In this document: one piece after another, positions 1 to 64,000 of the stretch
How the letters are laid out: each line of letters starts with the position of its first letter
Numbering within the stretch: position 1 is the first letter of the stretch
Source of the DNA: an uncultured Gemmatimonadota bacterium
Lineage (GTDB): Bacteria > JAAXHH01
Assembly: GCA_951812955.1 (NCBI GenBank)
Contig: OX638340.1
Coordinates: 256,001 to 320,000, forward strand
Length of the DNA stretch: 64,000 nt
Direction: 5' to 3'
The notes under the pieces: generated by a model
Told to the model about the DNA's origin: nothing
What the model saw: the letters and a program-made list of their open reading frames with translations, nothing else
Database searches by the model: none
Translations under genes and position numbers: made by a program

Positions 1-114
1 TACCATCCGATCGGTTACGGACTCCGAAAACCCTGGGTGAAGGGATATGCCACGCGTCCCGACGGCACGGTAGGCAGCATGGTGTGGGACAAGGTTTATA
101 TCGGTGAACACTGA
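1..114 (+). CDS. C-terminal fragment of a protein running off the window start; resembles the C-terminus of family-5 ABC substrate-binding proteins
   Basis: Frame-1 translation ...TRPDGTVGSMVWDKVYIGEH* ends at TGA 112-114. The tail resembles ...RYPDGTVGGLMYSRLYKSRK at the end of the SBP at 19668..21311. Confidence 0.4.
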   Translation, partial: YHPIGYGLRKPWVKGYATRPDGTVGSMVWDKVYIGEH

Positions 115-133
115 CCGAAGAGAGGGCGGGGAC

Positions 134-1432
134 ATGGCCAGCGATCTCACTTCCGCGCCGGCGAATCAGCGTATCAACATGAGTTGCGGGCAGACGCCCC
201 TCTCACCTGCCTGCCTCGCGGCCATCGGGGAGCAGCTCGTGGAACCGGTCTATTATGCTCATTACCCCGAGGTCGAAAAAGAAACCTGTCTCCTGCTCAA
301 GCGGTTGATGCATACCAAAAACGGTCCCATGCTCATGCCGGGATCCGCCGTTTACGGCCTCGAAGCGGCCATGCTAAGCACCGTCGAGTCCGGTGACCAT
401 GTGCTGACAGTCCAGACCGGCGTCTTCGGCCGGCTGCTGACGGAATTGGCCCGGTTCGCGGGCGGTAATACGACTGAGATCGCCCTCGAGGAAGGACAGG
501 CTGTCGACCCGGAAACGATCCGTGGATATCTGCTCGACGACCCGGAAATCAGGCAGGTTGCACTGGTTCACTGCGAGACCACGACGGGCACCCTGAATCC
601 CATCGAGGCAATCGGGCGAATGCTGAAGATGGAGTTTCCCCACGTGATCTACATGGTAGACTGCGTGTCGTCCTTCGGAGGGATCGAAGTGCGTGTCGAC
701 GACTGGGGCATCGATCTGATGGTCACCACGACGCAGAAGTGCCTGAACGCGCCGCAGGGCCTGGCGTTAGTCGTAGCCAGTGAAAAGGCCTGGGACAAGA
801 TCGAAAACCTACGTAGCGCGCCGCGCGCCATGTGCCTCGATCTCCACTCCTGGCGCCGCTACGGCATGGACGGAGGCGCCGCGCTGGGGTACGACACGTT
901 CGACAGGGCGGGCGTTCCGCGTGCGCAAAGACCACATCCACGGGACTGGCCCGTTCACGGCCCCCATCCGTCCTACACCCTGGTCGTGGGACTGCACGCG
1001 TCGCTGAAGGCCATCATGGACGAGGGGCCGAAACGCGTCTACCGCCGCCAGTACGTCGCGTCCAGGGCGGTGCACGCGGCGTTGAGCGCCATGGGTCTCA
1101 GCATCGTAGCCGCGACAGAGAAGTCGGCCGCGCCTGTGGCGACGCGTATCGCGCAGCCCGCATCGCCGGACCAGCTCGACATGACCGAATTGCACCGGAT
1201 CCTCTTCGAAGATCACGGCATCGCGATCAGCAGCCTTGCCCGTATAGGGACCATGGGCTTTATGGCCGAACCCGGGCCGGTGCTTCGCACCATGTCTGCG
1301 TTGGAGCATACCCTGAACACATTGGGATGGGATGTGGAAGTAGGCACGGGCGTAACGGCGGCCAGGGAGGTATTCGAGCGCTCGGAGGTTTTTTACGGCC
1401 GGGCAGTCGGAAGCCAGGACGTATCCCCATGA
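134..1432 (+). CDS. Class V aminotransferase (serine-pyruvate / alanine-glyoxylate aminotransferase family), PLP-dependent
   Basis: 442-aa ORF with a PGP-like N-terminus (MSCGQTPLSPA) and the S-x-Q-K PLP-lysine context TTTQKCLNAPQG. ATG at 134 has AGAGGG 7 nt upstream; an alternative ATG is at 179. Confidence 0.7.
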   Translation: MASDLTSAPANQRINMSCGQTPLSPACLAAIGEQLVEPVYYAHYPEVEKETCLLLKRLMHTKNGPMLMPGSAVYGLEAAMLSTVESGDHVLTVQTGVFGRLLTELARFAGGNTTEIALEEGQAVDPETIRGYLLDDPEIRQVALVHCETTTGTLNPIEAIGRMLKMEFPHVIYMVDCVSSFGGIEVRVDDWGIDLMVTTTQKCLNAPQGLALVVASEKAWDKIENLRSAPRAMCLDLHSWRRYGMDGGAALGYDTFDRAGVPRAQRPHPRDWPVHGPHPSYTLVVGLHASLKAIMDEGPKRVYRRQYVASRAVHAALSAMGLSIVAATEKSAAPVATRIAQPASPDQLDMTELHRILFEDHGIAISSLARIGTMGFMAEPGPVLRTMSALEHTLNTLGWDVEVGTGVTAAREVFERSEVFYGRAVGSQDVSP

Positions 1433-1480
1433 CCGCGCTCCGACAGGCCTGCTGTCGGAGTCCTGGCTCCATCCCCGTCG

Positions 1481-3250
1481 CTACTGATCGTCCTCAGGAC
1501 CGCTGGATCCGAACAGCCACTGCCACATATTCATGCTTCGGTCCTCAGCTGCACCGTCCTTCACGACGTCCTCGGTGACGTACAGCGTTGTAGACAGGTT
1601 CAGATGCTTGTCGACGCGTAACGCGAAACCGCCCAGGTCGTTACGCTCCAGCGCCTCGGTCCGCAGGTAGGGCTTCCACAGTTCGTTATGCTGACTGTGC
1701 CACAGGAACACGCCGGCCACGTCTTCGACCAATACGCGTTCTGCCTCGCGGTACAGCGCCATGCGACGGGACGGATCTCCAATCAGGTGATTGGCGATCT
1801 CCATGATGGATTCGAAACGTTCGTTGTACCAGGCATGGCGGCCCGTCGAAAGCCAGATACCAAGTAGATTGCTGGGATCCAGGTAGTCGTATCCATAGGG
1901 GATCATGGCGAAGGCGATGTTGCCTTCGTACATGGATTCCATGAAGAGTTTGGCCTCGGTGTTCTGCACGCCGATGTCGATGTTCAGATTCTGCTTGAGC
2001 ATAGCCTGTACCGCCTGGGGAGCCTGCCCCCCTTGCAGGTTGGTCCCCCTGATCCACATAATGGTCGGCGGAAACCCCTTGCCGTTCGGATAGCCGGCTT
2101 CCGCAAGCCGTTGACGTGCCAGGACAGGGTCGTATCGCTGTATGGGGGCGAGTTTCCCGGGATTCGCCGCGGGGAAACCTTCGGGCAACATCGACGTTGC
2201 GGGTACGGCAACCCCCCGAAGAGCGGAGTCGACCATCGCGTCGTTGTCTATGGCATGGCTGAAGGCCTGCCGCACCCGCAGGTCGTTGAATGGCGGCTTG
2301 AAGGTGTCCATCATCAGGTAGGTGGTACCGAAGGCCATGTAGGTGTCTAACTGGTCCCTTAGCCGGGGATCCGCCCTGACGCGGTTGATTTCCGCCTGGT
2401 TGGACAGCACGACGTGGTCCACGTCCCCGGTTTCGTAGGAGGAAAGCATGGGTGGCTGGGCCGCCACGTTGAACAGCCTGTTGACCACCCGCTCAAGATA
2501 GGGTTTGTGGGGCCCCCGGTAGTGGGGATTCGGCTCCAGCACGATGCGGTCAAGCTTCGACCATTCCACCAGCCTGAAGGGTCCGCTTCCCATCAGTGTT
2601 TCCGGCTTTGTAGACCAGCCCGCACCATATTTATCGAAAAGATGAGTGGGCGTCACCCAGCTGAAGGCCAGGATCAGGGGCAGGTAGGGAGTGGGATCTT
2701 CGGTTGTTATTGCCAGGGTGTGATCGTCCAGCGCTTTGACACCCAGGGAGTCGAGAGGCTGCTTGCCGGCAACGACCGCGCCCCAGTTCGTGATCGAACG
2801 GTAGTACCATTCGAGATCAAACCCCGTATTGGGGTCCGCCCACCGCTTGAAGGTGTCTTCGAAGTCATGCGCCGTAAGGGGATGACCGTCGGCGAAGATC
2901 AGGTTGGACTGGAGGTAAAAGGTCCAGGCGAGCCCGTCGTCCGATACAACCCACCGCGTCGCCGCGGCCGGCAGCAGGTTGTAGTTCCGATCCATGCGCA
3001 CAAGCGGTTCGTTGACCAGCGCATAGTCGTGTCCGACCACCTGGTAGTGGGAGGTGGCCATGTCAAGGTAGCGGTTCTCGGCCTTGAAACTGGTGAAGAC
3101 CTGGTACTCGGGCGGGGCCGCGTCGGGAGGAAGTGGTATGCCGATGGAGTTGATGTAGGGAGCGGGCGGGTCCGCGTCCTGCCAGGCCAATGCGGCCGTG
3201 CAGGCAATGCACGTCGCGGAGAGGAGCGCGACTATGAACCGGACTCTCAC
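1481..3250 (-). CDS. ABC transporter substrate-binding protein, family 5 (peptide/nickel/opine type), with signal peptide
   Basis: 589 aa. Hydrophobic N-terminus (MRVRFIVALLSATCIACTAALA), then the typical SBP-5 fold length and motifs. No permease or ATPase genes adjacent. Confidence 0.85.
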   Translation of the reverse strand: MRVRFIVALLSATCIACTAALAWQDADPPAPYINSIGIPLPPDAAPPEYQVFTSFKAENRYLDMATSHYQVVGHDYALVNEPLVRMDRNYNLLPAAATRWVVSDDGLAWTFYLQSNLIFADGHPLTAHDFEDTFKRWADPNTGFDLEWYYRSITNWGAVVAGKQPLDSLGVKALDDHTLAITTEDPTPYLPLILAFSWVTPTHLFDKYGAGWSTKPETLMGSGPFRLVEWSKLDRIVLEPNPHYRGPHKPYLERVVNRLFNVAAQPPMLSSYETGDVDHVVLSNQAEINRVRADPRLRDQLDTYMAFGTTYLMMDTFKPPFNDLRVRQAFSHAIDNDAMVDSALRGVAVPATSMLPEGFPAANPGKLAPIQRYDPVLARQRLAEAGYPNGKGFPPTIMWIRGTNLQGGQAPQAVQAMLKQNLNIDIGVQNTEAKLFMESMYEGNIAFAMIPYGYDYLDPSNLLGIWLSTGRHAWYNERFESIMEIANHLIGDPSRRMALYREAERVLVEDVAGVFLWHSQHNELWKPYLRTEALERNDLGGFALRVDKHLNLSTTLYVTEDVVKDGAAEDRSMNMWQWLFGSSGPEDDQ

Positions 3251-3285
3251 GGCAAATCCCCTTCTTCCCCGTCGGGTGATTCCGG

Positions 3286-3642
3286 TTACTCCAGGTACAG
3301 GATCACCTTGCCCGCTTCAATCTCCACCCGGTAGGTCTTGACCCGCATGCGGGGATCGTAGAGCGCCTGGCCGGTGGCGAGGTCGAACTCCCACTGGTGC
3401 CACGCGCACTTCAGGACCTGCTTCTCGTGGTGATCGACCGAGTATACTTCATCGGCCGTGACATAGGGTCTCAGTCGGCCGAGGCAGAGCGGTCCGCCCT
3501 TGTGTGGACAACGGTTCCTCAGGGCGTAGTACCGGCCGTCGACGTTGAACACGCCGATCCCGCCGCGCCCGCCCGCGGGGACGATCCGCCGCTCTCCGGG
3601 GGGCAGGTCATCCACGGCGGCGACCTCGTATCGCTCGCTCAT
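3286..3642 (-). CDS. Rieske [2Fe-2S] domain protein (small NirD / Rieske-ferredoxin-like)
   Basis: 118 aa with the CPHKGGPL ... CAWHQWEF pair of Cys-x-His / Cys-x-x-His motifs. Overlaps the upstream amidohydrolase gene by 4 bp. Confidence 0.8.
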   Translation of the reverse strand: MSERYEVAAVDDLPPGERRIVPAGGRGGIGVFNVDGRYYALRNRCPHKGGPLCLGRLRPYVTADEVYSVDHHEKQVLKCAWHQWEFDLATGQALYDPRMRVKTYRVEIEAGKVILYLE

Positions 3643-4748
3643 CTGGTGGGGCTTCCCTGTTCGTCCAGGCCGTATAGATCCCGCGCGGTTTCCACGAATA
3701 CCTTTCGCTTCAGTCCCGAGTCAATCCCGGGCAGCACCGAATCGGGTGATTCCCAGTCCCAGTGAGGATAGTCGCTGGCGTAAACGAGGATCTCGTCCGC
3801 GTGAAGCCAGTCCAGGAAAGTACTGAGATCCCGGCGGGTCGGCGGCTGTTCCATGGGCTGGCATCCAAACCGGATGTGGCCGCGTATGTATTCACTGGGC
3901 AGGCGCTTGACCCAGGGCGTGTAGTCGCGTACCGCCTTCCAGTCCGCGTCCATATGCCACATCAGGCCCGGTACCCAGAAGGTGTCGTGTTCAATGAAAA
4001 GGAATTTGAGATCGGGGAATTTCTCGAAGGTCCCTTCGCAGATCAGGCTAACGACGTGGGCCATGGCGATCTGGGGACGGGCCATGCGCATTTCCAGGTA
4101 GTATGAAGGGTACCCGGCCGCCGTGGGGGCGTTGGCTATCCCGGCGCCCTCGACACCGAAGTGCACGCACATGGGAAGACGGCACGCCTGCGCGGCCTCG
4201 TAGATCGGGTCGTAGAACCGGTTGCCGAAGGGCATCCGTCCGCCGGCGGGCATGATGACCTGCAATACCTCGGGACGGTCGCCGATGCGCCGGATTTCCG
4301 CGGCCGCCTGCTGCGGATCCGTCGGCGCCACCGCCACCGACGCGCGGAAACGGCCGTCCGCCTTGATCCAGGTCTCCAGGGTCCAGTCGTTGAAAGCCCG
4401 GCACATGGCGGCGCCATAATCCGCGTTCGGGTGCACCGCCGCGCCGTACACGGTCACGCCCGTCAGTAGAGCCACGTCAATGCCGTACTCGTCGAGATGA
4501 TGCTCACGCGCCAGGTCGATGTTGCTGCTGGGGTGGGTCTCGGTGTGTTCCCATAATTCGGCGCGGCATCCGCCTTTCGGGAGGTTGGTGTACCCGACGC
4601 CGGGCATCATGGACCCGAAGTCCTTCACGTATTCCACGTAATGATCGGGGAGATAGGGGAACAGGTCTTCGATTTCCACCACACCGTGGTGCAGGTCGCA
4701 GTCGATGAGATTTAACTTCGAAGCGGACTTTCGTGCGACCTCGGCCAT
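3639..4748 (-). CDS. Amidohydrolase-2 family metal-dependent hydrolase (ACMSD-like)
   Basis: N-terminal IDCDLHH (HxH metal site) and C-terminal DYPHWD. Start taken at MAEVARKS (ATG 4746-4748), which has GGAAGG upstream. The longer ORF to 4820 is possible. Confidence 0.7.
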   Translation of the reverse strand: MAEVARKSASKLNLIDCDLHHGVVEIEDLFPYLPDHYVEYVKDFGSMMPGVGYTNLPKGGCRAELWEHTETHPSSNIDLAREHHLDEYGIDVALLTGVTVYGAAVHPNADYGAAMCRAFNDWTLETWIKADGRFRASVAVAPTDPQQAAAEIRRIGDRPEVLQVIMPAGGRMPFGNRFYDPIYEAAQACRLPMCVHFGVEGAGIANAPTAAGYPSYYLEMRMARPQIAMAHVVSLICEGTFEKFPDLKFLFIEHDTFWVPGLMWHMDADWKAVRDYTPWVKRLPSEYIRGHIRFGCQPMEQPPTRRDLSTFLDWLHADEILVYASDYPHWDWESPDSVLPGIDSGLKRKVFVETARDLYGLDEQGSPTR

Positions 4749-5068
4749 GGTCTGAGAAAACCTTCCAGAAGCTCCGCGTAACAGGTGGGAATGGTGTTTC
4801 TGCCATAAACACGCAATCAAGCGGTCCTGTCAAGCTGATTCAGTGATTCCGCGCCTCGGGCCGATGCCGGGGTTGCCAGATACGCGGAAGACGCTCAATT
4901 TAAAGCATGGCCCGGTATCGCGGCGAGCCTGCGGGACCGGCTCTGCCGGCGAACGAGGCGACCCGGTGAAATTTGTACTTTTCATTTATCGGCCAGACAC
5001 TAAATTTCCATACCGTTTCGTACTTGCGCCTTAAATCGACCGCGTAGCCAAATCTGCATTGGACGCCT

Positions 5069-5791
5069 ATGATATCCTGGATTTACGACCCCGAGGCATG
5101 GGTCGCCCTCGTCACGCTTACGACCCTTGAGATTGTGCTGGGCATCGACAACATCGTCGTGCTCTCGATTCTCGTAGGGCGTCTGCCGGCCCACCAACGG
5201 CAACGCGCACGCATCATAGGACTCGGGCTGGCCATGATCATGCGGCTGGGGCTGCTGCTCACGCTGGCCTGGATAATGACCCTGACGGCAACACTGTTCA
5301 CCGTGTTCAGCGAAGCTATTTCGGGCCGGGACCTCATTCTGATATTAGGAGGACTGTTCCTGCTCGTAAAGAGTACGACCGAGATCCATGGCACGTTCGA
5401 GGAACATCGCAAGACCGAAACTACCCCCAAAGTGAGCTCCTATGCAGGCGTGTTGATACAGATCGCGCTGATCGACATCATTTTCTCGCTGGATTCGGTC
5501 ATTACCGCGGTCGGTATGGCGGAACACGTACCCGTGATGATGCTCGCGATCATCATCGCCGTACTCTTCATGATGATGGCCGCCAGATCGATCGGGGATT
5601 TTGTCGATACCAATCCTACGGTGAAAATGCTGGCGCTGAGTTTTCTCGTGTTGATAGGCGTAGCGCTTATCGCCGACGGACTCGATCTTCATATTCCCAA
5701 GGGTTACATCTACTTCGCCATGGCCTTTTCGGTCGGCGTGGAGATGCTGAACATGCGCCTGCGGCGCCACCAGGACGGTTCCGGCAGTTAG
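5069..5791 (+). CDS. TerC family integral membrane protein
   Basis: 240 aa, multi-TM, with the GIDNIVVLSIL motif typical of TerC/Alx/YjbE proteins. Confidence 0.85.
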   Translation: MISWIYDPEAWVALVTLTTLEIVLGIDNIVVLSILVGRLPAHQRQRARIIGLGLAMIMRLGLLLTLAWIMTLTATLFTVFSEAISGRDLILILGGLFLLVKSTTEIHGTFEEHRKTETTPKVSSYAGVLIQIALIDIIFSLDSVITAVGMAEHVPVMMLAIIIAVLFMMMAARSIGDFVDTNPTVKMLALSFLVLIGVALIADGLDLHIPKGYIYFAMAFSVGVEMLNMRLRRHQDGSGS

Positions 5792-5825
5792 CAGGTACAG
5801 AAACACCGAAACTGGAGATGACCAC

Positions 5826-6806
5826 ATGGAATACCGGCAACTCGGCCGTTTCGGCGTGCGCGTGTCTCCCATCTGCCTCGGCACGGCGTTCCGGGGCTTC
5901 TGGGCCGGCCGGACAAACGAGAAGACCTGCATCCGGACGATAGAAACGGCGGTGGATCTTGGGATCAACTTCATCGACTGCGCGAACTTCTACTTCGGCG
6001 GCAGGTGCGAGGAAGTGCTGGGCAAGGCCCTGGCCGGCATGAAGGACAAACGGGACAACCTGGTGATCACCAGCAAGGTCTGGAGCGAGATCGGGCCGGG
6101 CCCTAACGACAGGGGCACCTCGCGCTACCATATCATGCGGGAGATCGACCGTTCGTTGAGACGCCTGGGCCTGGACCATATCGATCTCTATCTACTGCAC
6201 CACTTCGATCCCGACACCCCCCTGGACGAAACAATGGACGCCATGAACGATTTGGTCAGGCAGGGCAAGGCCAGGTATGTCGGCATGTGCAACTACACGG
6301 CCGCGCAGGTCGTCGAGGCGTTGTGGGTAGCCGACAAACACGGCTTTGCCAGGCCGGTCTGCCTCCAGAATCACTACAACCTGATCCATCGTTCCGCCGT
6401 GGAGACCGAACTCCTCGACCGGTGCCGTCGGCACGGGCTGGGGATGATGACGTACAGTCCCATCGCCGTAGGCCTGCTTACGGGCCGGTGCCGGCGGGGC
6501 GAGGATCCGCCCGAGGGCTCGATCTGGACGAAAGATATCGAGCGGTACAGGAAAACCATGACGCCAGCCGTCGATCAACTCATCGCCACGTTGATCGACG
6601 TGGCCGCGGAGCTTGACAGAACCCCCGCGCAGGTCGCTTTCGCGTGGATCCTGGATCATCCCGATGTAACGGCCGCGATGACCGGTCCGGACCAGCCGGA
6701 ACACGTGGAAGAGGTCTGCGGCGGGACGGGCTGGAAACTGCCTGCCGAGATCCGAAGTAAGCTGGACGAGGCTTCCGCCCCGGAACGCCTCGGTCAGTCT
6801 GCGTAG
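5826..6806 (+). CDS. Aldo/keto reductase family oxidoreductase
   Basis: 326 aa. N-terminus MEYRQLGRFGVRVSPICLGT with ...IDCANFY... and ...DLYLLHHFD...; classic AKR signatures. Confidence 0.9.
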   Translation: MEYRQLGRFGVRVSPICLGTAFRGFWAGRTNEKTCIRTIETAVDLGINFIDCANFYFGGRCEEVLGKALAGMKDKRDNLVITSKVWSEIGPGPNDRGTSRYHIMREIDRSLRRLGLDHIDLYLLHHFDPDTPLDETMDAMNDLVRQGKARYVGMCNYTAAQVVEALWVADKHGFARPVCLQNHYNLIHRSAVETELLDRCRRHGLGMMTYSPIAVGLLTGRCRRGEDPPEGSIWTKDIERYRKTMTPAVDQLIATLIDVAAELDRTPAQVAFAWILDHPDVTAAMTGPDQPEHVEEVCGGTGWKLPAEIRSKLDEASAPERLGQSA

Positions 6807-6858
6807 CAAGATTTCCTGCCGGGCCGTTGTGCTCCGCTGGTCCGCGGCTCATTGCCAT

Positions 6859-6884
6859 CCCCGGCACGGTCCTGCGGGGTTTTA
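6859..6884 (+). terminator. Candidate rho-independent terminator downstream of the AKR gene
   Basis: CCCCGGCA-cggtcc-TGCGGGG forms a 7-bp GC stem with one bulge, followed by TTTTA. It lies 53 nt after the AKR stop. Confidence 0.4.
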
Positions 6885-6887
6885 TCC

Positions 6888-8204
6888 CTATCCGTCTCCC
6901 GTATCCTGCTCATCCATATCGGCCATCCGATCGATCCTGAGCCGTTGGACACGGGTAGGCAAAACGCGCAGCGCCGTCATCAGATGTGCTCCGGTACGGA
7001 CCTGTTCCCCCTGCTTGGGAATGTGACCCAGCAGTTCGATCATGACCCCGCCCGTGGTATCCGAGGTCAGTTCATCGGGAAGTTGCAGCCCGCAGGCGCG
7101 GATGACCTGGTCGACGGGACAACTGGCTTCGACCTCGAAACGGTGGGGTCCGGTCCGCACGATGAGCGGCGCCTCACTGTCGAATTCGTCTTGAATTGGA
7201 CCTACCAGTTCCTCGAGTACGTTTTCCAATGTAATCATACCGGAAACCGTGCCGAACTCGTCCACCAGGACGGCAAGCATGGTATTTCGGCGCTGGAATT
7301 CCAGGAGCAGCGCGTCCAGCTTGATGGTCTCGGGCAGGAACAACGGATCCCGTGCGATTCCTTCCAGACTGGAGGAGCCCTGTTCGTCGAACAGGATCCG
7401 GAACAGGTCCTTGACGTGTACAATCCCGACGATCTGATCCAGGTCCTCGTCGCACAGCGGGAAACGCGTATGTCCCGATTCGGCTACCACGCGCAGTTTC
7501 GTTTCCCGTTCGTCGTGCTGGTTCAGGTACACGATCTGGTTGCGGGGCAGCATGTAACGGCGCGCGACTTTTTCTTCCAGGTCGAGCACGTTTTCCATGA
7601 TCCTTCGCTCCCGCCTGGTGACGTGGCCTCCGGCTACCATGGTGACCAGGGTCATCCGCAATTCAGGTTCCGTGATGGATTCGCCCTGTTCGTTCATGAT
7701 ACGTATACCCAGGCACCTCAGCATGAGGTTGGCGCTGATGTTCAGCAACCAGATGAATGGCCGGAATATCCGGTAGAAGACGACGAGCGGAATCCCAATG
7801 GCGAGGGCCACCTGCCGGCACTTCTGCAGTGCGACGAACTTGGGGACAAGCTCTCCCGCGGTGATCAGCAGGAAGGTCATGACCGCAAAGGCAACTGGAA
7901 TCGCAATGAGATGGGAGGTCTCCGCGGAGAAACCCAGGGTGATTACGAGCGGTTCGAGCAGCGCGGCCATGGTCCGTTCGCTGAACCAACCGAGACCAAG
8001 GCTGCCGAGCGTGACGCCAAGTTGGCACGAAGAAAGGTAGGTGTCGAGGCTGTACAGGATGTTACGAACGGTCTGCGCGGTTCTGCTGCCGTCCTTCGCC
8101 AGCACTTCGATTTCAGACAGGCGTATCTTCACCAGCGCGAATTCCGCAGCTACGAAGAAGCCGTTGAACGCGACCAGCAGCAGGACGATGATTAGGTCAT
8201 TCAT
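6888..8204 (-). CDS. HlyC/CorC (CNNM) family transporter: DUF21 membrane domain, CBS pair and CorC_HlyC domain
   Basis: 438 aa. N-terminal TM region MNDLIIVLLLVAFNGFFVAAEFALV, then CBS-like and C-terminal transporter-associated regions. Confidence 0.85.
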   Translation of the reverse strand: MNDLIIVLLLVAFNGFFVAAEFALVKIRLSEIEVLAKDGSRTAQTVRNILYSLDTYLSSCQLGVTLGSLGLGWFSERTMAALLEPLVITLGFSAETSHLIAIPVAFAVMTFLLITAGELVPKFVALQKCRQVALAIGIPLVVFYRIFRPFIWLLNISANLMLRCLGIRIMNEQGESITEPELRMTLVTMVAGGHVTRRERRIMENVLDLEEKVARRYMLPRNQIVYLNQHDERETKLRVVAESGHTRFPLCDEDLDQIVGIVHVKDLFRILFDEQGSSSLEGIARDPLFLPETIKLDALLLEFQRRNTMLAVLVDEFGTVSGMITLENVLEELVGPIQDEFDSEAPLIVRTGPHRFEVEASCPVDQVIRACGLQLPDELTSDTTGGVMIELLGHIPKQGEQVRTGAHLMTALRVLPTRVQRLRIDRMADMDEQDTGDG

Positions 8205-8263
8205 GGTTCAGGGGGATGATCGGAGCGTACCCGTCGCGGTTGAAGTTAGTGAACCAGGGGAAT

Positions 8264-8731
8264 TCAGCGAACGGAACCACCGAATTTATCGGTCAGCACT
8301 TCACGACGGTAATCGAAAATCGCGTTGAGCTGGTTCTTGACGATCGCTGCATGTACCATACGGCCCAGGAATCCAAATGGCAAGGCATAATGGATCAGGT
8401 CGACCATTTCCACGCCGTGCTCTGTAGACCGCAATCGGTGTTCATGGTGCCAGAATCTGTATGGTCCGGATCTCTGCTCGTCAATAAAATACCTAAGTGG
8501 TTCTGCCTGAGTAATTTCCGTGACCCAGTTAAAGCAGAACATTTTGTATAGCGCGAGCCTGTAGGTGATGATGAGGCCCGGGTATACGCAGTCGGGCAGT
8601 TCGGAAGTAACGGTCAGTCCGACCCCCGGCGGAGTCAGATTGCGAAGATGCTCGGGGCGGCACAGGAAATCCCAGGCGGCGTCCAGGGATACGGGCAGAA
8701 TCTGCGTACGCTGCAACCGGTAGACATGCAT
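8264..8731 (-). CDS. SRPBCC superfamily protein (START/Bet v1-like; polyketide cyclase/dehydrase-like)
   Basis: About 155 aa from MHVYRLQR...; the aromatic-rich ...RFWHHEH... core is typical. The ORF extends to 8848, but the MHVYRL start fits the family length. Confidence 0.55.
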   Translation of the reverse strand: MHVYRLQRTQILPVSLDAAWDFLCRPEHLRNLTPPGVGLTVTSELPDCVYPGLIITYRLALYKMFCFNWVTEITQAEPLRYFIDEQRSGPYRFWHHEHRLRSTEHGVEMVDLIHYALPFGFLGRMVHAAIVKNQLNAIFDYRREVLTDKFGGSVR

Positions 8732-8939
8732 GGAATCCGGATCTCCTGTTCGAATTATCCGACTAACCGGGGTCTGCCCCGTCGCAATGCCGACAGGTGT
8801 GCCCCTCCAGTCCGAAGCCGCTATTCCGGATACTACGGGAATCCTCAATGCGAGTCAATCCACATTGGCCGGGTGGGGGAATCGCGCGTGCGCACCGACC
8901 TTGACATTGCGTGGTCCCGGTCTTAACTTTCGCCACACT

Positions 8940-9848
8940 ATGGTCATACTCGTTACTGGCGGATCGGGGTTGATCGGCCGCCGGCTGATCCCATACCTCG
9001 AGACGCGCGGCCACCGGGTCGTTCGCTTGGTCAGATCCAGAGACAAGGTCGGCGAGAATGCGATCTTCTGGTCCTCCTCCGAAGGCCGCGTTTATTGGGA
9101 CGAATCCGGTGGAATAGACGCCATCGTGCACCTGGCGGGCGAGTCGATCCTGGGCCGATGGACCAGGGCCAAGAAGGCCCGGATACGCGACAGCCGCGTC
9201 GACCCCACCCGCAACCTCTGTGCGTTTCTCGCAGGGATGGAGGCACCGCCCAGGGTCCTGGTGGCCGCGTCGGCCACCGGATTTTACGGCAACCGCGGCA
9301 AAGAACCGCTCGTCGAGGAGTCCCAGTCAGGTAACGGCTTTCTTCCCGGGGTATGCAGGCAGTGGGAAGCGGCGACGGGACCGGCCCGCGACGCAGGGAT
9401 CCGGGTCGCGAATCTGCGCATCGGTATGGTACTGACTCCCGAAGGAGGCGCGCTGGCCGCCATGCGCATGCCCTTCCGGCTGGCGCTGGGCGGAAGAGTC
9501 GGGGACGGTAGACAGTACATGAGCTGGATTACCCGGGACGACCTGGTTGCCGCAATCCGTTTCATCCTGGAATCGGACGAACTGGACGGACCCATAAACG
9601 CCGTTGCCCCCGGGTCCGTTGACAATGCGGAGTTTACGCGGGTTCTGGGTCTTGCGCTGCATCGTCCGACCCCCTTTTCGGTACCCGCCTTCGCAGTCCG
9701 CCTGTTGTTCGGCCAAATGGGAAACGACCTGCTTCTCGCGAGCGCGAAAGTCATACCCGAACGTCTTCAGCAAGCGGGTTTTCAATTCGAGCACGCGGAT
9801 CTGAAGTCTGCGCTGAACGACCTGTTGCAGACGAGACCTTCGACATGA
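8940..9848 (+). CDS. TIGR01777 (YfcH-like) NAD-dependent epimerase/dehydratase family protein with C-terminal DUF1731
   Basis: MVILVTGGSGLIGRRL Rossmann motif at the proposed start (ATG 8940). The length and C-terminal region match the YfcH family. Confidence 0.8.
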   Translation: MVILVTGGSGLIGRRLIPYLETRGHRVVRLVRSRDKVGENAIFWSSSEGRVYWDESGGIDAIVHLAGESILGRWTRAKKARIRDSRVDPTRNLCAFLAGMEAPPRVLVAASATGFYGNRGKEPLVEESQSGNGFLPGVCRQWEAATGPARDAGIRVANLRIGMVLTPEGGALAAMRMPFRLALGGRVGDGRQYMSWITRDDLVAAIRFILESDELDGPINAVAPGSVDNAEFTRVLGLALHRPTPFSVPAFAVRLLFGQMGNDLLLASAKVIPERLQQAGFQFEHADLKSALNDLLQTRPST

Positions 9849-9909
9849 ACAGGAAGGACCGGTTCTCCACGAATGCGGCGCCTCATGCCGCGTCGATCCC
9901 TATGCAACG

Positions 9910-11528
9910 ATGGTCATGAACTCCGATAACCCGCATCAGCCGGCACAAACAAGGCCATCAGCTTCGGGTGGATTCCTGGACGCCATAGAGCGGATCGGAA
10001 ATCGCCTGCCTGACCCCACGACGCTCTTCCTGGTCGGTGCACTGTTCATCGTCTTCCTCTCAGACATCGCGGCCCGCGGGGAGTGGACCGTAGTGCAGCG
10101 CCTGCCGGAACAGGTTATCCTGCAAGATGGATCGGCCGGTGTGGCGTGGCGCGAGACCGGGGAGACCTTCACGTCCACCAGCCTGCTCACCCGGGACGGG
10201 CTCTTCTGGGTCGTCGGCAACATGGTTGAGAATTTCATGCGCTTCCCGCCCCTCGGCGTTGTCCTCGTGGGCATGCTGGGCATCGGAGTGGCGGAACGGA
10301 CGGGGATGATCGCCACCGTGCTCAAGGCGTTCATGCTGGCGGTCCCGGGGAGGTTGCTGACTCCGGCCATGGTCTTCATCGGAATTATGTCGTCCCTTAC
10401 ACTGGACGCCGGATACGTCATACTTCCGCCCCTCGCGGCGGCGCTGTACAAGGCCGTGGGCCGGTCTCCGCTGGCCGGACTGGCCGCCGTATTCGCCGGC
10501 GTATCCGCGGGATTCAACGCCAATCTGTTCGTGACCGGGCTGGACCCCCTCCTGGCCGGTCTGTCCACGGCCGGGGCACAGACGATCGACGCGGCATACC
10601 AGGTTGCCGCCACGTGCAACTGGTATTTCATGATTGCGTCGACAGTAGTCATGACGCTGGTAGGGTGGCTCGTTACGGCCTGGTTCGTCGAAAGGCGCCT
10701 GGCGGGCAAGTCACCCGAGGAAGGCGGTCCGGCGCCCGCGACGTCGGCCGGACCGGAAGAACACGCTATGACGGCGGTGGAGAAGCGGGGCATGGTCCGG
10801 GCGTCCCTGGCGTTCTGCGTGGTGCTTTCGGCCATCGTGTTCCTGATTCTGTGGCCGGGCGCACCGCTGTACGGGACGGGCAGGTTGTTCGACCGCTGGG
10901 TGGAGGCCATCGTGCCCCTGCTTCTTTTCTGCTTCATCCTGCCCGGCATCGTGTATGGCATCTCGGTGGGCGCCATTAAGAACGACAAGGATGCGGCCCG
11001 CCTGCTCATAGAAACGATCGCCACCATGGCCCCGATCATCGTGCTTGCCTTCTTCGCCGCCCAGTTCATCGCCTACTTCCAGTATTCGGGTCTGGGCCGG
11101 ATGCTGGCGATGGCTGGCGGCCAGGCCCTCGGCCAGGCGCAGATGCCGGCGTGGATGCTGATCATCGCCTTCATCCTGGTCACCCTGGTGTTCAACCTGC
11201 TCATCGGGTCCATGTCGGCCAAGTACGCGCTCTTCGCGCCAATCTTCATACCCATGTTCATGATGGTGGGCATAAGCCCCGAACTGACGCAGGCGGCCTA
11301 CCGGATCGGCGACTCCGTGAGCAACACCATCACGCCGCTGAATCCCTACCTGGTGATCATCCTGGTCTTCATGCGCCAGTTTGTGCCCAGGGGGGCATGG
11401 GCACGCTGATTTCCACGATGCTCCCCTATACCGTGGTGTTTGCCGTCATCTGGACCCTTGTCCTCGTGATCTGGATGGCGATGGGCATCCCCCTCGGGCC
11501 GGCGGGCGGCCTGGTCTATGTCCCCTGA
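9910..11528 (+). pseudogene. AbgT family (p-aminobenzoyl-glutamate / MtrF-type) transporter, interrupted by a 1-bp frameshift in a G6 homopolymer
   Basis: The 9910..11409 ORF ends ...FMRQFVPRGAWAR*. The conserved AbgT C-terminus (GMGTLISTMLPYTVVFAVIW...) continues in the +1 frame to 11528. The G run at 11390-11395 has 6 G; 7 would restore the frame (..VPRGGMGTLIS..). Confidence 0.7.
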
Positions 11529-11594
11529 ACAGGCGTATACGTCGGATTTTAGGCGCCGTTCGAGCGCTGAACGGCCGTTGAGGCAGCGTGATGG

Positions 11595-13019
11595 TCACGG
11601 ATTTTCTGTCTTCGCCGCCGCATTCGAGCGCCGGCGCAGGTACAGGTAGGCAGGGATGCCGAGGGCAATCAGGGCGAGGCCCGATATGGACTCAACGGGG
11701 GTTTCGAAGAGCATGTTGGCGAGAATGCCGGCGGAACCGGCGATGAACAGCAGGGGAACGGCCGGGTAGCCCCAGGCTTTGTAGGGCCTGGGCAGGTCGG
11801 GCTGTTTCCTGCGCAGGGTGAATACCGCGGCCGCCCCGGCGATCCACAGCATGAGATTGGCGAAGGTGACAAAGGTAATCAGGTCTTCGAACGTACCGCT
11901 GAGGGTGAGCACGCATGCCCATGCGGCCTGAAAAATCACTGCCTGACCCGGTGTGCGGTACCTCGGATGTACCGTGCCCGCCCGTTTGAAGAACAGCCCG
12001 TCCCGCGCCATGGCGAAATAGACACGGGGTCCCACCAGGATGCTGGCGTTCAGCGCGCCGACGATGGACACGATGACGGCAGCCGAGATCAGTACGGCGC
12101 CCGTTTCTCCGAAGAGGGCGTTGGCAGCCACTTCACCGACCCGGACGATCCCGGCCATTTCCCCTACCGGCATGGCCTTCAGGTAGATGTAGTTCACCAG
12201 CAGATAGACCACGGTGACGCTCGCGGTGCCCACGACGAGAGCCCGGGGCAGGTTTCGCGCCGGGTCCCTGACCTCTCCCGCTACGAAGGTAACTTCCTCC
12301 CATCCGGCGAAGGCCCAGGCGACGGCGATAAGGGCGACGCCGAAAGCGACCACCAGTTGCCCGAAGTCAATATCCTGCGGGTTGATCCTGAAGTCGATGG
12401 GCTGTGTGGACCCGCTCCAGAGTCCGAACAGGATGAACAAACCGAGCGCGGCGACCTTGATCACCGAGGACACGTTGGTGATGTGCTTGCTGAAGGTGAC
12501 GCCCCGGTAATTTACGACCGTAAGCAGGACGACCAGGGCCAGTGCCGTGACGTGGCCGGCGGAAAGGGAATACTGAAACGTCCAGCCTGGAAGGGCGATT
12601 TCGGTTTCGAAGAATACGTTGGCCATCCCGAAGGAGGGGATGAAGTACCCGGCGTATTCTGCGAATCCCACGGCGAGCGCGGCGATGATTCCGGTCAGGT
12701 ACATGGTGAAGGACACCCAGCCGAAGAGGAATCCGCAGAACGGACCGTAAGCTTCCCGGAGATATACGTACTGGCCGCCGGCCCTGGGCATGGCGGCTCC
12801 GAGCTCGGAGTAGGCCAGCGCGCCGGCGAGGGCGTGCAGTCCGCCGAACAGCCAGGCAAGGAGTATGAGCGAGGCCGAGGGTATGCCCCGGGCCATCAGG
12901 CCGGTGGTGAGGAAAATCCCCGAACCGATCACGATGCCGATAATGATCATCGTGGTGTCGAAAAGACCGAGCTGGCGGACCAGGCCAGTCTTTTCTTTTT
13001 GATCGCTCGGAATTGCCAT
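11595..13019 (-). CDS. APC superfamily amino acid permease
   Basis: 474 aa with 12 predicted TM segments. The N-terminal block GLFDTTMIIIGIVIGSGIF is typical of amino acid/polyamine permeases. Confidence 0.85.
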   Translation of the reverse strand: MAIPSDQKEKTGLVRQLGLFDTTMIIIGIVIGSGIFLTTGLMARGIPSASLILLAWLFGGLHALAGALAYSELGAAMPRAGGQYVYLREAYGPFCGFLFGWVSFTMYLTGIIAALAVGFAEYAGYFIPSFGMANVFFETEIALPGWTFQYSLSAGHVTALALVVLLTVVNYRGVTFSKHITNVSSVIKVAALGLFILFGLWSGSTQPIDFRINPQDIDFGQLVVAFGVALIAVAWAFAGWEEVTFVAGEVRDPARNLPRALVVGTASVTVVYLLVNYIYLKAMPVGEMAGIVRVGEVAANALFGETGAVLISAAVIVSIVGALNASILVGPRVYFAMARDGLFFKRAGTVHPRYRTPGQAVIFQAAWACVLTLSGTFEDLITFVTFANLMLWIAGAAAVFTLRRKQPDLPRPYKAWGYPAVPLLFIAGSAGILANMLFETPVESISGLALIALGIPAYLYLRRRSNAAAKTENP

Positions 13020-13057
13020 ATATTGAGAATAGGGGACGTTCCGCGGGGTGGCCGCAC

Positions 13058-13969
13058 ATGGATGCGATCACGGCCCAGGCGGGCATATGGAAGTGGAAAG
13101 CGAACCTCCATGTTACGGGGACGGTTCGCCTAAGTCAAGGTGGGATTGCTGCAGGAAGGAAACCTCGATTGAACGATACGGCGCTGGACCTCATCGACTC
13201 GACGACCTACCCCATTCACCGGCCAGGATCGGCCACGTACAGCGCACTTGTCGCAAGGTGCAGGGATGATCTGGCGGACCGAAGCGCCTGCCTGTTGCCC
13301 GGATTCGTCACGGAGGAGGCCAGGGTACGGATGGTGGCCGAGGTGGACCGTGCCGCGCCCAGCGCTTTTCCTTGCCGGAACGCCCATAACGTATACCTCG
13401 AGGAGCACGACGGCGCCTTTCCGCCCGACCACCCCCGGCGAAGGCTCCAGGCAACGGACCTGGACTCGGTCGCCTTCGATCAGATGCGTCCCACAGACGG
13501 TCTGCACCAGTTGTATTCCTGGGATCCGCTCCTTTCCTTCATAGCCGACGTCCTCAACAAGGAACACTATTACAGGATGGCCGACCCCTTTGCCGCGCTG
13601 ACGGTTAACGTCATGCGAGAGGGACAGAACCACGGCTGGCATTTCGACGAGTCCGAGGCTACGACTACCCTGATGGTACAGGCGCCCGAAGAAGGCGGCG
13701 CATTTGAGTACGCACCGAACGTCCGTCCGGAGGAAGGCGGGTCATACGATACCGTGGAACGGGTGCTGCGCGGCAGCTATCCGGACGTACGTACACTCGC
13801 CGTGAAGCCCGGTACGCTGATCCTCTTCGTCGGCTACCATTCCATGCACCAGGTGACACCGGTCAAGGGTCCGGTTACCCGGTATGTCGCCACGCTCTGC
13901 TATAAGGACCGGCCCAATGTCTGCAACAGCCCCGAGGTACAGAAGCTGTTCTACGGTCGGACGGCATGA
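13058..13969 (+). CDS. Putative Fe(II)/2-oxoglutarate-dependent oxygenase (prolyl-4-hydroxylase-like jelly-roll)
   Basis: HxD...H arrangement (GWHFDESEATTTLMV ... EGGAFEY ... YHSMHQV) resembling the 2OG-FeII_Oxy_3 pattern. Start taken at MDAIT; the ORF opens at 13013, overlapping the divergent permease start. Confidence 0.45.
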   Translation: MDAITAQAGIWKWKANLHVTGTVRLSQGGIAAGRKPRLNDTALDLIDSTTYPIHRPGSATYSALVARCRDDLADRSACLLPGFVTEEARVRMVAEVDRAAPSAFPCRNAHNVYLEEHDGAFPPDHPRRRLQATDLDSVAFDQMRPTDGLHQLYSWDPLLSFIADVLNKEHYYRMADPFAALTVNVMREGQNHGWHFDESEATTTLMVQAPEEGGAFEYAPNVRPEEGGSYDTVERVLRGSYPDVRTLAVKPGTLILFVGYHSMHQVTPVKGPVTRYVATLCYKDRPNVCNSPEVQKLFYGRTA

Positions 13970-13999
13970 CGAAGGGAGTTTACGGGAAGAAGGTCGTTT

Positions 14000-15307
14000 T
14001 TGGAGATCGCTCAAGGACCAGGAGGTGGACCATTGCACGCAGTGATCATTGGGAACGGCGTAACAGGGGTAACAGCCGCCACGCGGCTCCGGCAGCTTCA
14101 GCCCGACTGGAAGGTCACGCTGGTATCGGGTGAATCGGCCTTCCACTATTCCCGCCCCGCACTCATGTACATCTTCATGGGGCACATGACCTACGAGGCG
14201 ACGAAACCCTTCGAGGACAGTTTCTGGCGAGACCAGCGGCTGGACCTGGTCCGAGACTGGGTCACCGCCATCGATATCGACGACAGGCAACTGGTTCTAC
14301 ACCGGAACGGACGCCTGCCCTACGACCGTCTGCTGATCGCCACCGGCGCCAAATCGAACAAGTTCGGATGGCCGGGCCAGGACCTCGATGGCGTCCAGGG
14401 CCTGTACAACCTGAAAGACCTGCATCAACTGTATAAAAACGCCGAACGGGCCAGTCACGCGGTCATCGTCGGCGGCGGGCTGATCGGCATCGAACTCGCC
14501 GAGATGCTGCATTCGAGGCATATCCACGTCACGTTTCTCATACGCGAGCCCTCCTACTGGCGCAACATCCTGCCCATGGAAGAATCGGGCATGCTGAACC
14601 GGCTGATCGAGGAGCAGGGCATCGGCCTGATCAAGGAGACCAACCTGAAGGAAATCGTGGACGACGGCACAGGAAAGGTCGAAGCGGTCATTACCGAGTT
14701 CGACGACCGGATCGACTGCCAGCTGGTCGGTCTGACGCCGGGTGTTTCGCCCAACACGGACCTGGTCAAGTCGACGCCCATCGAAACGGGGCGGGGCGTC
14801 CTGGTCGACAACGCGTTCCGTACGAACATACCCGACATCTACGCCGCCGGGGACTGTGCGGAAATCGTCAGCCGGAACGGGGGACGCAACCTGATCCAGC
14901 AGGTCTGGTACACGGGCAAGAAGCAGGGCAAGGTCGCCGGTGAGGTGCTGGCCGGACAGGATACGGAGTACGACCCTGGGATCTGGTACAATTCGGCCAA
15001 GTTCTTCGACCTGGAGTACCAGACCTACGGCATGATTCTGAATACGCCCCAGCCCGGAGAGCGCCACCTTTTCTGGGAACATCCATCCCATCGCCACGCC
15101 GTCCGCATCGTCGGCGTCGACGGGTGCATCAAGGCATTCAATTTCATGGGGATCAGGGCCCGCCACGAAGTATGTGAGCGGTGGATTGCCGAGCGGCGTA
15201 CCGTGGAGTACGTCCTGGACCACCTGGAAGAAGCCAACTTCGATCCGGAGTTTTTCGTCCGCCACGAGTCGGAGATCGTTCGCTCATTAAAGGAGCAACT
15301 CGCATGA
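14000..15307 (+). CDS. FAD-dependent pyridine nucleotide-disulfide oxidoreductase family protein, ferredoxin/rubredoxin-reductase-like
   Basis: Two GxGxxG dinucleotide folds (IIGNGVTGVTAA and VIVGGGLIGIELAE), ...YSRPAL... like the PY.RPpLSK motif of ferredoxin reductases, and AAGDCAE. Confidence 0.75.
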   Translation: MEIAQGPGGGPLHAVIIGNGVTGVTAATRLRQLQPDWKVTLVSGESAFHYSRPALMYIFMGHMTYEATKPFEDSFWRDQRLDLVRDWVTAIDIDDRQLVLHRNGRLPYDRLLIATGAKSNKFGWPGQDLDGVQGLYNLKDLHQLYKNAERASHAVIVGGGLIGIELAEMLHSRHIHVTFLIREPSYWRNILPMEESGMLNRLIEEQGIGLIKETNLKEIVDDGTGKVEAVITEFDDRIDCQLVGLTPGVSPNTDLVKSTPIETGRGVLVDNAFRTNIPDIYAAGDCAEIVSRNGGRNLIQQVWYTGKKQGKVAGEVLAGQDTEYDPGIWYNSAKFFDLEYQTYGMILNTPQPGERHLFWEHPSHRHAVRIVGVDGCIKAFNFMGIRARHEVCERWIAERRTVEYVLDHLEEANFDPEFFVRHESEIVRSLKEQLA

Positions 15308-16758
15308 GCACACCGCCCGCTGCACCGACGTTGATCGATCCGGAATCCATTTCGTACTTCTACGACGAGGAGGCCGAAGGGTTCGGCGAGCCCGAGTCCG
15401 CGGCGGAGGCGCCCAGGAACCCGGGCATGATGGTCTCCGCCGGCGTGATCGGGCTGGGTTTCCTCGCGCTCGTCGTATCCCTGCTCGGTATGCCGCTCTC
15501 AGGCGCCTGGACGCCCTTCCTGCTGTCCTTCGGCCTGCTGTCTGCCGGAACCATCGGTTACGTCTGGTTCACGTACAGGGACACGGTGCCCGGTATCAAG
15601 CACGACGGCATCATGTTCGGAAACACGACACACCGCGGCGCCATCGCCTGGGCGCTGGGCATCGCGCTCACCGGGTTCTACGTCGTACTGTACTGGTGGC
15701 CCGAATACCTGTCGCGTGCCATCGCGCTCGTTGAGCCGCTGTCGCAGGTCCTGGCGGGGCAGCCGGCGAACCAGTGGTTTCTATACGGGTTTCTCTACAC
15801 GATGGCCGTGGTGCTCTTCGGATTCCGCATGTTCATGCGTTACCGCCACAACCGTTATCACATCATCCGAACGATTTCGGTCATGTTCTTTCAACTGGTC
15901 CTGGCCTTCGTCCTTCCCCAGTTCCTCCGCGCGCTGAACGAACCGGAGTTCTACTTCAGCTACTTCTGGCCCCTGAAGTACGACTACCTGTTCCCCGGTA
16001 CCGTGGATTACCTGGTCAACAGCCCGGGCGCCCTGGGTTCGTTCATGGTGTTCTGGGGGGTGGCCTGCACGTTTATCGCCACGCCCGTGCTGACCTATTT
16101 CTACGGCAAGCGGTGGTACTGTTCCTGGGTATGCGGCTGCGGCGGGCTCGCCGAAACCCTCGGCGACCCCTGGCGGCACCTGACGCCCAAATCGACCGTA
16201 TCGTGGAAAATCGAACGGGCGATCATTTACGCGGTGCTCCTGCTCATCATCGCGACGACGGCCGTGCTCTGGGTGAGCAGCACGTCCGAAGGCGCGCTGA
16301 GCGCCATTTCCGCTCCGTTGAAACAGTGGTACGGTTTCTACATCGGCGCGGTCTTCGCCGGGGTCATCGGAGTAGGGTTCTATCCCATACTCGGCAATCG
16401 GGTCTGGTGCCGCTTCGGGTGCCCGATGGCCGCGGTGCTGGGCATCATCCAGCGCTTCTTCTCCCGGTTCCGAATCACAACCAACGGCGGGCAGTGCATG
16501 TCCTGCGGTAACTGCACGACCTATTGCGAAATGGGCATCGACGTGCGGGCCTATGCGGAGCGCGGCGAGAATATCGTCCGGTCTTCCTGCGTGGGATGCG
16601 GGGTCTGTTCGGCCGTGTGTCCCCGGGGCGTGCTCAAGCTCGAGAACGGCATGTCCCACGGAGACCGCTACCCGGGGTCCGACAAACCGCTGAGCGCTTT
16701 CTCCGAGGCCGTCAGCAAGGGCGCCAGGGTCTACGGCGACCGCGATGGCTACGTATAG
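15304..16758 (+). CDS. Polytopic membrane protein with C-terminal 2x[4Fe-4S] ferredoxin domain (NapH/MauN-like polyferredoxin)
   Basis: The start ATG overlaps the upstream stop (ATGA at 15304-15307). Multiple TM helices; CSWVCGCGG, then CMSCGNCTTYCEMG and CVGCGVCSAVCPRG (CxxCxxCxxxCP). Confidence 0.7.
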   Translation: MSTPPAAPTLIDPESISYFYDEEAEGFGEPESAAEAPRNPGMMVSAGVIGLGFLALVVSLLGMPLSGAWTPFLLSFGLLSAGTIGYVWFTYRDTVPGIKHDGIMFGNTTHRGAIAWALGIALTGFYVVLYWWPEYLSRAIALVEPLSQVLAGQPANQWFLYGFLYTMAVVLFGFRMFMRYRHNRYHIIRTISVMFFQLVLAFVLPQFLRALNEPEFYFSYFWPLKYDYLFPGTVDYLVNSPGALGSFMVFWGVACTFIATPVLTYFYGKRWYCSWVCGCGGLAETLGDPWRHLTPKSTVSWKIERAIIYAVLLLIIATTAVLWVSSTSEGALSAISAPLKQWYGFYIGAVFAGVIGVGFYPILGNRVWCRFGCPMAAVLGIIQRFFSRFRITTNGGQCMSCGNCTTYCEMGIDVRAYAERGENIVRSSCVGCGVCSAVCPRGVLKLENGMSHGDRYPGSDKPLSAFSEAVSKGARVYGDRDGYV

Positions 16759-16788
16759 TGGCCTTGCAGTACAGGGCGCCACCCTGTA

Positions 16789-17694
16789 CTACCTGACCAG
16801 GAAAATAACCACCGCGACCGTGACGATGCTGCAGATGGTGGACAGGAACACGGCGTTGGCCGCGAAATCCTCCCGGCTGCCGAATTCCATCGCGATCAGC
16901 ACGGTATTGATCGCGGTTGGATAACTGGTGGATACAACCAGGATCGGGGCGATTCTGGGATCGATGTCCAGCAGGAGCACGAGGCCGTAGCCGATCAGGG
17001 GAGAGACCAGCAGACGGCAGACCAGGGACGCCAGGCTGGCTTTCCACTCCAGCGTGATGGGGGTCCGGGCCAGCTGCATGCCCAGGGTGACCAGAGCCAT
17101 GGGAACGAGCGCTTCGGCCAGGTACTCGATCGGAAGCCAGATAAAGCCCGGGAGCTGCAGGCCGTAGTTCCGGATCGCGAAGGCCAGGATCAGCGCATAG
17201 ACGAATGGCATCTTGAAGGACTGCAGGAAGGCTCTCCGGGCGGACAGGCGTCCAATCGAAACGAAGAACAACCCCAGGGTGAAAACCAGAAAGTTCTGGA
17301 CGGCCAGGACGATGGACTGGACGGCCAGGCCCAGGGAGGGAAAAGACAGTTCACTGGCCGGAAAGCCGTAATTCCCGCTGTTGTAATACATGACGGACAG
17401 GCTGAAGGCCTGTTTCATGTCATTCCGGTACCGCATGACCAGGGATCCGATCACACTGAGCACGTAAAGCGCGACCAGCATGAGCAGGCAGAATACGGCG
17501 GTGTCCCATACGAATTCGGAGGAAAGCTCAGACTGGGTGAGGGATACGACGAGCGTAGCGGGCATGACTAGGTACAGCAGTATCCGCGTCAGGGCCTGCA
17601 GGTCGAACCGCCATTTTTTCTGGAACAGGTACCCGAGCGAAATGAGAACGAAAATCGGGGCGATGATGTCGATCAGGATGTTCAGAAATGGCAT
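16789..17694 (-). CDS. AEC (auxin efflux carrier) family transporter
   Basis: 301 aa, about 10 TM. N-terminus MPFLNILIDIIAPIFVLISLGY is typical of AEC/malonate-type permeases. Confidence 0.8.
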   Translation of the reverse strand: MPFLNILIDIIAPIFVLISLGYLFQKKWRFDLQALTRILLYLVMPATLVVSLTQSELSSEFVWDTAVFCLLMLVALYVLSVIGSLVMRYRNDMKQAFSLSVMYYNSGNYGFPASELSFPSLGLAVQSIVLAVQNFLVFTLGLFFVSIGRLSARRAFLQSFKMPFVYALILAFAIRNYGLQLPGFIWLPIEYLAEALVPMALVTLGMQLARTPITLEWKASLASLVCRLLVSPLIGYGLVLLLDIDPRIAPILVVSTSYPTAINTVLIAMEFGSREDFAANAVFLSTICSIVTVAVVIFLVR

Positions 17695-17755
17695 CGGATC
17701 GCCAGGGAAGGGGTCAGGACAGGTTAAGGTGGAGAGCTCGCGCCGATGTCAGCTT

Positions 17756-18538
17756 TCACGCAAAAGGATCGAAGCGGCCGTCCGCCGCCGTCCACCCCCC
17801 GTCGACGAACATGACGGAACCCGTGGTGTATGAGCTGGCGTCAGAGGCCAGGTAGAGGACGGCCCCCGCGATTTCCTCCGGTTTGGCCCATCGCCGGAGC
17901 ATGGTCTTGTCGGCGTATGCGCCGTACCAGTCCGGCTGCCGTTTGATCTGGGCCGTCAGCGGCGTATCCACGACGCCGGGGGCGATTGCGTTGGCCCGTA
18001 CGCCCTTGTCGGCGAGTTCGGCCGCCAACGCGCGGATCATGAGGACCACGCCGGACTTGGTCGCTGCGTAGACGCCCTGTCCGGGCTCCACCACCTGGGA
18101 CCGGATACTCGAGAAAACGATGATGCTGCCTCCGCCGTTTTCAGACATGGACCGTGCAGTTTCACGTACGAGGCGGAAGGTTCCCTTCAGGTTGAGATCG
18201 ACGACCCGGTCGTATTCCTCGTCCGTGTAGTCGAGAAGCTTTTTTCGAATGTTGACGCCAGGCGTGCTGACGAGGGCGTCGGGGGGAGAAATCCGATCAA
18301 GCACCTGCTGGATCTGTCCGGTATCCCGCATATCGAGCGCGACCGCTTCGGCCGATTCACCGTGTGCGCGAATCTCGTCGGATACGGAGTCCGCCGCCTC
18401 CTCCCGCACGTCCGCGCAGACCACGTGTGCGCCGAACTGGGCGAGGCACATGGCAGAGCACCGGCCGATGCCGCTGCCGGCGCCGACGACCAGCGCGTTT
18501 CGGCCCGTCATATCGAAGAGGTTCTTGTAGTCGGCCAT
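17756..18538 (-). CDS. SDR family short-chain dehydrogenase/reductase
   Basis: TGRNALVVGAGSGIGR (TGxxxGxG), a YAATK catalytic Y-x-x-x-K, and PGVVDTP. Confidence 0.9.
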   Translation of the reverse strand: MADYKNLFDMTGRNALVVGAGSGIGRCSAMCLAQFGAHVVCADVREEAADSVSDEIRAHGESAEAVALDMRDTGQIQQVLDRISPPDALVSTPGVNIRKKLLDYTDEEYDRVVDLNLKGTFRLVRETARSMSENGGGSIIVFSSIRSQVVEPGQGVYAATKSGVVLMIRALAAELADKGVRANAIAPGVVDTPLTAQIKRQPDWYGAYADKTMLRRWAKPEEIAGAVLYLASDASSYTTGSVMFVDGGWTAADGRFDPFA

Positions 18539-18753
18539 GTAGGGTCTCGGGTTATCGATGATTACGTCCTGCCGTGCGTCATGTTGGCCGGTCGATCCGG
18601 GATCCGGTGGACCAGCGGAACGGCCACTATCTTAGAGTGAGGGTCCGCCCCTGTCAAGAGGTTCGGTCCCGAACGGGTTGGGCGTTTAGTGTCGAATGAA
18701 GCAAGTATGCTCCAATGGAACCAGGGGCACGGAACTGCCTGGGGAGGAAGGTA

Positions 18754-19644
18754 ATGACCGGGAAAACGCTCATTGTCGCGAATCCGAAATCGGGGTGCGG
18801 GCGTGGCGTGACCTACGCGGAGCGGGTACGGGAATTGTTGGCTGCGAACCAGGTGTCCGCCGAAATCCGCCACACATCGACCCGGGGCGAGGCGGAGACC
18901 ATCGCGGCGGAAGCCGTGCGCACCGGGTATTCCTGCGTCGCCGCGTGCGGCGGCGACGGGACCGTGCACGAAGTAGTGAACGCACTGGCTGGAACGGATG
19001 TCAACCTCTGCATCCTTCCCTGCGGGCGCGGAAACGATTTCGCCCGGGCGATCGGTATCCCTGCCTCACCCGAAAAGGCGGCATCCATTCTACTTCAGAG
19101 CCATGTCAGGCCCTTCGACCTGGGAAAGGTGAACAACCGGTACTTCGCGACAGTGGTGACGCTGGGATTCGATTCGGAGGTGGCCAGGCTGGTCTATGAC
19201 GGCGAAGTGCCGCTCAAGGGCATGGCAGCCTACCTCTGGGGCCTGGCGCGTATGCTGCGTATTTACCGGGGCGTGGATCTGCGCATGTCCGGCGATTTCG
19301 GTACGATTAATCAAACGGTCCTGCTGGCGGCCACCGGGAACACCAGCACTTACGGCGGCGGGATAAAGATCGTGCCGAATGCCAGTCCGACGGACGGGGA
19401 ACTCGATGTCTGCCTCGTGCGCATGATGAGCCCGAGCCGTGTCCTGCGCATATTTCCAAGGGTCTACTGGGGCGGCCACCTGAATCACCCCAGCATCTTC
19501 TCGTACAGGACGGGTAGTTTGAAAATGGAAACGGAACAGCCGGTTGTGCTGTTCGCCGACGGCGAACCCATTGGCGAGACGCCCGCGGAGATCAGGTCCG
19601 CGCCCGGCGCGCTGCGGGTAGTGTGCCCGGACCCTGCGGCCTGA
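18754..19644 (+). CDS. Diacylglycerol kinase catalytic-domain lipid kinase (YegS/BmrU-like)
   Basis: N-terminus ...LIVANPKSGCGRG... with a GGDGTV motif. GGAGGAAGG sits 5 nt upstream of ATG 18754. Confidence 0.8.
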   Translation: MTGKTLIVANPKSGCGRGVTYAERVRELLAANQVSAEIRHTSTRGEAETIAAEAVRTGYSCVAACGGDGTVHEVVNALAGTDVNLCILPCGRGNDFARAIGIPASPEKAASILLQSHVRPFDLGKVNNRYFATVVTLGFDSEVARLVYDGEVPLKGMAAYLWGLARMLRIYRGVDLRMSGDFGTINQTVLLAATGNTSTYGGGIKIVPNASPTDGELDVCLVRMMSPSRVLRIFPRVYWGGHLNHPSIFSYRTGSLKMETEQPVVLFADGEPIGETPAEIRSAPGALRVVCPDPAA

Positions 19645-19667
19645 ACGGCGTACTGGATTCTACTGCG

Positions 19668-21311
19668 TTATTTCCGGCTTTTGTATAGCCGTGAATACAT
19701 GAGGCCGCCTACGGTGCCGTCGGGGTACCTGGTATAACCCTTCAGGTTCGATTTGCGAAGCTGCATCGTGAGGGGATGGAACACGAAGGCGGCGGCGTAG
19801 TCCCCCACGAGAATCTCCTCCGCCTGCCTGTAGAGACTCGTGCGCCTTACCGGGTCCAGTTCCGCACCGGCGCTTTCCACCAGCGCATCGAATTCGGAAT
19901 CCGCCCAGTCGTGCCGCCCCGCGCCTTTCGGCTGGGAGTGCCAGGTCATGTCGAGCATGTTGCGGGGGTCCATGTAATCGGCGACGAACCGCAGAAAGCC
20001 GAAGTCCATTTCCCAGTTGTACAGTTTGCTCATGTAGGCCGTCCGGTCCAGGGTCCGGATGGAGACTTTAACCCCGAGGTGCTCCAGCAGCATGCTCTGA
20101 ATAGCGACGCCCGCCATCTGCATGGAAGGCGTCGGCGCCCGAATCCACATTTCCTGCCTGGGAAACCCTCTTCCGTTCGGATAGCCGGCCTCCCGCATCA
20201 GCGTTTTCGCCCGCTCGGGATCGAAAGCCTGGTACGGTTTCATGGCATCGCCGTTGTACTCCTTGAAGTCCGGGGGCATCATGGAATAGGCCGGTGCAGC
20301 AGCCCCTCTCAGGACCACCTGGCTGATAGCCTCCCTATTCAGCGCACGTGCAAAGGCCTCCCTTACTCGTATGTCATTGAAGGGCGGATCGGACGTGTTG
20401 AAGAACAGGTACCAGGTCGTTCTTCCGGGAGATCTGACGAGTTCCCGGCTGAGCACCGGGTGCCGTTCGATTCGATCCAGGTCGTTGATGTCTACCGTTT
20501 CCACGTCCACTTCGTTGTTTTCGTAGGCCAGGACGGTCTGCGCCGCCGCGTAGCGGAAGGGATGAATGACCTTCTCCAGCAAAGGTTTGTGGGGACCGTT
20601 GTACATGGGATCGGGCACGAAGGTCATGTGGCTGCCGGTCGCCCATTCGGCCATCCGGAAGCCGGAATTCGACACGATGTTTTCGACTTCGGTCCATCTC
20701 CGGCCATGTTTCTCGACGGCCCATCGCGGCGTGGGGTACGCCAGGCCGAAGGACACGACGTGGGGAAAATGGGGCGCGCCGCGCTCCAGAAGCACCTGCA
20801 GCGTTAGATCGTCCACGGCCCTGACGCCCAGTTGAGCCAGATCCTCGATATCTCCGAGACTGATTTCCTTCGCGTTCATGATGTCATAATAGAAGAAGGC
20901 GTAGGGATTGGCGTTGGCGGGATCGAGCATGCGTCTGAAAGCGTAGACGAAATCGTGGGCCGTAACGGGCCTGCCATCGTTCCAACGCGCGCCGGGACGC
21001 AGATGGAACGTCCATTCCCGGGCGTCGTCGGAGACGTCGTAACCGGTGGCGGCGGCCGGGATGGGCTGCCACAACTCGTCTCTGATGAGCAGGGTCTCGA
21101 AGGGCAGCAGCGTGGACTCGCCGTCGTACAGGTTGATCTGGATGTCGAGGCTGCGCGGTTCGGGACTCATCACGCGGAAAACCTGCTGGTCCGGCGGCGC
21201 CGCGTCGGCGGGCAAGGCGACACCGACCGAATTGGAGTGTTGACCATGGATAAGACAAGCCGGCGACAGAGTAGCCGCGGCCAGAAGCAAGACGGAGCGT
21301 ATCCTGAACAT
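19668..21311 (-). CDS. ABC transporter substrate-binding protein, family 5 (second full paralog)
   Basis: 547 aa with a signal peptide (MFRIRSVLLLAAATLSPACL). Shares architecture and several blocks with 1481..3250. No transporter partners adjacent. Confidence 0.85.
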   Translation of the reverse strand: MFRIRSVLLLAAATLSPACLIHGQHSNSVGVALPADAAPPDQQVFRVMSPEPRSLDIQINLYDGESTLLPFETLLIRDELWQPIPAAATGYDVSDDAREWTFHLRPGARWNDGRPVTAHDFVYAFRRMLDPANANPYAFFYYDIMNAKEISLGDIEDLAQLGVRAVDDLTLQVLLERGAPHFPHVVSFGLAYPTPRWAVEKHGRRWTEVENIVSNSGFRMAEWATGSHMTFVPDPMYNGPHKPLLEKVIHPFRYAAAQTVLAYENNEVDVETVDINDLDRIERHPVLSRELVRSPGRTTWYLFFNTSDPPFNDIRVREAFARALNREAISQVVLRGAAAPAYSMMPPDFKEYNGDAMKPYQAFDPERAKTLMREAGYPNGRGFPRQEMWIRAPTPSMQMAGVAIQSMLLEHLGVKVSIRTLDRTAYMSKLYNWEMDFGFLRFVADYMDPRNMLDMTWHSQPKGAGRHDWADSEFDALVESAGAELDPVRRTSLYRQAEEILVGDYAAAFVFHPLTMQLRKSNLKGYTRYPDGTVGGLMYSRLYKSRK

Positions 21312-21492
21312 ACTGTTTCCCGGGTTGGTTGGAACTGGACCGTTTGTACCGTTGATGCGCGGTCAATATAGACCCGCCGGCGAAGGAAGGTCAAGAGATA
21401 GTCCATCGTCTTGTATTTGCTTGACATCCTCCATCCCGGTGACTACTTGATTACACTGTTTGTCAGTCACTATCCATGCGCTGTTCCCGGTC

Positions 21493-22611
21493 ATGCCCAT
21501 AATGTCCGAAAACACCTTTACCTTCGACCGCGTCGTCCGGATCGCAATCGCCGCGGCAGTGATCTGGCTGCTGATTGCCTTTATCGCCTACGTGAGCGAC
21601 ATTCTCATCCCTTTCGCGGTCGCGCTGCTGCTCGCCTACCTGATTAACCCACTGACTTCATGGCTGCAGCGAAAGCTGCCGTTCAAACAGCGGATCGTCT
21701 CCGTACTGCTGAGCCTGACGGTTATCCTGGGCGGCGTGGTCCTTTTTCTGGCGATTCTGATCCCCATGGTCGTTTCCGAGGTCGTGCATATGCAAAATCT
21801 GCTGACCGGAGTGGTGAACACGGATCAGTGGCAGGCGGCTCTGCAGGACTACGTGCCCGAGGAAATCCGGGTCTACATCACGGATCTCGTCGCGTTTGAA
21901 GAACTCGTCCACCTGCTGAACTTCGAAAACATCAGGGTTTTCTTCCAGCAGATCCTGCCAGGCATCTGGGGTGTGTTCTCGGGTACAGTCAGCTTCGTGA
22001 TCGGGTTGGCGGTCGTGATCATCATATTGCTCTACCTGGTCTTCATTCTGCTGGATTATGATGAGATCACCGAGGGATGGAAGGAATTGATCCCCGATCG
22101 GTACAGGCAGGTGGTGCTGGACGTTGTATGCGACTTCACTACGGCCATGAGAGTGTATTTCCGTGCCCAGGCCCTCATAGCCTTTATCGTGGGACTGCTC
22201 TTCGCGCTGGGATTCTGGTTGATCGGGCTGCCGATGGGTATTCTGCTGGGCCTTTTTATCGGCCTGCTCAACATGGTGCCCTACCTGCAGGTCGTGGGGC
22301 TCATTCCGTCCGTGCTGTTTGCAGTTGTGGCGGCGTTGGGCGCGGGCGAGAGTATCTGGATCATGCTGGGTCTCGTGCTTGCCGTGTTCGCCGTCGTGCA
22401 GATAATCCAGGACGCCATACTGGTTCCCCGGATCATGGGAAAGGTGACCGGGTTCAATCCGGCCGTCATCCTGCTCTCCCTGTCCGTCTGGGGCAAGCTG
22501 CTGGGCATTCTGGGACTGCTGATCGCGCTTCCGGCGACGTTCCTGATCCATTCGTACTACAAGAGATACCTGAAAGGCGCTCTTACGGAGGAGAAGCCGG
22601 TTCAGCCTTGA
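21493..22611 (+). CDS. AI-2E family transporter (PerM/YhhT-like)
   Basis: About 370 aa, 7-8 TM. The ...LLNMVPYLQVVG... block is typical of AI-2E. The ORF opens with TTG at 21460; the first in-frame ATGs are 21493 and 21502. Confidence 0.75.
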   Translation: MPIMSENTFTFDRVVRIAIAAAVIWLLIAFIAYVSDILIPFAVALLLAYLINPLTSWLQRKLPFKQRIVSVLLSLTVILGGVVLFLAILIPMVVSEVVHMQNLLTGVVNTDQWQAALQDYVPEEIRVYITDLVAFEELVHLLNFENIRVFFQQILPGIWGVFSGTVSFVIGLAVVIIILLYLVFILLDYDEITEGWKELIPDRYRQVVLDVVCDFTTAMRVYFRAQALIAFIVGLLFALGFWLIGLPMGILLGLFIGLLNMVPYLQVVGLIPSVLFAVVAALGAGESIWIMLGLVLAVFAVVQIIQDAILVPRIMGKVTGFNPAVILLSLSVWGKLLGILGLLIALPATFLIHSYYKRYLKGALTEEKPVQP

Positions 22612-22695
22612 TTGGACCATGACGACGAAGCGCCGTAACATTCCGTTCAATAGCCGACACAACCTGGGAAGCAGACGACGAATAAGGAGCGGTAA

Positions 22696-23190
22696 ATGGA
22701 AAGAATCTCATGGGACGAGTATTTCCTTCGCATCGCATATGCCGTTTCGGCGCGTTCGAATTGCATTCGCAGGCATGTCGGCGCCGTGATCGTGAACGAC
22801 AAGATCATTACCAGCACGGGCTACAACGGTACCCCCATGGGCATACCCAACTGCTTCGACGGTGGATGTAAACGATGCAACTCGGACGGGCCGTCCGGGG
22901 CGAACCTCGACGAATGTGTCTGCATGCACGCCGAGGAAAACGCCATCCTTTTTGCCGCGCGCCACGGTTCGTCCACGAGCGGCGCAACGCTTTACGCCAC
23001 CAACAAACCCTGCCTGGGCTGTCTTAAAAAGTCCATTCAGGCGGGGATTCGCCGGGTTGTTTATGCGGAGCAGTACACCTACACGAAATCCATTGAGGAA
23101 GTGTATGACTGGCTGGTGGAAGAATCCGGTATCGAGATGGTCGAATTGAAATTGGACGCGAGTCCTGAAGCGGTCGTGAATACCGCCTGA
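22696..23190 (+). CDS. dCMP deaminase (ComEB-type cytidine/deoxycytidylate deaminase)
   Basis: CMHAEENA (H-A-E zinc motif) and PCLGCLK (PCxxC) motifs; 164 aa. AAGGAG upstream of the ATG. Confidence 0.85.
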   Translation: MERISWDEYFLRIAYAVSARSNCIRRHVGAVIVNDKIITSTGYNGTPMGIPNCFDGGCKRCNSDGPSGANLDECVCMHAEENAILFAARHGSSTSGATLYATNKPCLGCLKKSIQAGIRRVVYAEQYTYTKSIEEVYDWLVEESGIEMVELKLDASPEAVVNTA

Positions 23191-23284
23191 GGTTGGTGAG
23201 ATTCTGCTTGACGCATGAATCGGAAGCACGGAAATTACGCGGCGACTCCTCCATCGATTCTGTACCCCTGTTACGGGGGGCGTA

Positions 23285-24022
23285 TTGCATACCAGCGATC
23301 GCATAACGCAATCGGATTTCGAGTATCTCCGGCTGCAGGATACCGGGCCGGTGGGCATATCATTTTCCGATGTGTATCCCGATTACCATCCACAGGATCG
23401 CGTGGGGTTTGTTTGCCCCCGGCTGGAAGACGGTGTGCTCGGGCTGTGCGCTGCCGTCCTGGGCCTGGCGACCGGGTTCTACGATCGCCTCCGGTCGAAA
23501 GGGAACGAATTCTTCGACTATCCACTGCACCATGCCTTCATCGGAGGGAGTGAGGCGCGGGTACGCACGCGAAGCGGAGATCTGGACCTGTCCACCTGGG
23601 AGATGGGAAGCGCCTGGGGATGGCTGGACGTCTGGCCGGAGACCAACTGGCATCTCTGCCCGGCGACTCCGGAATGTATGCTCGAAGCGTTGTTTAGACA
23701 CCAGGTCAACCGGGTATGTTGGCCGGCTTCGTTCATGCCGGGTTCCGTAGAGAAACCGCTTTCGCATTACGCGTATAAGCTGTTGAGCGGCAGGCTGAAA
23801 TCAGTCTGGTATTACGACTGCGGGGACGGGAACCTGGAAGTCCGTGCATCGGGTTCCGCGGCGGACGTCATCCGGGAGAGCCTGGAACGTCTTCCCCAGG
23901 GTGCAGCGGTTAGGGACCACGCGTCGGAAATATCATTCGGTCCATGGATTGGTAACCATTTCAAAACAGTGAAACCCCAGGCATTTCTAGAAGATATGGC
24001 GGTCTGCTTCACTGATGATTGA
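23285..24022 (+). CDS. Hypothetical protein; I recognise no family
   Basis: 245-aa ORF with coding-like composition. It sits 100 bp upstream of the PhyH-HEAT gene on the same strand and may be co-transcribed. Confidence 0.4.
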   Translation: MHTSDRITQSDFEYLRLQDTGPVGISFSDVYPDYHPQDRVGFVCPRLEDGVLGLCAAVLGLATGFYDRLRSKGNEFFDYPLHHAFIGGSEARVRTRSGDLDLSTWEMGSAWGWLDVWPETNWHLCPATPECMLEALFRHQVNRVCWPASFMPGSVEKPLSHYAYKLLSGRLKSVWYYDCGDGNLEVRASGSAADVIRESLERLPQGAAVRDHASEISFGPWIGNHFKTVKPQAFLEDMAVCFTDD

Positions 24023-24122
24023 ACCAGTGGCAGGACCTGAAATCAGATTTCGAACGAACTACAGAAGGCCTGTCATGATGACCGTCAGGACCGGCCGCTG
24101 TGCAAGAAAGGAGAAGTGATTC

Positions 24123-25523
24123 ATGGTGGACAGATCCTTCCTGTTCGATGACGACGCCATGCGCGACTTTATCGTAAACGGCTACCACGTGATCAACGTG
24201 GATCAGCCGGTTGCGCTCCACGACGGGATTTACGAGAAGACGAAGGCGATCATCGACGATGACGGGAATCCGGGAAACAACCTGTTGCCGCGTGTGCCCG
24301 AGATCCAACAGGTCTACGACGATCCTGCTGTTCAAGGCGCACTGACGAGCCTGCTCGGACCGGACTACGTCATGCACGCTCACCGCCACCCGCACGTAAA
24401 CCCGCCGAACAGCCGTGGAGGCAGCTGGCACAAGGACAGTTACTGGGGTTACACCAAGGTGCGGGATCACCATCCGCGGTGGATCATGGCCATGTACTAC
24501 CCCCAGGACACCCCGGTTGAAATCGGACCGACGGGGGTAATACCCGGCAGCCACTACTTCGAGTCCCGCGAAGAGACCGTAGGAGGGAACGGGTCGGTCC
24601 CAGATGGATTCCCCGCGAGCGGCAAGGCGGGAACCATTACCATCATACACTTCGACCTCTGGCACCGGGCGTTTCCGAACGCAACGGACAAGGTCCGCTA
24701 TATGATGAAATTCCAGTTTACGAGAATGTCAGAGCCGAACCGCCCCTGCTGGAACAATCAACGAGATGAAATCGACCTGGGCGACCTGTCGGACGATCCC
24801 CGGAGCGCCATGTGGCGGAACATGTGGCACTGGCTTGCCGGAAACGGCTCGGCGGGAGCCAGGCGGGAAGGCGAGGAACACGTCGAGGCGCTTGCCCGGG
24901 ACCTGACGCATGAACTCGAACAGAAGCGTTTGCACGCGGCCTATAACCTGGCCGAGTGCGGAGAATCCGCGCTTCCGCATTTCCTCGAAGCACTGCAACA
25001 CGAAAGGGATGAAGTCCGGCGTGAAGCGTGTTATGGACTAAGCGCGCTGGGTACCGCCGCCGTAGATCCGTTGGTCTCTCTGCTCGGACACGAGAACGAA
25101 CGCGTCAGGGGATACGCGGTTTACGCCCTTGGAGACATCCGGCACCACAACCCATCGGTTACGGGGCACCTCGCGGGTCATACAGACGACCCATCGCCTT
25201 TTGTCCGGCAGAACGTGGCCGATGCACTGGGCCAGATCAGGCTGGCTGCGGATTCGTCCGTTCCCGCGCTGATCGGTATGATGAAGGACGAGGATGAGCA
25301 GGTTCGGTCCAGAACCGCCTATGCGCTGGCCCGATTCGGAGTCGAGGCTCAGACGGCCGTTCAAGACCTTGCGGATGCGTGCTACGATGAAAACCGGTAT
25401 GTACAGGGGCATGCCGCCGTTGCCCTCGAACAGATCGGCACGCCAGAAGCCCTGCGCACGCTGCTGCACTGGCTGCAGGCCTCGCGGTGGTGTCCACTGA
25501 CGACGGCGAAGAGCACGTTTTAG
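24123..25523 (+). CDS. Phytanoyl-CoA dioxygenase (PhyH)-family domain fused to C-terminal PBS-lyase-type HEAT repeats
   Basis: N-terminal half has GGSWHKDSYWG and GTITIIHFDLWH (HxD...H 2OG-oxygenase ligands). C-terminal half has four or more HEAT-like repeats (..ERVRGYAVYALGDI.., ..PFVRQNVADALGQI.., ..EQVRSRTAYALARF.., ..RYVQGHAAVALEQIG..). Confidence 0.7.
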   Translation: MVDRSFLFDDDAMRDFIVNGYHVINVDQPVALHDGIYEKTKAIIDDDGNPGNNLLPRVPEIQQVYDDPAVQGALTSLLGPDYVMHAHRHPHVNPPNSRGGSWHKDSYWGYTKVRDHHPRWIMAMYYPQDTPVEIGPTGVIPGSHYFESREETVGGNGSVPDGFPASGKAGTITIIHFDLWHRAFPNATDKVRYMMKFQFTRMSEPNRPCWNNQRDEIDLGDLSDDPRSAMWRNMWHWLAGNGSAGARREGEEHVEALARDLTHELEQKRLHAAYNLAECGESALPHFLEALQHERDEVRREACYGLSALGTAAVDPLVSLLGHENERVRGYAVYALGDIRHHNPSVTGHLAGHTDDPSPFVRQNVADALGQIRLAADSSVPALIGMMKDEDEQVRSRTAYALARFGVEAQTAVQDLADACYDENRYVQGHAAVALEQIGTPEALRTLLHWLQASRWCPLTTAKSTF

Positions 25524-25564
25524 CGGTCGGCACACCCCGATTTAATCCGTGGTCTTGCGCTGTC

Positions 25565-25597
25565 CATGCGGTCCGCCAGCCCATGCGGTCCGCCAGG
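25565..25597. repeat. Tandem direct duplication, 16-17 bp x2 (ccatgcggtccgccag), in a convergent intergenic region
   Basis: Read directly: ccatgcggtccgccag at 25565-25580, then cccatgcggtccgccag at 25581-25597. Confidence 0.9.
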
Positions 25598-25617
25598 TAC
25601 GAGTTCACTCCCGCCTG

Positions 25618-27588
25618 CTACCAGTCGTGTATCATGTGGCCCTGTCCGGGATAGAACAAGGCATCCACAAAGAACGACAGAACGATACCCAGCGTGTAAC
25701 CGAGCAGGACGCCAAGGAAGAACCGCTGACCCGTGCGGTAGGTGCTGGTCCCGACCTTCAGCAGAATGAACTTGGCGAGCCATGCGAGGAAGACGGACAG
25801 GATCGAGTCCCGGATATTGCTGGCGAAACAAATGGCGAAACCCACCGGGGCGAGGGGCCACCAGACCAGCCAGTGCCGGAGTTTCAGCAGCAACAGGAAG
25901 GTCGCCGCGCCAGCCGCCATGAACCAGGGCTCGTTCTGACCCAGGGACAGCGGGTTCTTCATCCAGGTTACGATCTCGTCGTAGTAGTTCTTGTTGAGCC
26001 CGTCGAACGCCCCGCCTCCGAAGTTATATGCTCCGATCGCATAGCCCGACTGTATCGAGTAAGCCAACGCCGTGACCATGCTGACGAGAAAGGTGGCGGC
26101 GAGTACGAGCAGCAACCCTTTCTTCCTCGGCCAGAATCCGTCCGCCAGGCGATCTGCCAGCACGACCGAACCCATACCCAGCCCGCGCCAGTTCCGCGCA
26201 TACGCGCTGGCCAGGCCCAGTGCCGTAAGACTTGGCGCCGATACGTTCCCTGAACCCAGGGACAGCACCGTGATCTGGTGCGCGTTCACGGGCAAATCGA
26301 GGAACACCACCCCTGTTTCGGCGATTACCTTTGTCGTGCCGAAGTATAGAATGAACAGAAATGCCAGGAACACCGCCATCACCGAAAACGCCAGGCCGGA
26401 CTGGTACAGCCATGCGCAGATAAATACGGATCCAAGCAGGAATCCGATCACGGCGGTCCTGTAGGACACGAGTTCCTTTGTATCGTCCAGTCCGGAGTCC
26501 CGCCCAATCGCTTTCTTGACTACGCCCGCCAGGTGCCGCCTGGCGGCCCAGAGACTGTAACCCACGTACACCAGGAATCCGCCGAAAAACTGTGCGTTGA
26601 CGCCGCCGCTGCCGCCGGGACCGCTGCTGGCCGTGTTGAGTCCTATGTAATTCAGTGCGCCGATTTCGAGCAGCCCCAGCATGAAGAAGACCCAGATGCT
26701 CAGCAGGATATCTACGTTGATAAAGTAGCCGAAGCCGAGCATGTAGGGGCTGATACGCAGGGGAATGGAGGGGAACATCGGACTCAATTGGAGCGGAGTC
26801 TCGAAGAAGGTGCCGACGGGGAGCTGCGGCACGATATGGGCGAAGGACACGATATTCCAGAGTGCGATGGCCAGCGCGAGGATGAACCCGATCTGGAACA
26901 GGCGGTCGTAGACGAGTCCTGGCCAGCGGCCGGGAGACTGGTCCCCGGCTATGAGTTCGAGGGGTACCTGGACGAGGGGAAAAGTTAGCCGCTCGTACTC
27001 CACCCACTGTTTTCTGAATATGGTAGCCACGCAGGCGCCGACGACGAATATCGCGACGAAAAAGCTCATCCACCAGGCGACGGGGATGATCCACGGGGAC
27101 CAGGGTATGGCGCCTCCCGGAGGCAGTCCTTCGTAAAACCACCCCATGGCGTTGTTCTGGTTGCTCGCCACGAGCCATTCCGGCAGAAAGGGGTGGAAGA
27201 GCTCCACCCACTGGTTTTCCGGCTGGGCGAAGTAAAAGGGCGTCGATATGATGGTCAGGAAGTACGACACGAAGGCCTTGCCGGGTATGAGGCTCGAAAT
27301 CAGCAGGATGCAGAAGATCAGCGCGAGTTCTCTGCCGGTGAATGCGGCCCGTTGGGACATACCGCGTACCAGGGGATTGTACACGAAGGTGACGAGCAGA
27401 AAGAGCGCCAGGGCGGAAATGGGCAGGTGGGCCACCGACATGCGGGACGTGTGCAGGATATAGGTCCCGTACGTCACCCAGATGTTGAGGATGATGGCCA
27501 GGACCAGTCCCGTGGCGAGTGACCTCGACGTGATCACGGAGGCTGGCGGGGATTCCCTTGTCGGTATATGCTTGGTTGTGTCAGTCAA
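25618..27588 (-). CDS. Large polytopic membrane protein of unknown function (paralog of 60969..62993)
   Basis: 656 aa, 14 or more hydrophobic helices and glycine-rich loops. Shares the ERLTFPL block (VEYERLTFPLVQVPLEL) with the second copy. Confidence 0.6.
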   Translation of the reverse strand: MTDTTKHIPTRESPPASVITSRSLATGLVLAIILNIWVTYGTYILHTSRMSVAHLPISALALFLLVTFVYNPLVRGMSQRAAFTGRELALIFCILLISSLIPGKAFVSYFLTIISTPFYFAQPENQWVELFHPFLPEWLVASNQNNAMGWFYEGLPPGGAIPWSPWIIPVAWWMSFFVAIFVVGACVATIFRKQWVEYERLTFPLVQVPLELIAGDQSPGRWPGLVYDRLFQIGFILALAIALWNIVSFAHIVPQLPVGTFFETPLQLSPMFPSIPLRISPYMLGFGYFINVDILLSIWVFFMLGLLEIGALNYIGLNTASSGPGGSGGVNAQFFGGFLVYVGYSLWAARRHLAGVVKKAIGRDSGLDDTKELVSYRTAVIGFLLGSVFICAWLYQSGLAFSVMAVFLAFLFILYFGTTKVIAETGVVFLDLPVNAHQITVLSLGSGNVSAPSLTALGLASAYARNWRGLGMGSVVLADRLADGFWPRKKGLLLVLAATFLVSMVTALAYSIQSGYAIGAYNFGGGAFDGLNKNYYDEIVTWMKNPLSLGQNEPWFMAAGAATFLLLLKLRHWLVWWPLAPVGFAICFASNIRDSILSVFLAWLAKFILLKVGTSTYRTGQRFFLGVLLGYTLGIVLSFFVDALFYPGQGHMIHDW

Positions 27589-27620
27589 TCAGGTCTCGCA
27601 TCGGTCTATGGATACCGGAT

Positions 27621-27687
27621 CAGCAGGCCGTCGCGGCGTATGTCCTTGCGTCAGCAGGCCGTCGCGGCGTATGTCCTTGCGTCAGGC
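27621..27687. repeat. Tandem direct duplication, 31 bp x2 plus partial third, between the sulfatase stop and the membrane-protein start
   Basis: cagcaggccgtcgcggcgtatgtccttgcgt at 27621-27651 and again at 27652-27682, then cagGCAG. The sulfatase stop (27682-27684) overlaps the end of copy 2. Confidence 0.9.
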
Positions 27688-29031
27688 AGACTGGCGTTCC
27701 CGCCATTCGACCTCCATGGGATCGGGGATGGCGTAGGGTTTGACGCGTTGTTCGTGCAGCCACTCCGACAGGTAGTGATCCATGCGTTGCTGGATTTCCG
27801 GCCGTTCCAGGGCCAGGTTGTACGTCTGATTCGGGTCGTTACGCATATCATACAAGGCCACTGGATCGAACCGGTAACCGAAGTCGTCGTACGTCCTGAC
27901 CATGAGATGGCCGGGTGTCCGCACCGCCCGTTGCAACGTGTACAGGCCGTGACCCCAGACCAGGAAGTCGTGCAGGTGGCAGCGTCCGGTCGCGAGTCCT
28001 TCCGCGAAAGACCGGCCGTCATAGTATTCCGGTACTTCCCCGCCAATCAGGTCGATCAGCGTGGCGCTGAAATCTACATTGTATAGCAGGTCGTCACAAG
28101 AGGATCCTGGCGGCGTAGTCCCCGGCCACTTGATGATCAGCGGGACCCGGTGTATGCATTCGTCGGCGCAGACGTGATCCCCGTAGATGCCGTGCTCTCC
28201 CATGGCCTCGCCGTGATCCGCCGAGACGATGACCGCCGTGTCGTCCAGGCTGCCCAGGGCGTCCAGCACCTGCTCCACGTGATGGTCGGCGTACCGGATC
28301 TCCGCGTCGTATCCGGTCACCAGGTGATTCAGGTCGTCCGTGTTCCGGATGGCGTCCGGCATATTCGGCGTGGGACTGGGCCGGTTCTGGGGAAAGAGGT
28401 GGGACGCGGTGAACCAACCGTCGATGTCCTGGTGGCCGCGGATCGCTTCGTTGTCCGGCCAGCTCACCGCCGGCGGATGGGCCGTCATACGTTCGAACCG
28501 GTCGCGGGGGGCTTCGTAAACCCGGTGCGGGTCCCAGTAGTTGATGTACAGGAAGTAATCGTCCCGGTCGCCGTTCGCGGCGATCCATTTCAGTACGGCT
28601 TCGTTGACCTCGTCCGCCGTCTCGTCCCCCGTCTTCAGGTTGGGCGAATGGAACTCCGACCAGCCCAGCCCGAACCAGGTCGCGCAGTGCCGGGTGGGGA
28701 AGTTGGAGAAGCAGACCGTGTCGTAGCCGTGCTGGCGCAGCCGTCTTTGCACCAACTGGTTCCGCTCGTCGGGCCCGCCGTAGCGCTGCTCCAGGATGTG
28801 AAGCCTGGAAGCGGGACCGCCGTGGGTCACCACGCCGTTGTTGATCCCGAAACGGCCGGTTATCCAGCCGTGCCGCGAAGGCATGCAGGGAGAGTCTGCG
28901 CAGTAGTACCGGTCGAACCGCATCCCCTGCGCGGCGATTTCATCGATGGCGGGCGAGGTGGGCCGGCCGTAGCCGTAGCAACCCAGGTGGTCGGGCCTCA
29001 GACTGTCGATGTCGAAATAGACGATGCGCAA
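27682..29031 (-). CDS. Sulfatase (formylglycine-dependent arylsulfatase family), no signal peptide
   Basis: N-terminal YCADSPCMPSRHGWITGR matches the C-x-P-x-R...TG sulfatase signature. The protein starts directly in the catalytic core, so it is predicted cytoplasmic. Confidence 0.85.
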   Translation of the reverse strand: MRIVYFDIDSLRPDHLGCYGYGRPTSPAIDEIAAQGMRFDRYYCADSPCMPSRHGWITGRFGINNGVVTHGGPASRLHILEQRYGGPDERNQLVQRRLRQHGYDTVCFSNFPTRHCATWFGLGWSEFHSPNLKTGDETADEVNEAVLKWIAANGDRDDYFLYINYWDPHRVYEAPRDRFERMTAHPPAVSWPDNEAIRGHQDIDGWFTASHLFPQNRPSPTPNMPDAIRNTDDLNHLVTGYDAEIRYADHHVEQVLDALGSLDDTAVIVSADHGEAMGEHGIYGDHVCADECIHRVPLIIKWPGTTPPGSSCDDLLYNVDFSATLIDLIGGEVPEYYDGRSFAEGLATGRCHLHDFLVWGHGLYTLQRAVRTPGHLMVRTYDDFGYRFDPVALYDMRNDPNQTYNLALERPEIQQRMDHYLSEWLHEQRVKPYAIPDPMEVEWRERQSA

Positions 29032-29070
29032 GGAGGATTACCGGAATCCTGTGTATATTGAGGGAGACCG

Positions 29071-30351
29071 CTACGCCGCAACGGCCTTGTCGATGATTAC
29101 CTTCATCTTGTCGCCGTGTTTGTGTCGGCTGGCGGCTTCGATGAGGGCTTCGATGGGCAGAAACCCGTTGTCCTGGAGCCAGTGGGCGATGGCGGCCAGT
29201 GCGGCGCCTTTCGGTCCGCCCGTCTTTCTGAAATCCCCGGTCACCACGTTGGACGGACCGGACTGATCGGGCGGATCGAGCGGACCGGGACTCCCTCCAA
29301 GCTCGGTACCAAGCTTCTCGTCCGCGATCACAAGGGTGTGGCCGCCGATGCGGGACTGCACCTTGTCCAGCCCATCCTGCGATATGACGATCATGATGTC
29401 GGGACAGTCGATCCCGGTGTAATGGATGGGGTCCCTGGAGAGGATGACTTCCGCGACGGAAAACCCCGTGCCGATCGTGATGGGGTAATCGCCCTTCTTG
29501 GTGGCGGACAGGCCGGCCGTAATGCCCGCGGTGGACAGCAGGTCACCCGCGGACTGAATGGCCTCACCGGCCGAACCGGCGACGATGATCTCCAGGCGGC
29601 CGTCCAGCGGCGCATCGCATGTGCGTTCGATTGGTTTCAATCCATCCAGCAGGGAGCGGCCGGTAGCCCGGTGCGGCATGCCAACCGCGCGACTGTTCCG
29701 CGTTACTACGCTCTCGTAGTCCGCCGTATCATGGAGTTCCTGTACTTTCCTCAATCCGTACGCAGGACACATCTCCACGATTTCGATGAGGGAGAATCCG
29801 GAGGTGGACAGGGCCTCCTTCCAAAGCTCTGACGTGTCCTTGCCGATGAACGTCCGTGCGGTGTACGCCGCGCCGGCGTTGTGCGCCAGGGCGCAGATGT
29901 CGTATCCTGGCACGGCCGATTCCGGGCGCTCCGGTTCTTTGAACTCGGTGGAGGACAGTCCACTGGTCTGTCCGCCCGTCATCCCGTATACCATGTTGTT
30001 CTGAACCACGAGGGTGAGATCCAGATTGTGCCGTGCCGCTTCGAGCAGGTGCTGCAGGCCGATCGTGGCGCCACCGTCGCCCTGCAGGGCGATGATCTTC
30101 TTCTCCGGATGCTCCAGTCCCATGCGGATGCCCATGGCCAGGGCGACCGCCCGGCCGTGGAGCCCGTGAATGGTGTGGCAGGTCAGGAGCGGATCAACGA
30201 GCCCCGTGCAGCCGATGTCGCTTACCACGATGACGTCGAGCGGGTCCACGTCCATGTCCGCGATCGCCTTGCTCATGGATTTGTTGGCGACGGTATGACC
30301 ACAGCCCGGGCAGTAGGGCATTTTCAGGTCATTCAGGATGGTTTCCTGCAT
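29071..30351 (-). CDS. korB: 2-oxoacid:ferredoxin oxidoreductase beta subunit (TPP-binding) fused to a C-terminal gamma-subunit domain
   Basis: N-terminal CPGCGH..DIGC..GLHGRA, then GDGG...VYGMTGGQ TPP motifs. C-terminal about 150 aa (LEIIVAGSAGEAIQSAGDLL...GDYPITIGTGFSVAEV) looks like a POR-gamma domain. GGAAGGAG SD. Overlaps korA by 19 bp. Confidence 0.75.
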   Translation of the reverse strand: MQETILNDLKMPYCPGCGHTVANKSMSKAIADMDVDPLDVIVVSDIGCTGLVDPLLTCHTIHGLHGRAVALAMGIRMGLEHPEKKIIALQGDGGATIGLQHLLEAARHNLDLTLVVQNNMVYGMTGGQTSGLSSTEFKEPERPESAVPGYDICALAHNAGAAYTARTFIGKDTSELWKEALSTSGFSLIEIVEMCPAYGLRKVQELHDTADYESVVTRNSRAVGMPHRATGRSLLDGLKPIERTCDAPLDGRLEIIVAGSAGEAIQSAGDLLSTAGITAGLSATKKGDYPITIGTGFSVAEVILSRDPIHYTGIDCPDIMIVISQDGLDKVQSRIGGHTLVIADEKLGTELGGSPGPLDPPDQSGPSNVVTGDFRKTGGPKGAALAAIAHWLQDNGFLPIEALIEAASRHKHGDKMKVIIDKAVAA

Positions 30352-31466
30352 TGCCTTACTCCTTCCGCGATCTCCTGCGGGGTGATCATATTGCCGATTT
30401 TGTTGACGCCGAATACCCGGCCGTCCTGACGGTTGCCAAAGAGCAGTTCCCGTAGCAGGCCGGAGATATTTTCTTCCACGACGACGATGTGCTCGTATGC
30501 ATCAAGCAACTCGTAGATACGCGGCGGTACCGGCAGCAGCGTTTTCATGACCAGGAGCGAAACGGAGTCGCCGCCCGAGCGGAGTGAACCGACCGCTTCC
30601 CTCGCGGCTTCCGCCGAGATGCCGTAGGTCAGGATGACCGTGTCGGCGTCCTCGGCCCGATCATGGTCGTAAAAGGTGTAATCATCGATACGCTGTTCGA
30701 TCTTGTTCTTGAGCCGTTCGGTATTGCCGAGGGCTTCGGGGCTGTTCTTCTGCGTAATACCTTCCATGTCATGGGTAGATGAATTCAGCCGGACCTGGTG
30801 CAGGTCGTTGCCCAGTGGCAGGAATGGCGGCGCCAGGTTCCCGTTGACCCCGTAAGTCTTGTACTCCCCATTTCCTTCGAACACGTGGCGTTCCGCCCGC
30901 TGCACTTCCCTCAAGCTGGAAATGTTCATGTTCTGGTTGGTCATGACCATTTCCTTCGAGGTCAATAACACCACCGGTGTGCGGAGGTTTACCGACGTAT
31001 GCACGCTGGCGGCCGCCATGTCCCAGCAATCGTTCAGGTTCGAGGGACAGAACACCGGAATCGAATACCCTCCGGAGATGCAACCCCTTAGGAGGAGCAG
31101 ATCCCCCTGGCCGCCCGTGGTGGCCGAACCGGTACTCGGCCCGAGGCGCTGGGCGAGGATAATGACCATGGGCAGTTCCATCATGAAGGACATGTTGATG
31201 GATTCGATCATCAGGGCGAAGCCTGGAAAGGCGGAGGCGGTGACAGGAAACACGCCCGAAGACGAAAAACCTGCGGACCACTGTAGCGCGGTGATCTCGT
31301 CCGGTGCTTCCAGGGCAATGGGGATGCGCTGTTTGGCGCCCGCGAAGAGCCAGTTGACGGGGGTGATGGGGTATCCGATGTAAGCGCCCACCCCGGCCCG
31401 GGCCATCGCTTCGATGATCAGTCTGGATCCGTCCAGAAAGACCATGCGTTCACCGTCAGCAGTCAT
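30333..31466 (-). CDS. korA: 2-oxoacid:ferredoxin oxidoreductase alpha subunit
   Basis: 377 aa. ...GYPITPVN...AGFSSSGVFPVTASAFPGFALM...GPSTGSATTGGQGD... are the signature blocks of KorA/PorA domains I and II. Confidence 0.8.
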   Translation of the reverse strand: MTADGERMVFLDGSRLIIEAMARAGVGAYIGYPITPVNWLFAGAKQRIPIALEAPDEITALQWSAGFSSSGVFPVTASAFPGFALMIESINMSFMMELPMVIILAQRLGPSTGSATTGGQGDLLLLRGCISGGYSIPVFCPSNLNDCWDMAAASVHTSVNLRTPVVLLTSKEMVMTNQNMNISSLREVQRAERHVFEGNGEYKTYGVNGNLAPPFLPLGNDLHQVRLNSSTHDMEGITQKNSPEALGNTERLKNKIEQRIDDYTFYDHDRAEDADTVILTYGISAEAAREAVGSLRSGGDSVSLLVMKTLLPVPPRIYELLDAYEHIVVVEENISGLLRELLFGNRQDGRVFGVNKIGNMITPQEIAEGVRQCRKPS

Positions 31467-31481
31467 CGTCGTGTTCTCCGG

Positions 31482-33497
31482 TTATTCCTGCATGGATTCC
31501 GCCACGATCTCGGCGATATCCCGGACCCGCATGGGTTCGCCGGCCCGCTTGTTGGCGTCGTTCATCATCCTGGCACAAAAGGGACAACCCACGGCCAGGG
31601 TATCAGCCCCGGTTTCTCTGGCCTCCCGGAAGCGATTATCGCTGACCGCTTCCCTGCCTTCTTCTTCTTCTTTCCAGACCTGGGCGCCGCCCGCTCCGCA
31701 GCAGAATGACCGGTTCCTGCTCCGGGCCATCTCCACCAGGTTTGGCCCGGCGGCCGCCAGCGCTTCCCGAGGCGCTTCGTACTCGCCGCCGTGGCGTCCC
31801 AGATAACACGGGTCGTGATAGGTTGCCCGCGTCCCTTCCTCTCCGTTTACCGCGATCCTGCCGTCGTTCCTGAGATCGGCGATGAGCTGCGTGTGGTGCA
31901 TGACCTCGTAACGCCCACCCAGCGCGCCGTACTCGTTCTTCAGGGTATGGAGGCAGTGGGGGCAACCCGTGACGATGCGTTTGCGGTCGGCGCCCGCCGC
32001 GTTCAGCGTTTCGATGTTGCCTTCGGCAGCCATACTGAAAAGATACTCGTTTCCGGCTCTTCGCGCCAGATCTCCCGTGCAGGACTCGTCATTCCCAAGC
32101 ACGGCGAAGTCTATACCGGACCGGTGCATGACCGTGGCGATGGCCCGTGCCGTGTCCCGGGCGCCCGGGTCGAATGCTCCGGCGCAGCCGACCCACAACA
32201 GCACGTCGTAGTCCGGATTCTCCGCGACCGTCGGTACCTTGAAATCCAGGGCTTCGGTCCATTCCATGCGGTCTCCGGCCATCTGCCAGGGATTGCCGTT
32301 TCGCTCGATTCCGGTAAAGGCGCCTTTCAGTTCATTCGGAAAGGCACTTTCCATCAGCACCTGGTTCTGGCGCATGGAAAGGATGTCGAACATGGGTTCG
32401 TTGCCGACGGGGCAGGCTTCGGTACAGGCCCCGCAGGTCGTACACGCCCACAGCGCGCTTTCGCTTATGGCGTAGGTGAGTAGCGGTTCTTCGTCGCCTC
32501 CACCCGTCGCCAGGGATTTCATGTGATCGCGGAGGTGGTACCGCTTGTTCACCTCGAGGGCCGCCGGCGACAATTCCTTGCCCGTGGCATAGGCGGGACA
32601 GGCGTCCTGGCACCTGTTGCACATGATGCAGGCGAAAGCGTCCGTGATGTGGGTCCGGTTCAGGTCGGTGATCCGGCCGGCACCGAACTGCTCGATGGAT
32701 TCGTCTTCGAAATCCAGGGCATCCATCGCGCCGGGACTGTTTCGATCCGGGGACGTCATCAGGTTGAAGGGGCCCATAAACAGGTGGGCATGTTTCGAAT
32801 AAGGGAACCAGGGAAGGAAGGCCAGAACAAGGCCGACGGCGATCCACCAGCTGGCATGCAGCCCTGCAGTCTGGAATGAAGGTTCCAGGTCCGCCAAGAG
32901 TCCGGCTGCCAGCGCGGCAACAGGCTGCCAGGGGTCCGGTCCGTGTATGGCGATGTCGAAAGAAGCGCCCAGCAGCCGGAAACCGACGTGGCCGAGGATG
33001 AAAAACCCCACGATCAGGGAATCGCGTTTGATACCGTCCACCGCGCCCGGGTGCAATTTAACCTGCGGAGCGACGTCGAGGGTCCTGGACTTCACGATGA
33101 ATCGTCGGATGAGCAGGACAACCATACCTGCCAGCACCGCCGCAGTCATTAGATCGACGAGGAGCCGATATATCCGCCCGGCGGCGTTCTCGCCCGGGAA
33201 AACGAAGCCGGGTACCATGCCTTCCAGCACGTCTATCAGGTTGACTGCCACGTAGAGGATAAACCCCCACGCGATCGCCGTGTGCGCCAGGGAAACGAAA
33301 GGCCGGTTTCGGATCATGTTGTTCTGGCTGACCACTGCCTTGATCCCGGTCATCAACCGGCCGGCAGGTCTGTCCCAGGACAGGCGCCCCTGGCCTCGCG
33401 TAATTATGCGAATCATGCGCCGAAAGGTGACGGATGCCAGGTACAGCGAGACAACTGCGACGATCGCGAAGAGGATTTTTTCGATGGGAGAAAGCAT
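31482..33497 (-). CDS. Membrane-anchored Fe-S oxidoreductase (2x[4Fe-4S] plus two cysteine-rich CCG domains); ETF-linked quinone oxidoreductase type
   Basis: N-terminal 5-6 TM helices, then CIMCNRCQDACP and CTTCGACTEACP ferredoxin motifs. C-terminal CCG-like repeats (GCAGAFDP...CTGD; CCGAGGA...GCPFC). Directly downstream of etfBA. Confidence 0.8.
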   Translation of the reverse strand: MLSPIEKILFAIVAVVSLYLASVTFRRMIRIITRGQGRLSWDRPAGRLMTGIKAVVSQNNMIRNRPFVSLAHTAIAWGFILYVAVNLIDVLEGMVPGFVFPGENAAGRIYRLLVDLMTAAVLAGMVVLLIRRFIVKSRTLDVAPQVKLHPGAVDGIKRDSLIVGFFILGHVGFRLLGASFDIAIHGPDPWQPVAALAAGLLADLEPSFQTAGLHASWWIAVGLVLAFLPWFPYSKHAHLFMGPFNLMTSPDRNSPGAMDALDFEDESIEQFGAGRITDLNRTHITDAFACIMCNRCQDACPAYATGKELSPAALEVNKRYHLRDHMKSLATGGGDEEPLLTYAISESALWACTTCGACTEACPVGNEPMFDILSMRQNQVLMESAFPNELKGAFTGIERNGNPWQMAGDRMEWTEALDFKVPTVAENPDYDVLLWVGCAGAFDPGARDTARAIATVMHRSGIDFAVLGNDESCTGDLARRAGNEYLFSMAAEGNIETLNAAGADRKRIVTGCPHCLHTLKNEYGALGGRYEVMHHTQLIADLRNDGRIAVNGEEGTRATYHDPCYLGRHGGEYEAPREALAAAGPNLVEMARSRNRSFCCGAGGAQVWKEEEEGREAVSDNRFREARETGADTLAVGCPFCARMMNDANKRAGEPMRVRDIAEIVAESMQE

Positions 33498-33555
33498 CGG
33501 CGTCCTGCGATCTCGATGTGCCGCCGTGTGAAAACGCGATGCACGGTGTACCGGA

Positions 33556-34542
33556 TTACCGGCCCAGCCGTTTCCTCACTTCTTCCACGATGGCGGGCAG
33601 GTAACTGAACAGGTCGCCGGCGATGCCGTAATGGGCGTACTTGTAGAGCGGCACGTCGGCGTCCTTGTTGATCGCGACGATCACGCGGGCGTTCTTCATG
33701 CCCGCCAGGTGTTGTATCGCGCCGGAGATCCCGCACGCAATGTACAGGTCCGGCTGAACCGTCTTACCGGTCTGGCCGACCTGGTGGACATAGGGAATCC
33801 AACCGGCGTCCACCGCGGCCCGGCTCGCGCCGAGCGCGCCGCCCAGGGCGTCAGCCAGTTCCCGTACGGGCTGAAAGCCCTCCGGTCCGCCCACGCCGCG
33901 GCCGCCGGAGACGATGATGCTGGCTTCGGTCAGGCTGACCTTGCCGTCCGCGGTCTCGACGGACTCCACCCGGGTTGGGATCTCGTCTTCTGCCTGTTCG
34001 GCAGGAATGTCTACGGCTTCCCCGGTCCTGGATTCATCCCCGTAGGCGGGTTGGAATACATTGCGCCGTACCGTGATAATCCGGTGCCCGGTTCCTGTGA
34101 ATTTCACCCTGGAAACCAGGTTGCCCACCAGGGCTGGTCGGACCGCGACCAGCTGGTCTCCCTCGATGTGCAGGTCCGTGCAGTCCGGCGCCAGGCCCGC
34201 ATCGGTGAGGGCGGCGACATAGGCCGTTAGCTCGAGGCCAGCCGTACTTGCCCCCGCCAGGATTACGGAGGGCGGTTCGTTCTCCAGAATCCGCGCCAGC
34301 AGTTTCGCATAGGGCTCTACCCGATAGCGGACCAGGGAAGCGTCTTCCGTGGTATATACGCGGTCCGCGCCGGCTTCAATGGCCTGCCTTGCGATATCGG
34401 CGACCTGGTCGCCGAAAACGACGGCGGTCAGGGATCCGTCGAGATCGCCGGCGACTTTCGACGCGGCAGCCATCGCCTGCCAGGCGATCGGGTCCGCCTG
34501 CCCATCCTCCTGTTCAATCCATACGAGTACGTTGCTTGCCAT
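33556..34542 (-). CDS. etfA: Electron transfer flavoprotein alpha subunit
   Basis: 328 aa. C-terminal FAD-binding block ...[14 protein letters not shown]...[16 protein letters not shown]...[15 protein letters not shown].... Confidence 0.9.
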
Positions 34543-34563
34543 CCGTAATGCTTCCGCCTAGAT

Positions 34564-35355
34564 CTAGATCACTTTTTCTTCAATCAACCGGTCCACGAGA
34601 ATCCTGGCGGCATCTTCGGGACCGCCATCGATCATTTCGACATTCGCTTCCCTGATCGGGGGAAGCTCCGCCTGCCAGGCGACCTTCGAAGCACCGGCAC
34701 CTACAGCGGACGCATCAAGACCGAGATCTTCACATTTCCAAACGGGAATACTGGCCCTGGCCGCCTTTCGTATGCCGATGAGACTCGGGTACCTGGGCTC
34801 GTTGATCTCCTTGACGACGGTGATCAGCGCCGGAAGGCGGCTGGTGACCGTTTCCCGTGCACGCTCCAGCAGGCGTACCGCTGTAATGGTCCGGGCCGAC
34901 GGATCCAGGCTCTTGAGATCCGCCACGTAGGAGACGAGCGGGACGCCGAGCAAGGCCGCGATCTGCACGGCCGTCGCGGCGGTATTGCCGTCTATCGCCG
35001 CCCTTCCGCCCACGATCAGATCGAATGCACCGATCCTGCGGATGGCGGCGACCAGGATGCGCGCCGAAGTGAGGCAGTCGCTGTCCGCCATGACCGGGTC
35101 AGACACAAGAATGGCTTCATCCACCCCCATGGCCAGGGCGGTCTTCAACGCGTCGGCGGCTTCGGGAGGTCCCAGGCAAAGGGCAGTCACCTTGCCGCCG
35201 TGCTCCTCCCGGGTCTGTATGGCCGTTTCCAGGGTATACTCGTCCCAGGGATTGACGATCCGGGGACCGCCCTCGGCGGAGAGTCTCATGCCGTCCATGG
35301 CGGCGGACAACTGGGCCGTATCGGGCGTCTGCTTCACCAGGGCGATGATATTCAA
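34564..35355 (-). CDS. etfB: Electron transfer flavoprotein beta subunit
   Basis: 263 aa. MNIIALVKQTPDT...VNPWDEYTLETAI...DLIVGGRAAIDGNTAATAVQIAALLGVP is the classic EtfB pattern. Confidence 0.9.
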   Translation of the reverse strand: MNIIALVKQTPDTAQLSAAMDGMRLSAEGGPRIVNPWDEYTLETAIQTREEHGGKVTALCLGPPEAADALKTALAMGVDEAILVSDPVMADSDCLTSARILVAAIRRIGAFDLIVGGRAAIDGNTAATAVQIAALLGVPLVSYVADLKSLDPSARTITAVRLLERARETVTSRLPALITVVKEINEPRYPSLIGIRKAARASIPVWKCEDLGLDASAVGAGASKVAWQAELPPIREANVEMIDGGPEDAARILVDRLIEEKVI

Positions 35356-35394
35356 CTAAACGTTACCTCGTCATGACAGTACGGCTGTACCTGG

Positions 35395-36597
35395 TCAGTT
35401 CTGCCAGTAGTCCGGATCGAAGGCGGGCATTTCGCACCGGAGCGGCCGGTCGGTCCGGTTGCCGAACACGTAATCAGCCTGCATGAGCTGGTGTATCTGC
35501 GACGTGCCCTCGTAGATCACGGCGCTCTTGCTGTTGCGCAGATGGCGTTCCACGTCATATTCGTCGGAGTATCCGTAGGCGCCGTGCACCTGTACCGCGT
35601 CGCTGGCCGTGGCGAAGGCCGATTCGGTGCAGTACCACTTGGCCATGCTCGTCTCGCGGGTGTTCCGTACGCCCCGGTTCTTGAGCCAGCCGACCTTGCG
35701 CACCGCCAGTTCGCCCAGGTCTATACGCTGCTTCATCTGGGCGATGAGCTGTTTCACGAGTTGATGGTCGCCGATAGGCTGGCCGAAAGTCTTCCGCTGG
35801 CGGGCGTACGACACGGACGCTTCCAGGCAGTATTTCATCATGCCGACAGCACCCGCGGCGACGGTATAGCGGGCATTGTCCAGGCAGGACATGGCGATTT
35901 TGAATCCTTCTCCTTCTTCTCCAAGCCGATGGGTTTCCGGCACGGGGACCTCGTCCATGTTGATCCAGCCCGTGTTGCTTGCCCGCACCCCCATCTTGCC
36001 CTTTATGGTACCGGTTGTCAGTCCGTCCCAGCCGCGCTCCAACAGGAAAGCAGTGATACCGCGCGTACCCTCTTCCTGGCTGGTTTTAGCGAAAACGAGG
36101 AACCTGTCGGCCACGTCCGATAGTGTGATCCACATTTTCTCGCCGCTGACCAGGTAGGTATCGCCCTTCTTCCGTGCACGGCTGGTCATGGCGGCCACGT
36201 CCGATCCCGCGCCGGGCTCCGTCAGCCCGAAACAGGCTATGTGCTCACCGGTGGCCAGGGCCGGCAGGAACCGTTTTTTCTGTTCCTCCGTGCCCCACTG
36301 AAAGATCGGAAGGGCGTGCAGTCCAAGGTGGACCGCGATCGTCTCCCTTACAGACGAGTCGGCCCATTCGAGCCCCTCAGACAACAGTCCCAGGGAAATA
36401 AAGTCCATGCCGGCCCCGTCGTAACGGACCGGGAGGCAGATGCCCATGAACCCCTGCGCCGCCATCTTGGGAAGCAGGTCGTGGGGAAAGGTACCGTTTC
36501 GGTCGTGTTCCCTGATGGTCGGCAGGATTTCGTTTCGGGCGAAATCATAGACCATCTGCTCGACCATCTTGTGTTCTTCACTCAGTTCGAAATCCAT
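35395..36597 (-). CDS. Acyl-CoA dehydrogenase
   Basis: Canonical ACAD N-terminus [23 protein letters not shown] at ATG 36595-36597. ...[12 protein letters not shown]... and C-terminal ...[11 protein letters not shown].... The longer ORF begins with GTG at 36642. Confidence 0.85.
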
Positions 36598-36656
36598 GAG
36601 ACCGTCATTTGGTTTAGTGGGTAGAAACTCCGTTGCGTGCACGGGTATTGCTTGCT

Positions 36657-36687
36657 GCGGAATTCCGCCGGAACGTCCGGAATCCGG
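36657..36687. promoter_or_regulatory. Cluster of three palindromes built on CCGGA/TCCGG upstream of the acyl-CoA dehydrogenase operon (candidate operator)
   Basis: GCGGAATTCCGC is a perfect 12-bp palindrome at 36657-36668. CCGGA-acg-TCCGG and CCGGA-a-TCCGG follow, 60-90 bp upstream of the ACAD start. Confidence 0.35.
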
Positions 36688-36690
36688 AGC

Positions 36691-37875
36691 TCAGCTGCCA
36701 GCAGCCCCGGCCACTTTGCTGAAGTCTCTTCCGGGCTTTGCAGCCGGCCGGGTTACAGGGATACTTCGCATGACTTCGAGAAACCGATCCACGTCGCCGT
36801 CCGTGTTGTAGAAATGGGTGGAAACGCGGGCTCTTCCCACGCCGCCGTAAGCTCCGAATATCAACACGTTTTGATCCTCCAGGACATGGGTTACCGCATT
36901 CACATCCTCCGCGGTAAAACAGACGTTGCCGGCCCGTTCCTTGGGCGCCCTGGGCGTGATGACTTCCCAGCCCAACTCCGTCAGGCCATCCCATACGCGG
37001 GTACTCAACCGCAGCACGTGGTCCTCGATCCGGTCGATGCCGATGCCCAGCAGGCAGTCGAGGGCGTTATCCAGGATGTATACTCCAATCCAGGTCTCGT
37101 TGCCTGGCGTAAACCTGCTGGCGTCCGCCCGGGGAATGTAAGCTGAGGGATCCTTCCAATCGGGAAGAAAAGCCGGAGTGTGCCAGCCCACAAAGGGAGG
37201 ATTGAGTTCGGGTACCCGTTCCCGGTTCCAGTAGAATATGCCCACGCCATGTACGGCCATGAGCCATTTGTAGCAACTCGACACGACGAAGTCCGCGTAT
37301 TGCGCCTCGATCGGAACGGCTCCCGCGGAGTGGGTAACGTCGAGACAGAGCAGGGCGTTCTTGCGATGCACGAGATCGGACAATTCCGGCAGCGGAAGAC
37401 GCTGGCCCGTGAAGTAACTGACATGACTCACGTTGACCACCCTGGTGTTCTCATCTATTGCTTTGTCAAGATCTTCCAAGTCTGTGCGCCAGTTGTTGTT
37501 TTCAACGATTCGAAGTTCCACGCCCCGGTCCTTCAACAGGGTCCATGGAAGCACGTCCGAGGGAAACTCCACGTCGGCGACCACCACGTTGTCCCCGGGT
37601 TTCCAGTCGAGTGCGTAGACAAGCAGATTGATGCCCTCCGATGTAGAGGTCAGGAAACCAATATCATCGGACGGAACGCCGAAAAGCCGTCCGACCTTCT
37701 CCTTGCATTCCCCGGATACCACTTCCAGACGCCTGCGTCCTTCTTCACCCAGCAGCTTGTCCTCGAAGAAACGGTGGACCGCGTCACCGTGTGTCTTCAG
37801 CATGGGAGACTCGCCGCCGGTGCACAGGTGGGTAATACCCTGGGTTCCAATGAACTCGGATTGATCGATCAACAT
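36691..37875 (-). CDS. Class V aminotransferase / cysteine desulfurase-like PLP enzyme (selenocysteine-lyase-like fold)
   Basis: Start at MLIDQSEF (ATG 37873-37875) with AGGAGA SD. ...NVSHVSYFTGQRLP...LCLDVTHSAG... and ...SSCYKWLMAVHG (PLP-lysine context). Confidence 0.7.
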   Translation of the reverse strand: MLIDQSEFIGTQGITHLCTGGESPMLKTHGDAVHRFFEDKLLGEEGRRRLEVVSGECKEKVGRLFGVPSDDIGFLTSTSEGINLLVYALDWKPGDNVVVADVEFPSDVLPWTLLKDRGVELRIVENNNWRTDLEDLDKAIDENTRVVNVSHVSYFTGQRLPLPELSDLVHRKNALLCLDVTHSAGAVPIEAQYADFVVSSCYKWLMAVHGVGIFYWNRERVPELNPPFVGWHTPAFLPDWKDPSAYIPRADASRFTPGNETWIGVYILDNALDCLLGIGIDRIEDHVLRLSTRVWDGLTELGWEVITPRAPKERAGNVCFTAEDVNAVTHVLEDQNVLIFGAYGGVGRARVSTHFYNTDGDVDRFLEVMRSIPVTRPAAKPGRDFSKVAGAAGS

Positions 37876-38106
37876 CGGTTTCTCCTGGTGAACTAGGTGC
37901 GGTAATGATGCGTCTGAACCAACATAACAAAATAGGGCGCTACGCCATCGGTGTACAGCAAATTCAACGCCGGTCTTTCCCTGTGTGCCCCATCCCTTGT
38001 CCCGCCGATGGATATTCGATCCGGCCATAAAATCACGGACCCCTGAACTCATGCCCGAAGAGGCATCAGCGGAACTTTCAATAAATCGAACGAGTGCTTA
38101 TTTTAG

Positions 38107-38134
38107 TTGGTCGCAAATTGCCATGCTCTATATT
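38107..38134 (+). promoter_or_regulatory. Candidate sigma70-like promoter for the amidohydrolase gene
   Basis: TTGGTC (38107-38112), a 16-bp spacer, then TATATT (38129-38134) in an AT-rich patch about 40 bp upstream of ATG 38172. Confidence 0.3.
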
Positions 38135-38171
38135 GTAATCAACCAGATAACTCCTCCCCCGGTTTCGTGCT

Positions 38172-39152
38172 ATGGTTCTTGATTTCCACACCCATTTCTA
38201 TACCTCCGCTTACCTTGACGAGATCGAAAAGGGAGGATACCAGGCGGTGCTGGTCAGGGACACCGACGGTAATCGCCTGCTGAAGCTGGATGGCGACTAC
38301 AGCTTGATCGCGCCTGCACACTTCGATGCCGATCGGGTGATCGAGCACATGGACCGGCATGGCGTGGATCGGCAACTCCTCACTTTTTCCATCCCGGGAC
38401 TGCACGTCGAGGAGCCCGATGCCGGTCGTCGGCTCGCCCGCGTCGTGAACGAGGCCCTTGCCGCGACCGTCGCCCACTACCCCGATCGCTTGTCGGCCCT
38501 GGCGGTCCTTCCCCTGCATGACCCGGCCGCATCGGCCGCCGAACTGTCGCGCTCCATGACCGAGCTGAATCTGCGGGGCGGGCTTCTATTCTCGAACATC
38601 AATGGCAAGTCCCCGGGGGATTCCGAGTTTCACGAACTCTACGCCGTCGCTTCGACGCTGGACGTACCGCTTTTCCTTCACCCTACCAGTCCACCTTCAA
38701 TAAAACCGTTTATGCAGTACAGGCTTACGCCCATTGCGGGATTTCCCTTCGACACCACCCTGGCTGCCGTACAAATGGTACTGAGCGGAACGATGGCGGC
38801 GTTTCCGGAATTGAAGATCGTACTCGGCAACCTGGGAGGGACCGTCCCATTTCTTGCGGGCCGGATCGATCAGGGGTACATTGCCTATCCCGAGGCCAGC
38901 GAGAAGCTGGACCGGCCACCGTCCGCATACCTCAGGAACATGTACTTCGAATCCGCGGGCATGCCCAGCGGCGGGGCGCTTCGCCTGGCGATCGACTTCG
39001 CCGGTGTCGATCGCATCATGTTCGGTTCCGACTTCCCCCAGCAGATCGCCGATGTCGACCTGGGTCTTCGAATCATTGAAGAACAGGGGCTGGATGAAGC
39101 GGACCGGCAGCGTATCGTCGGCCTCAACGCAGCAGGACTTTTGAAGATATAA
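38172..39152 (+). CDS. Amidohydrolase-2 family metal-dependent hydrolase (second paralog)
   Basis: MVLDFHTHFY (HxH metal site) and C-terminal ...MFGSDFPQ.... 326 aa. Confidence 0.75.
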   Translation: MVLDFHTHFYTSAYLDEIEKGGYQAVLVRDTDGNRLLKLDGDYSLIAPAHFDADRVIEHMDRHGVDRQLLTFSIPGLHVEEPDAGRRLARVVNEALAATVAHYPDRLSALAVLPLHDPAASAAELSRSMTELNLRGGLLFSNINGKSPGDSEFHELYAVASTLDVPLFLHPTSPPSIKPFMQYRLTPIAGFPFDTTLAAVQMVLSGTMAAFPELKIVLGNLGGTVPFLAGRIDQGYIAYPEASEKLDRPPSAYLRNMYFESAGMPSGGALRLAIDFAGVDRIMFGSDFPQQIADVDLGLRIIEEQGLDEADRQRIVGLNAAGLLKI

Positions 39153-39176
39153 GGCTATTCACGGGTAAGATTTAAA

Positions 39177-39236
39177 TACCGTTATGCCAGGCAAAATACC
39201 GTTATGCCAGGCAAAATACCGTATTATCAGGCAAAC
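39177..39236. repeat. Tandem direct repeat, 20 bp x3 (third copy degenerate), upstream of polA
   Basis: taccgttatgccaggcaaaa at 39177-39196 and 39197-39216, then taccgtattatcaggcaaac at 39217-39236. Confidence 0.9.
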
Positions 39237-39317
39237 AAGCTATAACAACAACGGCCGTGGAAGGTGCGGTTTGCACCCGTCGCGGACCGGTTCCCACGAA
39301 GCCGGAGCTGTGAACCT

Positions 39318-42080
39318 ATGACCGAGTCGCAGAAGACCCTCTTTCTCCTGGATGGCATGGCCCTGGCCTACCGCGGTCATTTCGGCCTGATCCGCAACCC
39401 GAGGATGACCTCGACGGGCATGAACGTTTCCATGGTGTTCGCCATCGCCAATACCATCCTGGGCATTTTGAATAAGAACAAACCCACCCACATCGCCGCG
39501 GTGTTCGACACGCCCGAGCCCACTCATCGGCACGAACAGTATCCCGAGTACAAGGCGCAGCGGGACGCCATGCCCGAGGACCTGAGCATCGCCCTGCCCT
39601 ACCTGTTCCGGTTGATCGAGGGATTCAATATCCCCGTGATCCGCGTGCCCGGCTGGGAGGCCGACGACGTGATCGGCACCCTCGCGAAACAGGCCGACGA
39701 AGCGGGGTATACTACCTTCATGGTCACGCCGGACAAGGACTATGCGCAACTCGTCTCGGAGCAGTCCTTCATCTGCAAGCCCGGGAACACCGGGGACAAC
39801 TTCGAAACCATGGGCGTGGACGACGTGCTGGAGAAATGGGGGATCGAGCGCATCGACCAGGTAATCGACATGCTTGGCCTGATGGGCGACGCCAGCGACA
39901 ATGTGCCCGGCGTACCGGGAGTCGGCGAGAAGACCGCGCAGAAGCTCATCGCACAGTTCGGTTCCGTGGAGAATCTGCTTGATAACACGGAACAGTTGAA
40001 GGGCAAGCAGAAAGAGCGGATCGAGGAAAACCGGGATATTGCCCTGTTATCGAAGAGTCTCGTCACCATCGAACGGAACGTCCCGCTCGAGGTCACGCCG
40101 GATTCGTTCACCGTGAAAGACAGGTGCGATGAAGACCTGAAGAAACTGTTTGTCGAACTGGAGTTCAATACCCTGGGCAAGCGGCTATTCGGCGACGACT
40201 TCTCGGCGGCGCCAAGGTTGACCGTCGCCGGCAGCCAGGAAGACCTGTTCTCCGATGACCAGTTGAAGACGATTGCGGACGTGGAACACGATTACCGGTG
40301 CGTCGATAGCCCCGAATCCCGCGCCGCGCTCATCGAAGCACTGTCCCGTGCCTCTTCTTTCTGCTTCGACATGGAGACGACCAGCCTGGATCCCAAGACC
40401 TGTGAGATCCTCGGCTTTGCCTTCGCGATCGAGCCCCACACCGGATTCTACGTGCCCATGCCGGACGGACGGGAGGATGTACTGCGGGTCGCAGACGAAT
40501 TCCAATTCCTCTTCGACGATACCGGCAAGGAACTCATCGGGCACAACATCAAGTTCGATCTGTCCGTGCTCCGGTGGCACGGGATAACCGTCTCCTGCCG
40601 CATCTTCGACACCATGCTGGCGGCCTACGTGACCGTGCCGGACCTGCGGAGGACCATGGACTATCTGTCGCAGGCCCTCCTGGGCTACACGCCGATCTCC
40701 ATCACCACCCTCATCGGCGAGAAGGGCGAAGAGCAGGGCACGCTCAAGGATGCGCCGCTGGAGAAAGTCGTCGAATACGCGGCGGAAGACGCGGATGTCA
40801 CGCTGCAGCTAGCGGCATTGCTGCGGCCCCGGATCGGCGAGATGAACCAGGATACGGTCTTCACCGACATCGAGTGTCCCCTGGTGCCCGCCCTGGTGGA
40901 AATGGAACACGAAGGCGTGCAGATGGACGTGGGGCAGTTGGAGCACCTTTCCAGTCTGCTGGACGAAGAGATACAGCGGTCCTCGGACCGGATCACCGAA
41001 CTGGCAGGGGAACCCGTCGATTTCAATTCGGCAAAGCAGCTTGGTCACATCCTCTTCGACAAGCTGCAGATCGATCCAAACGCCAAGCGCACAGCCAAGA
41101 CCGGGCAGTATTCGACGGCGGAAGCCGTGCTCCGCAGACTGGCGCCCAAGCACGAAATCGTGGAGCAGATCCTTCATTACCGGATGTGTACCAAGCTCAA
41201 TTCCGTGTACGTGAGCCAACTGCCCCATTCCGTATTCCAGCAAACCGGTCGGGTACATACCTCCTATGAACAGGCCGTGATCGCCACCGGCCGGATCCAG
41301 TCCCACGGACCCAACCTGCAGACCATTCCGGTCCGCACGGAGATGGGCCGCCAGATCCGAAAGGCCTTCGTGCCCCGGGACGACGACTTTTTCCTGATGG
41401 CCGCGGACTATTCCCAGATCGAACTGCGCATCGCGGCCGAACTCAGCCGGGACGAAGGCATGATGGAGACCTTCATTCAGAAAGAGGACATCCACTCCGC
41501 TACGGCCATGAAAATCTATGACGTGGATCCTGACGGGGTGACCGACGAGATGCGCAGGCGCGCCAAGACCGTCAATTTCGGCATCATCTACGGCATCTCC
41601 GCCTTCGGGCTGGCCGAACGCCTCAACATCCCGAGGGGACAGGGCCAGGAATTGATCGACCAGTATTTCGCGAAGTATCCCGGCACGCGCAAGTACATGG
41701 ACGAAACGATCAAATTCGCGGAAGAGAACGGTTTCGTCGAGACCATGACAGGCCGGCGTCGGTACCTGCGTGACATTAATTCACGCAACAACACGACCAA
41801 GCGCGCCGAGGAGCGCGTCGCCATCAACTCCCGCATCCAGGGCACGGCGGCCGATCTGATCAAGCTGGCCATGACCCGGATCCACGAAGAGTTGAAAAAG
41901 CGGGAATGCAGGACCCGCATGCTGCTGCAGGTGCATGATGAACTCGTATTCGACCTGCATAAATCGGAAGAAGAGACCCTGCCCGGGCTGATCGAGGAGT
42001 GCATGCGGGGCGCACTGCCCATGACCGTGCCCATCGAGGTGGAGATCGGGATCGGCGCGAACTGGTTGGAAGCGCACTAG
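39318..42080 (+). CDS. polA: DNA polymerase I (5'-3' exonuclease, 3'-5' exonuclease and polymerase domains)
   Basis: 921 aa from MTESQKTLFLLDGMALAYRGHF. Includes ...VTPDKDYAQLV... (5' nuclease), ...CFDMETTSLD... (3' exo), and ...RRAKTVNFGIIYGIS...LQVHDELVFD... (pol motifs A-C). Confidence 0.95.
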   Translation: MTESQKTLFLLDGMALAYRGHFGLIRNPRMTSTGMNVSMVFAIANTILGILNKNKPTHIAAVFDTPEPTHRHEQYPEYKAQRDAMPEDLSIALPYLFRLIEGFNIPVIRVPGWEADDVIGTLAKQADEAGYTTFMVTPDKDYAQLVSEQSFICKPGNTGDNFETMGVDDVLEKWGIERIDQVIDMLGLMGDASDNVPGVPGVGEKTAQKLIAQFGSVENLLDNTEQLKGKQKERIEENRDIALLSKSLVTIERNVPLEVTPDSFTVKDRCDEDLKKLFVELEFNTLGKRLFGDDFSAAPRLTVAGSQEDLFSDDQLKTIADVEHDYRCVDSPESRAALIEALSRASSFCFDMETTSLDPKTCEILGFAFAIEPHTGFYVPMPDGREDVLRVADEFQFLFDDTGKELIGHNIKFDLSVLRWHGITVSCRIFDTMLAAYVTVPDLRRTMDYLSQALLGYTPISITTLIGEKGEEQGTLKDAPLEKVVEYAAEDADVTLQLAALLRPRIGEMNQDTVFTDIECPLVPALVEMEHEGVQMDVGQLEHLSSLLDEEIQRSSDRITELAGEPVDFNSAKQLGHILFDKLQIDPNAKRTAKTGQYSTAEAVLRRLAPKHEIVEQILHYRMCTKLNSVYVSQLPHSVFQQTGRVHTSYEQAVIATGRIQSHGPNLQTIPVRTEMGRQIRKAFVPRDDDFFLMAADYSQIELRIAAELSRDEGMMETFIQKEDIHSATAMKIYDVDPDGVTDEMRRRAKTVNFGIIYGISAFGLAERLNIPRGQGQELIDQYFAKYPGTRKYMDETIKFAEENGFVETMTGRRRYLRDINSRNNTTKRAEERVAINSRIQGTAADLIKLAMTRIHEELKKRECRTRMLLQVHDELVFDLHKSEEETLPGLIEECMRGALPMTVPIEVEIGIGANWLEAH

Positions 42081-42091
42081 CAAGCCGGCCG

Positions 42092-42182
42092 TAACTGGAA
42101 GATGGACATTGTCTGGAAGATTGATAGTTAACTGGAAGATGGACAGCGATCTGGAGATTCTGATCGCAGGCGGCCTGGAAGA
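42092..42182. repeat. Tandem ~37-38 bp repeat x2 plus partial third, containing five CTGGA(A)GA(T) cores at about 18-24 bp spacing, upstream of the Rieske-fusion operon
   Basis: taactggaagatggaca at 42092-42108 and 42129-42145. tctggaagattgata at 42112-42126 matches tctggagattctgat at 42150-42164. A fifth core ctggaaga is at 42175-42182. Confidence 0.85.
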
Positions 42183-42221
42183 CATCAGCGAAAATCACAC
42201 AAACAGAAAGGCAAGGATTCC

Positions 42222-44012
42222 ATGAGCTCAGGAAACGGCTGGATCCGGGTCGGAACTACGACCGACATAGCGCCCGGGGAATCCCGCGCCGTTAGAATCA
42301 GCGAGGGCCGCAGCGTTGCCCTCTTCAACGTCAACGGCCGGATACATGCTACCGACAACCAATGTCCCCACATGGGGTTTCCACTGACCCGCGGCGTGGT
42401 GAAGGACGGCATCCTGACGTGCGACTGGCATGGCCGCAGTTTCGATCTGGAAGGCGGCGGCTGCTTCAATTACGAATGCGACGACCTGGAGACGTACCCC
42501 GTCGACATTCGAGGAGATGAACTGTGGGTGCAGGCCGGGGACGCCACCTACAAGCGGCGGGACCAGCACCTGCAACTGCTCTGGGAGGGCCTGCTGAGCG
42601 GGGACTCGTGGACGATTTCGAAGGCCACTGCCCTCCTTCTGTCCGGTGGTGTTTCAGAACACGACATCGTGCAGTTGATCTTGCGCCACCTGGGCCGTCA
42701 CGTCGCGTCGGAACGGGACGCGGGCGGCGGCGGCGATGTCGTTTCACTCCTGGTCTCCGGTCTTGAAGTCGGCAAAAGGTTTGACGGAGAAGACCGGCTG
42801 ATGGCGTTGTCGCTGGCCGGCCGCGCAGCGTCGGGTAGGGCGTCGGAAAGGCTCGAGGTCATTACGCTGCCCCCTCCCGTCCGCTGGGATCAGATAGACG
42901 ACTGGGTACGCATGTTTTCCCGAAACATGCAGGATTTCCGTATCGAACGGTGTTTGCACACGGCCTGCGAGAACGGCCACCAGGACCATATCTTCAAACT
43001 GTTGTTCGAGTGTGCGGTGGCGCCGTACTTCCTCGGATTTTCCCGAAACGTGGCCAGCCTGGGTGATCTCGCAAGGGTGGTGGATACCTTCGGATGGGGC
43101 GAGGCGTCCGAACTGGTCTGCAACCTCGGCGCAAAGATGACGGGCCGAGGGCGCGACGAGCCGGAGCGGTTTCACCGGGATGCCGTCCGGCTGCTCACCG
43201 AACTCGCGCCTGAACTGGAATCACATGATTACGAAGGGAACACGCGCACGGAATACGACGAGAACGCCCTCGTGGACGCCCTGTTGAGCGTCGATATCGA
43301 GCGGTCTTTCGAAGCCGTGACACGGGCCCTGCGGGACGGCGTGGCGATCGAGCGTCTTATCACGACCTTCGTGCTGCTCGCCGCCGACCGCATGGCGCGT
43401 ACGCCCGTGAACGTCGACGCGGGGTGGGGACCGCTGTCCACCGAGTTCAACCTGGCGGCTTCCCTGCGACATGTCCACGCATACGGTGGGCCCGCTGCAG
43501 CGGCGAAGGGCCTGTACCATGCGGCCTGGCAGATTTTCGACAACCGATGGATCAATATCCCCGCACGGTCGCTCGACGAACCCCTTCCCGCCCATCGAAC
43601 GGACACACCGGACGCGGCAGCCGCTTCGGATCTCATTGTCCATTCCATCAAGTCGCTGGATATCCACGGGGTGGGCGATCAGGTGGTGGGTTACCTCAAC
43701 AGCGGATTCGACGGGTCGGACCTGCTCAAGGAAGTGGGACGGGCGATCCTGTGGGACGATACCAACATGGAGCTCCTTCCCACACTGCGCGTCGCGTTCA
43801 ACGAATGGGAAGGTTCAGGGGGTGGCGCAGGCGGCGGAGACGCAAGCGGGGGTGGCGCAGGTGGAAAGGGCCATCCGTCCCGGTATCAGCTCCTGGTGGG
43901 ACTGGTGCGCTACGCCACGGATGTGCGATTGAACAAGAACAGCATGGCCTCCATCAACACGGCCATGCGATTTTCTGAAGGCCGGACGACCGTAGAGGTG
44001 TTCGACGAATAA
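42222..44012 (+). CDS. Rieske [2Fe-2S] domain (NirD / Rieske-ferredoxin-like) fused to a ~480-aa C-terminal domain of unknown function
   Basis: N-terminus CPHMGFPLTRGVVKDGILTCDWHG (CxH-x16-CxxH) ...LETYPV. The rest is helical-looking, with no motif I recognise. Confidence 0.7.
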   Translation: MSSGNGWIRVGTTTDIAPGESRAVRISEGRSVALFNVNGRIHATDNQCPHMGFPLTRGVVKDGILTCDWHGRSFDLEGGGCFNYECDDLETYPVDIRGDELWVQAGDATYKRRDQHLQLLWEGLLSGDSWTISKATALLLSGGVSEHDIVQLILRHLGRHVASERDAGGGGDVVSLLVSGLEVGKRFDGEDRLMALSLAGRAASGRASERLEVITLPPPVRWDQIDDWVRMFSRNMQDFRIERCLHTACENGHQDHIFKLLFECAVAPYFLGFSRNVASLGDLARVVDTFGWGEASELVCNLGAKMTGRGRDEPERFHRDAVRLLTELAPELESHDYEGNTRTEYDENALVDALLSVDIERSFEAVTRALRDGVAIERLITTFVLLAADRMARTPVNVDAGWGPLSTEFNLAASLRHVHAYGGPAAAAKGLYHAAWQIFDNRWINIPARSLDEPLPAHRTDTPDAAAASDLIVHSIKSLDIHGVGDQVVGYLNSGFDGSDLLKEVGRAILWDDTNMELLPTLRVAFNEWEGSGGGAGGGDASGGGAGGKGHPSRYQLLVGLVRYATDVRLNKNSMASINTAMRFSEGRTTVEVFDE

Positions 44013-44036
44013 CGAACAACGGAGAGGTAACGGAAT

Positions 44037-45788
44037 ATGTCAACGGAACAAAACGGATTCGTACGGGTGGCGGCAACGGACGAAGTGGTGGACGGCAAGC
44101 CCAAGGCCGTCAAGGTGGAGGGAAGGAGCATCGCCCTCTTCAAGCATAACGGGTCGGTATACGCCACGGACAATCAATGTCCGCACATGGGATACCCGCT
44201 CACGAGAGGGCGCGTTCGCAACGGCGTGCTGACCTGCGACTGGCACGGATGGAGTTACGACCTCGGCGGCGGCGGTTGCTTCACCGGCGGGTGCGATGAC
44301 CTGGAGACCTTTCCGGTCGAGGTGCGAAACGGCGACGTGTTCGTGAACGTAAGCGAAGGCGGATCAAAAAGGTCGGACGCACACTTCCTGCTCTTGAAGG
44401 AAGGACTCTATTCAACGGATCAGTGGACCATCTCGAAGGCCGTGGCCATCATGCTGGCCCGGGGCGTGTCCGAGACGGACACGTTGAACCTCATCATCCG
44501 TCACGGCGGCCGTCACGTCGCGACTGAACGGGGCGCCAACGATGGTGGTGGAGAGGTCTCCGATTTCATCAATGGGATCAAGGTGGCCCGACAGTACGAG
44601 AGCGACGACCGGATCATCCCGTTGACCTTTGCCGCCCACGGGCTATCCGGTCGCGCGGGGGACCGGCCGAGCATCCAGCGGCTGCCCGATCCGATCACCT
44701 GGGAGAAAATCGAGGGATGGATCCGGGTGTTCTCCAAAGACAAGCAATGGGAAGGCATCGAGAAGTGCCTGATCACCGCCCGACGGCTGGGTGGACACGA
44801 TGGCGAGATCCTGCCGCTGCTCTACGAATGCGCCGTAGCCCCGCATTTCCTGGGCAATTCGAACAATTTGCTCAACATCGGCTACATCGCGGAAGTACTC
44901 GAGGAATTCGGCTGGGACGAAGCAGAGGAACTGGTCTGCAACCTCTCGGCCAAGATCCTGGGACAGGAGCGGGGACTGCCCGACGAGATCAGGCAGTCGG
45001 CCATCGACCGGTTCATCGCCGACACCGAAACGCTGGATTCCATCGGCGACAGACCATCTGACGGTTCCGACGCAGCCTTCGACGAAGACGCCTTCGCGGA
45101 GGGTCTGGTCAGCGGCGAAATCGGACCGACCTTCGGCGTGGTTACCCAGGCGCTCAAAGACGGCGTTTCTATCGAGCGCATCGTGACGACCATGGTGGTG
45201 CTCGCGGCGGACCGCATGGCGCGCACGCCGGTTAACATGAACCCGGGATGGGGAGGCCTGGTCCGCGAGATGATGATGGCCAGCGCAATCCGAAAGGCTT
45301 TGAGGTACGGTGGGCACCGAGTCGCCGCCCAGGGTCTGTACCACGTCGCCTGGCAATTCTACGGCGACCGGTGGCTGAATATCACCCATCGTCCGTTGTC
45401 CGAGGCGCGCGGAGACTTGCAGCCGGGCAGCGCGGACGAATCCGAAGCTATCGAAGGCGTCCTTTCTTCCATCGAGCAGATCCAGATCAGGGATATCGGA
45501 AGACAGACCCGGGATTACCTGCGGTCGGGGTACTCGGGCGACGCGTTGCTCCGGGAGCTCGGTCTCGTGATCCTCAAGGACGACAACGGCCGGAACATCC
45601 TGTCCACGCTGCGTACGATCTTCGACGAATGGACCTGGTGCGAAGATCACCCTTCGCGCAACCAGTTGCTGGTCGGCCTCGCACGCTGGGCCACCGACGT
45701 ACGCCGCGCCACGGGAAGCCAGTCCGCCGCCGCGACCGCCCTGCGATTCGCCAAGGGCCAGACCGCGGTGGACCTGTACGAGGCGTAA
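44037..45788 (+). CDS. Rieske-domain fusion protein, tandem paralog of 42222..44012
   Basis: CPHMGYPLTRGRVRNGVLTCDWHG. Conserved C-terminal blocks are shared with the paralog: RHxGRHVAxER, ECAVAPxFLG, ELVCNL, LAADRMARTPVN, GLYHxAWQ, LLVGLxRxATDVR. GGAGAGG SD; 24 bp after the upstream stop. Confidence 0.7.
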   Translation: MSTEQNGFVRVAATDEVVDGKPKAVKVEGRSIALFKHNGSVYATDNQCPHMGYPLTRGRVRNGVLTCDWHGWSYDLGGGGCFTGGCDDLETFPVEVRNGDVFVNVSEGGSKRSDAHFLLLKEGLYSTDQWTISKAVAIMLARGVSETDTLNLIIRHGGRHVATERGANDGGGEVSDFINGIKVARQYESDDRIIPLTFAAHGLSGRAGDRPSIQRLPDPITWEKIEGWIRVFSKDKQWEGIEKCLITARRLGGHDGEILPLLYECAVAPHFLGNSNNLLNIGYIAEVLEEFGWDEAEELVCNLSAKILGQERGLPDEIRQSAIDRFIADTETLDSIGDRPSDGSDAAFDEDAFAEGLVSGEIGPTFGVVTQALKDGVSIERIVTTMVVLAADRMARTPVNMNPGWGGLVREMMMASAIRKALRYGGHRVAAQGLYHVAWQFYGDRWLNITHRPLSEARGDLQPGSADESEAIEGVLSSIEQIQIRDIGRQTRDYLRSGYSGDALLRELGLVILKDDNGRNILSTLRTIFDEWTWCEDHPSRNQLLVGLARWATDVRRATGSQSAAATALRFAKGQTAVDLYEA

Positions 45789-45820
45789 CATGGGTTGAAT
45801 CGGTTGCGAGGTGAATGGGC

Positions 45821-47122
45821 ATGGACACCGATCATTCTGGCAAGCGTCTTTACGAATGCTATCATCAAGACCCCGACGAGGCCGACCGGATTCTGTTCGG
45901 ACGCCGTACTCACCCGGACCGTCGCGGATTCCTTAAGAACGCGGGCCTGGCGGCCATGGGCGTGCTGGTCGGCGCCGCGATACCCTTTCATCGCAACGTC
46001 CCTGCCCATTTCATTCCGGTCGTGCTCGCCGCAGAGAACACCATTCAGGGCAAGGACGGCCTGACTGTCCTCAACGATCGCCCCATGTGCGCGGAAACGC
46101 CGCCACACCTCCTCGACGACGCCATAACACCCACCGCAAGACACTTCGTCCGCAATAACGGATTGATGCCGGAAGACCTGGACGCATCGCGCTGGAAACT
46201 GGCGATCGACGGACTGGTCGACAGTCCGTTGATACTCACCCTCGAGGATCTTGAAGGCCGGTTCGAGGTCGTCACCCGGGCGTTGACCCTGGAATGCGCG
46301 GGAAACGGCCGGGCATTCTTCGACCCGAAGACGAATGGCGAACAGTGGACCTACGGTGCCGTTGCCTGCTCGGAATGGACGGGAGTGCGGTTTTCCGACG
46401 TACTGACGGCCGCCGGAATGAAGCGCGAAGCCGTCTACACCGCGCACTACGGCGCCGATACCCACCTGTCCGGTGTGGAGGCCGGACTTCCCATCTCCCG
46501 CGGCGTACCGATCGAAAAGGCCATGGATGGACACAGCCTCATCGCCTTCGCACAGAACGGGCGGCCGATCCACCCGACGAACGGCGGCCCATTGCGGCTG
46601 ATCATACCGGGATGGCCCGGGTCTTGTTCCCAGAAATGGTTGACCCGCATTGAGATTCGGGACCAGGTACACGACGGACCCAAGATGACCGGCTCGTCCT
46701 ATCGGTTGCCGAGTCGAAGGATCGAACCCGGCGAGGCCGTGGACGAAAAAGACTTCCAAATCATAGAAAGCATGCCGGTAAAGTCGCTCATCACCCACCC
46801 GGCGACGGGGCACAGATCGAATGACAGATCAGTGGAAGTACGGGGACATGCGTGGACGGGTGAGGGACGCGTCACCGCGGTTGATCTTTCGATCGACTTC
46901 GGGTCAACCTGGAAGCGTGCGTCGCTGGAGGAACCGGTCAACGCCTTCGCCTGGCAGAACTGGCGCGCTTCGTTCTCGTTTCCACAGGCGGGGTATTACG
47001 AGGTTTGGGCGAGAGCCACCGACTCTCTGGGCGTCAGCCAGCCCCACGCCATCGCGTGGAATCCGGGTGGCTACCTAAACAACGCCATGCACCGCGTCGC
47101 GGTGTACGTGGAATCTGAATAG
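45821..47122 (+). CDS. Sulfite-oxidase-family molybdopterin oxidoreductase (SorA-like), Tat-exported
   Basis: Twin-arginine motif DRRGFLKNAGLAAMGVLVGAA, the Mo-ligand Cys context LTLECAGNGRAFF, and a C-terminal dimerisation (Ig-like) region. GAGGTG lies 7 nt upstream of ATG 45821; an ATG at 45815 is also in frame. Confidence 0.8.
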   Translation: MDTDHSGKRLYECYHQDPDEADRILFGRRTHPDRRGFLKNAGLAAMGVLVGAAIPFHRNVPAHFIPVVLAAENTIQGKDGLTVLNDRPMCAETPPHLLDDAITPTARHFVRNNGLMPEDLDASRWKLAIDGLVDSPLILTLEDLEGRFEVVTRALTLECAGNGRAFFDPKTNGEQWTYGAVACSEWTGVRFSDVLTAAGMKREAVYTAHYGADTHLSGVEAGLPISRGVPIEKAMDGHSLIAFAQNGRPIHPTNGGPLRLIIPGWPGSCSQKWLTRIEIRDQVHDGPKMTGSSYRLPSRRIEPGEAVDEKDFQIIESMPVKSLITHPATGHRSNDRSVEVRGHAWTGEGRVTAVDLSIDFGSTWKRASLEEPVNAFAWQNWRASFSFPQAGYYEVWARATDSLGVSQPHAIAWNPGGYLNNAMHRVAVYVESE

Positions 47123-47208
47123 ACCTGAACGATTCCTACCAATTCGAAAATGCCTTTGTAGTTACGACTATTCAATAAAGGGATTTGGATAGAAGCATTG
47201 AGTTACTA

Positions 47209-47237
47209 TTGACAATGTATCAATTTTGATACACATT
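47209..47237 (+). promoter_or_regulatory. Candidate promoter (TTGACA) with an overlapping 8-bp inverted-repeat operator upstream of the toxin-antitoxin pair
   Basis: TTGACA at 47209-47214. TGTATCAA-tt-TTGATACA (47216-47233) is an inverted repeat where a -10 element would sit. The patch is AT-rich. Confidence 0.4.
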
Positions 47238-47248
47238 GAAACTACGAC

Positions 47249-47593
47249 ATGCACATATTGCGCGTCGTTTTTTACACGACTAAAACAGGTCGCGAACCGG
47301 TTCGTGACTGGATGGCGTCTCTAACCCGTGACGAAAAGAAGATTGTAGGAGTGGATTTAAAAACAGTCCAGTTCGGCTGGCCTTTGGGCATGCCACAAGT
47401 GCGCAAACTGGATCGTGGGATTTGGGAAGTAAGGTCAGCACTTAAAGGGCGCATAGCACGAGTGCTGTTCACAGTTCAAGGTAACAGCATCGTTTTATTA
47501 CACGGGTTCATCAAGAAGGTTCGTAAGACGCCCTATCAGGATCTACGTCTCGCAAAAACACGATTGGCTACGTTGGGAGATACGTCAGGATGA
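47249..47593 (+). CDS. Type II toxin, RelE/ParE superfamily (HigB / Gp49-like)
   Basis: 114 aa. ...GIWEVRSALKGRIARVLF...IVLLHGFIKKVRKTPYQDLRLAKTR matches the phage-related-protein toxin fold. Low local GC. Overlaps the next gene by ATGA. Confidence 0.75.
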   Translation: MHILRVVFYTTKTGREPVRDWMASLTRDEKKIVGVDLKTVQFGWPLGMPQVRKLDRGIWEVRSALKGRIARVLFTVQGNSIVLLHGFIKKVRKTPYQDLRLAKTRLATLGDTSG

Positions 47594-47877
47594 CTTCGGA
47601 TGACCGTCACATTGGAAGCGACTTCGATCTATACCTGAAGGAAGAAGGACTGATTGTAGAAGTTGAAAGAGTCGCGATAAAGCGTGCAGTCGCCTATCAA
47701 GTAGCTCAATTCATGTTGAATCAAGGTCTGAGCAAGACAGAAATGGCCCGGCGCATGCGCACAAGTCGCGCCTCACTGGATCGTCTTCTTGATCCTAACA
47801 ATGGATCTGTCACACTGCAAACCCTGGAACGGGCGGCCGATGCACTGGGACGGCGCTTGCATATCTCGCTGGTTTGA
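47590..47877 (+). CDS. HTH (XRE-type) antitoxin, HigA-like
   Basis: 95 aa. C-terminal helix-turn-helix ...QGLSKTEMARRMRTSRASLDRLL.... 4-bp overlap with the toxin gene. Confidence 0.7.
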   Translation: MTSDDRHIGSDFDLYLKEEGLIVEVERVAIKRAVAYQVAQFMLNQGLSKTEMARRMRTSRASLDRLLDPNNGSVTLQTLERAADALGRRLHISLV

Positions 47878-47984
47878 ACGTGACCTCGAAGGACTTCTGT
47901 AACGCAGTACTGATCTAGTTCACCATCCTGCGAGTACTCAATGTTGTGATCGTCAAATCACTGTGGACGGTTAGTCTCGCCTAC

Positions 47985-48839
47985 CTACACGCTATCCACC
48001 GCGGGGCGCGGCAGATCGGCCCAATGGCCGGTGGGATCGGATCCCTTGACGATCACGCCTTCCTTGTTCCAGTTCAGTTCGGCGCGGACGGAAGCGGCGC
48101 AGAACCTGAGCGTCAGGCCGCAGCGGCGGCGGTCCGACGTGTTGAGTCCCGATCCGTGCAATAGCAGGTCGCTGTGGAGCGAGATCTCTCCCGCCTCAAG
48201 CTCGATATCTACCTCGGTCCCGAACATCCCCACGTCTTCCACGGTCTGGTTGAGCACGTTGTTCTCGGCTTCCTCGCTCAGGTGGTAGGTCAGGTGCCCG
48301 TGGTGATGGGATCCCGCCACGAAGCGCATGCAGGCGTTGCCCGTGTCCGCATCGTCGATGGCCAGCCAGGCGGTCACCGTTTTCGACGGCGAGAGGGGCC
48401 AGAAACTGGCGTCCTGGTGCCAGTTGACGATCTTGCCGTCACCGGGAAGCTTGCAGAAGAAATGGGCGCCCCAGCCCACGACGTCGTCGCCCAGGAGGTC
48501 GCTGATGTAGGCGACGATCCGTGGCTCGTTCATGATATCGTGGACCATGCCCGATTTCAGGTGGGCCGATATGATGGAGTAATTGTGGTCCCCCCGCGCC
48601 ATGACTTTTTCGATCATGCCGTCGAATTCATTCCGTATGTCGCCGATCTCCCCATCCGAGTAGATCCTGAACGGCTTCAAGTAGCCTTGCTCATTGAACG
48701 TGTCGATCTGCGTGCTAGATAACACGGCCGGATGCTCGTTGCGTACCGGGTGGTACTGCAGGTCGCGGGACATGCGGACCAGGTCTTCCGGGGTAGGCAT
48801 CTGCTTGAAACGGGTGTCCTGCAGGGTCGTCTGCGCCAT
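47985..48839 (-). CDS. Phytanoyl-CoA dioxygenase (PhyH) family protein
   Basis: 284 aa. NWHQDASFW (HxD) and HGSG near the C-terminus. AGGAGG SD. Confidence 0.8.
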   Translation of the reverse strand: MAQTTLQDTRFKQMPTPEDLVRMSRDLQYHPVRNEHPAVLSSTQIDTFNEQGYLKPFRIYSDGEIGDIRNEFDGMIEKVMARGDHNYSIISAHLKSGMVHDIMNEPRIVAYISDLLGDDVVGWGAHFFCKLPGDGKIVNWHQDASFWPLSPSKTVTAWLAIDDADTGNACMRFVAGSHHHGHLTYHLSEEAENNVLNQTVEDVGMFGTEVDIELEAGEISLHSDLLLHGSGLNTSDRRRCGLTLRFCAASVRAELNWNKEGVIVKGSDPTGHWADLPRPAVDSV

Positions 48840-48878
48840 GGTTTTTCCTCCTGTTGGCCGTTGGCCCGATCGCCGTCT

Positions 48879-50057
48879 TCAGCCCTCGTTTTTTGTCTTC
48901 AGTATGACGTTCTCGGATTCCCTTTCCCATGTTTCGTTGTAGACCAGTGGCCTCGGTCTGCGCGGCGGGTAATCCGGAGGGGGATTATCCGGGTCGTTCA
49001 GCTCCAGGCGGTCGCGGCCCCGGGGCGCTTCGTACCAGTGTTTTTCCCGTTCGGCCGCTTCAATCTCCCTTCGGAGGATGAACTCCGCGTGATCGAAACC
49101 GGAGATCGCCGCGTCCGCCAGAAACACGCGGTGCACCTCGCGGCCGTCCCAGGTTTCCAGGTCCGGCAGGATCACGGGGCCCGTGCAGACCTGAAACTCG
49201 GCGTCTTCTTCGTTAATATTGATCAGATCCACAGGAAACTCAAGGGTAACCTGCATGTTCCGGTCCGCCCGGTCCGCCCGGTCCGCCTGGTCCGCCTGGC
49301 CAGCTTGGACTGTTTGGCTCGCCTGGCCTGCTTGACCCGTTTGACCCGTTTGACCCGCTAGGCCCGGCTGGTCCGGATCATGACAGACAGTCCAGGCGAT
49401 CCTGCCATTCATGAGATCCCGGTTGATCGTCGCGTCCACGACAGCCCGCGCGTCCGTCAGGGTTTCCTCGGAATCATACTGCCTGATATCGATTTCGTGG
49501 GCCTGGAATTGTTTTTCAAGCGGAGTACCCCTGTATTCGGCGGCCTCGTTACTCGGTCTTCGCGATATAGGGATGCTCTGACTTCGGCTAAACGCCATGC
49601 GCCATTCGTCGCTGGGAATCTGAAAGAGGTTTCGGCGGGCGATCGTGTATTCCGTGCGACACGGAGCGCCCAGGTAAATTTCGGTACGGTGTCCCGAGTC
49701 CAGGTCTTCCACGGTACAGGCCGCCTCGAGGTGGAACCGCACCTGGTAGGCCTGTCCCGGCACCCCGACAAAACCGCCCGTATACTTGTAGACCGGATCG
49801 GGTTTCCAGGGCGAGGATTTCCAGTGGAAAGAAGAGCGATGGAAAGCGATCATGGGCCTGGTCTTCGGCTTGGTCTTTGTGGCATTCGCATACCGGGCCA
49901 TCCGGGCTTGAAATGTGCTTCTCTCATTTGTACCGATTTGATGCGGCAATGTCCCAAAATGACCTATTCTACCCATGCAGGCAATACAAAACTGCGTTTC
50001 CGCCCTGCGGACCGCGACCGTGATTTTTGTTGCGAGCGTGGGGTCCGCAGGATACAT
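48879..50057 (-). CDS. Hypothetical protein with an internal 3-aa-periodic low-complexity tract (GQT/GQA/ADQ/ADR repeats)
   Basis: Long ORF with a clear stop at 48879. Start uncertain: candidate ATGs at 50057, 49976, 49901 and 49853, none with a good SD. The repeat PGLAGQTGQTGQAGQASQTVQAGQADQADRADRADR separates two non-repetitive domains. Confidence 0.35.
   Translation of the reverse strand: MYPADPTLATKITVAVRRAETQFCIACMGRIGHFGTLPHQIGTNERSTFQARMARYANATKTKPKTRPMIAFHRSSFHWKSSPWKPDPVYKYTGGFVGVPGQAYQVRFHLEAACTVEDLDSGHRTEIYLGAPCRTEYTIARRNLFQIPSDEWRMAFSRSQSIPISRRPSNEAAEYRGTPLEKQFQAHEIDIRQYDSEETLTDARAVVDATINRDLMNGRIAWTVCHDPDQPGLAGQTGQTGQAGQASQTVQAGQADQADRADRADRNMQVTLEFPVDLININEEDAEFQVCTGPVILPDLETWDGREVHRVFLADAAISGFDHAEFILRREIEAAEREKHWYEAPRGRDRLELNDPDNPPPDYPPRRPRPLVYNETWERESENVILKTKNEG
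49261..49380. repeat. 9-bp-periodic degenerate tandem repeat inside a CDS (encodes the GQx/ADx tract)
   Basis: cggtccgcc x3, tggtccgcc, ... tgacccgtt x2, tgacccgct ...; a decaying 9-mer array. Confidence 0.8.
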
Positions 50058-50080
50058 TGGAAGTACGTTTCAAGAAGCGT

Positions 50081-50142
50081 ATGACGGCGCGCAACTCCGG
50101 AAAATGACGGCGCGCAACTCCGGAAAATGACGGCGCGCAGCC
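50081..50142. repeat. Tandem direct repeat, 23 bp x2.7, upstream of aceE
   Basis: atgacggcgcgcaactccggaaa at 50081-50103 and 50104-50126, then atgacggcgcgcagcc at 50127-50142. Confidence 0.9.
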
Positions 50143-50172
50143 CTATCGTTCACATCGGTCCACGGACTGGAA

Positions 50173-52854
<2,682 letters not shown>

Positions 52855-52857
52855 CCG

Positions 52858-52897
52858 GCGTAACGCGTAACTCCGCGTAACGCGTACTCCGCGTCGG
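52858..52897. repeat. Tandem direct duplication, 16-17 bp x2 plus partial third, rich in self-complementary ACGCGT, between convergent genes
   Basis: gcgtaacgcgtaactcc at 52858-52874, gcgtaacgcgtactcc at 52875-52890, then gcgtcgg. The ACGCGT cores could pair as a hairpin. Confidence 0.85.
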
Positions 52898-52911
52898 CTG
52901 TTCAGGCGTGA

Positions 52912-53727
52912 TCAGGCGTACAAGGCGTTACTGAAGGCGCGGCGATACTGGCGCGTCGTGGGGTCGCGCTCACCGAGCAAACCGAAAATCGCCACGCAAC
53001 TCCGGCGGGCGCCGTCGTCGTCGTAGGCTCTATTCCTCTCCAGCACTTCGATGAAACGCTGCAGGGCAAGATCATATGCGCCCGACCTGAGGAATTCAAT
53101 GCCCTGGACATAGACCGGCTTGACCGGATCTTCCTCCAGACCTTCCGGCGCGTCGAGGTGAAGGAACAGGCCGGCTATGGTCCGCATGGCCTCCGCCGAG
53201 TCATGAAATTCCGTACCAGGTTCGATCGGTCCCAACAGGTCCAGGCTCCGGCCGGGGTCTTCATTCAGAATAGTGCGTGCCAGGCATACCGCCGCCTGTT
53301 CGTTGTCCGGCTCGGACGACAGGACTTCCTCGAGCAATTCGCGGGCCGCTGCCATATCTCCTTCTCCAAGACGCAGGAGCGCTACCTCCAGTTGTTGCGC
53401 GTGGGGACTCGGCAGCGCCTTTTTGAGCCACTGTTCGATCATGGGCTCCGGCAGTGCGCCCGTGAACTCGTCTCTTACCTCGCCGTCTACGAACATTTTG
53501 ACGTTCGGTATTCCCTGAATCCCGTATTGCCGGGCAATTTCCGTGTGAACTTCGGTGTTTACCTTCACGAGTTCCCACCGGTCCCGGCTGCGTTCGGCGA
53601 TGGATTCGATCACGGGTCCTAGCATCTTGCAGGGCCCGCACCATTCCGCCCAGAAATCGACCAGCACGGGGATCGTGCGGCTTCGTTCCACGACCTCTGT
53701 ATTGAAGTCCGAAACCTCGTAGTTCAT
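52912..53727 (-). CDS. Thioredoxin-domain protein with C-terminal TPR-like region (YbbN/CnoX-type chaperedoxin)
   Basis: WAEWCGPCK thioredoxin active site near the N-terminus, then a helical repeat region of about 170 aa. Confidence 0.8.
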   Translation of the reverse strand: MNYEVSDFNTEVVERSRTIPVLVDFWAEWCGPCKMLGPVIESIAERSRDRWELVKVNTEVHTEIARQYGIQGIPNVKMFVDGEVRDEFTGALPEPMIEQWLKKALPSPHAQQLEVALLRLGEGDMAAARELLEEVLSSEPDNEQAAVCLARTILNEDPGRSLDLLGPIEPGTEFHDSAEAMRTIAGLFLHLDAPEGLEEDPVKPVYVQGIEFLRSGAYDLALQRFIEVLERNRAYDDDGARRSCVAIFGLLGERDPTTRQYRRAFSNALYA

Positions 53728-53832
53728 CGCCAGTCCTCACCGGTTCACGGCGCGCTTGGTGACAAGCCGTCTGTTGACATACCTGTTGGCCGGGGTTATC
53801 TTTCGATGCGGTTTACCCGGGTGAACGGACCT

Positions 53833-54528
53833 TCATCCGTCGTCTCCGAAGAGTCTTCGTCGCGTATCGATCACGATATCGGCCATGTTTTCCCACGACG
53901 TGCGGGACGTGTTGAAAACCATGTGGTACAGCGTCGGGTCCGTCCAGTCGCGGTGATAGTTGTGCTGCAAGTACAATGCCCGCTGCCGGTCCTTCTCCTT
54001 GATGAGTTCCGCGGCCCGGTCATGCGCAAGGTTCATCTCGTCCATAATCACGTCGACTCGGTATTCGAATGGCGCGATGAACCGGGTGTGGAAGACGTTA
54101 TTGCTGTCCGACAGGATGCACTGGCTGCCGCGCCCGACGATGATGATATGTTTTCTGTCGGACAGCGAACGGATGGTATCCTGGAGGATCTGGAGGTATT
54201 CTCCCCGATCCAGAAACGTGTTCTTGAGCGAAGTGGGATCCTTCGTTCCTTCGTCGTCCCCCGGTACATAGGGCCAGATGAGCGGCGGATATTCAGGGGA
54301 CAGGGAGTAGACAGTTGTGGGGGTGAACAATTCGCCGAGAAATCGCCTGATGGTCGATTCTCCCACTTCGTCCAACTGCTCGACGACATCTTCCGAAACG
54401 CCCGCGGTATGGGCGATCTCGGCAATGAGTTCCTTGTCCACGCAATCATAGCCGAGGCGGTCCGCGATGATCTTCGCGATGTCCTTCCCGCCGCTGCCGT
54501 ATTCTCTGGCAACCGTTATGATGCTCAT
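53833..54528 (-). CDS. Cytidylate-kinase-like family P-loop protein
   Basis: MSIITVAREYGSGGKDIAKIIADRLGY is the typical CMP-kinase-like N-terminus; 231 aa. Confidence 0.7.
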   Translation of the reverse strand: MSIITVAREYGSGGKDIAKIIADRLGYDCVDKELIAEIAHTAGVSEDVVEQLDEVGESTIRRFLGELFTPTTVYSLSPEYPPLIWPYVPGDDEGTKDPTSLKNTFLDRGEYLQILQDTIRSLSDRKHIIIVGRGSQCILSDSNNVFHTRFIAPFEYRVDVIMDEMNLAHDRAAELIKEKDRQRALYLQHNYHRDWTDPTLYHMVFNTSRTSWENMADIVIDTRRRLFGDDG

Positions 54529-54593
54529 GATGGACTCCTTAGTTGCGTGCAGCCGTCGAAGGAGGCGAGTAAACCGTTAGAAAGCGCCCCGCC

Positions 54594-55442
54594 ATGCCCC
54601 TTCATGAACCGTTGGACGAGACCGCGGGCTTCCTGGGTTCGCAGGGGTTTGCAACGGCCCGTATCGGGATGATCCTGGGCACTGGATTCGGTGCTTGCGT
54701 CCAGGCAGTCGAACAGAAATCCGTTGTGCCCTACGGTTCTATCCCCCATTTTCCGGAGTCGACCGTCAAGGGCCACGAGGGCAACCTCGTCTTCGGCGCC
54801 ATGGGCGAGGCATCCGTGATTGTGATGCAGGGCCGTATCCACCTGTACGAGGGATACGACGCGAGCCAGATTGCGTATCCCCTCGAGGTGATGCGCCGGT
54901 TCGGCGTCGAGGTTCTGATCGTGACCAATGCCGCCGGTGGACTGAATCCGCGGTACGCGCCGGGGGACCTCATGGTCGTTCGCCAGCATATCCATCCCAT
55001 TGGCCGTCACATGATGGGAAACCTGACTCCAGGAACAGACCGTGATCCCTGTTACGATGAGGATTTGAGGGCATCGCTTCTACAGATTAGTATACAAAGA
55101 AATCGGTCTGTTCAACAGGGAATTTTAGCATGGATGCCAGGACCTTCTTTCGAGACCCGTGCCGAAATCTCTCTGCTGAAAACGCTGGGAGCAGATGCGG
55201 TGACCATGTCTACCGTACCGGAAGTACTGGCAGGCCGGGGGCTTGGTATGCGGACCGCGGCCGTATCGTGCATATCCAATGTCTGGACCGGTCGAACCGG
55301 CGAATCCGCAGACGTCGCCGACGTAGTGTCAACGGTTGAATCGTCGGCCGGCCTCTGTTCGGATCTGCTGGTCCGCCTGATCCGCCAGGTCCACCAGATC
55401 GGTCTGGCCGGTCGGGACCGCAGGGTGACTGGCCAACATTAA
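54594..55442 (+). CDS. Purine nucleoside phosphorylase (PNP/MTAP family 2)
   Basis: ...IGMILGTGFG...YGSIPHFPESTVKGHEGNLVFG...VMQGRIHLYEGY.... Confidence 0.85.
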   Translation: MPLHEPLDETAGFLGSQGFATARIGMILGTGFGACVQAVEQKSVVPYGSIPHFPESTVKGHEGNLVFGAMGEASVIVMQGRIHLYEGYDASQIAYPLEVMRRFGVEVLIVTNAAGGLNPRYAPGDLMVVRQHIHPIGRHMMGNLTPGTDRDPCYDEDLRASLLQISIQRNRSVQQGILAWMPGPSFETRAEISLLKTLGADAVTMSTVPEVLAGRGLGMRTAAVSCISNVWTGRTGESADVADVVSTVESSAGLCSDLLVRLIRQVHQIGLAGRDRRVTGQH

Positions 55443-55483
55443 GACGGTTGTAATTTAACATTTATAACGCAAGCGAGTCGAAT

Positions 55484-56359
55484 ATGGCCTGGTTTGAAAG
55501 AAGACAGCGGGGTTTAAACCCGCAGAAGCGCAAGGAAATCCCGAAGGGGTTATGGGTAAAGTGCGACAAGTGCGACGCCATGCTGTACAAGGCGGAGCTC
55601 GAACGGGACTTCAATGTGTGCACCCAGTGCGGGTTTCATTTCAAGATCGGCCATCAGGCGTATATCTCCCTGATCATGGACACGGACACCTTCGAGGAGA
55701 CCGACACGGATCTGCGCACCGTCGATCCGCTCGAGTTCAAGGAGAAGGAGAACTACCCGGACTACATGAAGCGGTACCAGAAAAGGACGGGCATGAGGGA
55801 GGCCGTGGTGTCGGGCACCGGCCGCATCGACGGAAGGCTCGTATCCCTGTCCATCCACGACGGTTCCTTCCTGGCCGGGAGCATGGGGTCCGTGGTCGGC
55901 GAGAAAGTGACGCGATCCATCAGAAGGTCGCTCGACCTGGAGATACCGCTGCTTGTGGTCGCCACTTCGGGGGGAGCCCGCATGCAGGAAGGCATCCTCT
56001 CCCTCATGCAGATGGCGAAGACTTCCCTCTGGCTGAACCGCCTGTCGGAGGAGAAGATCCCTTTTGTTGTCGTGATTACGAATCCGACCATGGCCGGCGT
56101 GATGGCGAGTTATGCATCGCTGGGAGACTTTACCCTGGCCGAGCCGGGCGCCATGATGGGCTTCGCCGGTGGAAGGGTGATCGAACAGACCATAGGGTCG
56201 AGTCTGCCGGAAGGATTCCAGACCGCCGAGTTTTTCCTGACCAAAGGTTTCGTGGACCAGGTCGTACCCAGGACCAGTTTGCGGGAGAAGCTGGTCACGA
56301 TCCTGGGTTTTTTCCCGGATCGGGAGAAGAAGGAAGCACAGGCAAAAGAAGCGCCTTGA
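55484..56359 (+). CDS. accD: Acetyl-CoA carboxylase carboxyltransferase beta subunit
   Basis: N-terminal zinc-ribbon CDKCDAMLY...CTQCGFHF, then the carboxyltransferase core ...GGARMQEG...MAGVMASYA.... Confidence 0.9.
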   Translation: MAWFERRQRGLNPQKRKEIPKGLWVKCDKCDAMLYKAELERDFNVCTQCGFHFKIGHQAYISLIMDTDTFEETDTDLRTVDPLEFKEKENYPDYMKRYQKRTGMREAVVSGTGRIDGRLVSLSIHDGSFLAGSMGSVVGEKVTRSIRRSLDLEIPLLVVATSGGARMQEGILSLMQMAKTSLWLNRLSEEKIPFVVVITNPTMAGVMASYASLGDFTLAEPGAMMGFAGGRVIEQTIGSSLPEGFQTAEFFLTKGFVDQVVPRTSLREKLVTILGFFPDREKKEAQAKEAP

Positions 56360-56480
56360 TGTGCCTGCCGCCAAGCAGGATGGCCCTGCCCTGTCGCCCT
56401 GTCATGAGCGGTACGATGTGGTACCGTCCCTGGACCAGTGCGCCTCTGGCGGGCTCCCAGCCTCAGGCAGCTCGCAGGCG

Positions 56481-57890
56481 CTACGATTCCAGCATGAGCT
56501 TGTTAAGTGAATCTTCGGGGACGACCGGGTAGTCTCCGCTGAAGCAGGCCGTACAATACCCCGTCCCTGACTTGCCGTATTCCTTCGCGATTTTTACCAT
56601 GCCCTCGATGGACAGGTAACCCAGGCTGTCCGCACCCAGGTATGTGCGAATCTCATCCACCCGGGTCTGCGAAGCGATGAGCTCGCCCCGGCTCTGCATG
56701 TCGATCCCGTAATAGCACGGGTGGCGGATGGGAGGACTGCTGATCCGTACGTGTACCTCGGAGGCGCCCGCGCTGCGGATGAGTCTTACCAGCTGATTGA
56801 GCGTCGTGCCCCGCACGATGGAATCGTCCACGAGGACCACCCGCCGGTTTCGCAACACGCCCTGGACCGGGTTGTACTTCAGTCTCACCGTGAACTCCCG
56901 CATGGACTGGTCCGGGTCGATAAATGACCTTCCCACGTAGTGATTCCTGATCAGGCCGATTTCGAACCGGATTCCCGAATGCTCTGAGTAGCCCAGCGCG
57001 GCTGTCGTGGCGGAATCGGGCACGGCGATGACGATATCGGCGTTCACGGGGTGCTCCTCCGCCAGCCGGCGGCCGAAACGCCGGCGGAACTTGTCGCTGT
57101 TTTCCCCGAAAACCTTGCTGTCGGGCCGGGCGAAATAAATGTATTCGAAGATGCAGGAGGCAGGTACCGCGCGATCGAAGGGAAAGTAGGACTGGATTCC
57201 GTTCTCGTCGATGACGACCATTTCTCCCGGGTTCACTTCCCTGACGTACTCCGCGTTCATGATGTCGAAGGCGCAGGTTTCCGAAGCGAGCACGTGGGCA
57301 TCCCCGATGCGTCCCAGGCATAGCGGGCGGAATCCGCGGGGATCCCGGACGCCAATGAGTTGCTTCCCGGACAGGAATACGATGGAATAGGCGCCTTCGA
57401 CGTGGCGTAAGGCGTCGGAGATCATGCCGGGCAGATCGGATTCGTTCGATCGCGCGATGAGATGAAGGACGATCTCGCTGTCGGACGAGGTGCGGAAAAT
57501 CGATCCGGACTCTTCCATCGACAGGTGGAGCGCGCCGGTATTGGTAAAATTACCGTTGTGAGCGGTGGCCAACTGTCCGCGCTTGAAGTTGACCATGAAT
57601 GGCTGTGCGTTGTCTACGTTGGATGTGCCGGTGGTGGAATACCGGTTGTGGCCGATGGCGATATGGCCATCAAGATCGGCCACGCGATCGCCGTGCTCAT
57701 AGGCTTCGCTGACCAGTCCCATGGCGCGGTGAGAATCGATATGTTCGCCGTCGGAGACGGCCATGCCGGAGCTTTCCTGGCCGCGGTGCTGGAGGGCGTA
57801 CAGGCCCAGAAAGGTCAGCTTGGCGGCGGCCGGGTCGCCATAAATGCCGAAGACACCGCACTCCTCGCGAATTTCGTCGTCTTCCCACAT
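56481..57890 (-). CDS. purF: Amidophosphoribosyltransferase (with short N-terminal propeptide)
   Basis: ...EECGVFGIYG... (Cys nucleophile after the propeptide), ...DPRGFRPL..., and the C-terminal PRTase motif VVLVDDSIVRGTT. Confidence 0.95.
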   Translation of the reverse strand: MWEDDEIREECGVFGIYGDPAAAKLTFLGLYALQHRGQESSGMAVSDGEHIDSHRAMGLVSEAYEHGDRVADLDGHIAIGHNRYSTTGTSNVDNAQPFMVNFKRGQLATAHNGNFTNTGALHLSMEESGSIFRTSSDSEIVLHLIARSNESDLPGMISDALRHVEGAYSIVFLSGKQLIGVRDPRGFRPLCLGRIGDAHVLASETCAFDIMNAEYVREVNPGEMVVIDENGIQSYFPFDRAVPASCIFEYIYFARPDSKVFGENSDKFRRRFGRRLAEEHPVNADIVIAVPDSATTAALGYSEHSGIRFEIGLIRNHYVGRSFIDPDQSMREFTVRLKYNPVQGVLRNRRVVLVDDSIVRGTTLNQLVRLIRSAGASEVHVRISSPPIRHPCYYGIDMQSRGELIASQTRVDEIRTYLGADSLGYLSIEGMVKIAKEYGKSGTGYCTACFSGDYPVVPEDSLNKLMLES

Positions 57891-58003
57891 TGGCTCGCCC
57901 CGGTTGTGTTTTCAAGAAACCCACCGACATTATACGCGCCGGCCACCACAATGTCCACCGCAATTTCACAGAATCGCCGTACTTTGTAACCGGGCCATTT
58001 TCG

Positions 58004-58032
58004 TTGACACCGCGGGTAGCGAAACCTACATT
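58004..58032 (+). promoter_or_regulatory. Candidate sigma70 promoter for ndk
   Basis: TTGACA (58004-58009), a 17-bp spacer, then TACATT (58027-58032), about 55 bp upstream of the GTG start. Confidence 0.4.
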
Positions 58033-58085
58033 GCACGTGGTTGAAATCCACTGAGTAGACCCACTTTTTCAAGGAGAATCAGTCT

Positions 58086-58547
58086 GTGGAACGAACGCTT
58101 GTCCTCATCAAGCCGGATGCCGTGCAGCGCGGGATGATTGGCCTCGTCACCGGACGTTTCGAAAGCAAGGGGCTCAAGGTCGCCGGTCTCAAGATGATGC
58201 AGCTGACCGATGGGATACTGAACGAGCACTACGGGCACCTGTCCGACAAGCCCTTTTTCCCCCGAATCAAGTCCTTCATGCAGGAAACGCCGGTAGTGGC
58301 AATGTGTCTTGAAGGCGTCGATGCCGTGGACGTCGTGCGGGGCCTTTGCGGCGTGACGAACGCGCGGCAGGCCTCCCCGGGCACGATCAGAGGCGATTTC
58401 GGCATGAGCGTGCAGTGCAACCTGGTGCACGCTTCCGATTCCCTGGAGACGGCGCGGGCCGAAGTACCCCGTTTCTTTTCCGACGCCGAGCTGTTCACCT
58501 ACGCGAAGGCGGATGACACTGTCGTCTACGCCGACGATGAGCGGTAG
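58086..58547 (+). CDS. ndk: Nucleoside-diphosphate kinase (GTG start)
   Basis: ERTLVLIKPDAVQRGMIG... and ...NLVHASDS... (active-site His). AAGGAGA SD 6 nt upstream of GTG 58086. Confidence 0.9.
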   Translation: MERTLVLIKPDAVQRGMIGLVTGRFESKGLKVAGLKMMQLTDGILNEHYGHLSDKPFFPRIKSFMQETPVVAMCLEGVDAVDVVRGLCGVTNARQASPGTIRGDFGMSVQCNLVHASDSLETARAEVPRFFSDAELFTYAKADDTVVYADDER

Positions 58548-58568
58548 TCGGCCCCACCCCGGCCAGGC

Positions 58569-60785
58569 ATGGACATTCTCACCGGTACCATCGAACGCAT
58601 CACCTACCAGAGCGAGGAGACCGGCTACACGGTCGCGCGAATGCGCGCCGAACCGGACGCCTGCCGGACTACCGAGAACCTGGCCCGCGCATCCACGCGG
58701 GACGGACTGCTGACCATAACGGGCGAACTTGCGAAAATGGCGCCCGGCGAACGCGTCGAAGTCGCCGGATACTGGGTAACCCACAAGCAGTACGGCAAGC
58801 AGTTCAAGATCGTAGATTCCAAGACGATCCAGCCCACTTCCGCGGACGGCATACGCAAGTACCTGGGTTCGGGGCTCATCAAGGGACTCGGGCCGGCCAA
58901 GGCCGCGATGATCGTCGATCATTTCGGCGAAGACACCCTCACGGTCATCGAAAAGACGCCGAACCGGCTGTCCGAAGTCAAGGGCATCGCGCGGAAGACC
59001 ATCGCCGTAATCAGATCCGGCTGGGAGGAACAGAAGCACATCCAGGAGGTCATGCAGTTTCTGATCGGTCATAACGTCAGCATGGCCTACGCGGTGAAAA
59101 TCTACAAGACCTACGGTAACGAGGCCATCAGGCAAGTCACGGAGAATCCTTACCGCCTGTCCACGGACATCTGGGGCATCGGTTTCAAGACCGCCGACAA
59201 GATCGCCATGAACCTGGGAGTCGATCCCGGAGACCCCGCCCGGGTCCAGGCCGGCATCAGGTATGTCCTGGAGACCCAGGCCGATGACGGTCATGTCTAC
59301 GTGCCCTTCGAAGCGCTCGTGGAGGAGTGCATCGGTTTTCTGGACGTGGATCCCGCCGCCATTCCGACCGGTCTTGAAGCCCTGGTCAAGGCCGAGGTCG
59401 TCCTTCGCGATGACGACCGGGTTTATCTCCAGCCTCTCTATTACGCCGAGCAGGGGATAGCGCGGAATATCGCCCGCCTGGCCGATCATCGGCGCACCCC
59501 GCCGTCCACCGGACGAATCGACGAACACATCGGGCATATAGAAAAGGAACGGGGCATCGTCTTCAACAGGGAACAGCGCGAGGCGATCCACACTTCTGCT
59601 TCTCAGAGCGTCCTGGCGATAACCGGAGGGCCCGGAACCGGCAAGACCACCTGCGTGCAGGGCATTGTCTACCTGTTCACGCGCGTGGGCGGAAAAGTGT
59701 TGCTCGCGGCGCCGACCGGCCGTGCCGCGAAACGGCTGTCCGAAGTGACCGGCGCCGAAGCAAAGACCATCCACCGGCTGCTCGAGTTCAACCCGGGCGT
59801 CATGGAATTCGGCCGCGACCAGGATAACCGGCTGGAAGCCGACCTGGTCATCCTGGACGAGTCCTCCATGGTGGATACGGTCCTGATGAACGCCCTGCTT
59901 CGGGCCGTGAAGACCTCCGCCCGCTTCATCATGGTCGGCGACGTCGACCAGTTGCCTTCGGTGGGCGCGGGCAACGTCCTCCGGGATATGATCGACGCCG
60001 GCCATGTACCAGTGGTCCGACTGACCGAGATCTTTCGCCAGGCCCTGGAAAGCAGCATCGTGATGAATGCGCACCGGGTAAACCGGGGCGAAATGCCCGA
60101 CACGAAGAACAGGAACGAGGGCGATTTCTTTTTCATCAACGAACCCGACCCGTCGGCCGGCGCGGATCGGATCGCCGAACTGTGCACGGATCGCCTGCCC
60201 CGAAGCTACGGACTCGATCCCTTCAACGATATCCAGGTGATCACCCCCATGTACCGCGGGGATATCGGCGTGGATCAACTCAACCTGAAGCTGCAGCAGG
60301 TGCTGAATCCGTCGGGGTCCTCCCTGCAGCGGGGCGACCGGGAACTGCGCGAAGGCGACAAGGTCCTGCAGACGCGGAACAATTACGGGAAAATGACCTT
60401 CAACGGCGATATCGGCCGCATCAGGCAGATCGACCCGGATGCCCAGACCGTGGACATCTCCTTCCAAGATACCGTCCGGTACGACTATGGCGAACTGGAC
60501 GAACTGATCCTGGCTTACGCCATCAGCGTCCACAAAAGCCAGGGATCCGAGTATCCGGCCATCATCCTGCCGCTCTACAGCACCCACTACATCATGCTGC
60601 AGCGAAACCTGCTGTATACCGCGCTGACCCGGGCCAGGGCGCTGGCCGTCATCATCGGGACGCCCAAGGCCCTTGCCATCGCGGTGAAGAACAACCAGGT
60701 CGTCGAGCGCTACACGGGTCTCCGGGAAGCGCTGGGCGCATCGATTGGCGACCGGACCGGGGTCCTTCCGGACCTTTCGCCATGA
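58569..60785 (+). CDS. RecD2-like ATP-dependent DNA helicase (RecD/TraA family, SF1B)
   Basis: 738 aa. Walker A AITGGPGTGKTT, ...LVILDESSMVD... (motif II), ...VGDVDQLPSVGAGNVL..., and C-terminal ...YAISVHKSQGSEYPAIIL.... Confidence 0.85.
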   Translation: MDILTGTIERITYQSEETGYTVARMRAEPDACRTTENLARASTRDGLLTITGELAKMAPGERVEVAGYWVTHKQYGKQFKIVDSKTIQPTSADGIRKYLGSGLIKGLGPAKAAMIVDHFGEDTLTVIEKTPNRLSEVKGIARKTIAVIRSGWEEQKHIQEVMQFLIGHNVSMAYAVKIYKTYGNEAIRQVTENPYRLSTDIWGIGFKTADKIAMNLGVDPGDPARVQAGIRYVLETQADDGHVYVPFEALVEECIGFLDVDPAAIPTGLEALVKAEVVLRDDDRVYLQPLYYAEQGIARNIARLADHRRTPPSTGRIDEHIGHIEKERGIVFNREQREAIHTSASQSVLAITGGPGTGKTTCVQGIVYLFTRVGGKVLLAAPTGRAAKRLSEVTGAEAKTIHRLLEFNPGVMEFGRDQDNRLEADLVILDESSMVDTVLMNALLRAVKTSARFIMVGDVDQLPSVGAGNVLRDMIDAGHVPVVRLTEIFRQALESSIVMNAHRVNRGEMPDTKNRNEGDFFFINEPDPSAGADRIAELCTDRLPRSYGLDPFNDIQVITPMYRGDIGVDQLNLKLQQVLNPSGSSLQRGDRELREGDKVLQTRNNYGKMTFNGDIGRIRQIDPDAQTVDISFQDTVRYDYGELDELILAYAISVHKSQGSEYPAIILPLYSTHYIMLQRNLLYTALTRARALAVIIGTPKALAIAVKNNQVVERYTGLREALGASIGDRTGVLPDLSP

Positions 60786-60968
60786 GATTCGGGAAAGGAA
60801 ATACACCTTGACAGTGATAAGTGGGGTCCTATCTTGTCTGACTTGGTATCCGACCATGCATGACCCTACGAGTTTTAAATAGATAACTGCCAATGCATAT
60901 AATTAGTATCTAGTTGGCGTACAGGGTGTTACAGGAATCAACCGCTGTATCCCTTCAGGGGGTGTCCG

Positions 60969-62993
60969 GTGTCGGTGCGTGAAGAGGAAATGAAGGAAGA
61001 CAGTCCGGAACAGTATCGGAATGCCGATACCGCGTTGTTCGGAGAATCGGACGAACCCTACCTTTCAGGATTCAACCTGAAGACGATCTGGGCGTGCCTG
61101 TTCGTCGGTTTCGTCATGTTGCCGGGATCGATCTACCTGAGCCTGGTGACGGGCGGGCAGACTGGCGCGGCGGACTGGGTTACCGTCATCCTGTTCCTCG
61201 AGATCGCCAAACGGTCCCTCGTCAAGATGACCCGGCAGGAAATCATGATCCTGTACTGGGCCGCGGCCGGACTGGCCGCCGCGGGGAACGCGATGAACAC
61301 CGGCATCACCGGCGGTCCCTTCGCCCACCTGATCTGGGAGCAGTACTACCTGCAGTCTCCGGAAGCCACGGGCATCGCCACGCTGATCCCCACCTGGGTC
61401 GTCCCGACGCTGGATTCCGGGGCGCTGGCGAGCCGGACGTTCTTCCACATGGACTGGTTCGTGCCCGTCCTCGTCCTCACCGCGGTGACCGTCCTCTTCG
61501 CGGTCAATTCCTATTCGATGGGGTACATCCTCTTCCGGGTTACCAACGACGTGGAGAGGCTGACCTTCCCCCTGGCGAGGGTGCACGCGGGCGGCGCAAC
61601 GGCGCTGGCCGAGACTTCGCAGAACAAGGAGGGCTGGCGATGGCGGGCATTCAGCATCGGATCCGTAATCGGGGTGTCCTGGGGACTCCTGTACGTGATG
61701 ATACCCATCCTGTCCAGCACGTTCCTGGTCACGCCCATCACCATATTGCCCATCCCCTTCATCGATTTCACCACCAGTCTCAAGGAAGTGTTGCCCGCGA
61801 CCATGGTGGGCATCGGGACCGATCTCGGCACCCTCGTCGCGGGATTCGTCCTGCCCTTCTGGGTCGTGATCGGCACCTTCGTGTCGTCGGCCGTAATCGC
61901 TTTCGTCGCCAATCCCCTGCTCTATCACAACGGCATCCTGACCACCTGGGAACCCGGGATGTCGCTCATTCCGACCCAGATATCCAACAACATCGATTTC
62001 TGGCTCAGCTTCACCATCGGCGCTTCCCTCGTCATCGGCATCGTGGGATTCACGGCGACCATCCGGGCCATTCTGAAATCCAACCGGGAGAAGCGTAACG
62101 ATTCCGACGGGGACACGGGGGTGCGTCCGACGCCGGAGGGCCGGGGCGACCTGCCGATCTGGCTCGTATTCATCTTCTGGTTCATCAGCACGACGGGATT
62201 CGTGGTCATACTCTACTTTCTGATCCCCGACTTTCCGTGGTGGATCAGCGCCATCTTCGGATACCTCTGGTCGCCGGTGTTTTCCTATATCGGGGCCCGG
62301 ATGATCGGCATCACCGGCTCACCCTACGGTTCCTCCTTCCCCTTCGTCAAGGAAGCATCCTTCCTGCTGTCCGGCTACAAGGGGGTCGCCGTGTGGTTCG
62401 CGCCGATACCCATCTTCGAACACGGAAAGGTGGCGGAAACCTTCAAGCAGCTGGATCTCACCAAGACGACCTTCGGCAGCGTGGTCAAGTTAACCGCGGT
62501 GACCACCATCCTGATGTTCGTTTGCAGCTTCATCTTCTACTCGCTCGTGTGGAAACTTAATCCGATCCCGTCGGCAGCCTATCCCTTTGTGCAGAAGATG
62601 TGGCCCCTCAACGCGGCCATGCGGACCATCTGGGTGAAGTCCACCCTGCCCGGCGGCATCACGTTCATCTTCGATATCATCAAGATCGAGTACATCATCG
62701 CCGGTCTGGGCGTAACGGGCGGGCTGTTCGGTCTGCTCACGCTCGTGGGCGCCTCGCCGCTTTTCTTCTACGGCCTGGTTGGCGGCCTGGCCATGCCGCT
62801 CTGGCAGACCCTGCCGACCTTCTTCGGCGCCATCCTTGGGCGCTACTACTTCTCCAAGCGCTTCGGCGAAGAGAATTGGATGGCCTATGTGCCCATTGTT
62901 CTGGCCGGCTACGGGGCCGGCATCGGACTCATAGGCATGATCGCCATCGCCATCGCGCTGATATCCAAGGCGATTTCGCAAATCGTGTACTGA
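60969..62993 (+). CDS. Large polytopic membrane protein of unknown function (paralog of 25618..27588)
   Basis: 674 aa, many TM helices, shares VERLTFPLARV with the first copy. The ORF opens with GTG at 60969; the first ATG is 60990. An AT-rich putative promoter region (60800-60905) lies upstream. Confidence 0.6.
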   Translation: MSVREEEMKEDSPEQYRNADTALFGESDEPYLSGFNLKTIWACLFVGFVMLPGSIYLSLVTGGQTGAADWVTVILFLEIAKRSLVKMTRQEIMILYWAAAGLAAAGNAMNTGITGGPFAHLIWEQYYLQSPEATGIATLIPTWVVPTLDSGALASRTFFHMDWFVPVLVLTAVTVLFAVNSYSMGYILFRVTNDVERLTFPLARVHAGGATALAETSQNKEGWRWRAFSIGSVIGVSWGLLYVMIPILSSTFLVTPITILPIPFIDFTTSLKEVLPATMVGIGTDLGTLVAGFVLPFWVVIGTFVSSAVIAFVANPLLYHNGILTTWEPGMSLIPTQISNNIDFWLSFTIGASLVIGIVGFTATIRAILKSNREKRNDSDGDTGVRPTPEGRGDLPIWLVFIFWFISTTGFVVILYFLIPDFPWWISAIFGYLWSPVFSYIGARMIGITGSPYGSSFPFVKEASFLLSGYKGVAVWFAPIPIFEHGKVAETFKQLDLTKTTFGSVVKLTAVTTILMFVCSFIFYSLVWKLNPIPSAAYPFVQKMWPLNAAMRTIWVKSTLPGGITFIFDIIKIEYIIAGLGVTGGLFGLLTLVGASPLFFYGLVGGLAMPLWQTLPTFFGAILGRYYFSKRFGEENWMAYVPIVLAGYGAGIGLIGMIAIAIALISKAISQIVY

Positions 62994-63111
62994 GTAAATC
63001 CGGAACCGTTCGAGGATACTGCAGATTCGGGTCGGTTGGTGGCGCAACGCCACTGGTACCTTCCGTTGCGCGGTGTCTCTTATCGAGTGCATCGGTGCGC
63101 AGAGTCAATGC

Positions 63112-64000
63112 CTAGTGGTATTCTCGCAACGGTTCAATCGATTCGGCCACGCGGGCGGCTATGTCTCGCGGCACCCGCGGATTGAATGGACCGCCCTCGC
63201 CCGCCTCCACGTCTTCCCATCCCCCGATAATCATCGCCTCGATTACCGCGGAATAGTTATACTGCCGGCTATTCATGAACCGCAGATGTTCGAGGCCTGA
63301 TATGCAGGCTTCCACGCGGGCCGATTCCGCGAAGTCGTCCCGGCGCTGGGCGTTGTTGATTTCATCCGCCGCGCGGGCCGCGACGATGGCGATGCCGGAG
63401 GTGTGGCCCCTGGCGCCCATTTCGGCGGCCCGGGTGCTCCGGTCGCCGATCCCCCACATGACGATGCCGTCATCGCCGATGCCTTCGATAAGCGGAGCGA
63501 CCTCTTCCTCGCTCGTACCCACCTTCACGCCGACGATGTATTGGCAGTCATTGACGAGCCGGACGATCGGATTCACGTAGTCCGCCGAACGCATGTACAG
63601 CAGGAAGCGGGCGCCACAATCTGTGCCCAGCCCCTCGGCGAAAGCCATGTAATCCTCGTAGGTCGCTTCGTGATCGGCAACGCCGGTCAGTGGCATGATG
63701 AGGTAAACTTCCGGCGGACGGGGCAGGGCCGATTGCCTGCGCACGAGTTCCTCGGCCTGGGAAAGGGGATTCGGTACGATACCCGACATCAGGAACCCGT
63801 CGTCTCCCATCTCCTCGCTGGTCGCAGCGATGACCCGGATCTGGTCCTCGAAGGAAAAGTGGTGGATCAGGCTCGTGCCCGCAATCCCGATCACGCGCTT
63901 CCGGTTTCCGTCCAGATAGTTGTTGTCCATCAGGTACCGGACGTTCTTCCGGTGGCCGTCCAGGTCGATAGCGCCGCCGCGGAAAGGCACGACGGGTATG
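63112..64000 (-). CDS. DapA-family (dihydrodipicolinate synthase / N-acetylneuraminate lyase family) protein, 5' end beyond the window
   Basis: ...LMDNNYLDGNRKRVIGIAGTSLIHHF...YIVGVKVGTSEEE... matches the DapA/NAL TIM-barrel family. The in-window ORF begins with GTG at 63990, and the family N-terminus is missing, so it is partial. Confidence 0.65.
   Translation of the reverse strand, partial: IPVVPFRGGAIDLDGHRKNVRYLMDNNYLDGNRKRVIGIAGTSLIHHFSFEDQIRVIAATSEEMGDDGFLMSGIVPNPLSQAEELVRRQSALPRPPEVYLIMPLTGVADHEATYEDYMAFAEGLGTDCGARFLLYMRSADYVNPIVRLVNDCQYIVGVKVGTSEEEVAPLIEGIGDDGIVMWGIGDRSTRAAEMGARGHTSGIAIVAARAADEINNAQRRDDFAESARVEACISGLEHLRFMNSRQYNYSAVIEAMIIGGWEDVEAGEGGPFNPRVPRDIAARVAESIEPLREYH

Follow-up and report, generated by a model that had tools for sequence, protein, structure and literature searches.

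The flavoprotein and polyferredoxin genes in the analysed stretch of DNA (64,000 nucleotides, hereafter the window) form a conserved two-gene unit. In all 76 loci with upstream DNA, the flavoprotein gene was located directly upstream of the polyferredoxin gene on the same strand and in the same order, an adjacency far beyond chance. These loci span more than 12 phyla, including Latescibacterota, Gemmatimonadota, Dadabacteria, Planctomycetota, Bacteroidota, Rhodothermales, Ignavibacteria, Calditrichia, Myxococcota, Spirochaetota, Armatimonadota and others. Besides the flavoprotein, no conserved neighbour was detected among them, and in a marine lineage the pair is an isolated two-gene operon between oppositely oriented genes. 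A rough survey of the junctions in related loci revealed mostly overlaps or gaps of up to 30 bp. Neither an experiment nor a published characterisation of the pair was found in the literature. The first-pass annotation had described a NapH-like multi-TM polyferredoxin coupled to a flavoprotein, which agrees with the strict pairing, but had assigned the preceding oxygenase to the same three-gene redox module, and this assignment did not hold: the oxygenase adjoined the pair in one of the 76 loci. We lean towards a reading of two independent units that are neighbours by chance, a permease-oxygenase pair (unit A) and the flavoprotein-polyferredoxin pair (unit B, 14033-16758), the latter feeding electrons into the membrane.

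Three open reading frames are present on the forward strand between positions 13058 and 16758 as annotated before, together with the ATGA overlap and all cited motifs (WHFDE...H, HYSRPAL, CMSCGNCTTYC and CVGCGVCSAVCP), but two start codons and the first intergenic distance were corrected (Table 1). The oxygenase most likely starts with TTG at 13169 instead of ATG at 13058, because nearly all homologues, including one called by NCBI, have a length of 266 amino acids, covering 88 % of the 303-aa reading. A Shine-Dalgarno-like stretch, GGAAGGAAA, precedes this TTG. The flavoprotein most likely starts with TTG at 14033, behind an AGGAGG, rather than at 14000; its homologues comprise 424 aa. With both starts corrected, the gap of 30 bp reported between oxygenase and flavoprotein becomes 63 bp. 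A terminator-like site was not predicted in this spacer.

Table 1 Coordinates of genes and features in the window
Feature	Position	Strand	Remarks
APC-family amino-acid permease	11595-13019	-	divergent from oxygenase; outside the interval of the first-pass annotation
Oxygenase gene	13169-13969	+	HalD/BesD family Fe(II)/2OG, HxD hydroxylase type (expected), 266 aa; start moved from 13058
WHFDE (aa 157-161)	13637-13651	+	His and Asp of the 2-His-1-carboxylate iron site
Distal His227 of the iron site	within 13838-13852	+	266-aa numbering
Spacer oxygenase/flavoprotein	13970-14032	+	63 bp; AGGAGG ahead of TTG 14033
Flavoprotein gene	14033-15307	+	FAD/NAD(P)H, ferredoxin-reductase type, 424 aa; start moved from 14000
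ATGA start/stop overlap	15304-15307	+	flavoprotein/polyferredoxin; translational coupling
Polyferredoxin gene	15304-16758	+	8-TM NapH-superfamily membrane polyferredoxin, 484 aa
Membrane domain	15430-16392	+	eight TM helices; hydropathy, AF2 helices
Cys motif 1, CSWVCGCGG	16120-16146	+	cytoplasmic loop after TM6
Cys motif 2, CRFGCP (CX3CP)	16408-16425	+	cytoplasmic, after TM8
2x[4Fe-4S] ferredoxin domain	16495-16623	+	C-terminal, cytoplasmic; CMSCGNCTTYC ... CVGCGVCSAVCP

The oxygenase, previously called P4H-like, passed the HMM threshold of the HalD family (PF23169, 52.5 bits, cut-off 26), to be compared with BesD, HalB, HalD and related lysine hydroxylases, and is better named a HalD/BesD family member. 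Matches to PDB structures were weak (E-value 7e-4); the alignment with the halogenases HalB and HalD extended across the jelly-roll core and took in the iron-binding His residues as well as the 2OG-binding Arg. W157, H158, D160, H227 and R238 were invariant (alignment A2). Where the halogenases carry the Gly of HxG, the oxygenase has an Asp (HxD), thus a hydroxylase is expected from the sequence. In contrast to BesD, HalB and HalD, the oxygenase is regularly paired with an APC permease (AA_permease_2, 4.7e-57, in the window): a homologous divergent permease was present within 400 bp in 42 of 57 metagenome loci, and also in L084, L086 and L088. In unit A, this permease would import a free amino acid for hydroxylation by the oxygenase with 2-oxoglutarate as co-substrate. 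Marinimicrobia have the permease-oxygenase unit without the flavoprotein-polyferredoxin pair.

Very probably the oxygenase does not belong to the pair, since the single adjacency among 76 pair loci is matched by a flavoprotein downstream of the oxygenase in just four of 65 oxygenase-anchored loci. The three-gene module, in which flavoprotein and polyferredoxin feed the oxygenase or work with it, is highly improbable. The shared strand and the 63-bp spacer without a predicted terminator may allow co-transcription. L004, L090, L094, L095 and L097 likewise have the order permease-oxygenase-flavoprotein-polyferredoxin, with a looser version in Zixibacteria (L084), where an opposite-strand ORF and a gap of ~620 bp split the oxygenase from the pair. 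The adjacency persists in closer relatives of the window down to ~61 % oxygenase identity and may be a loose, lineage-specific link. However, the oxygenase was missing from 75 of the pair loci and the pair from 61 of the oxygenase loci, and by established biochemistry 2OG oxygenases work without an external reductase. The electron input to the oxygenase proposed earlier has no basis, because 2OG/Fe(II) oxygenases draw their electrons from 2-oxoglutarate. A candidate oxygenase-flavoprotein fusion (P0312) was rejected as a frameshifted read-through in a faulty assembly.

The flavoprotein belongs to the ferredoxin/rubredoxin-reductase type of enzymes. It matched Pyr_redox_2 (164.7 bits, cut-off 26.1; 4.1e-48) and carries the motifs GNGVTG (aa 7-12), HYSRPAL (aa 38-44) and GGGLIG (aa 147-152). 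The reductase type assigned before is retained. The label of a class I disulfide enzyme is not, because a CxxxxC or other redox-active Cys pair is absent from the sequence. A signal peptide was not found. The nearest NCBIfam models were HcaD, PadH, NorW, AndAa and the NirB N-terminus, all of them NAD(P)H:Fe-S or rubredoxin-partner reductases; their equivalog cut-offs were missed. The AF2 model (pLDDT 88) resembled AorC most (TM 0.84), followed by the putidaredoxin, toluene-dioxygenase and BphA4 reductases, and AorC of the tungsten aldehyde oxidoreductase AorABC was also the top PDB sequence match (8c0z_E, 1.5e-34). Fold and length (424 aa) are shared at an identity of just ~24 %. AorC docks on the polyferredoxin AorA, with 9.5 Å between its FAD and one [4Fe-4S] cluster of AorA, and electrons pass between NAD and this cluster (PMC10413684). 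Unlike AorA, the polyferredoxin partner is membrane-embedded here, and a catalytic tungsten/molybdenum or Rieske oxygenase component is absent.

For the polyferredoxin, alignment-averaged hydropathy and the positive-inside rule predicted an N-in/C-in topology with TM helices at aa 43-63, 70-90, 112-132, 158-178, 190-210, 244-264, 305-325 and 343-363, in agreement with the helices of the AF2 model. The Fe-S domain and both Cys motifs are thus predicted on the cytoplasmic side, the side of the flavoprotein. Among 89 sequences C273, C277 and C279 of the first motif, C369, C373 and P374 of the second, which aligns with WCGHICP of NapH, and all eight cysteines of the ferredoxin domain (CMSCGNCTTYC at aa 398-408, CVGCGVCSAVCP at aa 429-440) were invariant. 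The protein matched Fer4_5 and 4Fe-4S dicluster Pfam families, its C-terminal ferredoxin domain Fer4_21, Fer4_9, Fer4_10 and Fer4_7. For the AF2 model (pTM 0.80) no PDB structure with a matching fold was obtained. A recognisable quinone-site motif, haem ligands, an invariant His in the membrane and a periplasmic redox domain were not found in the polyferredoxin. The family has conserved periplasmic-loop motifs (FWPLK) and conserved residues in TM5.

The scores were far under the thresholds for NapH, CcoG and NosR. The match to NapH/MauN was weak (TIGR02163, 56.5 bits, cut-off 213; second cut-off 234), and the homology covers only the C-terminal ~200 aa with the order TM, CX3C motif, two TM, CX3CP and 2x[4Fe-4S], where E. 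coli NapH is 24 % identical. In both proteins the cytoplasmic side holds the Cys motifs and the Fe-S domain, but the polyferredoxin has eight TM helices instead of four, CX3CGCGG with an extra invariant Cys in place of CX3CP (CSWVCP) as first motif, and a cytoplasmic NAD(P)H flavoprotein in place of NapG, NapA or MauM. Loci with nap, mau or cco genes next to it but no flavoprotein gene were not encountered. NosR, NirI and PceC, grouped as NapH-like systems, also use a modular NapH-like membrane Fe-S protein as electron conduit, but they contain, or occur together with, an extracytosolic, ApbE-flavinylated FMN-binding domain, and they supply periplasmic reductases (Meheust et al. 2021, PMC8238504). 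The polyferredoxin (NosR score 17.9, cut-off 1000) has no FMN_bind domain and is paired with a cytoplasmic, NAD(P)H-linked flavin protein.

CcoG/FixG/RdxA and YccM are members of this superfamily too and share the cytoplasm-facing Fe-S clusters; E. coli YccM shows 26 % identity across 207 aa of the Cys-motif/ferredoxin part. CcoG reduces Cu(II) via two [4Fe-4S] clusters that face the cytoplasm, with an unknown physiological donor (PMC7558416; PMC8267372), and a dedicated donor in the pair would therefore be informative. The pair could be such a reductase at the cytoplasmic membrane face, acting on Cu(II), perhaps Fe(III), or a small solute at the Cys motifs, with the flavoprotein as dedicated NAD(P)H-linked donor. 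The extra Cys in CX3CGCGG could be a metal ligand, and the finding that even complete chromosomes with a size of 1.6-2.0 Mb (L010, L011, L020) retain the pair fits a housekeeping role. We consider this function unlikely: the Ig-like FixG_C domain and a ccoGHIS context are absent, Fer4_18 matched with E = 0.02 only, cco, cop or other metal-handling genes were detected neither in the window nor among conserved neighbours, and the four extra N-terminal TM helices and the FWPLK motifs have no counterpart in such a model. The distinct N-terminal membrane domain and the constantly attached flavoprotein gene also set the polyferredoxin apart from CcoG/FixG/RdxA and YccM.

Natural fusions in a sister subfamily provide a further view on the pair. 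Among the top 150 representative relatives, about 25 have 630-900 aa. In all seven tested, the membrane module, 41 % identical to the polyferredoxin, is preceded by a YpdA/TrxR-like NAD(P)H flavodomain at the N-terminus of the fused protein. These uncharacterised proteins (e.g., P0442, P0450) are the nearest relatives of the membrane and Fe-S module and share CSxVCGCG, including the CGCG, FWPL and the TM5 motif, but their covalently joined flavodomain belongs to another subfamily (TIGR04018) and they have six TM helices instead of eight. As six helices lie between flavodomain and Fe-S domain, both are placed on the same side; like the pair, the fusions thus combine the membrane module with NAD(P)H flavoprotein chemistry located on one membrane side.

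Hence a coupling from NAD(P)H via flavin and Fe-S clusters to the membrane is the likely function of the pair. Unit B would be a self-contained operon for a two-subunit membrane oxidoreductase. Within the putative complex, the soluble cytoplasmic FAD flavoprotein would oxidise NAD(P)H and hand single electrons to the C-terminal 2x[4Fe-4S] domain, from which they would move on to a site on the cytoplasmic face of the membrane formed by CX3CxC and CX3CP, presumably with a bound cofactor, and the conserved TM5 residues. The likeliest acceptor would be the quinone pool (menaquinone), a tentative assignment. The quinol-dehydrogenase role of NapH is based on genetics, not on structure. Other NADH:quinone oxidoreductases are usually present in these organisms, thus the need for a further one is unexplained.

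The gene context in Bacteroidota points in another direction. Chitinophagales, Sphingobacteriales and Cytophagales have the order DUF547, flavoprotein, polyferredoxin, GT2 (CesA/PgaC-like), GT2 (AglJ/ArnC-like) and GT87-like membrane transferase, separated by 0-60 bp (L025, L027, L037, L077). Genes for a TIGR04282 transferase and for a rhodanese ('rhoda_near_glyco') are often close by. Instead of feeding respiration, the pair might power a biosynthetic reduction or modification in envelope or membrane, e.g., on a polyprenyl- or lipid-linked intermediate. This is improbable, as the glycosyltransferase context occurred in only ~19 of 80 loci, all Bacteroidota, with no such neighbours in other phyla or the window, and we know of no membrane or envelope pathway of this kind that employs such a reductase. 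The tight operon of the pair with DUF547 and three glycosyltransferases in part of the Bacteroidota is nevertheless not accounted for by a plain quinone reductase.

Three open reading frames on the plus strand are present in the interval that the first-pass annotation had presented as a redox module of an oxygenase, a flavoprotein and a membrane polyferredoxin, as are all motifs it had quoted and the ATGA overlap of the last two genes (see table). Its gap of 30 bp between the first two genes had to be revised. Nearly all homologues of the oxygenase, among them the NCBI-called protein MCY4545371.1, have 266 aa and cover 88 % of the earlier 303-aa reading, therefore the start was placed at TTG 13169, which is preceded by a GGAAGGAAA stretch. 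The flavoprotein homologues have 424 aa, thus TTG 14033, preceded by AGGAGG, was taken as start. Both corrections result in a spacer of 63 bp, and no terminator-like site was found in it. A scan of positions 12800-17000 for promoters and terminators revealed nothing above shuffled expectation, with no intergenic terminators. In the Rfam scan the whole window remained without match, thus a riboswitch or leader ahead of the genes was not recognized.

Coordinates of the genes and features discussed (window positions, unless a locus is named)
Feature	Position	Strand	Remark
194-aa ORF	8264-8848	-	flanked by genes for a CNNM/CorC-type transporter and an epimerase/DUF1731 protein; without Pfam match at E <= 1e-5
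APC permease gene	11595-13019	-	divergent to the oxygenase gene
Permease-oxygenase unit	11595-13969		
Oxygenase gene	13169-13969	+	
Flavoprotein gene	14033-15307	+	
ATGA overlap	15304-15307	+	flavoprotein/polyferredoxin
Polyferredoxin gene	15304-16758	+	
Acidic peptide	15334-15393	+	polyferredoxin residues 11-30
444-aa ORF, locus L020	7340-8674		5' of the flavoprotein gene
Fused homologue, locus L171	8001-10139		

A polyferredoxin-anchored scan of species-representative genomes yielded at least 80 loci; those listed came from Latescibacterota, Gemmatimonadota, Dadabacteria, Planctomycetota, Bacteroidota, Rhodothermales, Ignavibacteria, Calditrichia, Myxococcota, Spirochaetota, Armatimonadota and further groups. 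In 76 of the 80 listed loci the gene directly 5' of that for the polyferredoxin, in the same orientation, encodes the flavoprotein. In the remaining four the polyferredoxin gene begins at a contig edge, hence the co-occurrence survey proposed in the first-pass annotation found the two genes adjacent in all 76 listed loci with upstream DNA. Clustering of all neighbouring ORFs in the listed loci left the flavoprotein as the sole universal neighbour, and in a marine lineage the pair stands isolated, as an operon of two genes that overlap by 4 bases. The three-gene module was not borne out: among the loci listed, the oxygenase gene adjoined the pair solely in L004 (1 of 76), which belongs to Gemmatimonadota like the MAG of the window. 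In a survey anchored on the oxygenase, 65 loci had sufficient downstream DNA, and the flavoprotein gene followed in 4 of these, each with an oxygenase at least 61 % identical to that of the window. Protein searches with each member of the pair yielded at least 8000 candidates, and when 1.84 billion representative proteins were searched exhaustively, the polyferredoxin relatives at E <= 1e-30 fell into 255 clusters (50 % identity). The sequence identity of the pair family between phyla is high (55-70 %), and the family is retained in complete chromosomes of 1.6-2.0 Mb. A curated NCBIfam model for it was not found, and NCBI and JGI gave both proteins generic names only. The pair is notable for its wide distribution and strong conservation, and for being uncharacterised.

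The oxygenase-anchored survey comprised 80 metagenome loci. Of the 57 loci with sufficient upstream DNA, 42 have a divergent APC permease gene within 400 bp of the oxygenase gene, and such a gene is present in the window too. In Marinimicrobia a PhyH gene follows the permease-oxygenase unit and the pair is absent, and in Zixibacteria an opposite-strand ORF and a gap of about 620 bp separate the oxygenase gene from the pair. The neighbourhood of oxygenase and pair is a lineage-restricted juxtaposition; in this lineage the three genes may be co-transcribed. Oxygenases dependent on 2-oxoglutarate (2OG) obtain their electrons from this cosubstrate, and because of that the oxygenase was grouped with the permease. 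Its assignment by HMM held, as it is a member of the Pfam family HalD (PF23169; 52.5 bits, gathering score 26), but the P4H-like label stood only in part, the threshold of 2OG-FeII_Oxy_3 being narrowly missed. No NCBIfam family was found for it. In an alignment of 21 diverse homologues W157, H158, D160, H227 and R238 were invariant, of which H158, D160, H227 and R238 provide the 2-His-1-carboxylate triad and the 2OG-binding basic residue. The oxygenase reads WHFD with an Asp invariant in the 21 homologues, whereas the solved halogenases HalB and HalD have WHWG, and the strict HalD/BesD halogenase signature, HxG/A with a halide site in place of the carboxylate ligand, is absent. With Asp where HalB and HalD carry Gly, the oxygenase is, judged by its sequence, the hydroxylase-type (HxD) form of the BesD/HalD fold. 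Substrates of this family are free amino acids, and the PDB hits of the oxygenase include lysine halogenases and lysine hydroxylases. The unit of divergent permease and HxD-type oxygenase, observed also in the loci L084, L086 and L088 and among the metagenome loci L090-L169, is a candidate for a system that takes up and hydroxylates a free amino acid. Its conservation flags a candidate free-amino-acid hydroxylase for biocatalysis, which is of smaller practical value. The PhyH-family oxygenase gene of Marinimicrobia has genes for M20 peptidases and amidohydrolases close by. Two apparent fusion proteins from the databases were rejected: P0312 (HalD and Pyr_redox) is a frameshifted read-through, and P0336 (Rieske and HalD) probably arose by chimeric assembly at an 'HGW' common to both parts.

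The flavoprotein matched Pyr_redox_2 with 164.7 bits (threshold 26.1; 4.1e-48) and has two Rossmann GxGxxG motifs, GNGVTG and GGGLIG. Its nearest NCBIfam models are reductases for Fe-S or rubredoxin partners, with cut-offs unreached; the named equivalogs HcaD, NorW, PadH, AndAa, CoADR and NirB scored 125-149 bits against cut-offs of 392-650. Only C275 and C381 are invariant cysteines, not spaced as a CxxxxC pair. The HYSRPAL motif probably occupies the position of the catalytic Cys region of the NADH peroxidase/CoADR group. Lacking a redox-active disulfide or a Cys42-type thiol, the flavoprotein is separated from GR, LipDH and CoADR. The earlier label 'class I disulfide reductase' is thus imprecise, while 'ferredoxin-reductase-like' was right. 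By sequence the top PDB relative was AorC (8c0z_E, 1.5e-34), which was also the top fold relative of the AF2 model (TM 0.84, pLDDT 88), followed by the ferredoxin reductases of P450 and dioxygenase systems PdR, TodA and ArR (TM 0.79-0.83 with the same model). AorC is the FAD subunit of a tungsten aldehyde oxidoreductase, with 9.5 Å between its flavin and a [4Fe-4S] cluster in AorA, a polyferredoxin (PMC10413684). A full-length fold match and an Fe-S protein partner place the flavoprotein in the ferredoxin-reductase group of the glutathione-reductase fold, outside every named equivalog. Rhodanese genes near the flavoprotein gene in Dadabacteria were the reason to consider a disulfide, persulfide or CoA-disulfide reductase, a function rejected for the absence of the catalytic Cys. 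In these Dadabacteria and related MAGs (L006-L011, L020) a two-domain, SseA-like rhodanese is encoded about 2.3 kb upstream, and a conserved 444-aa ORF lies 0-57 bp 5' of the flavoprotein gene; it has no Pfam or NCBIfam hit and starts with an 'RRSRRF' nitroreductase-like motif.

The polyferredoxin combines two Fer4_5 motifs with a 2x[4Fe-4S] domain. Fer4_5 (PF12801) was found in two stretches with 25.4 bits (cut-off 22), so the earlier designation 'NapH-like' holds for the superfamily, but not for NapH/MauN itself: the scores were 56.5 bits against 213.05 (TIGR02163) and 55.7 against 234 (NF007013), and eight TM helices were present in place of four. The first motif, CSWVCGCGG, differs from the CX3CP of NapH and adds an invariant Cys, while the second is CX3CP as in NapH/MauN, and both ferredoxin motifs are present. 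E. coli NapH and YccM are 24 % and 26 % identical to the polyferredoxin, each limited to the C-terminal ~200 residues; the N-terminal ~260 residues are without counterpart in NapH. Partner genes napG/napA or mauM were detected neither at the window locus, where the pair has transporters, an SDR, a lipid kinase and a solute-binding protein as neighbours, nor as conserved neighbours in the at least 80 loci. The NosR/NirI/PceC group was distant too, with no FMN_bind Pfam hit in the polyferredoxin, 17.9 bits for the NosR model (cut-off 1000) and no flavinylated partner gene of this type in the window. In a rival reading, by analogy with CcoG, the pair would reduce Cu(II) or some other solute on the cytoplasmic side, and the flavoprotein would be the missing donor; the physiological electron donor of CcoG is unknown (PMC7558416). 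For CcoG/FixG, however, the polyferredoxin lacks a FixG_C hit, Fer4_18 reached 15.5 bits (E = 0.02; cut-off 27), and the ccoGHIS context is missing, with no cco genes near the pair in the window. The polyferredoxin is a member of the NapH/Fer4_5 superfamily outside NapH/MauN, CcoG and NosR. A PDB sequence search with its profile returned generic ferredoxin domains only, no solved structure with the fold of the membrane subunit was found, and an exact look-up in the contig index gave no record. Residues 11-30, before TM1 and cytoplasmic, form a conserved acidic peptide (IDxxxLxYxFDEExxGFxEP), not conserved in Bacteroidota, at which the flavoprotein may dock. Polyferredoxins of the Hymenobacter type in Bacteroidota (P0366-P0379; L047, L055, L065, L068, L072, L076, L078) have 580-660 aa with an N-terminal extension of ~120-200 aa without Pfam hit, which explains the apparent gaps of 300-500 bp between the flavoprotein and polyferredoxin hits in these loci.

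About 25 of the best 150 polyferredoxin relatives were proteins of 630-900 aa that match from TM4 onward only. An N-terminal Pyr_redox_3 domain, YpdA/TrxR-like (TIGR04018, 2.5e-47), was present in all seven fused proteins tested. In P0442 the membrane part is 41 % identical to the window polyferredoxin and keeps the family-specific CSxVCGCG, FWPL and TM5 motifs; six TM helices lie between flavodomain and Fe-S domain, an even number, so both domains are on the same side. The same membrane module is joined to two kinds of NAD(P)H flavoprotein, as separate subunit or as fusion, which provides a Rosetta-stone argument for a chain from flavin over Fe-S clusters into the membrane. Members of this 6-TM sister subfamily are P0440, P0442, P0450, P0456, P0468, P0472, P0483, P0489 and the homologue in locus L171; neighbouring genes in L171 encode a small membrane protein and a Cys-rich repeat lipoprotein. 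A 'GMYIVGD'-type motif ahead of the Rossmann fold, at the N-terminus, suggests a circular permutation of the fused flavodomain.

To our knowledge, membrane polyferredoxins of the NapH, NosR, CcoG and YccM types are widespread and their cytoplasmic electron partners mostly unknown; here, a donor is genomically encoded by the adjacent gene for a ferredoxin-reductase-type flavoprotein and, in the sister family, as a fused flavodomain. A pair of cytoplasmic NAD(P)H flavoprotein and polyferredoxin was not described in the literature searched; already known, as a general concept, are modular 'NapH-like' systems whose flavinylated partners are extracytosolic (PMC8238504). The analysis showed the gene structure, the families and folds, the pairing, the topology and the fusions; beyond these, a course of the electrons can be proposed: NAD(P)H would reduce the FAD of the flavoprotein, single electrons would pass to the two cytoplasmic [4Fe-4S] clusters of the polyferredoxin and then to a site of five invariant motif Cys beside TM5-TM8, where a membrane acceptor would be reduced. 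Pfam and the alignment revealed neither a haem ligand nor a periplasmic redox domain for onward electron transfer in the polyferredoxin. Menaquinone is favoured as acceptor by analogy with the quinol/quinone role assigned to NapH (PMC8238504), and is the weakest part of the model. Tentatively, and with low confidence, we suggest that the pair may represent an unrecognized class of NAD(P)H:quinone (menaquinone) oxidoreductase, or more broadly an NAD(P)H-driven membrane reductase, made up of an 8-TM Fe-S subunit of the NapH superfamily and a flavoprotein of the ferredoxin-reductase type. This class would be conserved in the FCB group, Planctomycetota, Dadabacteria and others, would have the proteins with fused flavodomain as its sister family, and would differ from NDH-1, NDH-2 and Na+-NQR. 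Characterisation of the pair would reveal either a new NAD(P)H electron entry to the membrane in many environmentally abundant aerobes or how the cytoplasm reduces NapH-type modules.

A supply of reductant for envelope biosynthesis is another possible role, suggested by the tight operons of DUF547, flavoprotein, polyferredoxin, two GT2 and a GT87-like gene in part of the Bacteroidota; among the loci listed, however, no similar arrangement occurs outside those Bacteroidota. In the Chitinophagales, Sphingobacteriales and Cytophagales loci L025, L027, L037, L053, L063 and L077 this same-strand operon is located at ~7.5-15 kb of each locus. Its DUF547 protein has a lipoprotein signal, the first GT2 is CesA/PgaC-like, the second AglJ/ArnC-like, and the GT87-like protein is a membrane transferase. 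A TIGR04282 'arsenosugar-type' transferase and a 'rhoda_near_glyco' rhodanese are often encoded a few kb from the operon.

Follow-up and report, generated by a model that had tools for sequence, protein, structure and literature searches.

The short tandem duplications in the window (the whole 64-kb stretch of DNA analysed) are probably near-neutral, locus-specific minisatellites of VNTR-like character that arose by replication slippage or microhomology-mediated duplication. We infer both the slippage mechanism and the near-neutrality, and overall the repeats look like ordinary slippage products tolerated in non-coding DNA, with nothing to mark them as a novel element or as a switch.

Tandem duplications and their allelic variation

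All six intergenic duplications and the in-frame 9-bp tract listed in the initial annotation were recovered by Tandem Repeats Finder and a direct-repeat search to within 1–3 bp of the listed positions, and the gene context, taken from Pfam calls, agrees with the placement claimed for them: four lie upstream of polA, aceE, the Rieske gene and a DUF6785 gene, and those at 25564 and 52858 lie between convergent 3′ ends (Table 1). The window repeats have 1.9–3.1 copies with 75–100% matches. The genome is compact, with ~6% of the window non-coding according to a crude ORF map, and on this map 6/6 non-coding repeats fall inside spacers (P ~4e-8 under uniform placement). All six intergenic repeats are found within 27 kb, the remaining 37 kb of the window having none above score 50.

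The window's clade consists of MAGs labelled Latescibacterota or Gemmatimonadota, with several isolate names pointing to sponges or corals as hosts. Close comparisons were made with relatives 94–97% identical to the window, and within-population comparisons with a sister population (OY762445-like) represented by at least seven metagenome assemblies that are 99.6–100% identical, at the consensus level.

Table 1. Tandem repeats and an associated promoter-like block in the window.
Feature	Position	Strand	Basis or remark
17 bp ×1.9 duplication, two exact 16-mers CCATGCGGTCCGCCAG	25564–25596	.	Tandem Repeats Finder, direct-repeat search
31 bp ×2.1 duplication, 100% identical	27620–27685	.	Tandem Repeats Finder, direct-repeat search
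In-frame 9 bp ×4 tract, absent from the initial list	29254–29289	-	Tandem Repeats Finder
20 bp ×3.1 repeat (AAATACCGTTATGCCAGGCA), first two copies identical	39174–39235	.	Tandem Repeats Finder
Degenerate 19-bp-period array, CTGGAAGATGGACA-type units, ~5 cores	42092–42182	.	Tandem Repeats Finder, direct-repeat search
In-frame 9-bp periodic tracts, TGQ/AGQ/ADR repeats	49260–49366	-	Tandem Repeats Finder, direct-repeat search
Promoter-like block TTGCGA-17 nt-TACATT, upstream of aceE array	50030–50058	+	Read from sequence
23 bp ×2.6 repeat (ATGACGGCGCGCAACTCCGGAAA), 100% identical	50081–50139	.	Tandem Repeats Finder, direct-repeat search
17 bp ×2.2 repeat with nested GCGTAAC 7-mer	52858–52894	.	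Tandem Repeats Finder
17-bp-unit repeat, absent from the initial list	56440–56480	.	~2 diverged units in window

The 25564 repeat sits in a 94-bp spacer between the convergent HEAT/PhyH (24123–25523, plus strand) and DUF6785 (25618–27588, minus strand) genes. At this spot, three different duplications occur within one species complex: the 17 bp ×2 form, whose copies are diverged in the relative L146, a 9 bp ×2 form (GGTCCATGC) flanked by GGTCC repeats in the OY762445 group, and a 16 bp ×3 form in L153; in L160 the corresponding spacer is just 18 bp long. On the other side of the DUF6785 gene, the 27620 repeat begins at the stop codon of a sulfatase gene (27682–29031, minus strand), 32 bp upstream of the DUF6785 ORF start. 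Its 31-bp unit is present as a single copy flanked by ATCAG...ATCAG in the OY762445 group (an ancestor-like allele), as two diverged copies in L146 and as two perfect copies in the window, while in L160 the sulfatase and DUF6785 genes overlap and hence leave no such spacer.

The 20-bp repeat lies in a 166-bp spacer upstream of polA, whose true ATG is probably at 39319. The copy number is three in the window and in L001, two in L079 and L080, and four in L082, and the unit is single or unrecognisable in species 80–88% identical; for the 20-mer itself, 0 occurrences were expected (100 shuffles). At the other end of polA, the degenerate array fills the 141-bp polA–Rieske spacer with ~3–5 CTGGAAG-type units, spanning 42092–42155 according to Tandem Repeats Finder and reaching ~42182 by eye. 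It had been described as ~37 bp ×2 because two perfect 17-mers of the array stand 37 bp apart. The units resemble the final polA codons (AACTGGTTGGAAGCGCACTAG), and the array is the same in L001 and L079 and absent in L080 and L003, whose spacer is 19–20 bp. In the clade, duplications recur at the polA stop codon with at least seven unit types. A 14-bp unit of L002/L020 has flanking GAAG microhomology.

The array upstream of aceE ends 33 bp before the aceE ATG (50173). The OY762445 group has 1.6 diverged copies against the 2.6 of the window, and arrays of other species range from 0–1 to 4–6 diverged units with a common core. The convergent aceE and thioredoxin/TPR genes are separated by a 57-bp spacer, in which the 52858 repeat lies. 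Members of the OY762445 group (L141–L144) carry this repeat unchanged and differ from the window at three spacer bases downstream of it; L021 has an unrelated spacer and L011 has none. The 56440 repeat has 3.1 copies of a 17-bp unit in the OY762445 lineage (L141 7235–7287).

Within coding sequence, the 9-bp tracts at 49260 encode a ...TGQTGQAGQ...ADRADRADR low-complexity linker of a hypothetical protein (ORF 48879–50057, minus strand). The window has a linker of 174 bp and the OY group one of 183 bp; the shortest state, also the commonest, is 57 bp, and other species have 66–165 bp, a multiple of 3 in every case. The 29254 tract falls within the gene 29071–30351, whose L146 and L147 homologs have TPP_enzyme_C and POR domains; 9- and 18-bp indels relative to L147 and L146, respectively, accompany products of 426 aa (window), 423 aa (L147) and 420 aa (L146). 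Relatives also have their own unrelated gene-boundary duplications (21×2 in L005, 26×2.8 in L007, 16×2 and 34×2 in L009, 18×2 in L014, and 13×2.7 in L017), and the 35356–35394 spacer carries at least four arrays across the clade.

Origin of the duplications

Intergenic units of 17, 31, 20, 19, 23 and 17 bp are never a multiple of 3, and coding units of 9, 15, 21 and 24 bp always are. Between lineages 94–97% identical, copy number or structure varies at most loci, with 42092 and 52858 constant among the closest lineages. The repeat-bearing spacers are absent or 18–20 bp long in L160, L003 and L080, and the repeat-carrying spacers are derived. When the window was compared with its 94–97% relatives, ~10/12 indels of at least 4 bp were repeat copy-number changes, as classed by eye, the automatic tandem test having under-called such events as the aligner split the gaps. 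Clean two-copy events in the clade leave a residual homology of 0–5 nt, with none in two events. Together with the ATCAG-flanked single-copy allele, these two results support the slippage- or microhomology-like behaviour that the initial annotation had proposed.

In the mechanism we favour, slipped-strand mispairing, often between 3–5-nt microhomologies, would duplicate 9–36 bp of existing local sequence, and selection would act as a filter, such that units not divisible by 3 would survive only in spacers and gene ends (just after or across a stop, or across a start codon) and 9- or 18-bp units would survive in frame within protein linkers. Once two copies are present, more slippage would gain or lose units and homogenise the copies, so that copy number and sequence would drift between lineages a few percent apart and be fixed inside a population. 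The duplications would make up a large share of what lengthens spacers past 20–60 bp in this compact genome and would recur at permissive sites, e.g., the polA stop codon. Closely spaced direct repeats generally occur in excess between prokaryotic genes (PMC4060949), and tandem duplication mediated by microhomology is a recognised type of mutation (bioRxiv 10.1101/2020.03.03.972455).

Several observations speak against this explanation. The aceE core kept across species could reflect constraint instead of neutral turnover; the perfect copies of the window, as opposed to the diverged ones of L146, require an assumed re-duplication or gene conversion; duplications at the polA stop codon may recur more often than expected from tolerance alone; and some duplication junctions lack microhomology.

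Density of repeats across the clade

The initial annotation regarded the duplications as pervasive and as the sign of a genome-wide mutational propensity. By a strict definition the density per 100 kb was 7.8 in the window, 1.85 in the clade and 0.67 in unrelated controls, with 0 such repeats in 200 kb of E. coli K-12, and the window exceeds 1.65 Mb of unrelated bacterial loci ~12-fold (P = 8e-5, uncorrected for the window having been flagged for its repeats). A density so far above that of unrelated bacteria needs a factor over and above the generic background, whether mutation rate, relaxed selection or chance clustering. The genome-wide part of the claim is weakly supported, the clade exceeding controls only 2–2.8x (P = 0.01–0.03; 2.0x, P = 0.01, with L160 included) and very unevenly: L160 has six intergenic repeats within 21 kb, whereas L161, L162 and L164 lack them. 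A planktonic, syntenic relative of ~41% GC, recovered in metagenomes of marine and Tara Oceans origin, had no such repeats. Sulfatase paralogues, used to reach other parts of the genomes, mostly led back to the syntenic locus in other species.

A genome-wide mutational signature, in which the lineage or its whole clade gains or keeps short tandem duplications at a higher rate, can be entertained only tentatively. It is compatible with slippage and would supply a reason for the excess, possibly the loss or alteration of single-strand exonucleases or of other functions that curb slippage, or else weak purifying selection where the population is host-associated. The descending order of densities from window to clade to controls favours it, as do the six repeats of L160 and the lack of any in the marine relative, but the clade excess is small and ranges from 0 to 6 per ~20 kb, 37 kb of the window is repeat-free, and the choice of the window for its repeats introduces selection bias. 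Moreover, duplications of at least 4 bp amount to just ~1 per 200 substitutions, a ratio judged unexceptional.

Rather unlikely is the broader proposition that the clade's spacers were mainly created or enlarged between formerly abutting or overlapping genes by tandem duplication of their termini at strongly recurrent hot spots, either through a lineage-specific rise in microhomology-mediated duplication or through retention under relaxed selection, some arrays (aceE leader) perhaps having since been co-opted for regulation. The hot spots named for it are the polA stop (at least seven independent unit types), 35356–35394 (at least four arrays) and 25564 (three duplications).

Regulation, phase variation and assembly

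That some of the repeats (above all the aceE-upstream array, and possibly the polA-upstream one) are cis-regulatory arrays kept by selection, with copy number adjusting expression on an evolutionary time scale, is unlikely; the forms considered were tandem copies of an operator or activator site, promoter elements in duplicate and a repeated protein-binding motif in the 5′ leader. The strongest case is aceE. Its array lies between the start codon and the TTGCGA-17-TACATT block, which is conserved in 10/12 species compared, with a varying array downstream. The block scores below the threshold of the promoter consensus scan; judged from its sequence it may be the aceE promoter, which would place the array in a putative aceE 5′ leader. 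The core ATGACGGCGCGCA plus CCGG(A/C)AAA is recognisable in 4–6 diverged units in species at 80–86% identity and occurs in 1–6 units in 12 species, every species having at least one core copy; 2–6 units with the conserved core were counted in the window, L001, L002, L006, L014, L020 and L021. On these sequence grounds the aceE-upstream array may be regulatory. At polA, the unit overlaps a segment aligning with a TATAAT or TATTAT-like hexamer of relatives, which would correspond to a −10 element, and periods of 20–23 bp are near two helical turns.

Against regulation as a general explanation, the units of the six loci are mutually unrelated (the three units searched occur at no other place in the 64 kb but for one near-match), two of the loci sit where genes converge and a promoter would not be expected, and copy number varies freely from 0 to 6 among species that have an identical gene order downstream. 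Most relatives lack the polA, Rieske, 25564 and 27620 repeats; beyond the aceE core, the other five loci are absent or unrecognisable in species at 80–88% identity. Ongoing duplication of a conserved basal element can also explain the similarity of the cores. Sigma-70 promoter and intrinsic-terminator scans found nothing on the repeats, with consensus models that may not suit this phylum. A signal of RNA structure was likewise not found: repeat regions folded on the relevant strands no better than shuffles (z-scores −1.9 to +0.4). Rfam gave no match at gathering thresholds across the whole window, which contains no tRNA or tmRNA genes. Like direct-repeat operators, activator sites and iterons, the window has tandem 17–23-bp units upstream of genes and, at aceE, a conserved core; unlike them, its loci share no common motif, have no adjacent cognate regulator gene and are unconstrained in copy number, and two stand upstream of no gene.

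The aceE, polA-upstream and Rieske-upstream units, searched with 2–3 mismatches, matched only their own locus in the 64 kb, save for one CTGGAAG near-match inside aceE. These searches and the head-to-tail arrangement of the copies support the earlier view of the repeats as locus-specific, mutually unrelated and neither a dispersed family nor a CRISPR array. A dispersed family (REP/BIME, MITE or ERIC-like) was rejected on the lack of copies of the searched units elsewhere in the 64 kb, and a CRISPR array on the abutting of copies without spacers and the lack of a Cas family among 10 flanking proteins (Pfam). Transposon footprints or target-site duplications do not fit units of this length with no mobile genes nearby, and the motif at aceE is unlike the PdhR site, which speaks against a PdhR-type operator.

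The suggestion that copy number might modulate expression in a phase-variation-like way found no support. Classical contingency loci have 1–7-nt units in long runs, and in Haemophilus, Neisseria and Campylobacter the phase-variable loci are surface or restriction-modification genes. The window repeats resemble them in that four stand upstream of genes and in that copy number, which differs among lineages, would change by slippage, to which perfect copies are the most prone state. However, their units are 16–31 bp long and present in just 2–4 copies, the genes involved are housekeeping genes, and two repeats lie between convergent 3′ ends. In the sister population, every repeat locus is identical in at least seven metagenome assemblies (99.6–100%), the only indels being scaffold N-gaps; although consensus assemblies could hide minority copy-number variants, this identity argues against fast phase variation. 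Contingency loci, in which units would rapidly and reversibly come and go within a population and switch or tune the expression of polA, aceE, the Rieske operon and the membrane protein, are highly improbable.

Assembly or polishing artefacts, which the initial annotation had named as a possible refutation, are scarcely credible, since the same repeats recur in relatives' independent assemblies from other samples and technologies with point differences and other copy numbers, and an artefact cannot explain the diverged copies in L146 and L001, even if N-gaps of short-read scaffolds at two loci (L145 at the 52858 repeat and L153 at the 27620 spacer) indicate that assemblers struggle at such places.

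Comparison with known repeat systems and significance

Bacterial VNTRs or minisatellites are used for MLVA typing, e.g., the MIRU-VNTR loci of Mycobacterium tuberculosis. Like the window repeats, they have head-to-tail units of ~10–100 bp, are mostly intergenic or in-frame, vary between lineages, are stable within clones and are put down to slipped-strand mispairing. The window loci accord with this description, with head-to-tail units of at least ~10 bp, copy number varying between lineages and fixation within the sister population (at the consensus level). They differ in having only 2–4 copies and a unit unrelated from locus to locus, whereas MIRUs share sequence between loci; furthermore, they are known from uncultured metagenome-assembled genomes, as opposed to strain-typed VNTRs.

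The microhomology-mediated tandem duplications (MTDs) of Schizosaccharomyces pombe form between short microhomologies, revert by slippage and are favoured in frame within coding sequence (bioRxiv 10.1101/2020.03.03.972455). The 31-, 9- and 14-bp events of the window's clade, with 4–5 nt of flanking microhomology, are similar; however, the S. pombe duplications are subclonal, fast-reverting and were seen by ultra-deep sequencing, whereas those described here are fixed lineage differences, with some junctions lacking microhomology. The statistical survey of Huang and Mrazek (PMC4060949) reported the same pattern of intergenic direct repeats; unlike in that survey, the window stands at the dense end, and allelic series among relatives are documented.

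If the clade excess proves genome-wide, these bacteria would offer a natural system for the birth of spacers by gene-end duplication in compact bacterial genomes and could show whether relaxed selection, e.g., in a host-associated lifestyle, lets duplications persist. The repeats open no long-standing questions, and the aceE-leader array is the one locus possibly worth regulatory study. Their practical value is limited; they would serve well as strain-level, MLVA-like markers for uncultured Latescibacterota-labelled populations. The repeats also account for short-read breaks and N-gaps at these spacers.

Tandem duplications and their gene setting

Tandem Repeats Finder and an independent direct-repeat search of the window recovered every repeat locus listed in the initial annotation, namely six intergenic loci (named here by their starts) and an in-frame tract encoding a low-complexity linker (see table). 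The gene context was confirmed by Pfam matches of the flanking ORFs (HEAT/PhyH, DUF6785, sulfatase, amidohydrolase, two Rieske-domain proteins, pyruvate dehydrogenase E1 and thioredoxin/TPR), and the identity of polA through relatives. All six non-coding repeats lie in spacers, which on a crude ORF map make up only ~5.8% of the window (P ~4e-8 under uniform placement). Three units were searched for in the window and had no copies beyond their own locus, except for one near-match inside aceE; the window yielded no Rfam match and no tRNA.

Additional variable repeats were seen. A 9-bp x4 in-frame tract, absent from the initial list (29254-29289, gene 29071-30351), differs by 9 and 18 bp among lineages, the gene products having 426, 423 and 420 aa. 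Beyond the initially annotated interval, a 17-bp unit, CTGCGAGCCGCCTGAGG (L141 strand), is present in 3.1 copies in the OY762445 lineage (L141:7235-7287) and in ~2 diverged copies in the window (~56440-56480). Compared with OY762445.1 (L001), a 6-bp CTAGAT tandem duplication (34558-34563) lies inside the 21-bp spacer 34543-34563. The two Rieske genes (42222-45788) are neighbouring paralogues of ~590 aa each, with an N-terminal Rieske [2Fe-2S] domain and ~480 remaining residues without a Pfam match; in relatives, the pair match each other at 62-77% nucleotide identity.

Tandem duplications in the window and, where a locus number (L) precedes the position, in its relatives
Feature	Position	Unit and copies
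Tandem duplication	25564-25596	17 bp x1.9
Tandem duplication	27620-27685	31 bp x2.1, perfect
Repeat upstream of polA	39174-39235	20 bp x3.1
Array, polA to Rieske	42092-42155 and onward	19-bp period; two perfect 17-mers 37 bp apart
9-bp periodic tracts, minus-strand ORF 48879-50057	49260-49366	9 bp, in frame
Repeat upstream of aceE	50081-50139	23 bp x2.6, perfect
Tandem repeat	52858-52894	17 bp x2.2
Spanning polA stop codon	L005:12770-12812	21 bp x2
Spanning polA stop codon	L007:12782-12853	26 bp x2.8 plus 11 bp x2
Spanning polA stop codon	L009:5368-5399	16 bp x2
Spanning polA stop codon	L014 ~12765-12800	18 bp x2
Spanning polA stop codon	L017:12794-12828	13 bp x2.7
At polA stop codon	L002, L020, just past stop (window equivalent 42060-42100)	14 bp x2
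Equivalents of spacer 35356-35394	L002:6185-6258, L006:6140-6200, L010:6050-6109, L014:6097-6196, L019:6126-6220	

Allelic variation among relatives

When species-representative genomes were scanned with polA, the window fell within a clade of MAGs that carry the labels Latescibacterota or Gemmatimonadota; the names of several isolates point to a sponge or coral as host. The comparison included L001 (94.5% nucleotide identity to the window), the syntenic L002-L021 (80-88%), L079 to L082 from a metagenome scan (85-96%) and L141-L155 from exact-protein look-ups. Four lineages stand at 94-97% identity: the window, L146, L153 and the OY762445 group, the last sampled in at least seven metagenomes (99.6-100% identical).

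Upstream of polA (39174), the window and L001 have three copies, L079 and L080 two and L082 four, and in less closely related species the unit is single or can no longer be recognised. The 27620 unit occurs once in the OY762445 group, bounded by ATCAG...ATCAG, as two diverged copies in L146 and as two identical ones in the window. At 25564, an ancestral-looking GGTCC-ATGC-GGTCC-GCCAG underwent three different duplications, namely 9 bp x2 (OY762445 group), 17 bp x2 (window, L146) and 16 bp x3 (L153). Since in a further clade species, L160, the 25564 spacer is 18 bp and the sulfatase and DUF6785 genes overlap, the 93-94-bp spacers of the window at these two loci are derived. The 42092 array is common to the window, L001 and L079. 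At 50081, the window has one 23-bp unit more than the OY762445 group, and the 52858 repeat is the same in both, its spacer being unrelated in L021 and absent from L011. The coding linker measures 174 bp in the window and 183 bp in the OY762445 group; its shortest and commonest state is 57 bp, other species have 66-165 bp, and every length is divisible by 3. This comparison shows that the repeats are genuine, are inherited and change over evolutionary time. Short-read metagenome scaffolds have N-gaps exactly at repeat-bearing spacers (L145:1388-1397, 52858 locus; L153:6087-6186, 27620 locus), and the repeats there therefore break or confuse short-read assembly.

The same gene boundaries bear their own, unrelated duplications in relatives. 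Among clade species, at least seven different tandem duplications involve the final codons and the stop codon of polA (units of 13, 14, 16, 18, 21, 26 and ~19 bp), and the CTGGAAG units of the window resemble these final codons. The basal polA-Rieske spacer, from stop to next start codon, is only 19-20 bp (L003, L080). Stop-codon-containing duplications spare both genes. In L009 (2563-2634), a 34-bp x2.1 duplication spans the polA start codon and ribosome-binding region, resulting in two potential starts. Arrays in the 35356-35394 spacer differ among L002/L014, L006, L010 and L019. This spacer, 39 bp between two co-directional minus-strand genes in the window, reaches 84-136 bp in several relatives by differing arrays of 19-26-bp units in up to five perfect copies. 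Local microhomology offers a plausible mutational reason for the recurrence: CTGGCTGG, and GAAG, which occurs both in the final codons of polA and in the purine-rich ribosome-binding region.

The 48-bp spacer 36643-36690 corresponds to a ~250-bp segment in L001 (7122-7373), L011, L012, L013, L016 and L081, shorter in L021, with conserved blocks GTCACCCGTAtTTAC ... GTCAAGGGTATA. Missing from the window, L080 and L082, and without a match in Rfam, the segment may represent a small gene or RNA that has escaped annotation.

Origin of the units

None of the six intergenic units (17, 31, 20, 19, 23 and 17 bp) is a multiple of 3, whereas all ORF-internal ones are (9, 12, 15, 21 and 24 bp), a split expected if duplications arise irrespective of position and purifying selection then filters them. 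For units whose unduplicated allele is known, the edges carry 4-5 nt of microhomology; in clean two-copy events across the clade, residual homology is 0-5 nt, with none in two events. Where a repeat pre-existed, as for the aceE core of 13 bp, the following unit was joined in register. The unit-length filter, junction microhomology and in-register growth make the initially proposed slippage or microhomology-mediated duplication the best explanation: units would arise by slipped-strand mispairing or by microhomology-mediated tandem duplication, the latter a known mutation class (bioRxiv 10.1101/2020.03.03.972455). The pattern also agrees with the general finding that intergenic DNA of prokaryotes is enriched in close direct repeats (PMC4060949).

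Density and rate of change

With a looser definition (period ≥10, score ≥50, unit not a multiple of 3), repeats per 100 kb numbered 9.4 in the window, 3.7 in twenty clade species (4.6 with L160) and 2.3 in 115 unrelated bacterial loci (1.65 Mb). With a strict one (unit of 13-40 bp and not a multiple of 3, ≥90% matches), the respective densities were 7.8, 1.85 and 0.67, and no repeat occurred in four 50-kb segments of E. coli K-12. The window exceeds the controls (P = 8e-5 to 4e-3), but its repeats are the reason why it was chosen, and they are missing from 37 kb of it; for the clade, the excess is 2-2.8x (P = 0.01-0.03) and unevenly distributed. Duplications are pervasive, as initially described, in this stretch and in some relatives (six intergenic repeats in 21 kb of L160); tandem repeats are absent from L164 and from a 41% GC syntenic marine relative. 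The data point only weakly to a genome-wide signature of duplication. Set against window 17000-39000, the marine relative (L161 and L162; MDTE01008031.1, Tara Oceans run ERR599111) has repeat-free spacers of 27-38 bp, and its gene order is conserved despite the large compositional shift from the ~60% GC of the window's clade.

No repeat locus varies within the OY762445 population, where scaffold N-gaps are the sole indels, although consensus assemblies could miss minority variants. Between lineages at 3-5% divergence, ~10 of 12 indels of at least 4 bp are gains or losses of repeat units, only ~1 per 200 substitutions. At the consensus level, this uniformity within a population, with change only between lineages, speaks against the phase-variation-like modulation of expression first suggested; the repeats behave as slowly evolving VNTRs, not contingency loci. 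They add further cases, from an uncultured MAG clade, to a known kind of feature, the VNTR-like tandem duplications of bacteria.

Possible function

Scans of the repeat regions found no consensus promoter or terminator on the repeats, and none folded better than shuffled sequence. Among the loci, only aceE hints at a function. There, the variable array lies between the start codon and a promoter-like block, TTGCGA (50030-50035), 17 nt and TACATT (50053-50058), conserved in 10 of 12 species. In several species the array has 4-6 diverged units whose core can still be recognised. This arrangement is compatible with a putative repeated binding site in the leader and, equally, with a conserved basal element that was duplicated serially.

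Follow-up and report, generated by a model that had tools for sequence, protein, structure and literature searches.

A 64,000-nucleotide window from the genome of an uncultured Gemmatimonadota bacterium (GCA_951812955.1 OX638340.1:256001-320000) carries a minus-strand gene block that places a ferredoxin-dependent 2-oxoacid oxidoreductase (OFOR) beside an acyl-CoA dehydrogenase (ACAD), an electron-transfer flavoprotein (ETF) and a membrane FeS protein, raising the question of whether these genes serve one catabolic pathway and, if so, for which substrate. An ORF scan confirms the minus-strand coordinates of the first-pass annotation, the seven genes together spanning 29071-38052, and Pfam matches agree with the identities that it had assigned (Table 1). 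In the order of transcription from the gene of the PLP-dependent enzyme to korA, the intergenic gaps are 93, 39, 21, 58 and 15 bp, and the last 19 bp of korA are also the first of korB. The tight packing described earlier is confirmed, as is the Shine–Dalgarno-like sequence inside korA. No terminator-like hairpin was found in any intergenic gap of the seven-gene block. Relatives with a KorB 73–95% identical keep all seven genes in identical order while the flanks change; in the relative L004, ThuA/GFO_IDH genes lie upstream and an amidase gene is inserted downstream, and in L002 emo and korA overlap by 4 bp in place of the 15-bp gap seen in the window. Because the same order is kept amid differing flanks, the cluster is, on sequence grounds, more than chance. 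An assembly by chance or local synteny, with no single functional unit, would suit the confinement of the full order to a narrow clade (KorBG at least 73% identical) and the presence of only korA-korBG at the locus of the nearest KorBG outside it (L001, also from Latescibacterota, 54%), but is hardly credible given the overlapping or near-abutting genes, the conserved block and the independent recurrence in other phyla of links from OFOR to ACAD and from OFOR to ETF and a quinone reductase. Further downstream, a sulfatase gene follows korBG after 39 bp and a DUF6785 gene follows the sulfatase gene after 93 bp, both on the same strand and both syntenic in four relatives (L002, L004, L006 and L007); the sulfatase gene may lengthen the transcription unit.

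Table 1 Features of the seven-gene block and its downstream flank, in window coordinates.
Feature	Position	Strand	Evidence and remarks
Class-V-fold PLP-dependent enzyme, 395 aa from M59	36691..37878 (ORF to 38052)	-	Pfam Aminotran_5 2e-41
ACAD, 400 aa, Bcd-like overall	35395..36597	-	Pfam three ACAD domains, 1e-23 to 1e-45
EtfB, 263 aa, TTG start	34564..35355	-	Pfam ETF 2e-39
EtfA, 328 aa, predicted FAD-binding	33556..34542	-	Pfam ETF + ETF_alpha, 1e-37
EMO/EtfD-type ETF:(methyl)menaquinone oxidoreductase, 671 aa	31482..33497	-	Pfam 2x Fer4 + 2x CCG, 3e-29; PDB 9OJN
KorA, OFOR alpha (domains I+II), 377 aa	30333..31466	-	Pfam POR_N 3e-30 + PFOR_II; YPITP motif
Shine–Dalgarno-like GGAAGGAG	30359..30366	-	Within korA 3′ end, 7 nt 5′ of korBG ATG (30351); read from sequence
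KorB/KorBG beta-gamma fusion, 426 aa	29071..30351	-	TPP_enzyme_C residues 46-191 (5e-26) + POR gamma residues 262-414 (6e-8)
KorBG residues 1-205, OFOR beta domain (domain VI)	29737..30351	-	Pfam TPP_enzyme_C; OorB alignment; Foldseek 6n2n_B, 8ys5_C
KorBG residues 206-250, linker	29602..29736	-	PDB beta-subunit matches end at ~residues 197-229
KorBG residues 251-426 + stop, OFOR gamma domain (domain III)	29071..29601	-	Pfam POR; PDB profile; Foldseek
Cys-type sulfatase	27682..29031	-	Pfam Sulfatase + SGSH_C; CMPSR motif, no signal peptide (cytoplasmic)
DUF6785/DUF6784 polytopic membrane protein, 656 aa	25618..27588	-	Pfam DUF6785 7e-115

The OFOR combines a stand-alone alpha subunit with a genuine beta-gamma fusion, as the first-pass annotation had claimed. 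KorA has no gamma domain by Pfam and aligns with positions 190-560 of TIGR03710, a range that leaves out the gamma part at the N terminus of that model; its PDB matches include 1YD7 (146 bits) and Helicobacter pylori OorA. Domain annotation of KorB returned both TPP_enzyme_C and POR gamma, the latter at 33.4 bits against a Pfam cut-off of 27.4. The beta domain contains a TPP motif (GDGG...NN) and putative [4Fe-4S] ligands C14, C17, C48 and C195, which align with the proximal cluster ligands C19, C22, C53 and C202 of OorB and are invariant across the family alignment. The linker occupies the place of the canonical beta C-terminal tail and is modelled by AF2 with moderate confidence. For the gamma domain, the family profile matches the gamma subunits 3on3_A, 8ys5_B and 3g2e_A and domain III of 6n2n_A, and Foldseek aligns it with five gamma subunits at a TM score of ~0.72; a 12-aa insertion (~residues 355-366) is specific to the window protein in the family alignment.

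H. pylori OorDABC (PDB 8YS5; PMC12307629), the closest solved relative of alpha (132 bits) and beta (161 bits with the family profile), shares the alpha-beta-gamma order, a short alpha (~375 aa), a short beta core, the four Cys ligands and the TPP motif, and the fold of its gamma subunit OorC is matched. By contrast, beta and gamma form one polypeptide in the window, with a ~45-aa linker, an OorD-like two-cluster ferredoxin subunit is missing there, and the genes alongside encode ACAD, ETF and EMO instead of TCA-cycle enzymes. The (αβ)2 OFORs StOFOR1/2 of Sulfolobus tokodaii (5B46/5B48), Magnetococcus marinus OGOR (6N2N) and Hydrogenobacter KorAB consist of two polypeptides, as here, and further resemble the window OFOR in their single [4Fe-4S] cluster, in lacking a ferredoxin domain of their own and in the expected docking of an external ferredoxin between domains VI and III. 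In these enzymes domain III sits on the alpha N terminus (III-I-II plus VI), whereas in the window it sits on the beta C terminus (I-II plus VI-III). The first-pass annotation noted that this order differs from familiar gamma-alpha fusions. A Foldseek search found VI-III in no PDB chain, but in sequence databases the fusion is not rare: the best 120 matches measure ~410-430 aa and nearly all possess both domains.

Fused KorBG proteins occur at ~60 genome loci in at least a dozen phyla. A stand-alone korA directly precedes the korBG homologue at every locus with sequence reaching upstream, and a delta ferredoxin subunit is encoded at none of the ~60. Neither a solved structure nor an NCBIfam equivalog nor a paper was found that covers the fused type, which probably derives from an Oor-type alpha-beta-gamma gene order. 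Some subclades adjoin isocitrate dehydrogenase and aconitase genes and others phosphotransacylase and acyl kinase genes, and such varied neighbours indicate that the family is not mono-functional. The gene met most often beside KorA-KorBG encodes an ACAD: 13 of 59 fused loci have one, including 11 that lie outside the window clade, and the median distance is 168 bp. In a deltaproteobacterium (L048) the gene order is DAO - aldehyde dehydrogenase - KorA - KorBG - EtfB - EtfA - ETF-QO; this ETF-QO is non-homologous to EMO, and thus on at least two occasions the OFOR type has become linked to ETF together with an ETF:quinone reductase. Linkage of OFOR to EMO itself was absent from the loci examined outside the window clade and is unmentioned in the paper describing EMO/EtfD (bioRxiv 10.64898/2026.08.18.745454).

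The membrane FeS protein had been proposed to link ETF to the quinone pool, and its sequence, clearly homologous to EMO/EtfD, argues for that role. Its match to Mycobacterium smegmatis EtfD (PDB 9OJN; E=2.8e-109) takes in the TM part as well as the soluble part. The protein contains five hydrophobic N-terminal segments (NarI-like TM) with the conserved His72, His214 and His236/His238, two CxxCxxCxxxCP cubane motifs (C290-C300 and C352-C362) and two CCG/non-cubane-cluster domains. The same NarI-like haem-b, two-cubane and CCG/non-cubane domains make up Syntrophus aciditrophicus EMO and Mycobacterium EtfD, which at 706 and 1042 aa, respectively, are longer than the window protein; as in those systems, it is encoded beside etfBA and ACAD. 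Experiments have shown that this family transfers electrons from ETF to (methyl)menaquinone (bioRxiv 10.64898/2026.08.18.745454).

Judged by its closest structures, the ETF is of the bifurcating lineage, a point not considered in the earlier annotation. EtfA scores 264 bits against bifurcating 6FAH_A and 165 bits against canonical 1EFP_A, and EtfB scores 161 bits against 6FAH_B and 93-96 bits against canonical chains (1EFP_B, 93). Bifurcating Bcd/EtfAB, CarCDE and EtfABCX are the best-scoring PDB relatives of ETF and ACAD, the top match of the ACAD (4L1F) is a Bcd that belongs to the bifurcating complex of A. fermentans, and EtfB retains the Gly at A. fermentans Gly123 that permits a second FAD. 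These similarities, and a stoichiometry that would fit the OFOR, are consistent with a ferredoxin loop in which ACAD-EtfAB runs as a Bcd/Etf-type complex in reverse (confurcation), OFOR ferredoxin and acyl-CoA reducing 2 NAD+ (net, 2-oxoacid + CoA + 2 NAD+ -> enoyl-CoA + CO2 + 2 NADH). Such a loop is nonetheless very improbable, as signature residues that surround the bifurcating FAD have been exchanged. Of the four bifurcation motifs, as defined previously (PMC8958531, PMC10734219), three are degenerate. EtfB reads DGNTAA for DGDTAQ, AEGG for RxGV and SKVAW for SPTxV, and where the group-2 motif RPxFGG is expected EtfA reads RPALVG. The Arg of RxGV is thereby Ala, a bulky Trp stands at the flavin-contacting Val and the zipper Asp and Gln are altered; a Thr present in 100% of bifurcating ETFs is replaced by Met in the orthologue from L004. 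EtfA has no N-terminal ferredoxin domain by Pfam, the partner is EMO and not FixCX/EtfCX, and an emo gene within the operon points to the quinone route. The most likely function of the ETF is that of a plain electron carrier with one FAD, comparable to the EMO-partner ETF of Syntrophus, which contains AMP (bioRxiv 10.64898/2026.08.18.745454).

The PDB scores of the ACAD are highest for butyryl-CoA dehydrogenases (4L1F, 309 bits; 5OL2_C also among the best), with the Burkholderia pseudomallei glutaryl-CoA dehydrogenase (GCDH) 3D6B at 269 bits, yet its Arg84, Tyr362 and Glu363 fall at the positions that Arg97, Tyr373 and the catalytic Glu374 occupy in 3D6B. In GCDH, Arg97/Arg94 binds the terminal carboxylate of the substrate (PMC3169403). 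Among four aligned non-GCDH acyl-CoA dehydrogenase structures this position is Gly in three and Tyr in one, whereas the Arg is common to the GCDH-type ACAD neighbours of other KorA-KorBG loci. These neighbours in other phyla belong to the decarboxylating GCDH (human, B. pseudomallei) and non-decarboxylating Acd (Desulfococcus multivorans, NF045552) families: those of Bacteroidota and Ignavibacteriota form one orthologous group (69-87% identical; motifs DSG[IV]RS and TYEGTHDIH), and another (L059) scores 777.6 bits on NF045552 (glutaryl-CoA dehydrogenase Acd; cut-off 470), with a Na+-decarboxylase beta subunit gene 1.1 kb beyond it. By comparison, the window ACAD is 35-39% identical to the GCDH-type neighbours, scores 311.6 bits on NF045552, under the cut-off, and lacks the THD of TYEGTHDIH, with SQ instead of HD following YEGT. 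An Arg at this position also occurs in 3-sulfinopropionyl-CoA desulfinase and so marks an anionic tail, not glutaryl in particular, and in Desulfobacterota an OFOR linked to glutaryl-CoA dehydrogenase could instead be a 2-oxoglutarate enzyme that works for the benzoyl-CoA pathway. The substrate most likely carries a terminal carboxylate, as a dicarboxylic 2-oxoacid would; given Arg84 and the GCDH neighbours in other phyla, conversion of 2-oxoadipate to glutaryl-CoA is the best candidate, although a tentative one.

Two other substrate classes have to be weighed against 2-oxoadipate. The first-pass annotation favoured branched-chain or aromatic amino acids, for which a transaminase-fed OFOR of VOR/IOR-like function would supply an isobutyryl-, 2-methylbutyryl- or short-chain acyl-CoA dehydrogenase. 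The butyryl-CoA dehydrogenase similarity of the ACAD, the upstream PLP enzyme gene and the hydrophobic Leu51 and Met124 of KorBG, at the StOFOR1 Lys49b and Leu123b positions that tune 2-oxoglutarate use, agree with such a role, as does one subclade whose neighbours (phosphate butyryltransferase, acyl kinase and a Na:solute symporter) suit short or branched acyl-CoA products. We regard it as rather unlikely, however, because Arg84 occupies the carboxylate-binder position, the ACADs at other fused loci are glutaryl-CoA dehydrogenases, and the catalytic base stands at the MCAD/GCDH position (YEG), making the enzyme not isovaleryl-CoA-dehydrogenase-like; KorA and the beta part of KorBG also find their best NCBIfam matches in Kor/Oor models and score poorly on VorB, PorA and IOR models. 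Those Kor/Oor matches, the kinship with OorDABC and five loci (L011, L033, L036, L040 and L044) that adjoin isocitrate dehydrogenase, aconitase or ADP-forming CoA ligase genes would accord with a plain 2-oxoglutarate:ferredoxin oxidoreductase forming succinyl-CoA, either as a TCA-cycle enzyme or as a ferredoxin-reducing helper that shares regulation with the ACAD but does not feed it. All NCBIfam OFOR scores are far under equivalog cut-offs, though, and the StOFOR1 Lys49b position, Arg in H. pylori OorB, is Leu in KorBG; a shared pathway is favoured by the ACADs of glutaryl-CoA type that repeatedly lie beside this OFOR in whatever orientation, and by its close packing against emo, leaving the 2-oxoglutarate role improbable.

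At the head of the block, the PLP enzyme probably starts at M59 (37878), from which its relatives align over 395 aa. The PLP lysine lies in SSCYKW, and the SufS catalytic-Cys loop is absent. Its best NCBIfam match is SufS (124 bits; cut-off 475), and its best PDB matches are SufS desulfurases, the C-S lyase C-DES and kynureninase; the matches listed include no bona fide transaminase, save chains that merely bear the deposited name 'aminotransferase'. The earlier aminotransferase label thus reflects the Pfam fold name only, and the desulfurase- and lyase-like relatives weigh further against a transaminase-fed branched-chain route. As a candidate transaminase or lyase, the enzyme may supply the 2-oxoacid. 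Of the earlier route from amino acid through 2-oxoacid and acyl-CoA to enoyl-CoA, the part from the 2-oxoacid onward is supported, with its ferredoxin and quinone sinks, whereas the amino-acid step is unproven in view of these matches.

We lean, by a modest degree, towards reading the whole as a co-transcribed catabolic module belonging to a member of the Latescibacterota. KorA and KorBG would act as a TPP enzyme that holds one [4Fe-4S] cluster, oxidatively decarboxylates a 2-oxoacid to acyl-CoA and passes two electrons to free ferredoxin, the expected acceptor because no delta subunit or ferredoxin domain is encoded. The FAD-dependent ACAD would turn the acyl-CoA into enoyl-CoA, its electrons flowing through EtfAB and the EMO/EtfD-type haem-b/FeS protein to the menaquinone pool, as homology to characterized systems suggests. 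With 2-oxoadipate as the candidate substrate, the route would run through glutaryl-CoA to crotonyl-CoA or glutaconyl-CoA, equivalent to the lower lysine/aminoadipate route with the OFOR replacing the 2-oxoadipate dehydrogenase complex. The window operon thus joins an uncharacterized, fused form of OFOR to an ACAD, an ETF and a membrane quinone reductase.

Seven long minus-strand ORFs lie between 29071 and 38052, and Pfam and NCBIfam searches identify them as a PLP enzyme, an acyl-CoA dehydrogenase (ACAD), the two ETF subunits, a membrane iron–sulfur protein encoded by emo, and the OFOR subunits KorA and KorBG. We place the start of the PLP enzyme at M59 because both its relatives and the Pfam match indicate this codon. 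In transcription order the genes are separated by gaps of 93, 39, 21, 58 and 15 bp; the last two, korA and korBG, share 19 bp, with GGAAGGAG ending 7 nt upstream of the korBG start ATG. A pattern scan found no terminator-like hairpins in the minus-strand intergenic gaps, with total matches close to the shuffle expectation, and sigma-70 promoter-like sites were fewer than in shuffles; both scans are uninformative. ORFs, identities, gaps and overlap all agree with the first-pass annotation, whose gene identities and tight arrangement are therefore accurate. Its wider interpretation survives in part: the observation itself, the domain order and the route to the quinone pool stand, and the aminotransferase and the proposed substrate are not supported.

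Features of the operon and neighbouring genes in the window
Feature	Position	Strand	Length	Basis
PLP enzyme, class-V fold	ORF to 38052, start M59 = 37878	-	395 aa	Pfam, relatives
Acyl-CoA dehydrogenase (ACAD)	35395-36597	-	400 aa	Pfam/NCBIfam
EtfB	34564-35355	-		Pfam/NCBIfam
EtfA	33556-34542	-		Pfam/NCBIfam
Membrane protein (emo), two ferredoxin-type motifs and two CCG domains	31482-33497	-	671 aa	Pfam/NCBIfam
KorA, OFOR alpha	30333-31466	-		Pfam/NCBIfam
KorBG, TPP_enzyme_C residues 46-191 and POR (gamma) residues 262-414	29071-30351	-	426 aa	Pfam
Cys-type sulfatase, CMPSR motif, cytoplasmic, without signal peptide	first of pair in 25618-29031, 39 bp after korBG	-		
DUF6785/DUF6784 polytopic membrane protein	second of pair in 25618-29031, 93 bp after sulfatase	-	656 aa	
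PhyH-type 2-oxoglutarate/Fe(II) dioxygenase fused to long HEAT-repeat run	24123-25523	+		
Amidohydro_2 (ACMSD/LigW-type)	38172-39152	+		
Protein with N-terminal Rieske [2Fe-2S] domain of ~100 aa	42222-44012	+	~590 aa	
Protein with N-terminal Rieske [2Fe-2S] domain of ~100 aa, in tandem	44037-45788	+	~590 aa	
SorA/SoxC-like sulfite dehydrogenase molybdoenzyme	45815-47122	+		

The fusion of beta and gamma domains in KorBG is real. The beta domain (domain VI) matches TPP_enzyme_C at 5e-26 and carries the TPP motif G91-D92-G93-G94 ... N118-N119, fully or almost fully conserved across 19 family members. Residues C14, C17, C48 and C195, invariant across the family alignment, align with the proximal [4Fe-4S] ligands C19, C22, C53 and C202 of OorB. 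The POR match of the gamma domain (domain III) exceeds the Pfam gathering score, and the family profile matches four gamma/domain-III chains (3on3_A, 8ys5_B, which is H. pylori OorC, 3g2e_A and M. marinus OGOR), all within profile positions 253–394. Foldseek comparison of an AlphaFold2 model (mean pLDDT 77.8) relates the N-terminal half to OFOR beta chains and the C-terminal half to five different gamma subunits (TM ~0.72, normalised to target), and returned no PDB chain in beta-then-gamma order. The first-pass annotation had read KorBG as a beta–gamma fusion beside a stand-alone alpha; profile, fold search and a gamma-free KorA bear this out, and domain annotation of the 426-aa protein gave both expected domains. 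KorA contributes YPITP (residues 31–35) in domain I, within GYPITPVNW. On the TPP motif, the four cysteines, YPITP and domain III, we assign the pair to the OFOR superfamily and predict a CoA-dependent oxidative decarboxylation that reduces ferredoxin. The gamma domain also carries a Pro/Gly-rich 12-residue insertion, GSPGPLDPPDQS (about residues 355–366), that is absent from all 18 aligned relatives and predicted to be disordered (pLDDT <50 at residues 354–364).

This arrangement differs from both established OFOR types. Two-subunit (ab)2 enzymes (StOFOR, MmOGOR and HtKorAB) carry gamma on the alpha N terminus (III-I-II) and have a beta subunit consisting of domain VI only, whereas KorA matches TIGR03710 at positions 190–560 only, without POR, and gamma sits at the beta C terminus, a domain order unlike that of gamma–alpha fusions, as first proposed. 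Four-subunit Oor/Kor/Por enzymes have separate beta and gamma subunits and a 2x[4Fe-4S] delta; here, by contrast, beta and gamma form one ORF, the gene upstream of korA is emo rather than a small ferredoxin, and no delta subunit is encoded in the operon. The alpha plus beta–gamma layout is a new one among OFORs, widespread but uncharacterised, and mirrors the classical gamma–alpha fusion. No NCBIfam OFOR model comes anywhere near its cut-off. Full-text literature, covering few subscription journals, yielded no description of an alpha plus beta–gamma enzyme without delta, an absence that is weak evidence; two apparent matches dealt with citrate lyase and with a Nitrospira POR whose subunits are separate.

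The best 120 of 1101 database matches are about 400–440 aa long and nearly all contain both Pfam domains, and about 60 of 85 fetched loci encode complete fused ORFs of 410–460 aa, ruling out an artefact or a unique case. Their hosts include Latescibacterota, Calditrichia, Bacteroidota, Ignavibacteriota, Chloroflexota, Planctomycetota, Gemmatimonadota, Delongbacteria, Desulfobacterota, Alphaproteobacteria and Bathyarchaeota, and the gene before the korB homologue is a stand-alone alpha wherever the locus sequence extends upstream. About 20 more distant loci (Bacillota, Geobacteraceae and Desulfobacterales) instead encode a 263–279-aa beta, and the gamma match carries on immediately after it, the same alpha–beta–gamma order as in H. 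pylori oorDABC. Among solved structures, that of the H. pylori enzyme (8YS5) is nearest to both the alpha and the beta of the window. Because distant relatives keep this order, the simplest origin is that neighbouring beta and gamma genes fused and delta was lost. In a rough neighbour-joining distance tree of the beta domain the short-beta enzymes without fusion fall between two groups of fused ones, compatible with one fusion and later fission or with two independent fusions. The linker and gamma portion of KorBG is a divergent gamma lineage: a search of 1.84 billion proteins with it recovers just 439 representatives after clustering at 50%. In one Fermentibacteria MAG (L076, 9995–10744) the fused gene of the closest relatives appears as a 249-aa beta ending at the expected linker start, either a secondary split or a frameshift.

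To place the operon in its genomic context, we scanned one genome per species with the KorBG family alignment and compared nine window proteins with the 85 fetched loci by tblastn. The closest loci are MAG chromosome OY762445.1 and a Candidatus Latescibacterota MAG (KorBG 95% and 91% identical at the amino acid level), which assigns the window to that phylum. Among the 85 loci, the complete seven-gene block is limited to five close relatives (L002 and L004–L007; KorBG 73–95% identical), and the short contig L008 retains emo-korA-korBG. In L004 the flanks are altered, with ThuA and GFO_IDH in place of the amidohydrolase and PolA and an amidase inserted after korBG, yet the seven genes remain together. 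The next KorBG relative, in another Latescibacterota genome (L001; 54% identity), has korA-korBG alone. With the full block confined to a close clade, korA-korBG is therefore the conserved elementary unit; the seven-gene operon was assembled within one lineage, yet is maintained intact there.

Clustering of the neighbours of 59 fused loci revealed a new and evident association with glutaryl-CoA-type dehydrogenases. An ACAD gene adjoins korA-korBG in 13 loci, of which 11 do not belong to the window clade; the median distance is 168 bp and the orientation varies. Every other neighbour family occurs in four loci at most. Seven of these ACADs, from Bacteroidota and Ignavibacteriota, are 69–87% identical to one another and share DSG[IV]RS and TYEGTHDIH with the glutaryl-CoA dehydrogenase (GCDH) of B. 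pseudomallei. On NF045552 (cut-off 470), the equivalog model of the non-decarboxylating glutaryl-CoA dehydrogenase Acd, the neighbours in loci L059 and L058 score 777.6 and 445.9 bits. Judged by motif and profile, the ACADs adjoining korA-korBG in other phyla are predicted glutaryl-CoA dehydrogenases. The L059 locus (8892–14950) reads KorA, KorBG, Acd, two small ORFs and the beta subunit of a Na+-translocating decarboxylase (OAD_beta) 1.1 kb beyond Acd; it looks like a cluster that converts 2-oxoadipate (or glutaryl-CoA) to crotonyl-CoA and includes a glutaconyl-CoA decarboxylase that pumps sodium.

Overall the window ACAD resembles Bcd; it is only 35–39% identical to the GCDH neighbours and has IYEGTSQIH in place of TYEGTHDIH; at 311.6 bits on NF045552 it falls below the 470 cut-off and outside the GCDH family at that level. 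A gap-free alignment to the B. pseudomallei GCDH structure 3D6B nevertheless equates Arg84, Tyr362 and Glu363 with Arg97, Tyr373 and Glu374, of which Arg97 (human Arg94) and the Tyr contact the terminal carboxylate of glutaryl-CoA (PMC3169403). The position of Arg84 is Gly in three and Tyr in one of four aligned non-GCDH acyl-CoA dehydrogenase structures. Arginine here indicates an anionic acyl tail, not necessarily glutaryl. We tentatively favour 2-oxoadipate and glutaryl-CoA as the OFOR and ACAD substrates, at somewhat less than an even chance. An OFOR making glutaryl-CoA would be a 2-oxoadipate:ferredoxin oxidoreductase, an activity of which, to our knowledge, there is no description. Branched or short-chain substrates would suit the Bcd-like character of the window ACAD, but Arg84 at the carboxylate-binding position and GCDH-type neighbours elsewhere make them unlikely, and the same evidence disfavours the branched-chain or aromatic amino acid pathway initially suggested.

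Other fused subclades adjoin different genes, some those for isocitrate dehydrogenase and aconitase together with an ADP-forming CoA ligase, others those for phosphotransacylase plus an acyl kinase, and the family is functionally mixed. The isocitrate dehydrogenase and aconitase neighbours offer an argument for plain 2-oxoglutarate as the window substrate, which we consider very unlikely. In the subclade concerned (L011, L033, L036, L040 and L044), a gene of the isocitrate/isopropylmalate dehydrogenase family lies 97 bp downstream of korA-korBG, and genes for an aconitase-family protein and for an ADP-forming acyl-CoA synthetase are also adjacent; such a context suggests either a TCA-type 2-oxoglutarate enzyme or homoisocitrate/2-oxoadipate metabolism. 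In Desulfobacterota, an OFOR near glutaryl-CoA dehydrogenase could also act on 2-oxoglutarate in the benzoyl-CoA pathway. In the window OFOR, Leu51 and Met124 occupy the two pocket positions that could be mapped, equivalent to Lys49b of StOFOR1 (an Arg in OorB) and Leu123b, which tempers the 2-oxoadipate reading.

The first gene of the operon had been called an aminotransferase, which describes its fold and little else. Its best NCBIfam and PDB relatives are the SufS and CsdA desulfurases, the cysteine/cystine C-S lyase C-DES and kynureninase, and models of a true class-V transaminase (PhnW) score 21–33 bits. The PLP lysine is present. A cysteine desulfurase role is rejected, as the SufS RTGHHCA loop segment is deleted with no substitute Cys, and the enzyme could be a transaminase or a 2-oxoacid-releasing lyase. 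An Amidohydro_2 gene is divergent from the PLP gene; it has no NCBIfam match and is absent from L004, where other genes take its place. A kynureninase-like PLP enzyme acting with an ACMSD hints at a route from kynurenine to 2-oxoadipate, a lead only, which is unsupported given the missing NCBIfam match and the absence from L004.

Electrons from the acyl-CoA dehydrogenase have a well-founded predicted path to the quinone pool. The membrane iron–sulfur protein matches M. smegmatis EtfD (9OJN) at E=2.8e-109 across both membrane and soluble parts. It has five hydrophobic segments with a NarI-like domain, His72, His214 and His236/238 as putative haem ligands in motifs aligning with MsEMO, CxxCxxCxxxCP cubane motifs at C290/293/296/300 and C352/355/358/362, and then two CCG domains (Pfam 3e-29). 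This homology places it in the EMO/EtfD family (ETF:(methyl)menaquinone oxidoreductase) and predicts menaquinone reduction. Biochemical and structural work on that family, which has conserved His residues, has demonstrated that electrons pass from acyl-CoA dehydrogenase via EtfAB to (methyl)menaquinone (bioRxiv 10.64898/2026.08.18.745454). Because the window protein belongs to a biochemically characterised family, the first-pass view that ETF and the membrane protein feed the quinone pool is well founded, with a component that was already known.

On a point that the first-pass annotation did not raise, both ETF subunits are nearer to bifurcating than to canonical ETFs (EtfB, 161 versus 93–96 bits; EtfA, 264 versus 165 bits), with CarDE and the ETFs of T. 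maritima, A. fermentans and C. difficile as nearer relatives, and the top match of the ACAD is Bcd of the A. fermentans bifurcating system. These scores, with the EtfB Gly that leaves room for a second flavin, would suit a confurcating ferredoxin loop, but the diagnostic residues argue against it and leave it a minor alternative. At the bifurcating motifs (PMC8958531, PMC10734219), the small subunit has AEGG for RxGV and GAGASKVAW for GxxSPTxV (SPTxV to SKVAW), and the large subunit has RPALVG for RPxFGG. The EtfB zipper reads DGNTAA instead of DGDTAQ, retaining Ala and the invariant Gly and Thr, with Asp changed to Asn and Gln to Ala. In the L004 orthologue it reads DGNMSA, replacing by Met a Thr that is invariant in 216 bifurcating ETFs. 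The EMO-partner ETF of Syntrophus binds AMP, described as a vestige of FAD (bioRxiv 10.64898/2026.08.18.745454). Because the bifurcating-FAD residues are mostly replaced, the Thr is lost in L004 and the Syntrophus partner binds AMP, a non-bifurcating window ETF is most likely.

A second locus also pairs this OFOR type with an ETF and a quinone reductase. In a deltaproteobacterial MAG (L048, cluster 4385–15147) the order is Peripla_BP_6 (a periplasmic binding protein of amino-acid type), DAO flavoenzyme, aldehyde dehydrogenase, KorA, KorBG, EtfB, EtfA and ETF-QO, and the ETF zipper DDENFL is of canonical type. ETF-QO is not homologous to the window EMO, so on at least two occasions an alpha plus beta–gamma OFOR has become linked to an ETF branch leading to quinone; this recurrence supports a genuine functional pairing rather than chance.

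Downstream of korBG, the sulfatase and DUF6785 genes show conserved synteny across the close relatives, all of which have them, and an FGE-sulfatase gene lies near them in L004, but we found no evidence besides synteny within this narrow clade that they belong to the pathway. The PhyH–HEAT gene is convergent with the DUF6785 gene and also lies beside the cluster in L002 and L004. On the other side of the operon, neither tandem Rieske protein has a Pfam or NCBIfam match in its other ~480 aa, and the sulfite dehydrogenase gene directly follows the pair.

OFORs are central to anaerobic and microaerobic carbon metabolism and come in few known subunit architectures, each with a structural prototype. 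The alpha plus beta–gamma architecture has no prototype or equivalog model, yet occurs in many uncultured phyla that dominate sediments. It is possible, though doubtful, that these enzymes form a widespread unrecognised class of 2-oxoadipate:ferredoxin oxidoreductases. Such a class may replace the 2-oxoadipate dehydrogenase complex in lysine/aminoadipate (possibly kynurenine-pathway) catabolism, and may range across Bacteroidota, Ignavibacteriota, Latescibacterota and Desulfobacterota. Because delta is absent and the OFOR gene abuts emo, it is conceivable within this reading that the OFOR might dock on the FeS domain of EMO, passing oxoacid and acyl-CoA electrons to menaquinone through one membrane protein. 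OFOR, ACAD, ETF and EMO/EtfD are each known kinds of component; together the operon is a compact natural case in which low-potential (ferredoxin) and high-potential (ETF/EMO/menaquinone) outlets are encoded side by side. The pairing with GCDH suggests for the fused enzymes a concrete, testable function, ferredoxin-dependent 2-oxoadipate oxidation, which, if true, would supply lysine catabolism with a missing step of anaerobic style and improve the annotation of hundreds of MAGs.

Follow-up and report, generated by a model that had tools for sequence, protein, structure and literature searches.

What is the array of direct repeats that lies between polA and the first Rieske-fusion gene, and does it control the genes behind it? 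The locus was analysed within a 64-kb stretch of DNA, the whole of which is referred to here as the window; the coordinates of its features are collected in Table 1. The longest ORF of polA starts with a GTG, although gene calls in relatives (920 aa) and the alignment with the related sequence L036 suggest that the true start is an ATG near 39318. Between the polA stop codon (TAG, 42078-42080) and the ATG of the Rieske-fusion gene lie 141 nt, as the original prediction had it, but the repeats fill 91 of these 141 nt rather than almost the whole gap. The five cores described for the gap are there, four of them exact copies of CTGGAAGA and one reading CTGGAGAT, with core-to-core spacings of 18, 19, 19 and 24 nt. 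The 17-mer TAACTGGAAGATGGACA occurs twice without mismatch (42092 and 42129, an offset of 37 nt), and on the window branch the array has an A+B/A+B pattern of 37 nt. Tandem Repeats Finder (TRF) describes it with a period of 19, 3.3 copies and 74-75% matches; the copies have already diverged by about 25% from one another. The spacing of 18-19 bp corresponds to about 1.7-1.8 helical turns and not to the two turns that had been proposed, and the G+C content of the array region is 0.47-0.53 compared with about 0.6 in the flanks.

The repetition exceeds chance. The window contains 10 copies of CTGGAAGA, whereas shuffled sequences contain 1.85 +/- 1.29 and none of 100 shuffles reached 10; four of the ten sites belong to the array and the remaining six all fall within coding regions. 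Allowing up to three mismatches, the 17-mer is found in the window only at its two array positions (0.05 expected). The array is a genuine feature. It recurs at the identical locus in three further independent assemblies (L010, L036 and L053), which rules out an assembly artefact.

Table 1. Features of the polA-Rieske locus and other features of the window (window coordinates).
Feature	Position	Strand	Sequence and remarks
polA (DNA polymerase I)	39264..42080	+	Pfam DNA_pol_A, 5'-3' exonuclease and 3'-5' exonuclease domains; longest ORF, GTG start
polA 3' terminus	42054..42080	+	GGCGCGAACTGGTTGGAAGCGCACTAG (..GANWLEAH*); tails of ~25 genomes compared
Spacer, 5' part before unit A1			CAAGCCGGCCG; after the polA stop
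Repeat array	42092..42182		units A1 to core 5
Unit A1	42092..42112	+	TAACTGGAAGATGGACATTGT; core 1 (CTGGAAGA) at 42095; core same in 4/4 carriers, 3' end of unit variable
Unit B1	42113..42128	+	CTGGAAGATTGATAGT; core 2 (CTGGAAGA) at 42113; replaced in L036 by an A-type unit
Unit A2	42129..42150	+	TAACTGGAAGATGGACAGCGAT; core 3 (CTGGAAGA) at 42132
Unit B2	42151..42174	+	CTGGAGATTCTGATCGCAGGCGGC; degenerate core 4 (CTGGAGAT) at 42151
Core 5 and tail	42175..42190	+	CTGGAAGACATCAGCG; core 5 (CTGGAAGA) at 42175; orthologous to the GGAAG(C/A)ACA block in relatives' spacers (alignment A1)
Spacer, 3' part after core 5 tail			AAAATCACACAAACAGAAAGGCAAGGATTCC; runs up to the Rieske-fusion ATG
Proximal leader with ribosome-binding site	42183..42221	+	GAAAGG 42206-42211, AAGGA 42213-42217
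First Rieske-fusion gene (Rieske1)	42222..44012	+	596 aa; Pfam Rieske domain, residues 7-93
Gap between Rieske2 and molybdoenzyme gene	45789..45814		26 nt
SorA/SoxC-like molybdoenzyme	45815..47122		TAT signal; below NCBIfam cut-offs; directly after Rieske2
Gene pair of low third-codon G+C	47249..47877		weak resemblance to a RelE/ParE-type toxin and a small DNA-binding partner
Genes of low third-codon G+C	53806..56532
Intergenic repeat	25564..25596		17 nt; perfect or near-perfect
Intergenic repeat	27620..27685		31 nt; 100%
Intergenic repeat	39174..39235		20 nt x3.1; between the amidohydrolase gene and polA (L036 953-1014)
Intergenic repeat (the array)	42092		19 nt
Intergenic repeat	50081..50139		23 nt x2.6; 100%
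Intergenic repeat	52858..52894		17 nt; perfect or near-perfect
In-gene repeat, in frame	43818..43859
In-gene repeat, in frame	49260..49366
In-gene repeat, in frame	52618..52671

The protein encoded downstream of the array has at least 881 homologues, the closest of them from uncultured bacteria labelled Gemmatimonadetes or Latescibacterota. Its structural model (mean pLDDT 84) matches Rieske ferredoxins over the N-terminal 105 residues; the remaining ~490 residues are modelled as all-helical and have neither a sequence-level relative in the PDB nor a Pfam family. This suggests a Rieske domain joined to a helical oxygenase-like domain. Further downstream, Rieske2 is followed by the gene of a SorA/SoxC-like molybdoenzyme, and in relatives the junction between the two is an insertion site, occupied by Fic, D12 methyltransferase, SacI-like restriction enzyme and GmrSD fragments (L001 7895-9767, L004 7676-8701, L006/L007 7560-9767). 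Two regions of the window (47249-47877 and 53806-56532) carry genes with a third-codon G+C of 0.40-0.57 compared with about 0.75-0.85 elsewhere, and the gene pair in the first of them, with its weak resemblance to a RelE/ParE-type toxin and a small DNA-binding partner, is probably foreign DNA.

The comparison set consisted of about 25 genomes (83-99% protein identity), obtained by contig look-ups and one genome scan, all of which keep the gene order amidohydrolase-polA-Rieske1-Rieske2. Isolate names such as APA_bin, IRC1_bin, SB06xx and Plut_ look like those of sponge or coral metagenome bins. Across this set the polA-Rieske spacer varies from 19 to 141 nt (19 nt in L011, 31 nt in L014 and L016, 34 nt in L022 and L037, and 46, 63-69, 81-85, 96-118 or 135-141 nt in the others). 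The ribosome-binding site is the only motif common to all spacers, the longer of which also share the proximal block. In an alignment of 11 genomes (A1) every sequence has GAAAGG, located 8-14 nt before the ATG; in the other relatives the motif is present or one base off (TAAAGG in L037). The proximal leader, in which 36-39 of 39 positions are identical among the four genomes that carry the array, is the sole part of the spacer common to the whole clade.

The array itself is confined, among these ~25 genomes, to four close ones: the window, L036 (OY762445.1, 99% protein identity), L010 (APA_bin_41, 97% protein identity) and L053 (MKWU01010803.1, 95.8% DNA identity over 1200 nt). The last was found by a metagenome scan with the two-core pattern CTGGAAGATGGACA N3-8 CTGGA, which gave 76 matches; one was this same locus and the other 75 were unrelated single chance matches, with no sign of a dispersed repeat family. 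The array is young and specific to one small lineage. Slippage had been expected to reveal itself in related strains as a variable copy number around no conserved core. Comparison of the orthologous spacers bore out the second half, a conserved core being largely absent, which favours slippage, but not the first, since all four carriers have equally many units and no simple copy-number polymorphism was seen among them.

The array changes at least as fast as synonymous sites. Among the four carriers 22 of its 91 columns are variable (24%), against 55 of 597 third-codon positions in Rieske1 (9%; Fisher p = 1e-4, the array being the faster); first and second codon positions of the same gene vary at 22 of 1194. 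With the replaced unit 2 left out, 10 of 67 array columns are variable (15% versus 9%, p = 0.13). Pairwise identity to the window is 85-91% in the array compared with 93.5-96.6% at third-codon positions, and for the pair of window and L036 it is 85.6% in the array, 91.4% at third positions of polA and 96.6% at those of Rieske1. Twelve variable columns fall within 42108-42130. The window, L010 and L053 have CTGGAAGATTGATAG as unit 2, and L036, whose array has an A/A/A pattern of 18 nt, has the A-type TGGGAAGGTGGACAAC there. At core 5 the window has CTGGAAGA, L036 CCGGAAGA and L053 CCGTAAGA, and in L010 part of the core is deleted. Cores 1, 3 and 4 with their flanks (~57 nt) hardly differ among the four carriers (one variable column); at so low a divergence their sameness is not significant and appears uninformative, and constraint on these three sites would still be compatible with it.

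Where, then, do the repeats come from? In at least five relatives the 3' end of polA, its stop codon included, has been duplicated in tandem, in units of 13-26 nt. L039 has AACTGGCTGGAAGCACACTAA twice (21 nt x2.0, 100% identical) and L037 has GAAGCGCACTAAAATA twice (16 nt x2.0, 100%); L018 carries GCGAACTGGCTGGAAGCGCACTAGCG (26 nt x2.8, 93%) and L012 GCGCATTAGCGGC (13 nt x2.7). In L013 an 18-nt unit is present as TGGCTGGAAGCTCATTGA and TGGCTGGAAGCCCATTAA, and the second copy is absent from the close relative L017. Since units and boundaries differ among the genomes, these are independent events. The next junction behaves likewise: the tail of Rieske1 is duplicated in L015 (29 nt x2.3) and L023 (13 nt x2.6), where further copies of GGCGACGAATAGCGG are visible after Rieske1, and the Rieske1-Rieske2 spacer, 23-25 nt long, has grown by internal duplications to 59-129 nt in other genomes. 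Independent stop-spanning duplications recur at the polA-Rieske1 junction and at the one that follows it. A mirror image is found at the other end of polA in L037 (1150-1221): there a tandem duplication with a 34-nt unit (x2.1) runs across the start codon, and of its copies the first remains as a 13-codon ORF while the second serves as the real start. In 19 of 20 genomes the spacer after polA is closer to the polA tail than to the Rieske1 tail, and the spacer after Rieske1 is closer to the Rieske1 tail in 15 of 20, with one reverse case and four ties; these genomes are related and the counts are not independent. Our search of the literature turned up no paper that deals with stop-codon-spanning duplications or with these genes.

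Whether the unit of the window also descends from the polA tail was judged from a chain of similarities. In the other clade members examined, polA ends with GCGAACTGGCTGGAAGCGCAC before its stop codon, and this tail contains the slip-prone microrepeat CTGGCTGG at the position corresponding to the terminus in the window. The proximal block with core 5 aligns across the clade (A1; consensus CGAACTGGAAGACATCAGCGGAAAGCACAC..CAGAAAGG), and core 5 is, to judge from this alignment, the oldest copy in the array. The block consensus begins with CGAACTGGAAG, which equals the polA tail CGAACTGG[CTGG]AAG minus one CTGG of the CTGGCTGG microrepeat, and its GCACAC.AG recalls GCGCACTAG. Scored against shuffled sequences, the similarity of the proximal block to the polA tail has p = 0.03-0.05, and L019, which retains CTGGAAGCACAC and GCACACTAG, gives p = 0.008. 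Unit A of the window, AACTGGAAGATGGACAGCG, in turn shares AACTGGAAGA...CAGCG with the proximal block, and unit A2 alone resembles the polA tail with p = 0.02. Over the full length of the window's spacer the resemblance to the polA tail falls short of significance (p = 0.34 and 0.16), and the best local alignment of a polA tail with its own spacer is significant only in L018, L019, L017 and L039. Because it rests on this chain of homology and on the analogy with relatives, an origin of the array unit from the polA tail is only probable.

We consider it likely that the array is unconstrained, non-functional spacer DNA which arose by serial short tandem duplication at the polA-Rieske junction. 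Replication slippage, or misalignment where the junction offers microhomology, would be the mechanism. A duplication across the gene boundary would keep one intact gene end with its stop and would therefore be tolerated, and the extra copy would be left to drift. In a first step the polA tail (CGAACTGG[CTGG]AAGCGCACTAG) may have been copied once or twice in an ancestor of the clade, and these copies would have decayed into the proximal block with core 5. The common ancestor of the window, L010, L053 and L036 would then have re-duplicated the 19-nt derivative CTGGAAGATGGACAGCGAT, giving rise to cores 1-4, and the units would have kept turning over after the lineages split, as the difference between the 37-nt A+B/A+B pattern of the window and the 18-nt A/A/A pattern of L036 suggests. 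The repeats exist, are restricted to a lineage and are unconstrained; absence of function is another matter and cannot be proved from sequence alone.

Tandem repeats of the bacterial minisatellite or VNTR type, which reportedly arise by slipped-strand mispairing, are the closest known counterpart. Like them the array consists of head-to-tail units (17-37 nt) in numbers above chance, is non-coding and lineage-specific, has units that were replaced between close strains and is free of purifying selection; perfect young examples occur at the same junction in relatives. Unlike typical VNTRs it has copies that are ~25% diverged and no simple copy-number difference in the four carriers, a polymorphism that was seen in the analogous repeat of L013 compared with L017, and its founder seems to derive from the 3' end of the preceding gene, not from spacer DNA that was already there. 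Slippage repeats are a kind of feature already known, and in this respect the array is ordinary.

The slippage origin that the original prediction had offered as its second option, with reference to a window-wide pattern of intergenic duplications, agrees with the independent duplications at the same junction in relatives and with the repeat content of the window as a whole. A rough gene map leaves 4.55 kb of intergenic DNA, in which TRF (score >= 50) finds six repeats, the array among them (Table 1). Four further repeats lie within genes and have periods of 15, 9, 9 and 24, all multiples of three. Such a pattern is expected if short duplications arise everywhere and those that shift the reading frame are removed by selection. 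In a control of 50 kb from E. coli K-12 no tandem repeats were found in 4.49 kb of intergenic DNA, which is a small sample. A clade-specific excess of intergenic tandem repeats was considered and rejected: the density in spacers is 0.57 per kb at the clade loci and 0.56 per kb at distant outgroup loci, and only the small E. coli sample was lower. Because the densities of clade and outgroup are equal, no special mutational regime is claimed.

Several of these repeats have features of their own. The 31-nt pair at 27620 abuts the stop codon of a minus-strand gene (27682-29031), and each copy finishes with CTGA, as does the gene itself; the 23-nt repeat at 50081 lies within a divergent promoter region; the 15-nt in-frame repeat of Rieske1 is found in L036 too. 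The repeat at 39174 is common to the window and L036; within each genome its copies resemble one another more closely than they resemble those of the other genome (GTTATGCC versus GTAATGCC), which indicates ongoing homogenization by concerted evolution or re-duplication.

The regular spacing of the cores had been read as a phased binding array for a response regulator, IHF or an iteron-type protein, and hence as the control region of the Rieske-fusion operon. In its best form this would be a recently evolved, lineage-specific cis-regulatory element with three to five putative direct-repeat sites for a transcription factor that controls the promoter of the operon. Several direct repeats of similar length spaced by 18-19 bp upstream of an operon do recall iterons and response-regulator operators; three near-identical 14-nt sites, CTGGAAGAT(G/T)GA(C/T)A, lie 18-19 bp apart directly upstream of the operon, in DNA of lower G+C than its flanks, and cores 1, 3 and 4 are the same in the four carrier genomes. 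Yet the array is missing from about 20 relatives with the same operon, some of whose spacers, at 19-34 nt, would be too short to hold it, and cores 2 and 5 were lost in some of the carriers, where variability exceeds that of synonymous sites. Sites 18-19 bp apart face different sides of the helix; unlike those of iteron or response-regulator operator arrays, they are out of helical phase and unconserved in orthologous spacers. A scan of 41700-42600, which did not include the promoter types of this phylum, found no sigma-70-like promoter, and no intrinsic terminator was found in the same interval. A sigma-54-like spacing (TGG N9 [T/A]GC) gave weak matches only (TGGAAGATGGACAGC), with no TTGC element, and was discarded. 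IHF-like sites and DnaA boxes (up to two mismatches) are absent from the spacer, and an AT-rich unwinding region is lacking. Among the flanking genes examined no match to a regulator family was found, and no second copy of the unit, intergenic or otherwise, was found elsewhere in the 64-kb window, nor did another metagenome context turn up. A regulatory role is thus improbable; it keeps a small share of our confidence because three cores are intact in all carriers, the binding of a protein to them being putative. Spacers of 19-34 nt suffice in relatives, so transcription of the Rieske genes probably reads through from polA or starts from a promoter inside polA.

An action at the RNA level, the spacer being a purine-rich 5' leader with recurring GGA motifs for a CsrA-like or other RNA-binding protein or containing an upstream ORF that couples translation, appears very improbable. 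The 141 nt contain 8 GGA triplets against 3.9 +/- 1.6 in shuffled sequences (p = 0.017), and one of them overlaps the ribosome-binding site, as in CsrA-bound leaders and CsrB/RsmZ-type RNAs with their multiple GGA motifs. However, the excess arises because the repeated unit is counted several times, and unlike in those RNAs the motifs lie outside hairpin loops, the predicted fold of the leader is unremarkable against shuffles (z = 0.11), conservation is lacking, and no Rfam family matches the leader at E <= 1. Two upstream ORFs were noted, one of 9 codons from the ATG at 42102 and one of 28 codons (42139-42226), whose stop forms an ATGA with the Rieske start codon in the window and in L036. 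The latter was rejected as a gene: in L010 and L053 a TAA cuts it short, and no ribosome-binding site is properly spaced from its ATG. The element is, moreover, missing in the other members of the clade.

That the array is the remnant of a replication origin or plasmid iteron array, or a dispersed mobile repeat of the REP or MITE kind, is suggested by its head-to-tail 18-19 bp units but comes close to being refuted, as its neighbours are polA and the Rieske genes and no initiator gene, DnaA box or GC-skew switch was found near it (array G+C 0.49), no inverted repeats or palindromes lie within it, and neither the window nor the metagenome scan, in which 75 of 76 matches were unrelated chance singles and one a sister strain, showed the many dispersed copies or the palindromic or terminal inverted repeats by which REP and MITE elements are known.

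The prediction of a phased control array therefore does not stand: the array occurs in four genomes only, has lost cores 2 and 5 in some of them, and is accompanied by no sigma-70-like promoter and no IHF- or DnaA-like site that we could find. It is better not taken for the control region of the Rieske-fusion genes, and the case illustrates that regular direct repeats in one genome are risky to read as protein-binding arrays without comparative data. Serial duplication into unconstrained spacer remains the reading we prefer. A broader reading holds that the end of polA is a recurrent duplication hot spot, that boundary-spanning duplications are the main source of new intergenic DNA in the clade, and that such arrays are raw material occasionally co-opted as binding sites. 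The data, with stop-spanning duplications that arose independently at least five times at one junction and with more of them at the next, are compatible with it, and as a whole we regard it as tentative and rather unlikely.

The recurrent duplication of gene ends across stop codons is the only mildly interesting aspect of the locus. The spacers of a conserved gene row grow repeatedly by tandem copying of the last 13-29 bases of the upstream gene, stop codon included, and the clade offers a natural series, from perfect to decayed copies, of the birth of intergenic DNA.
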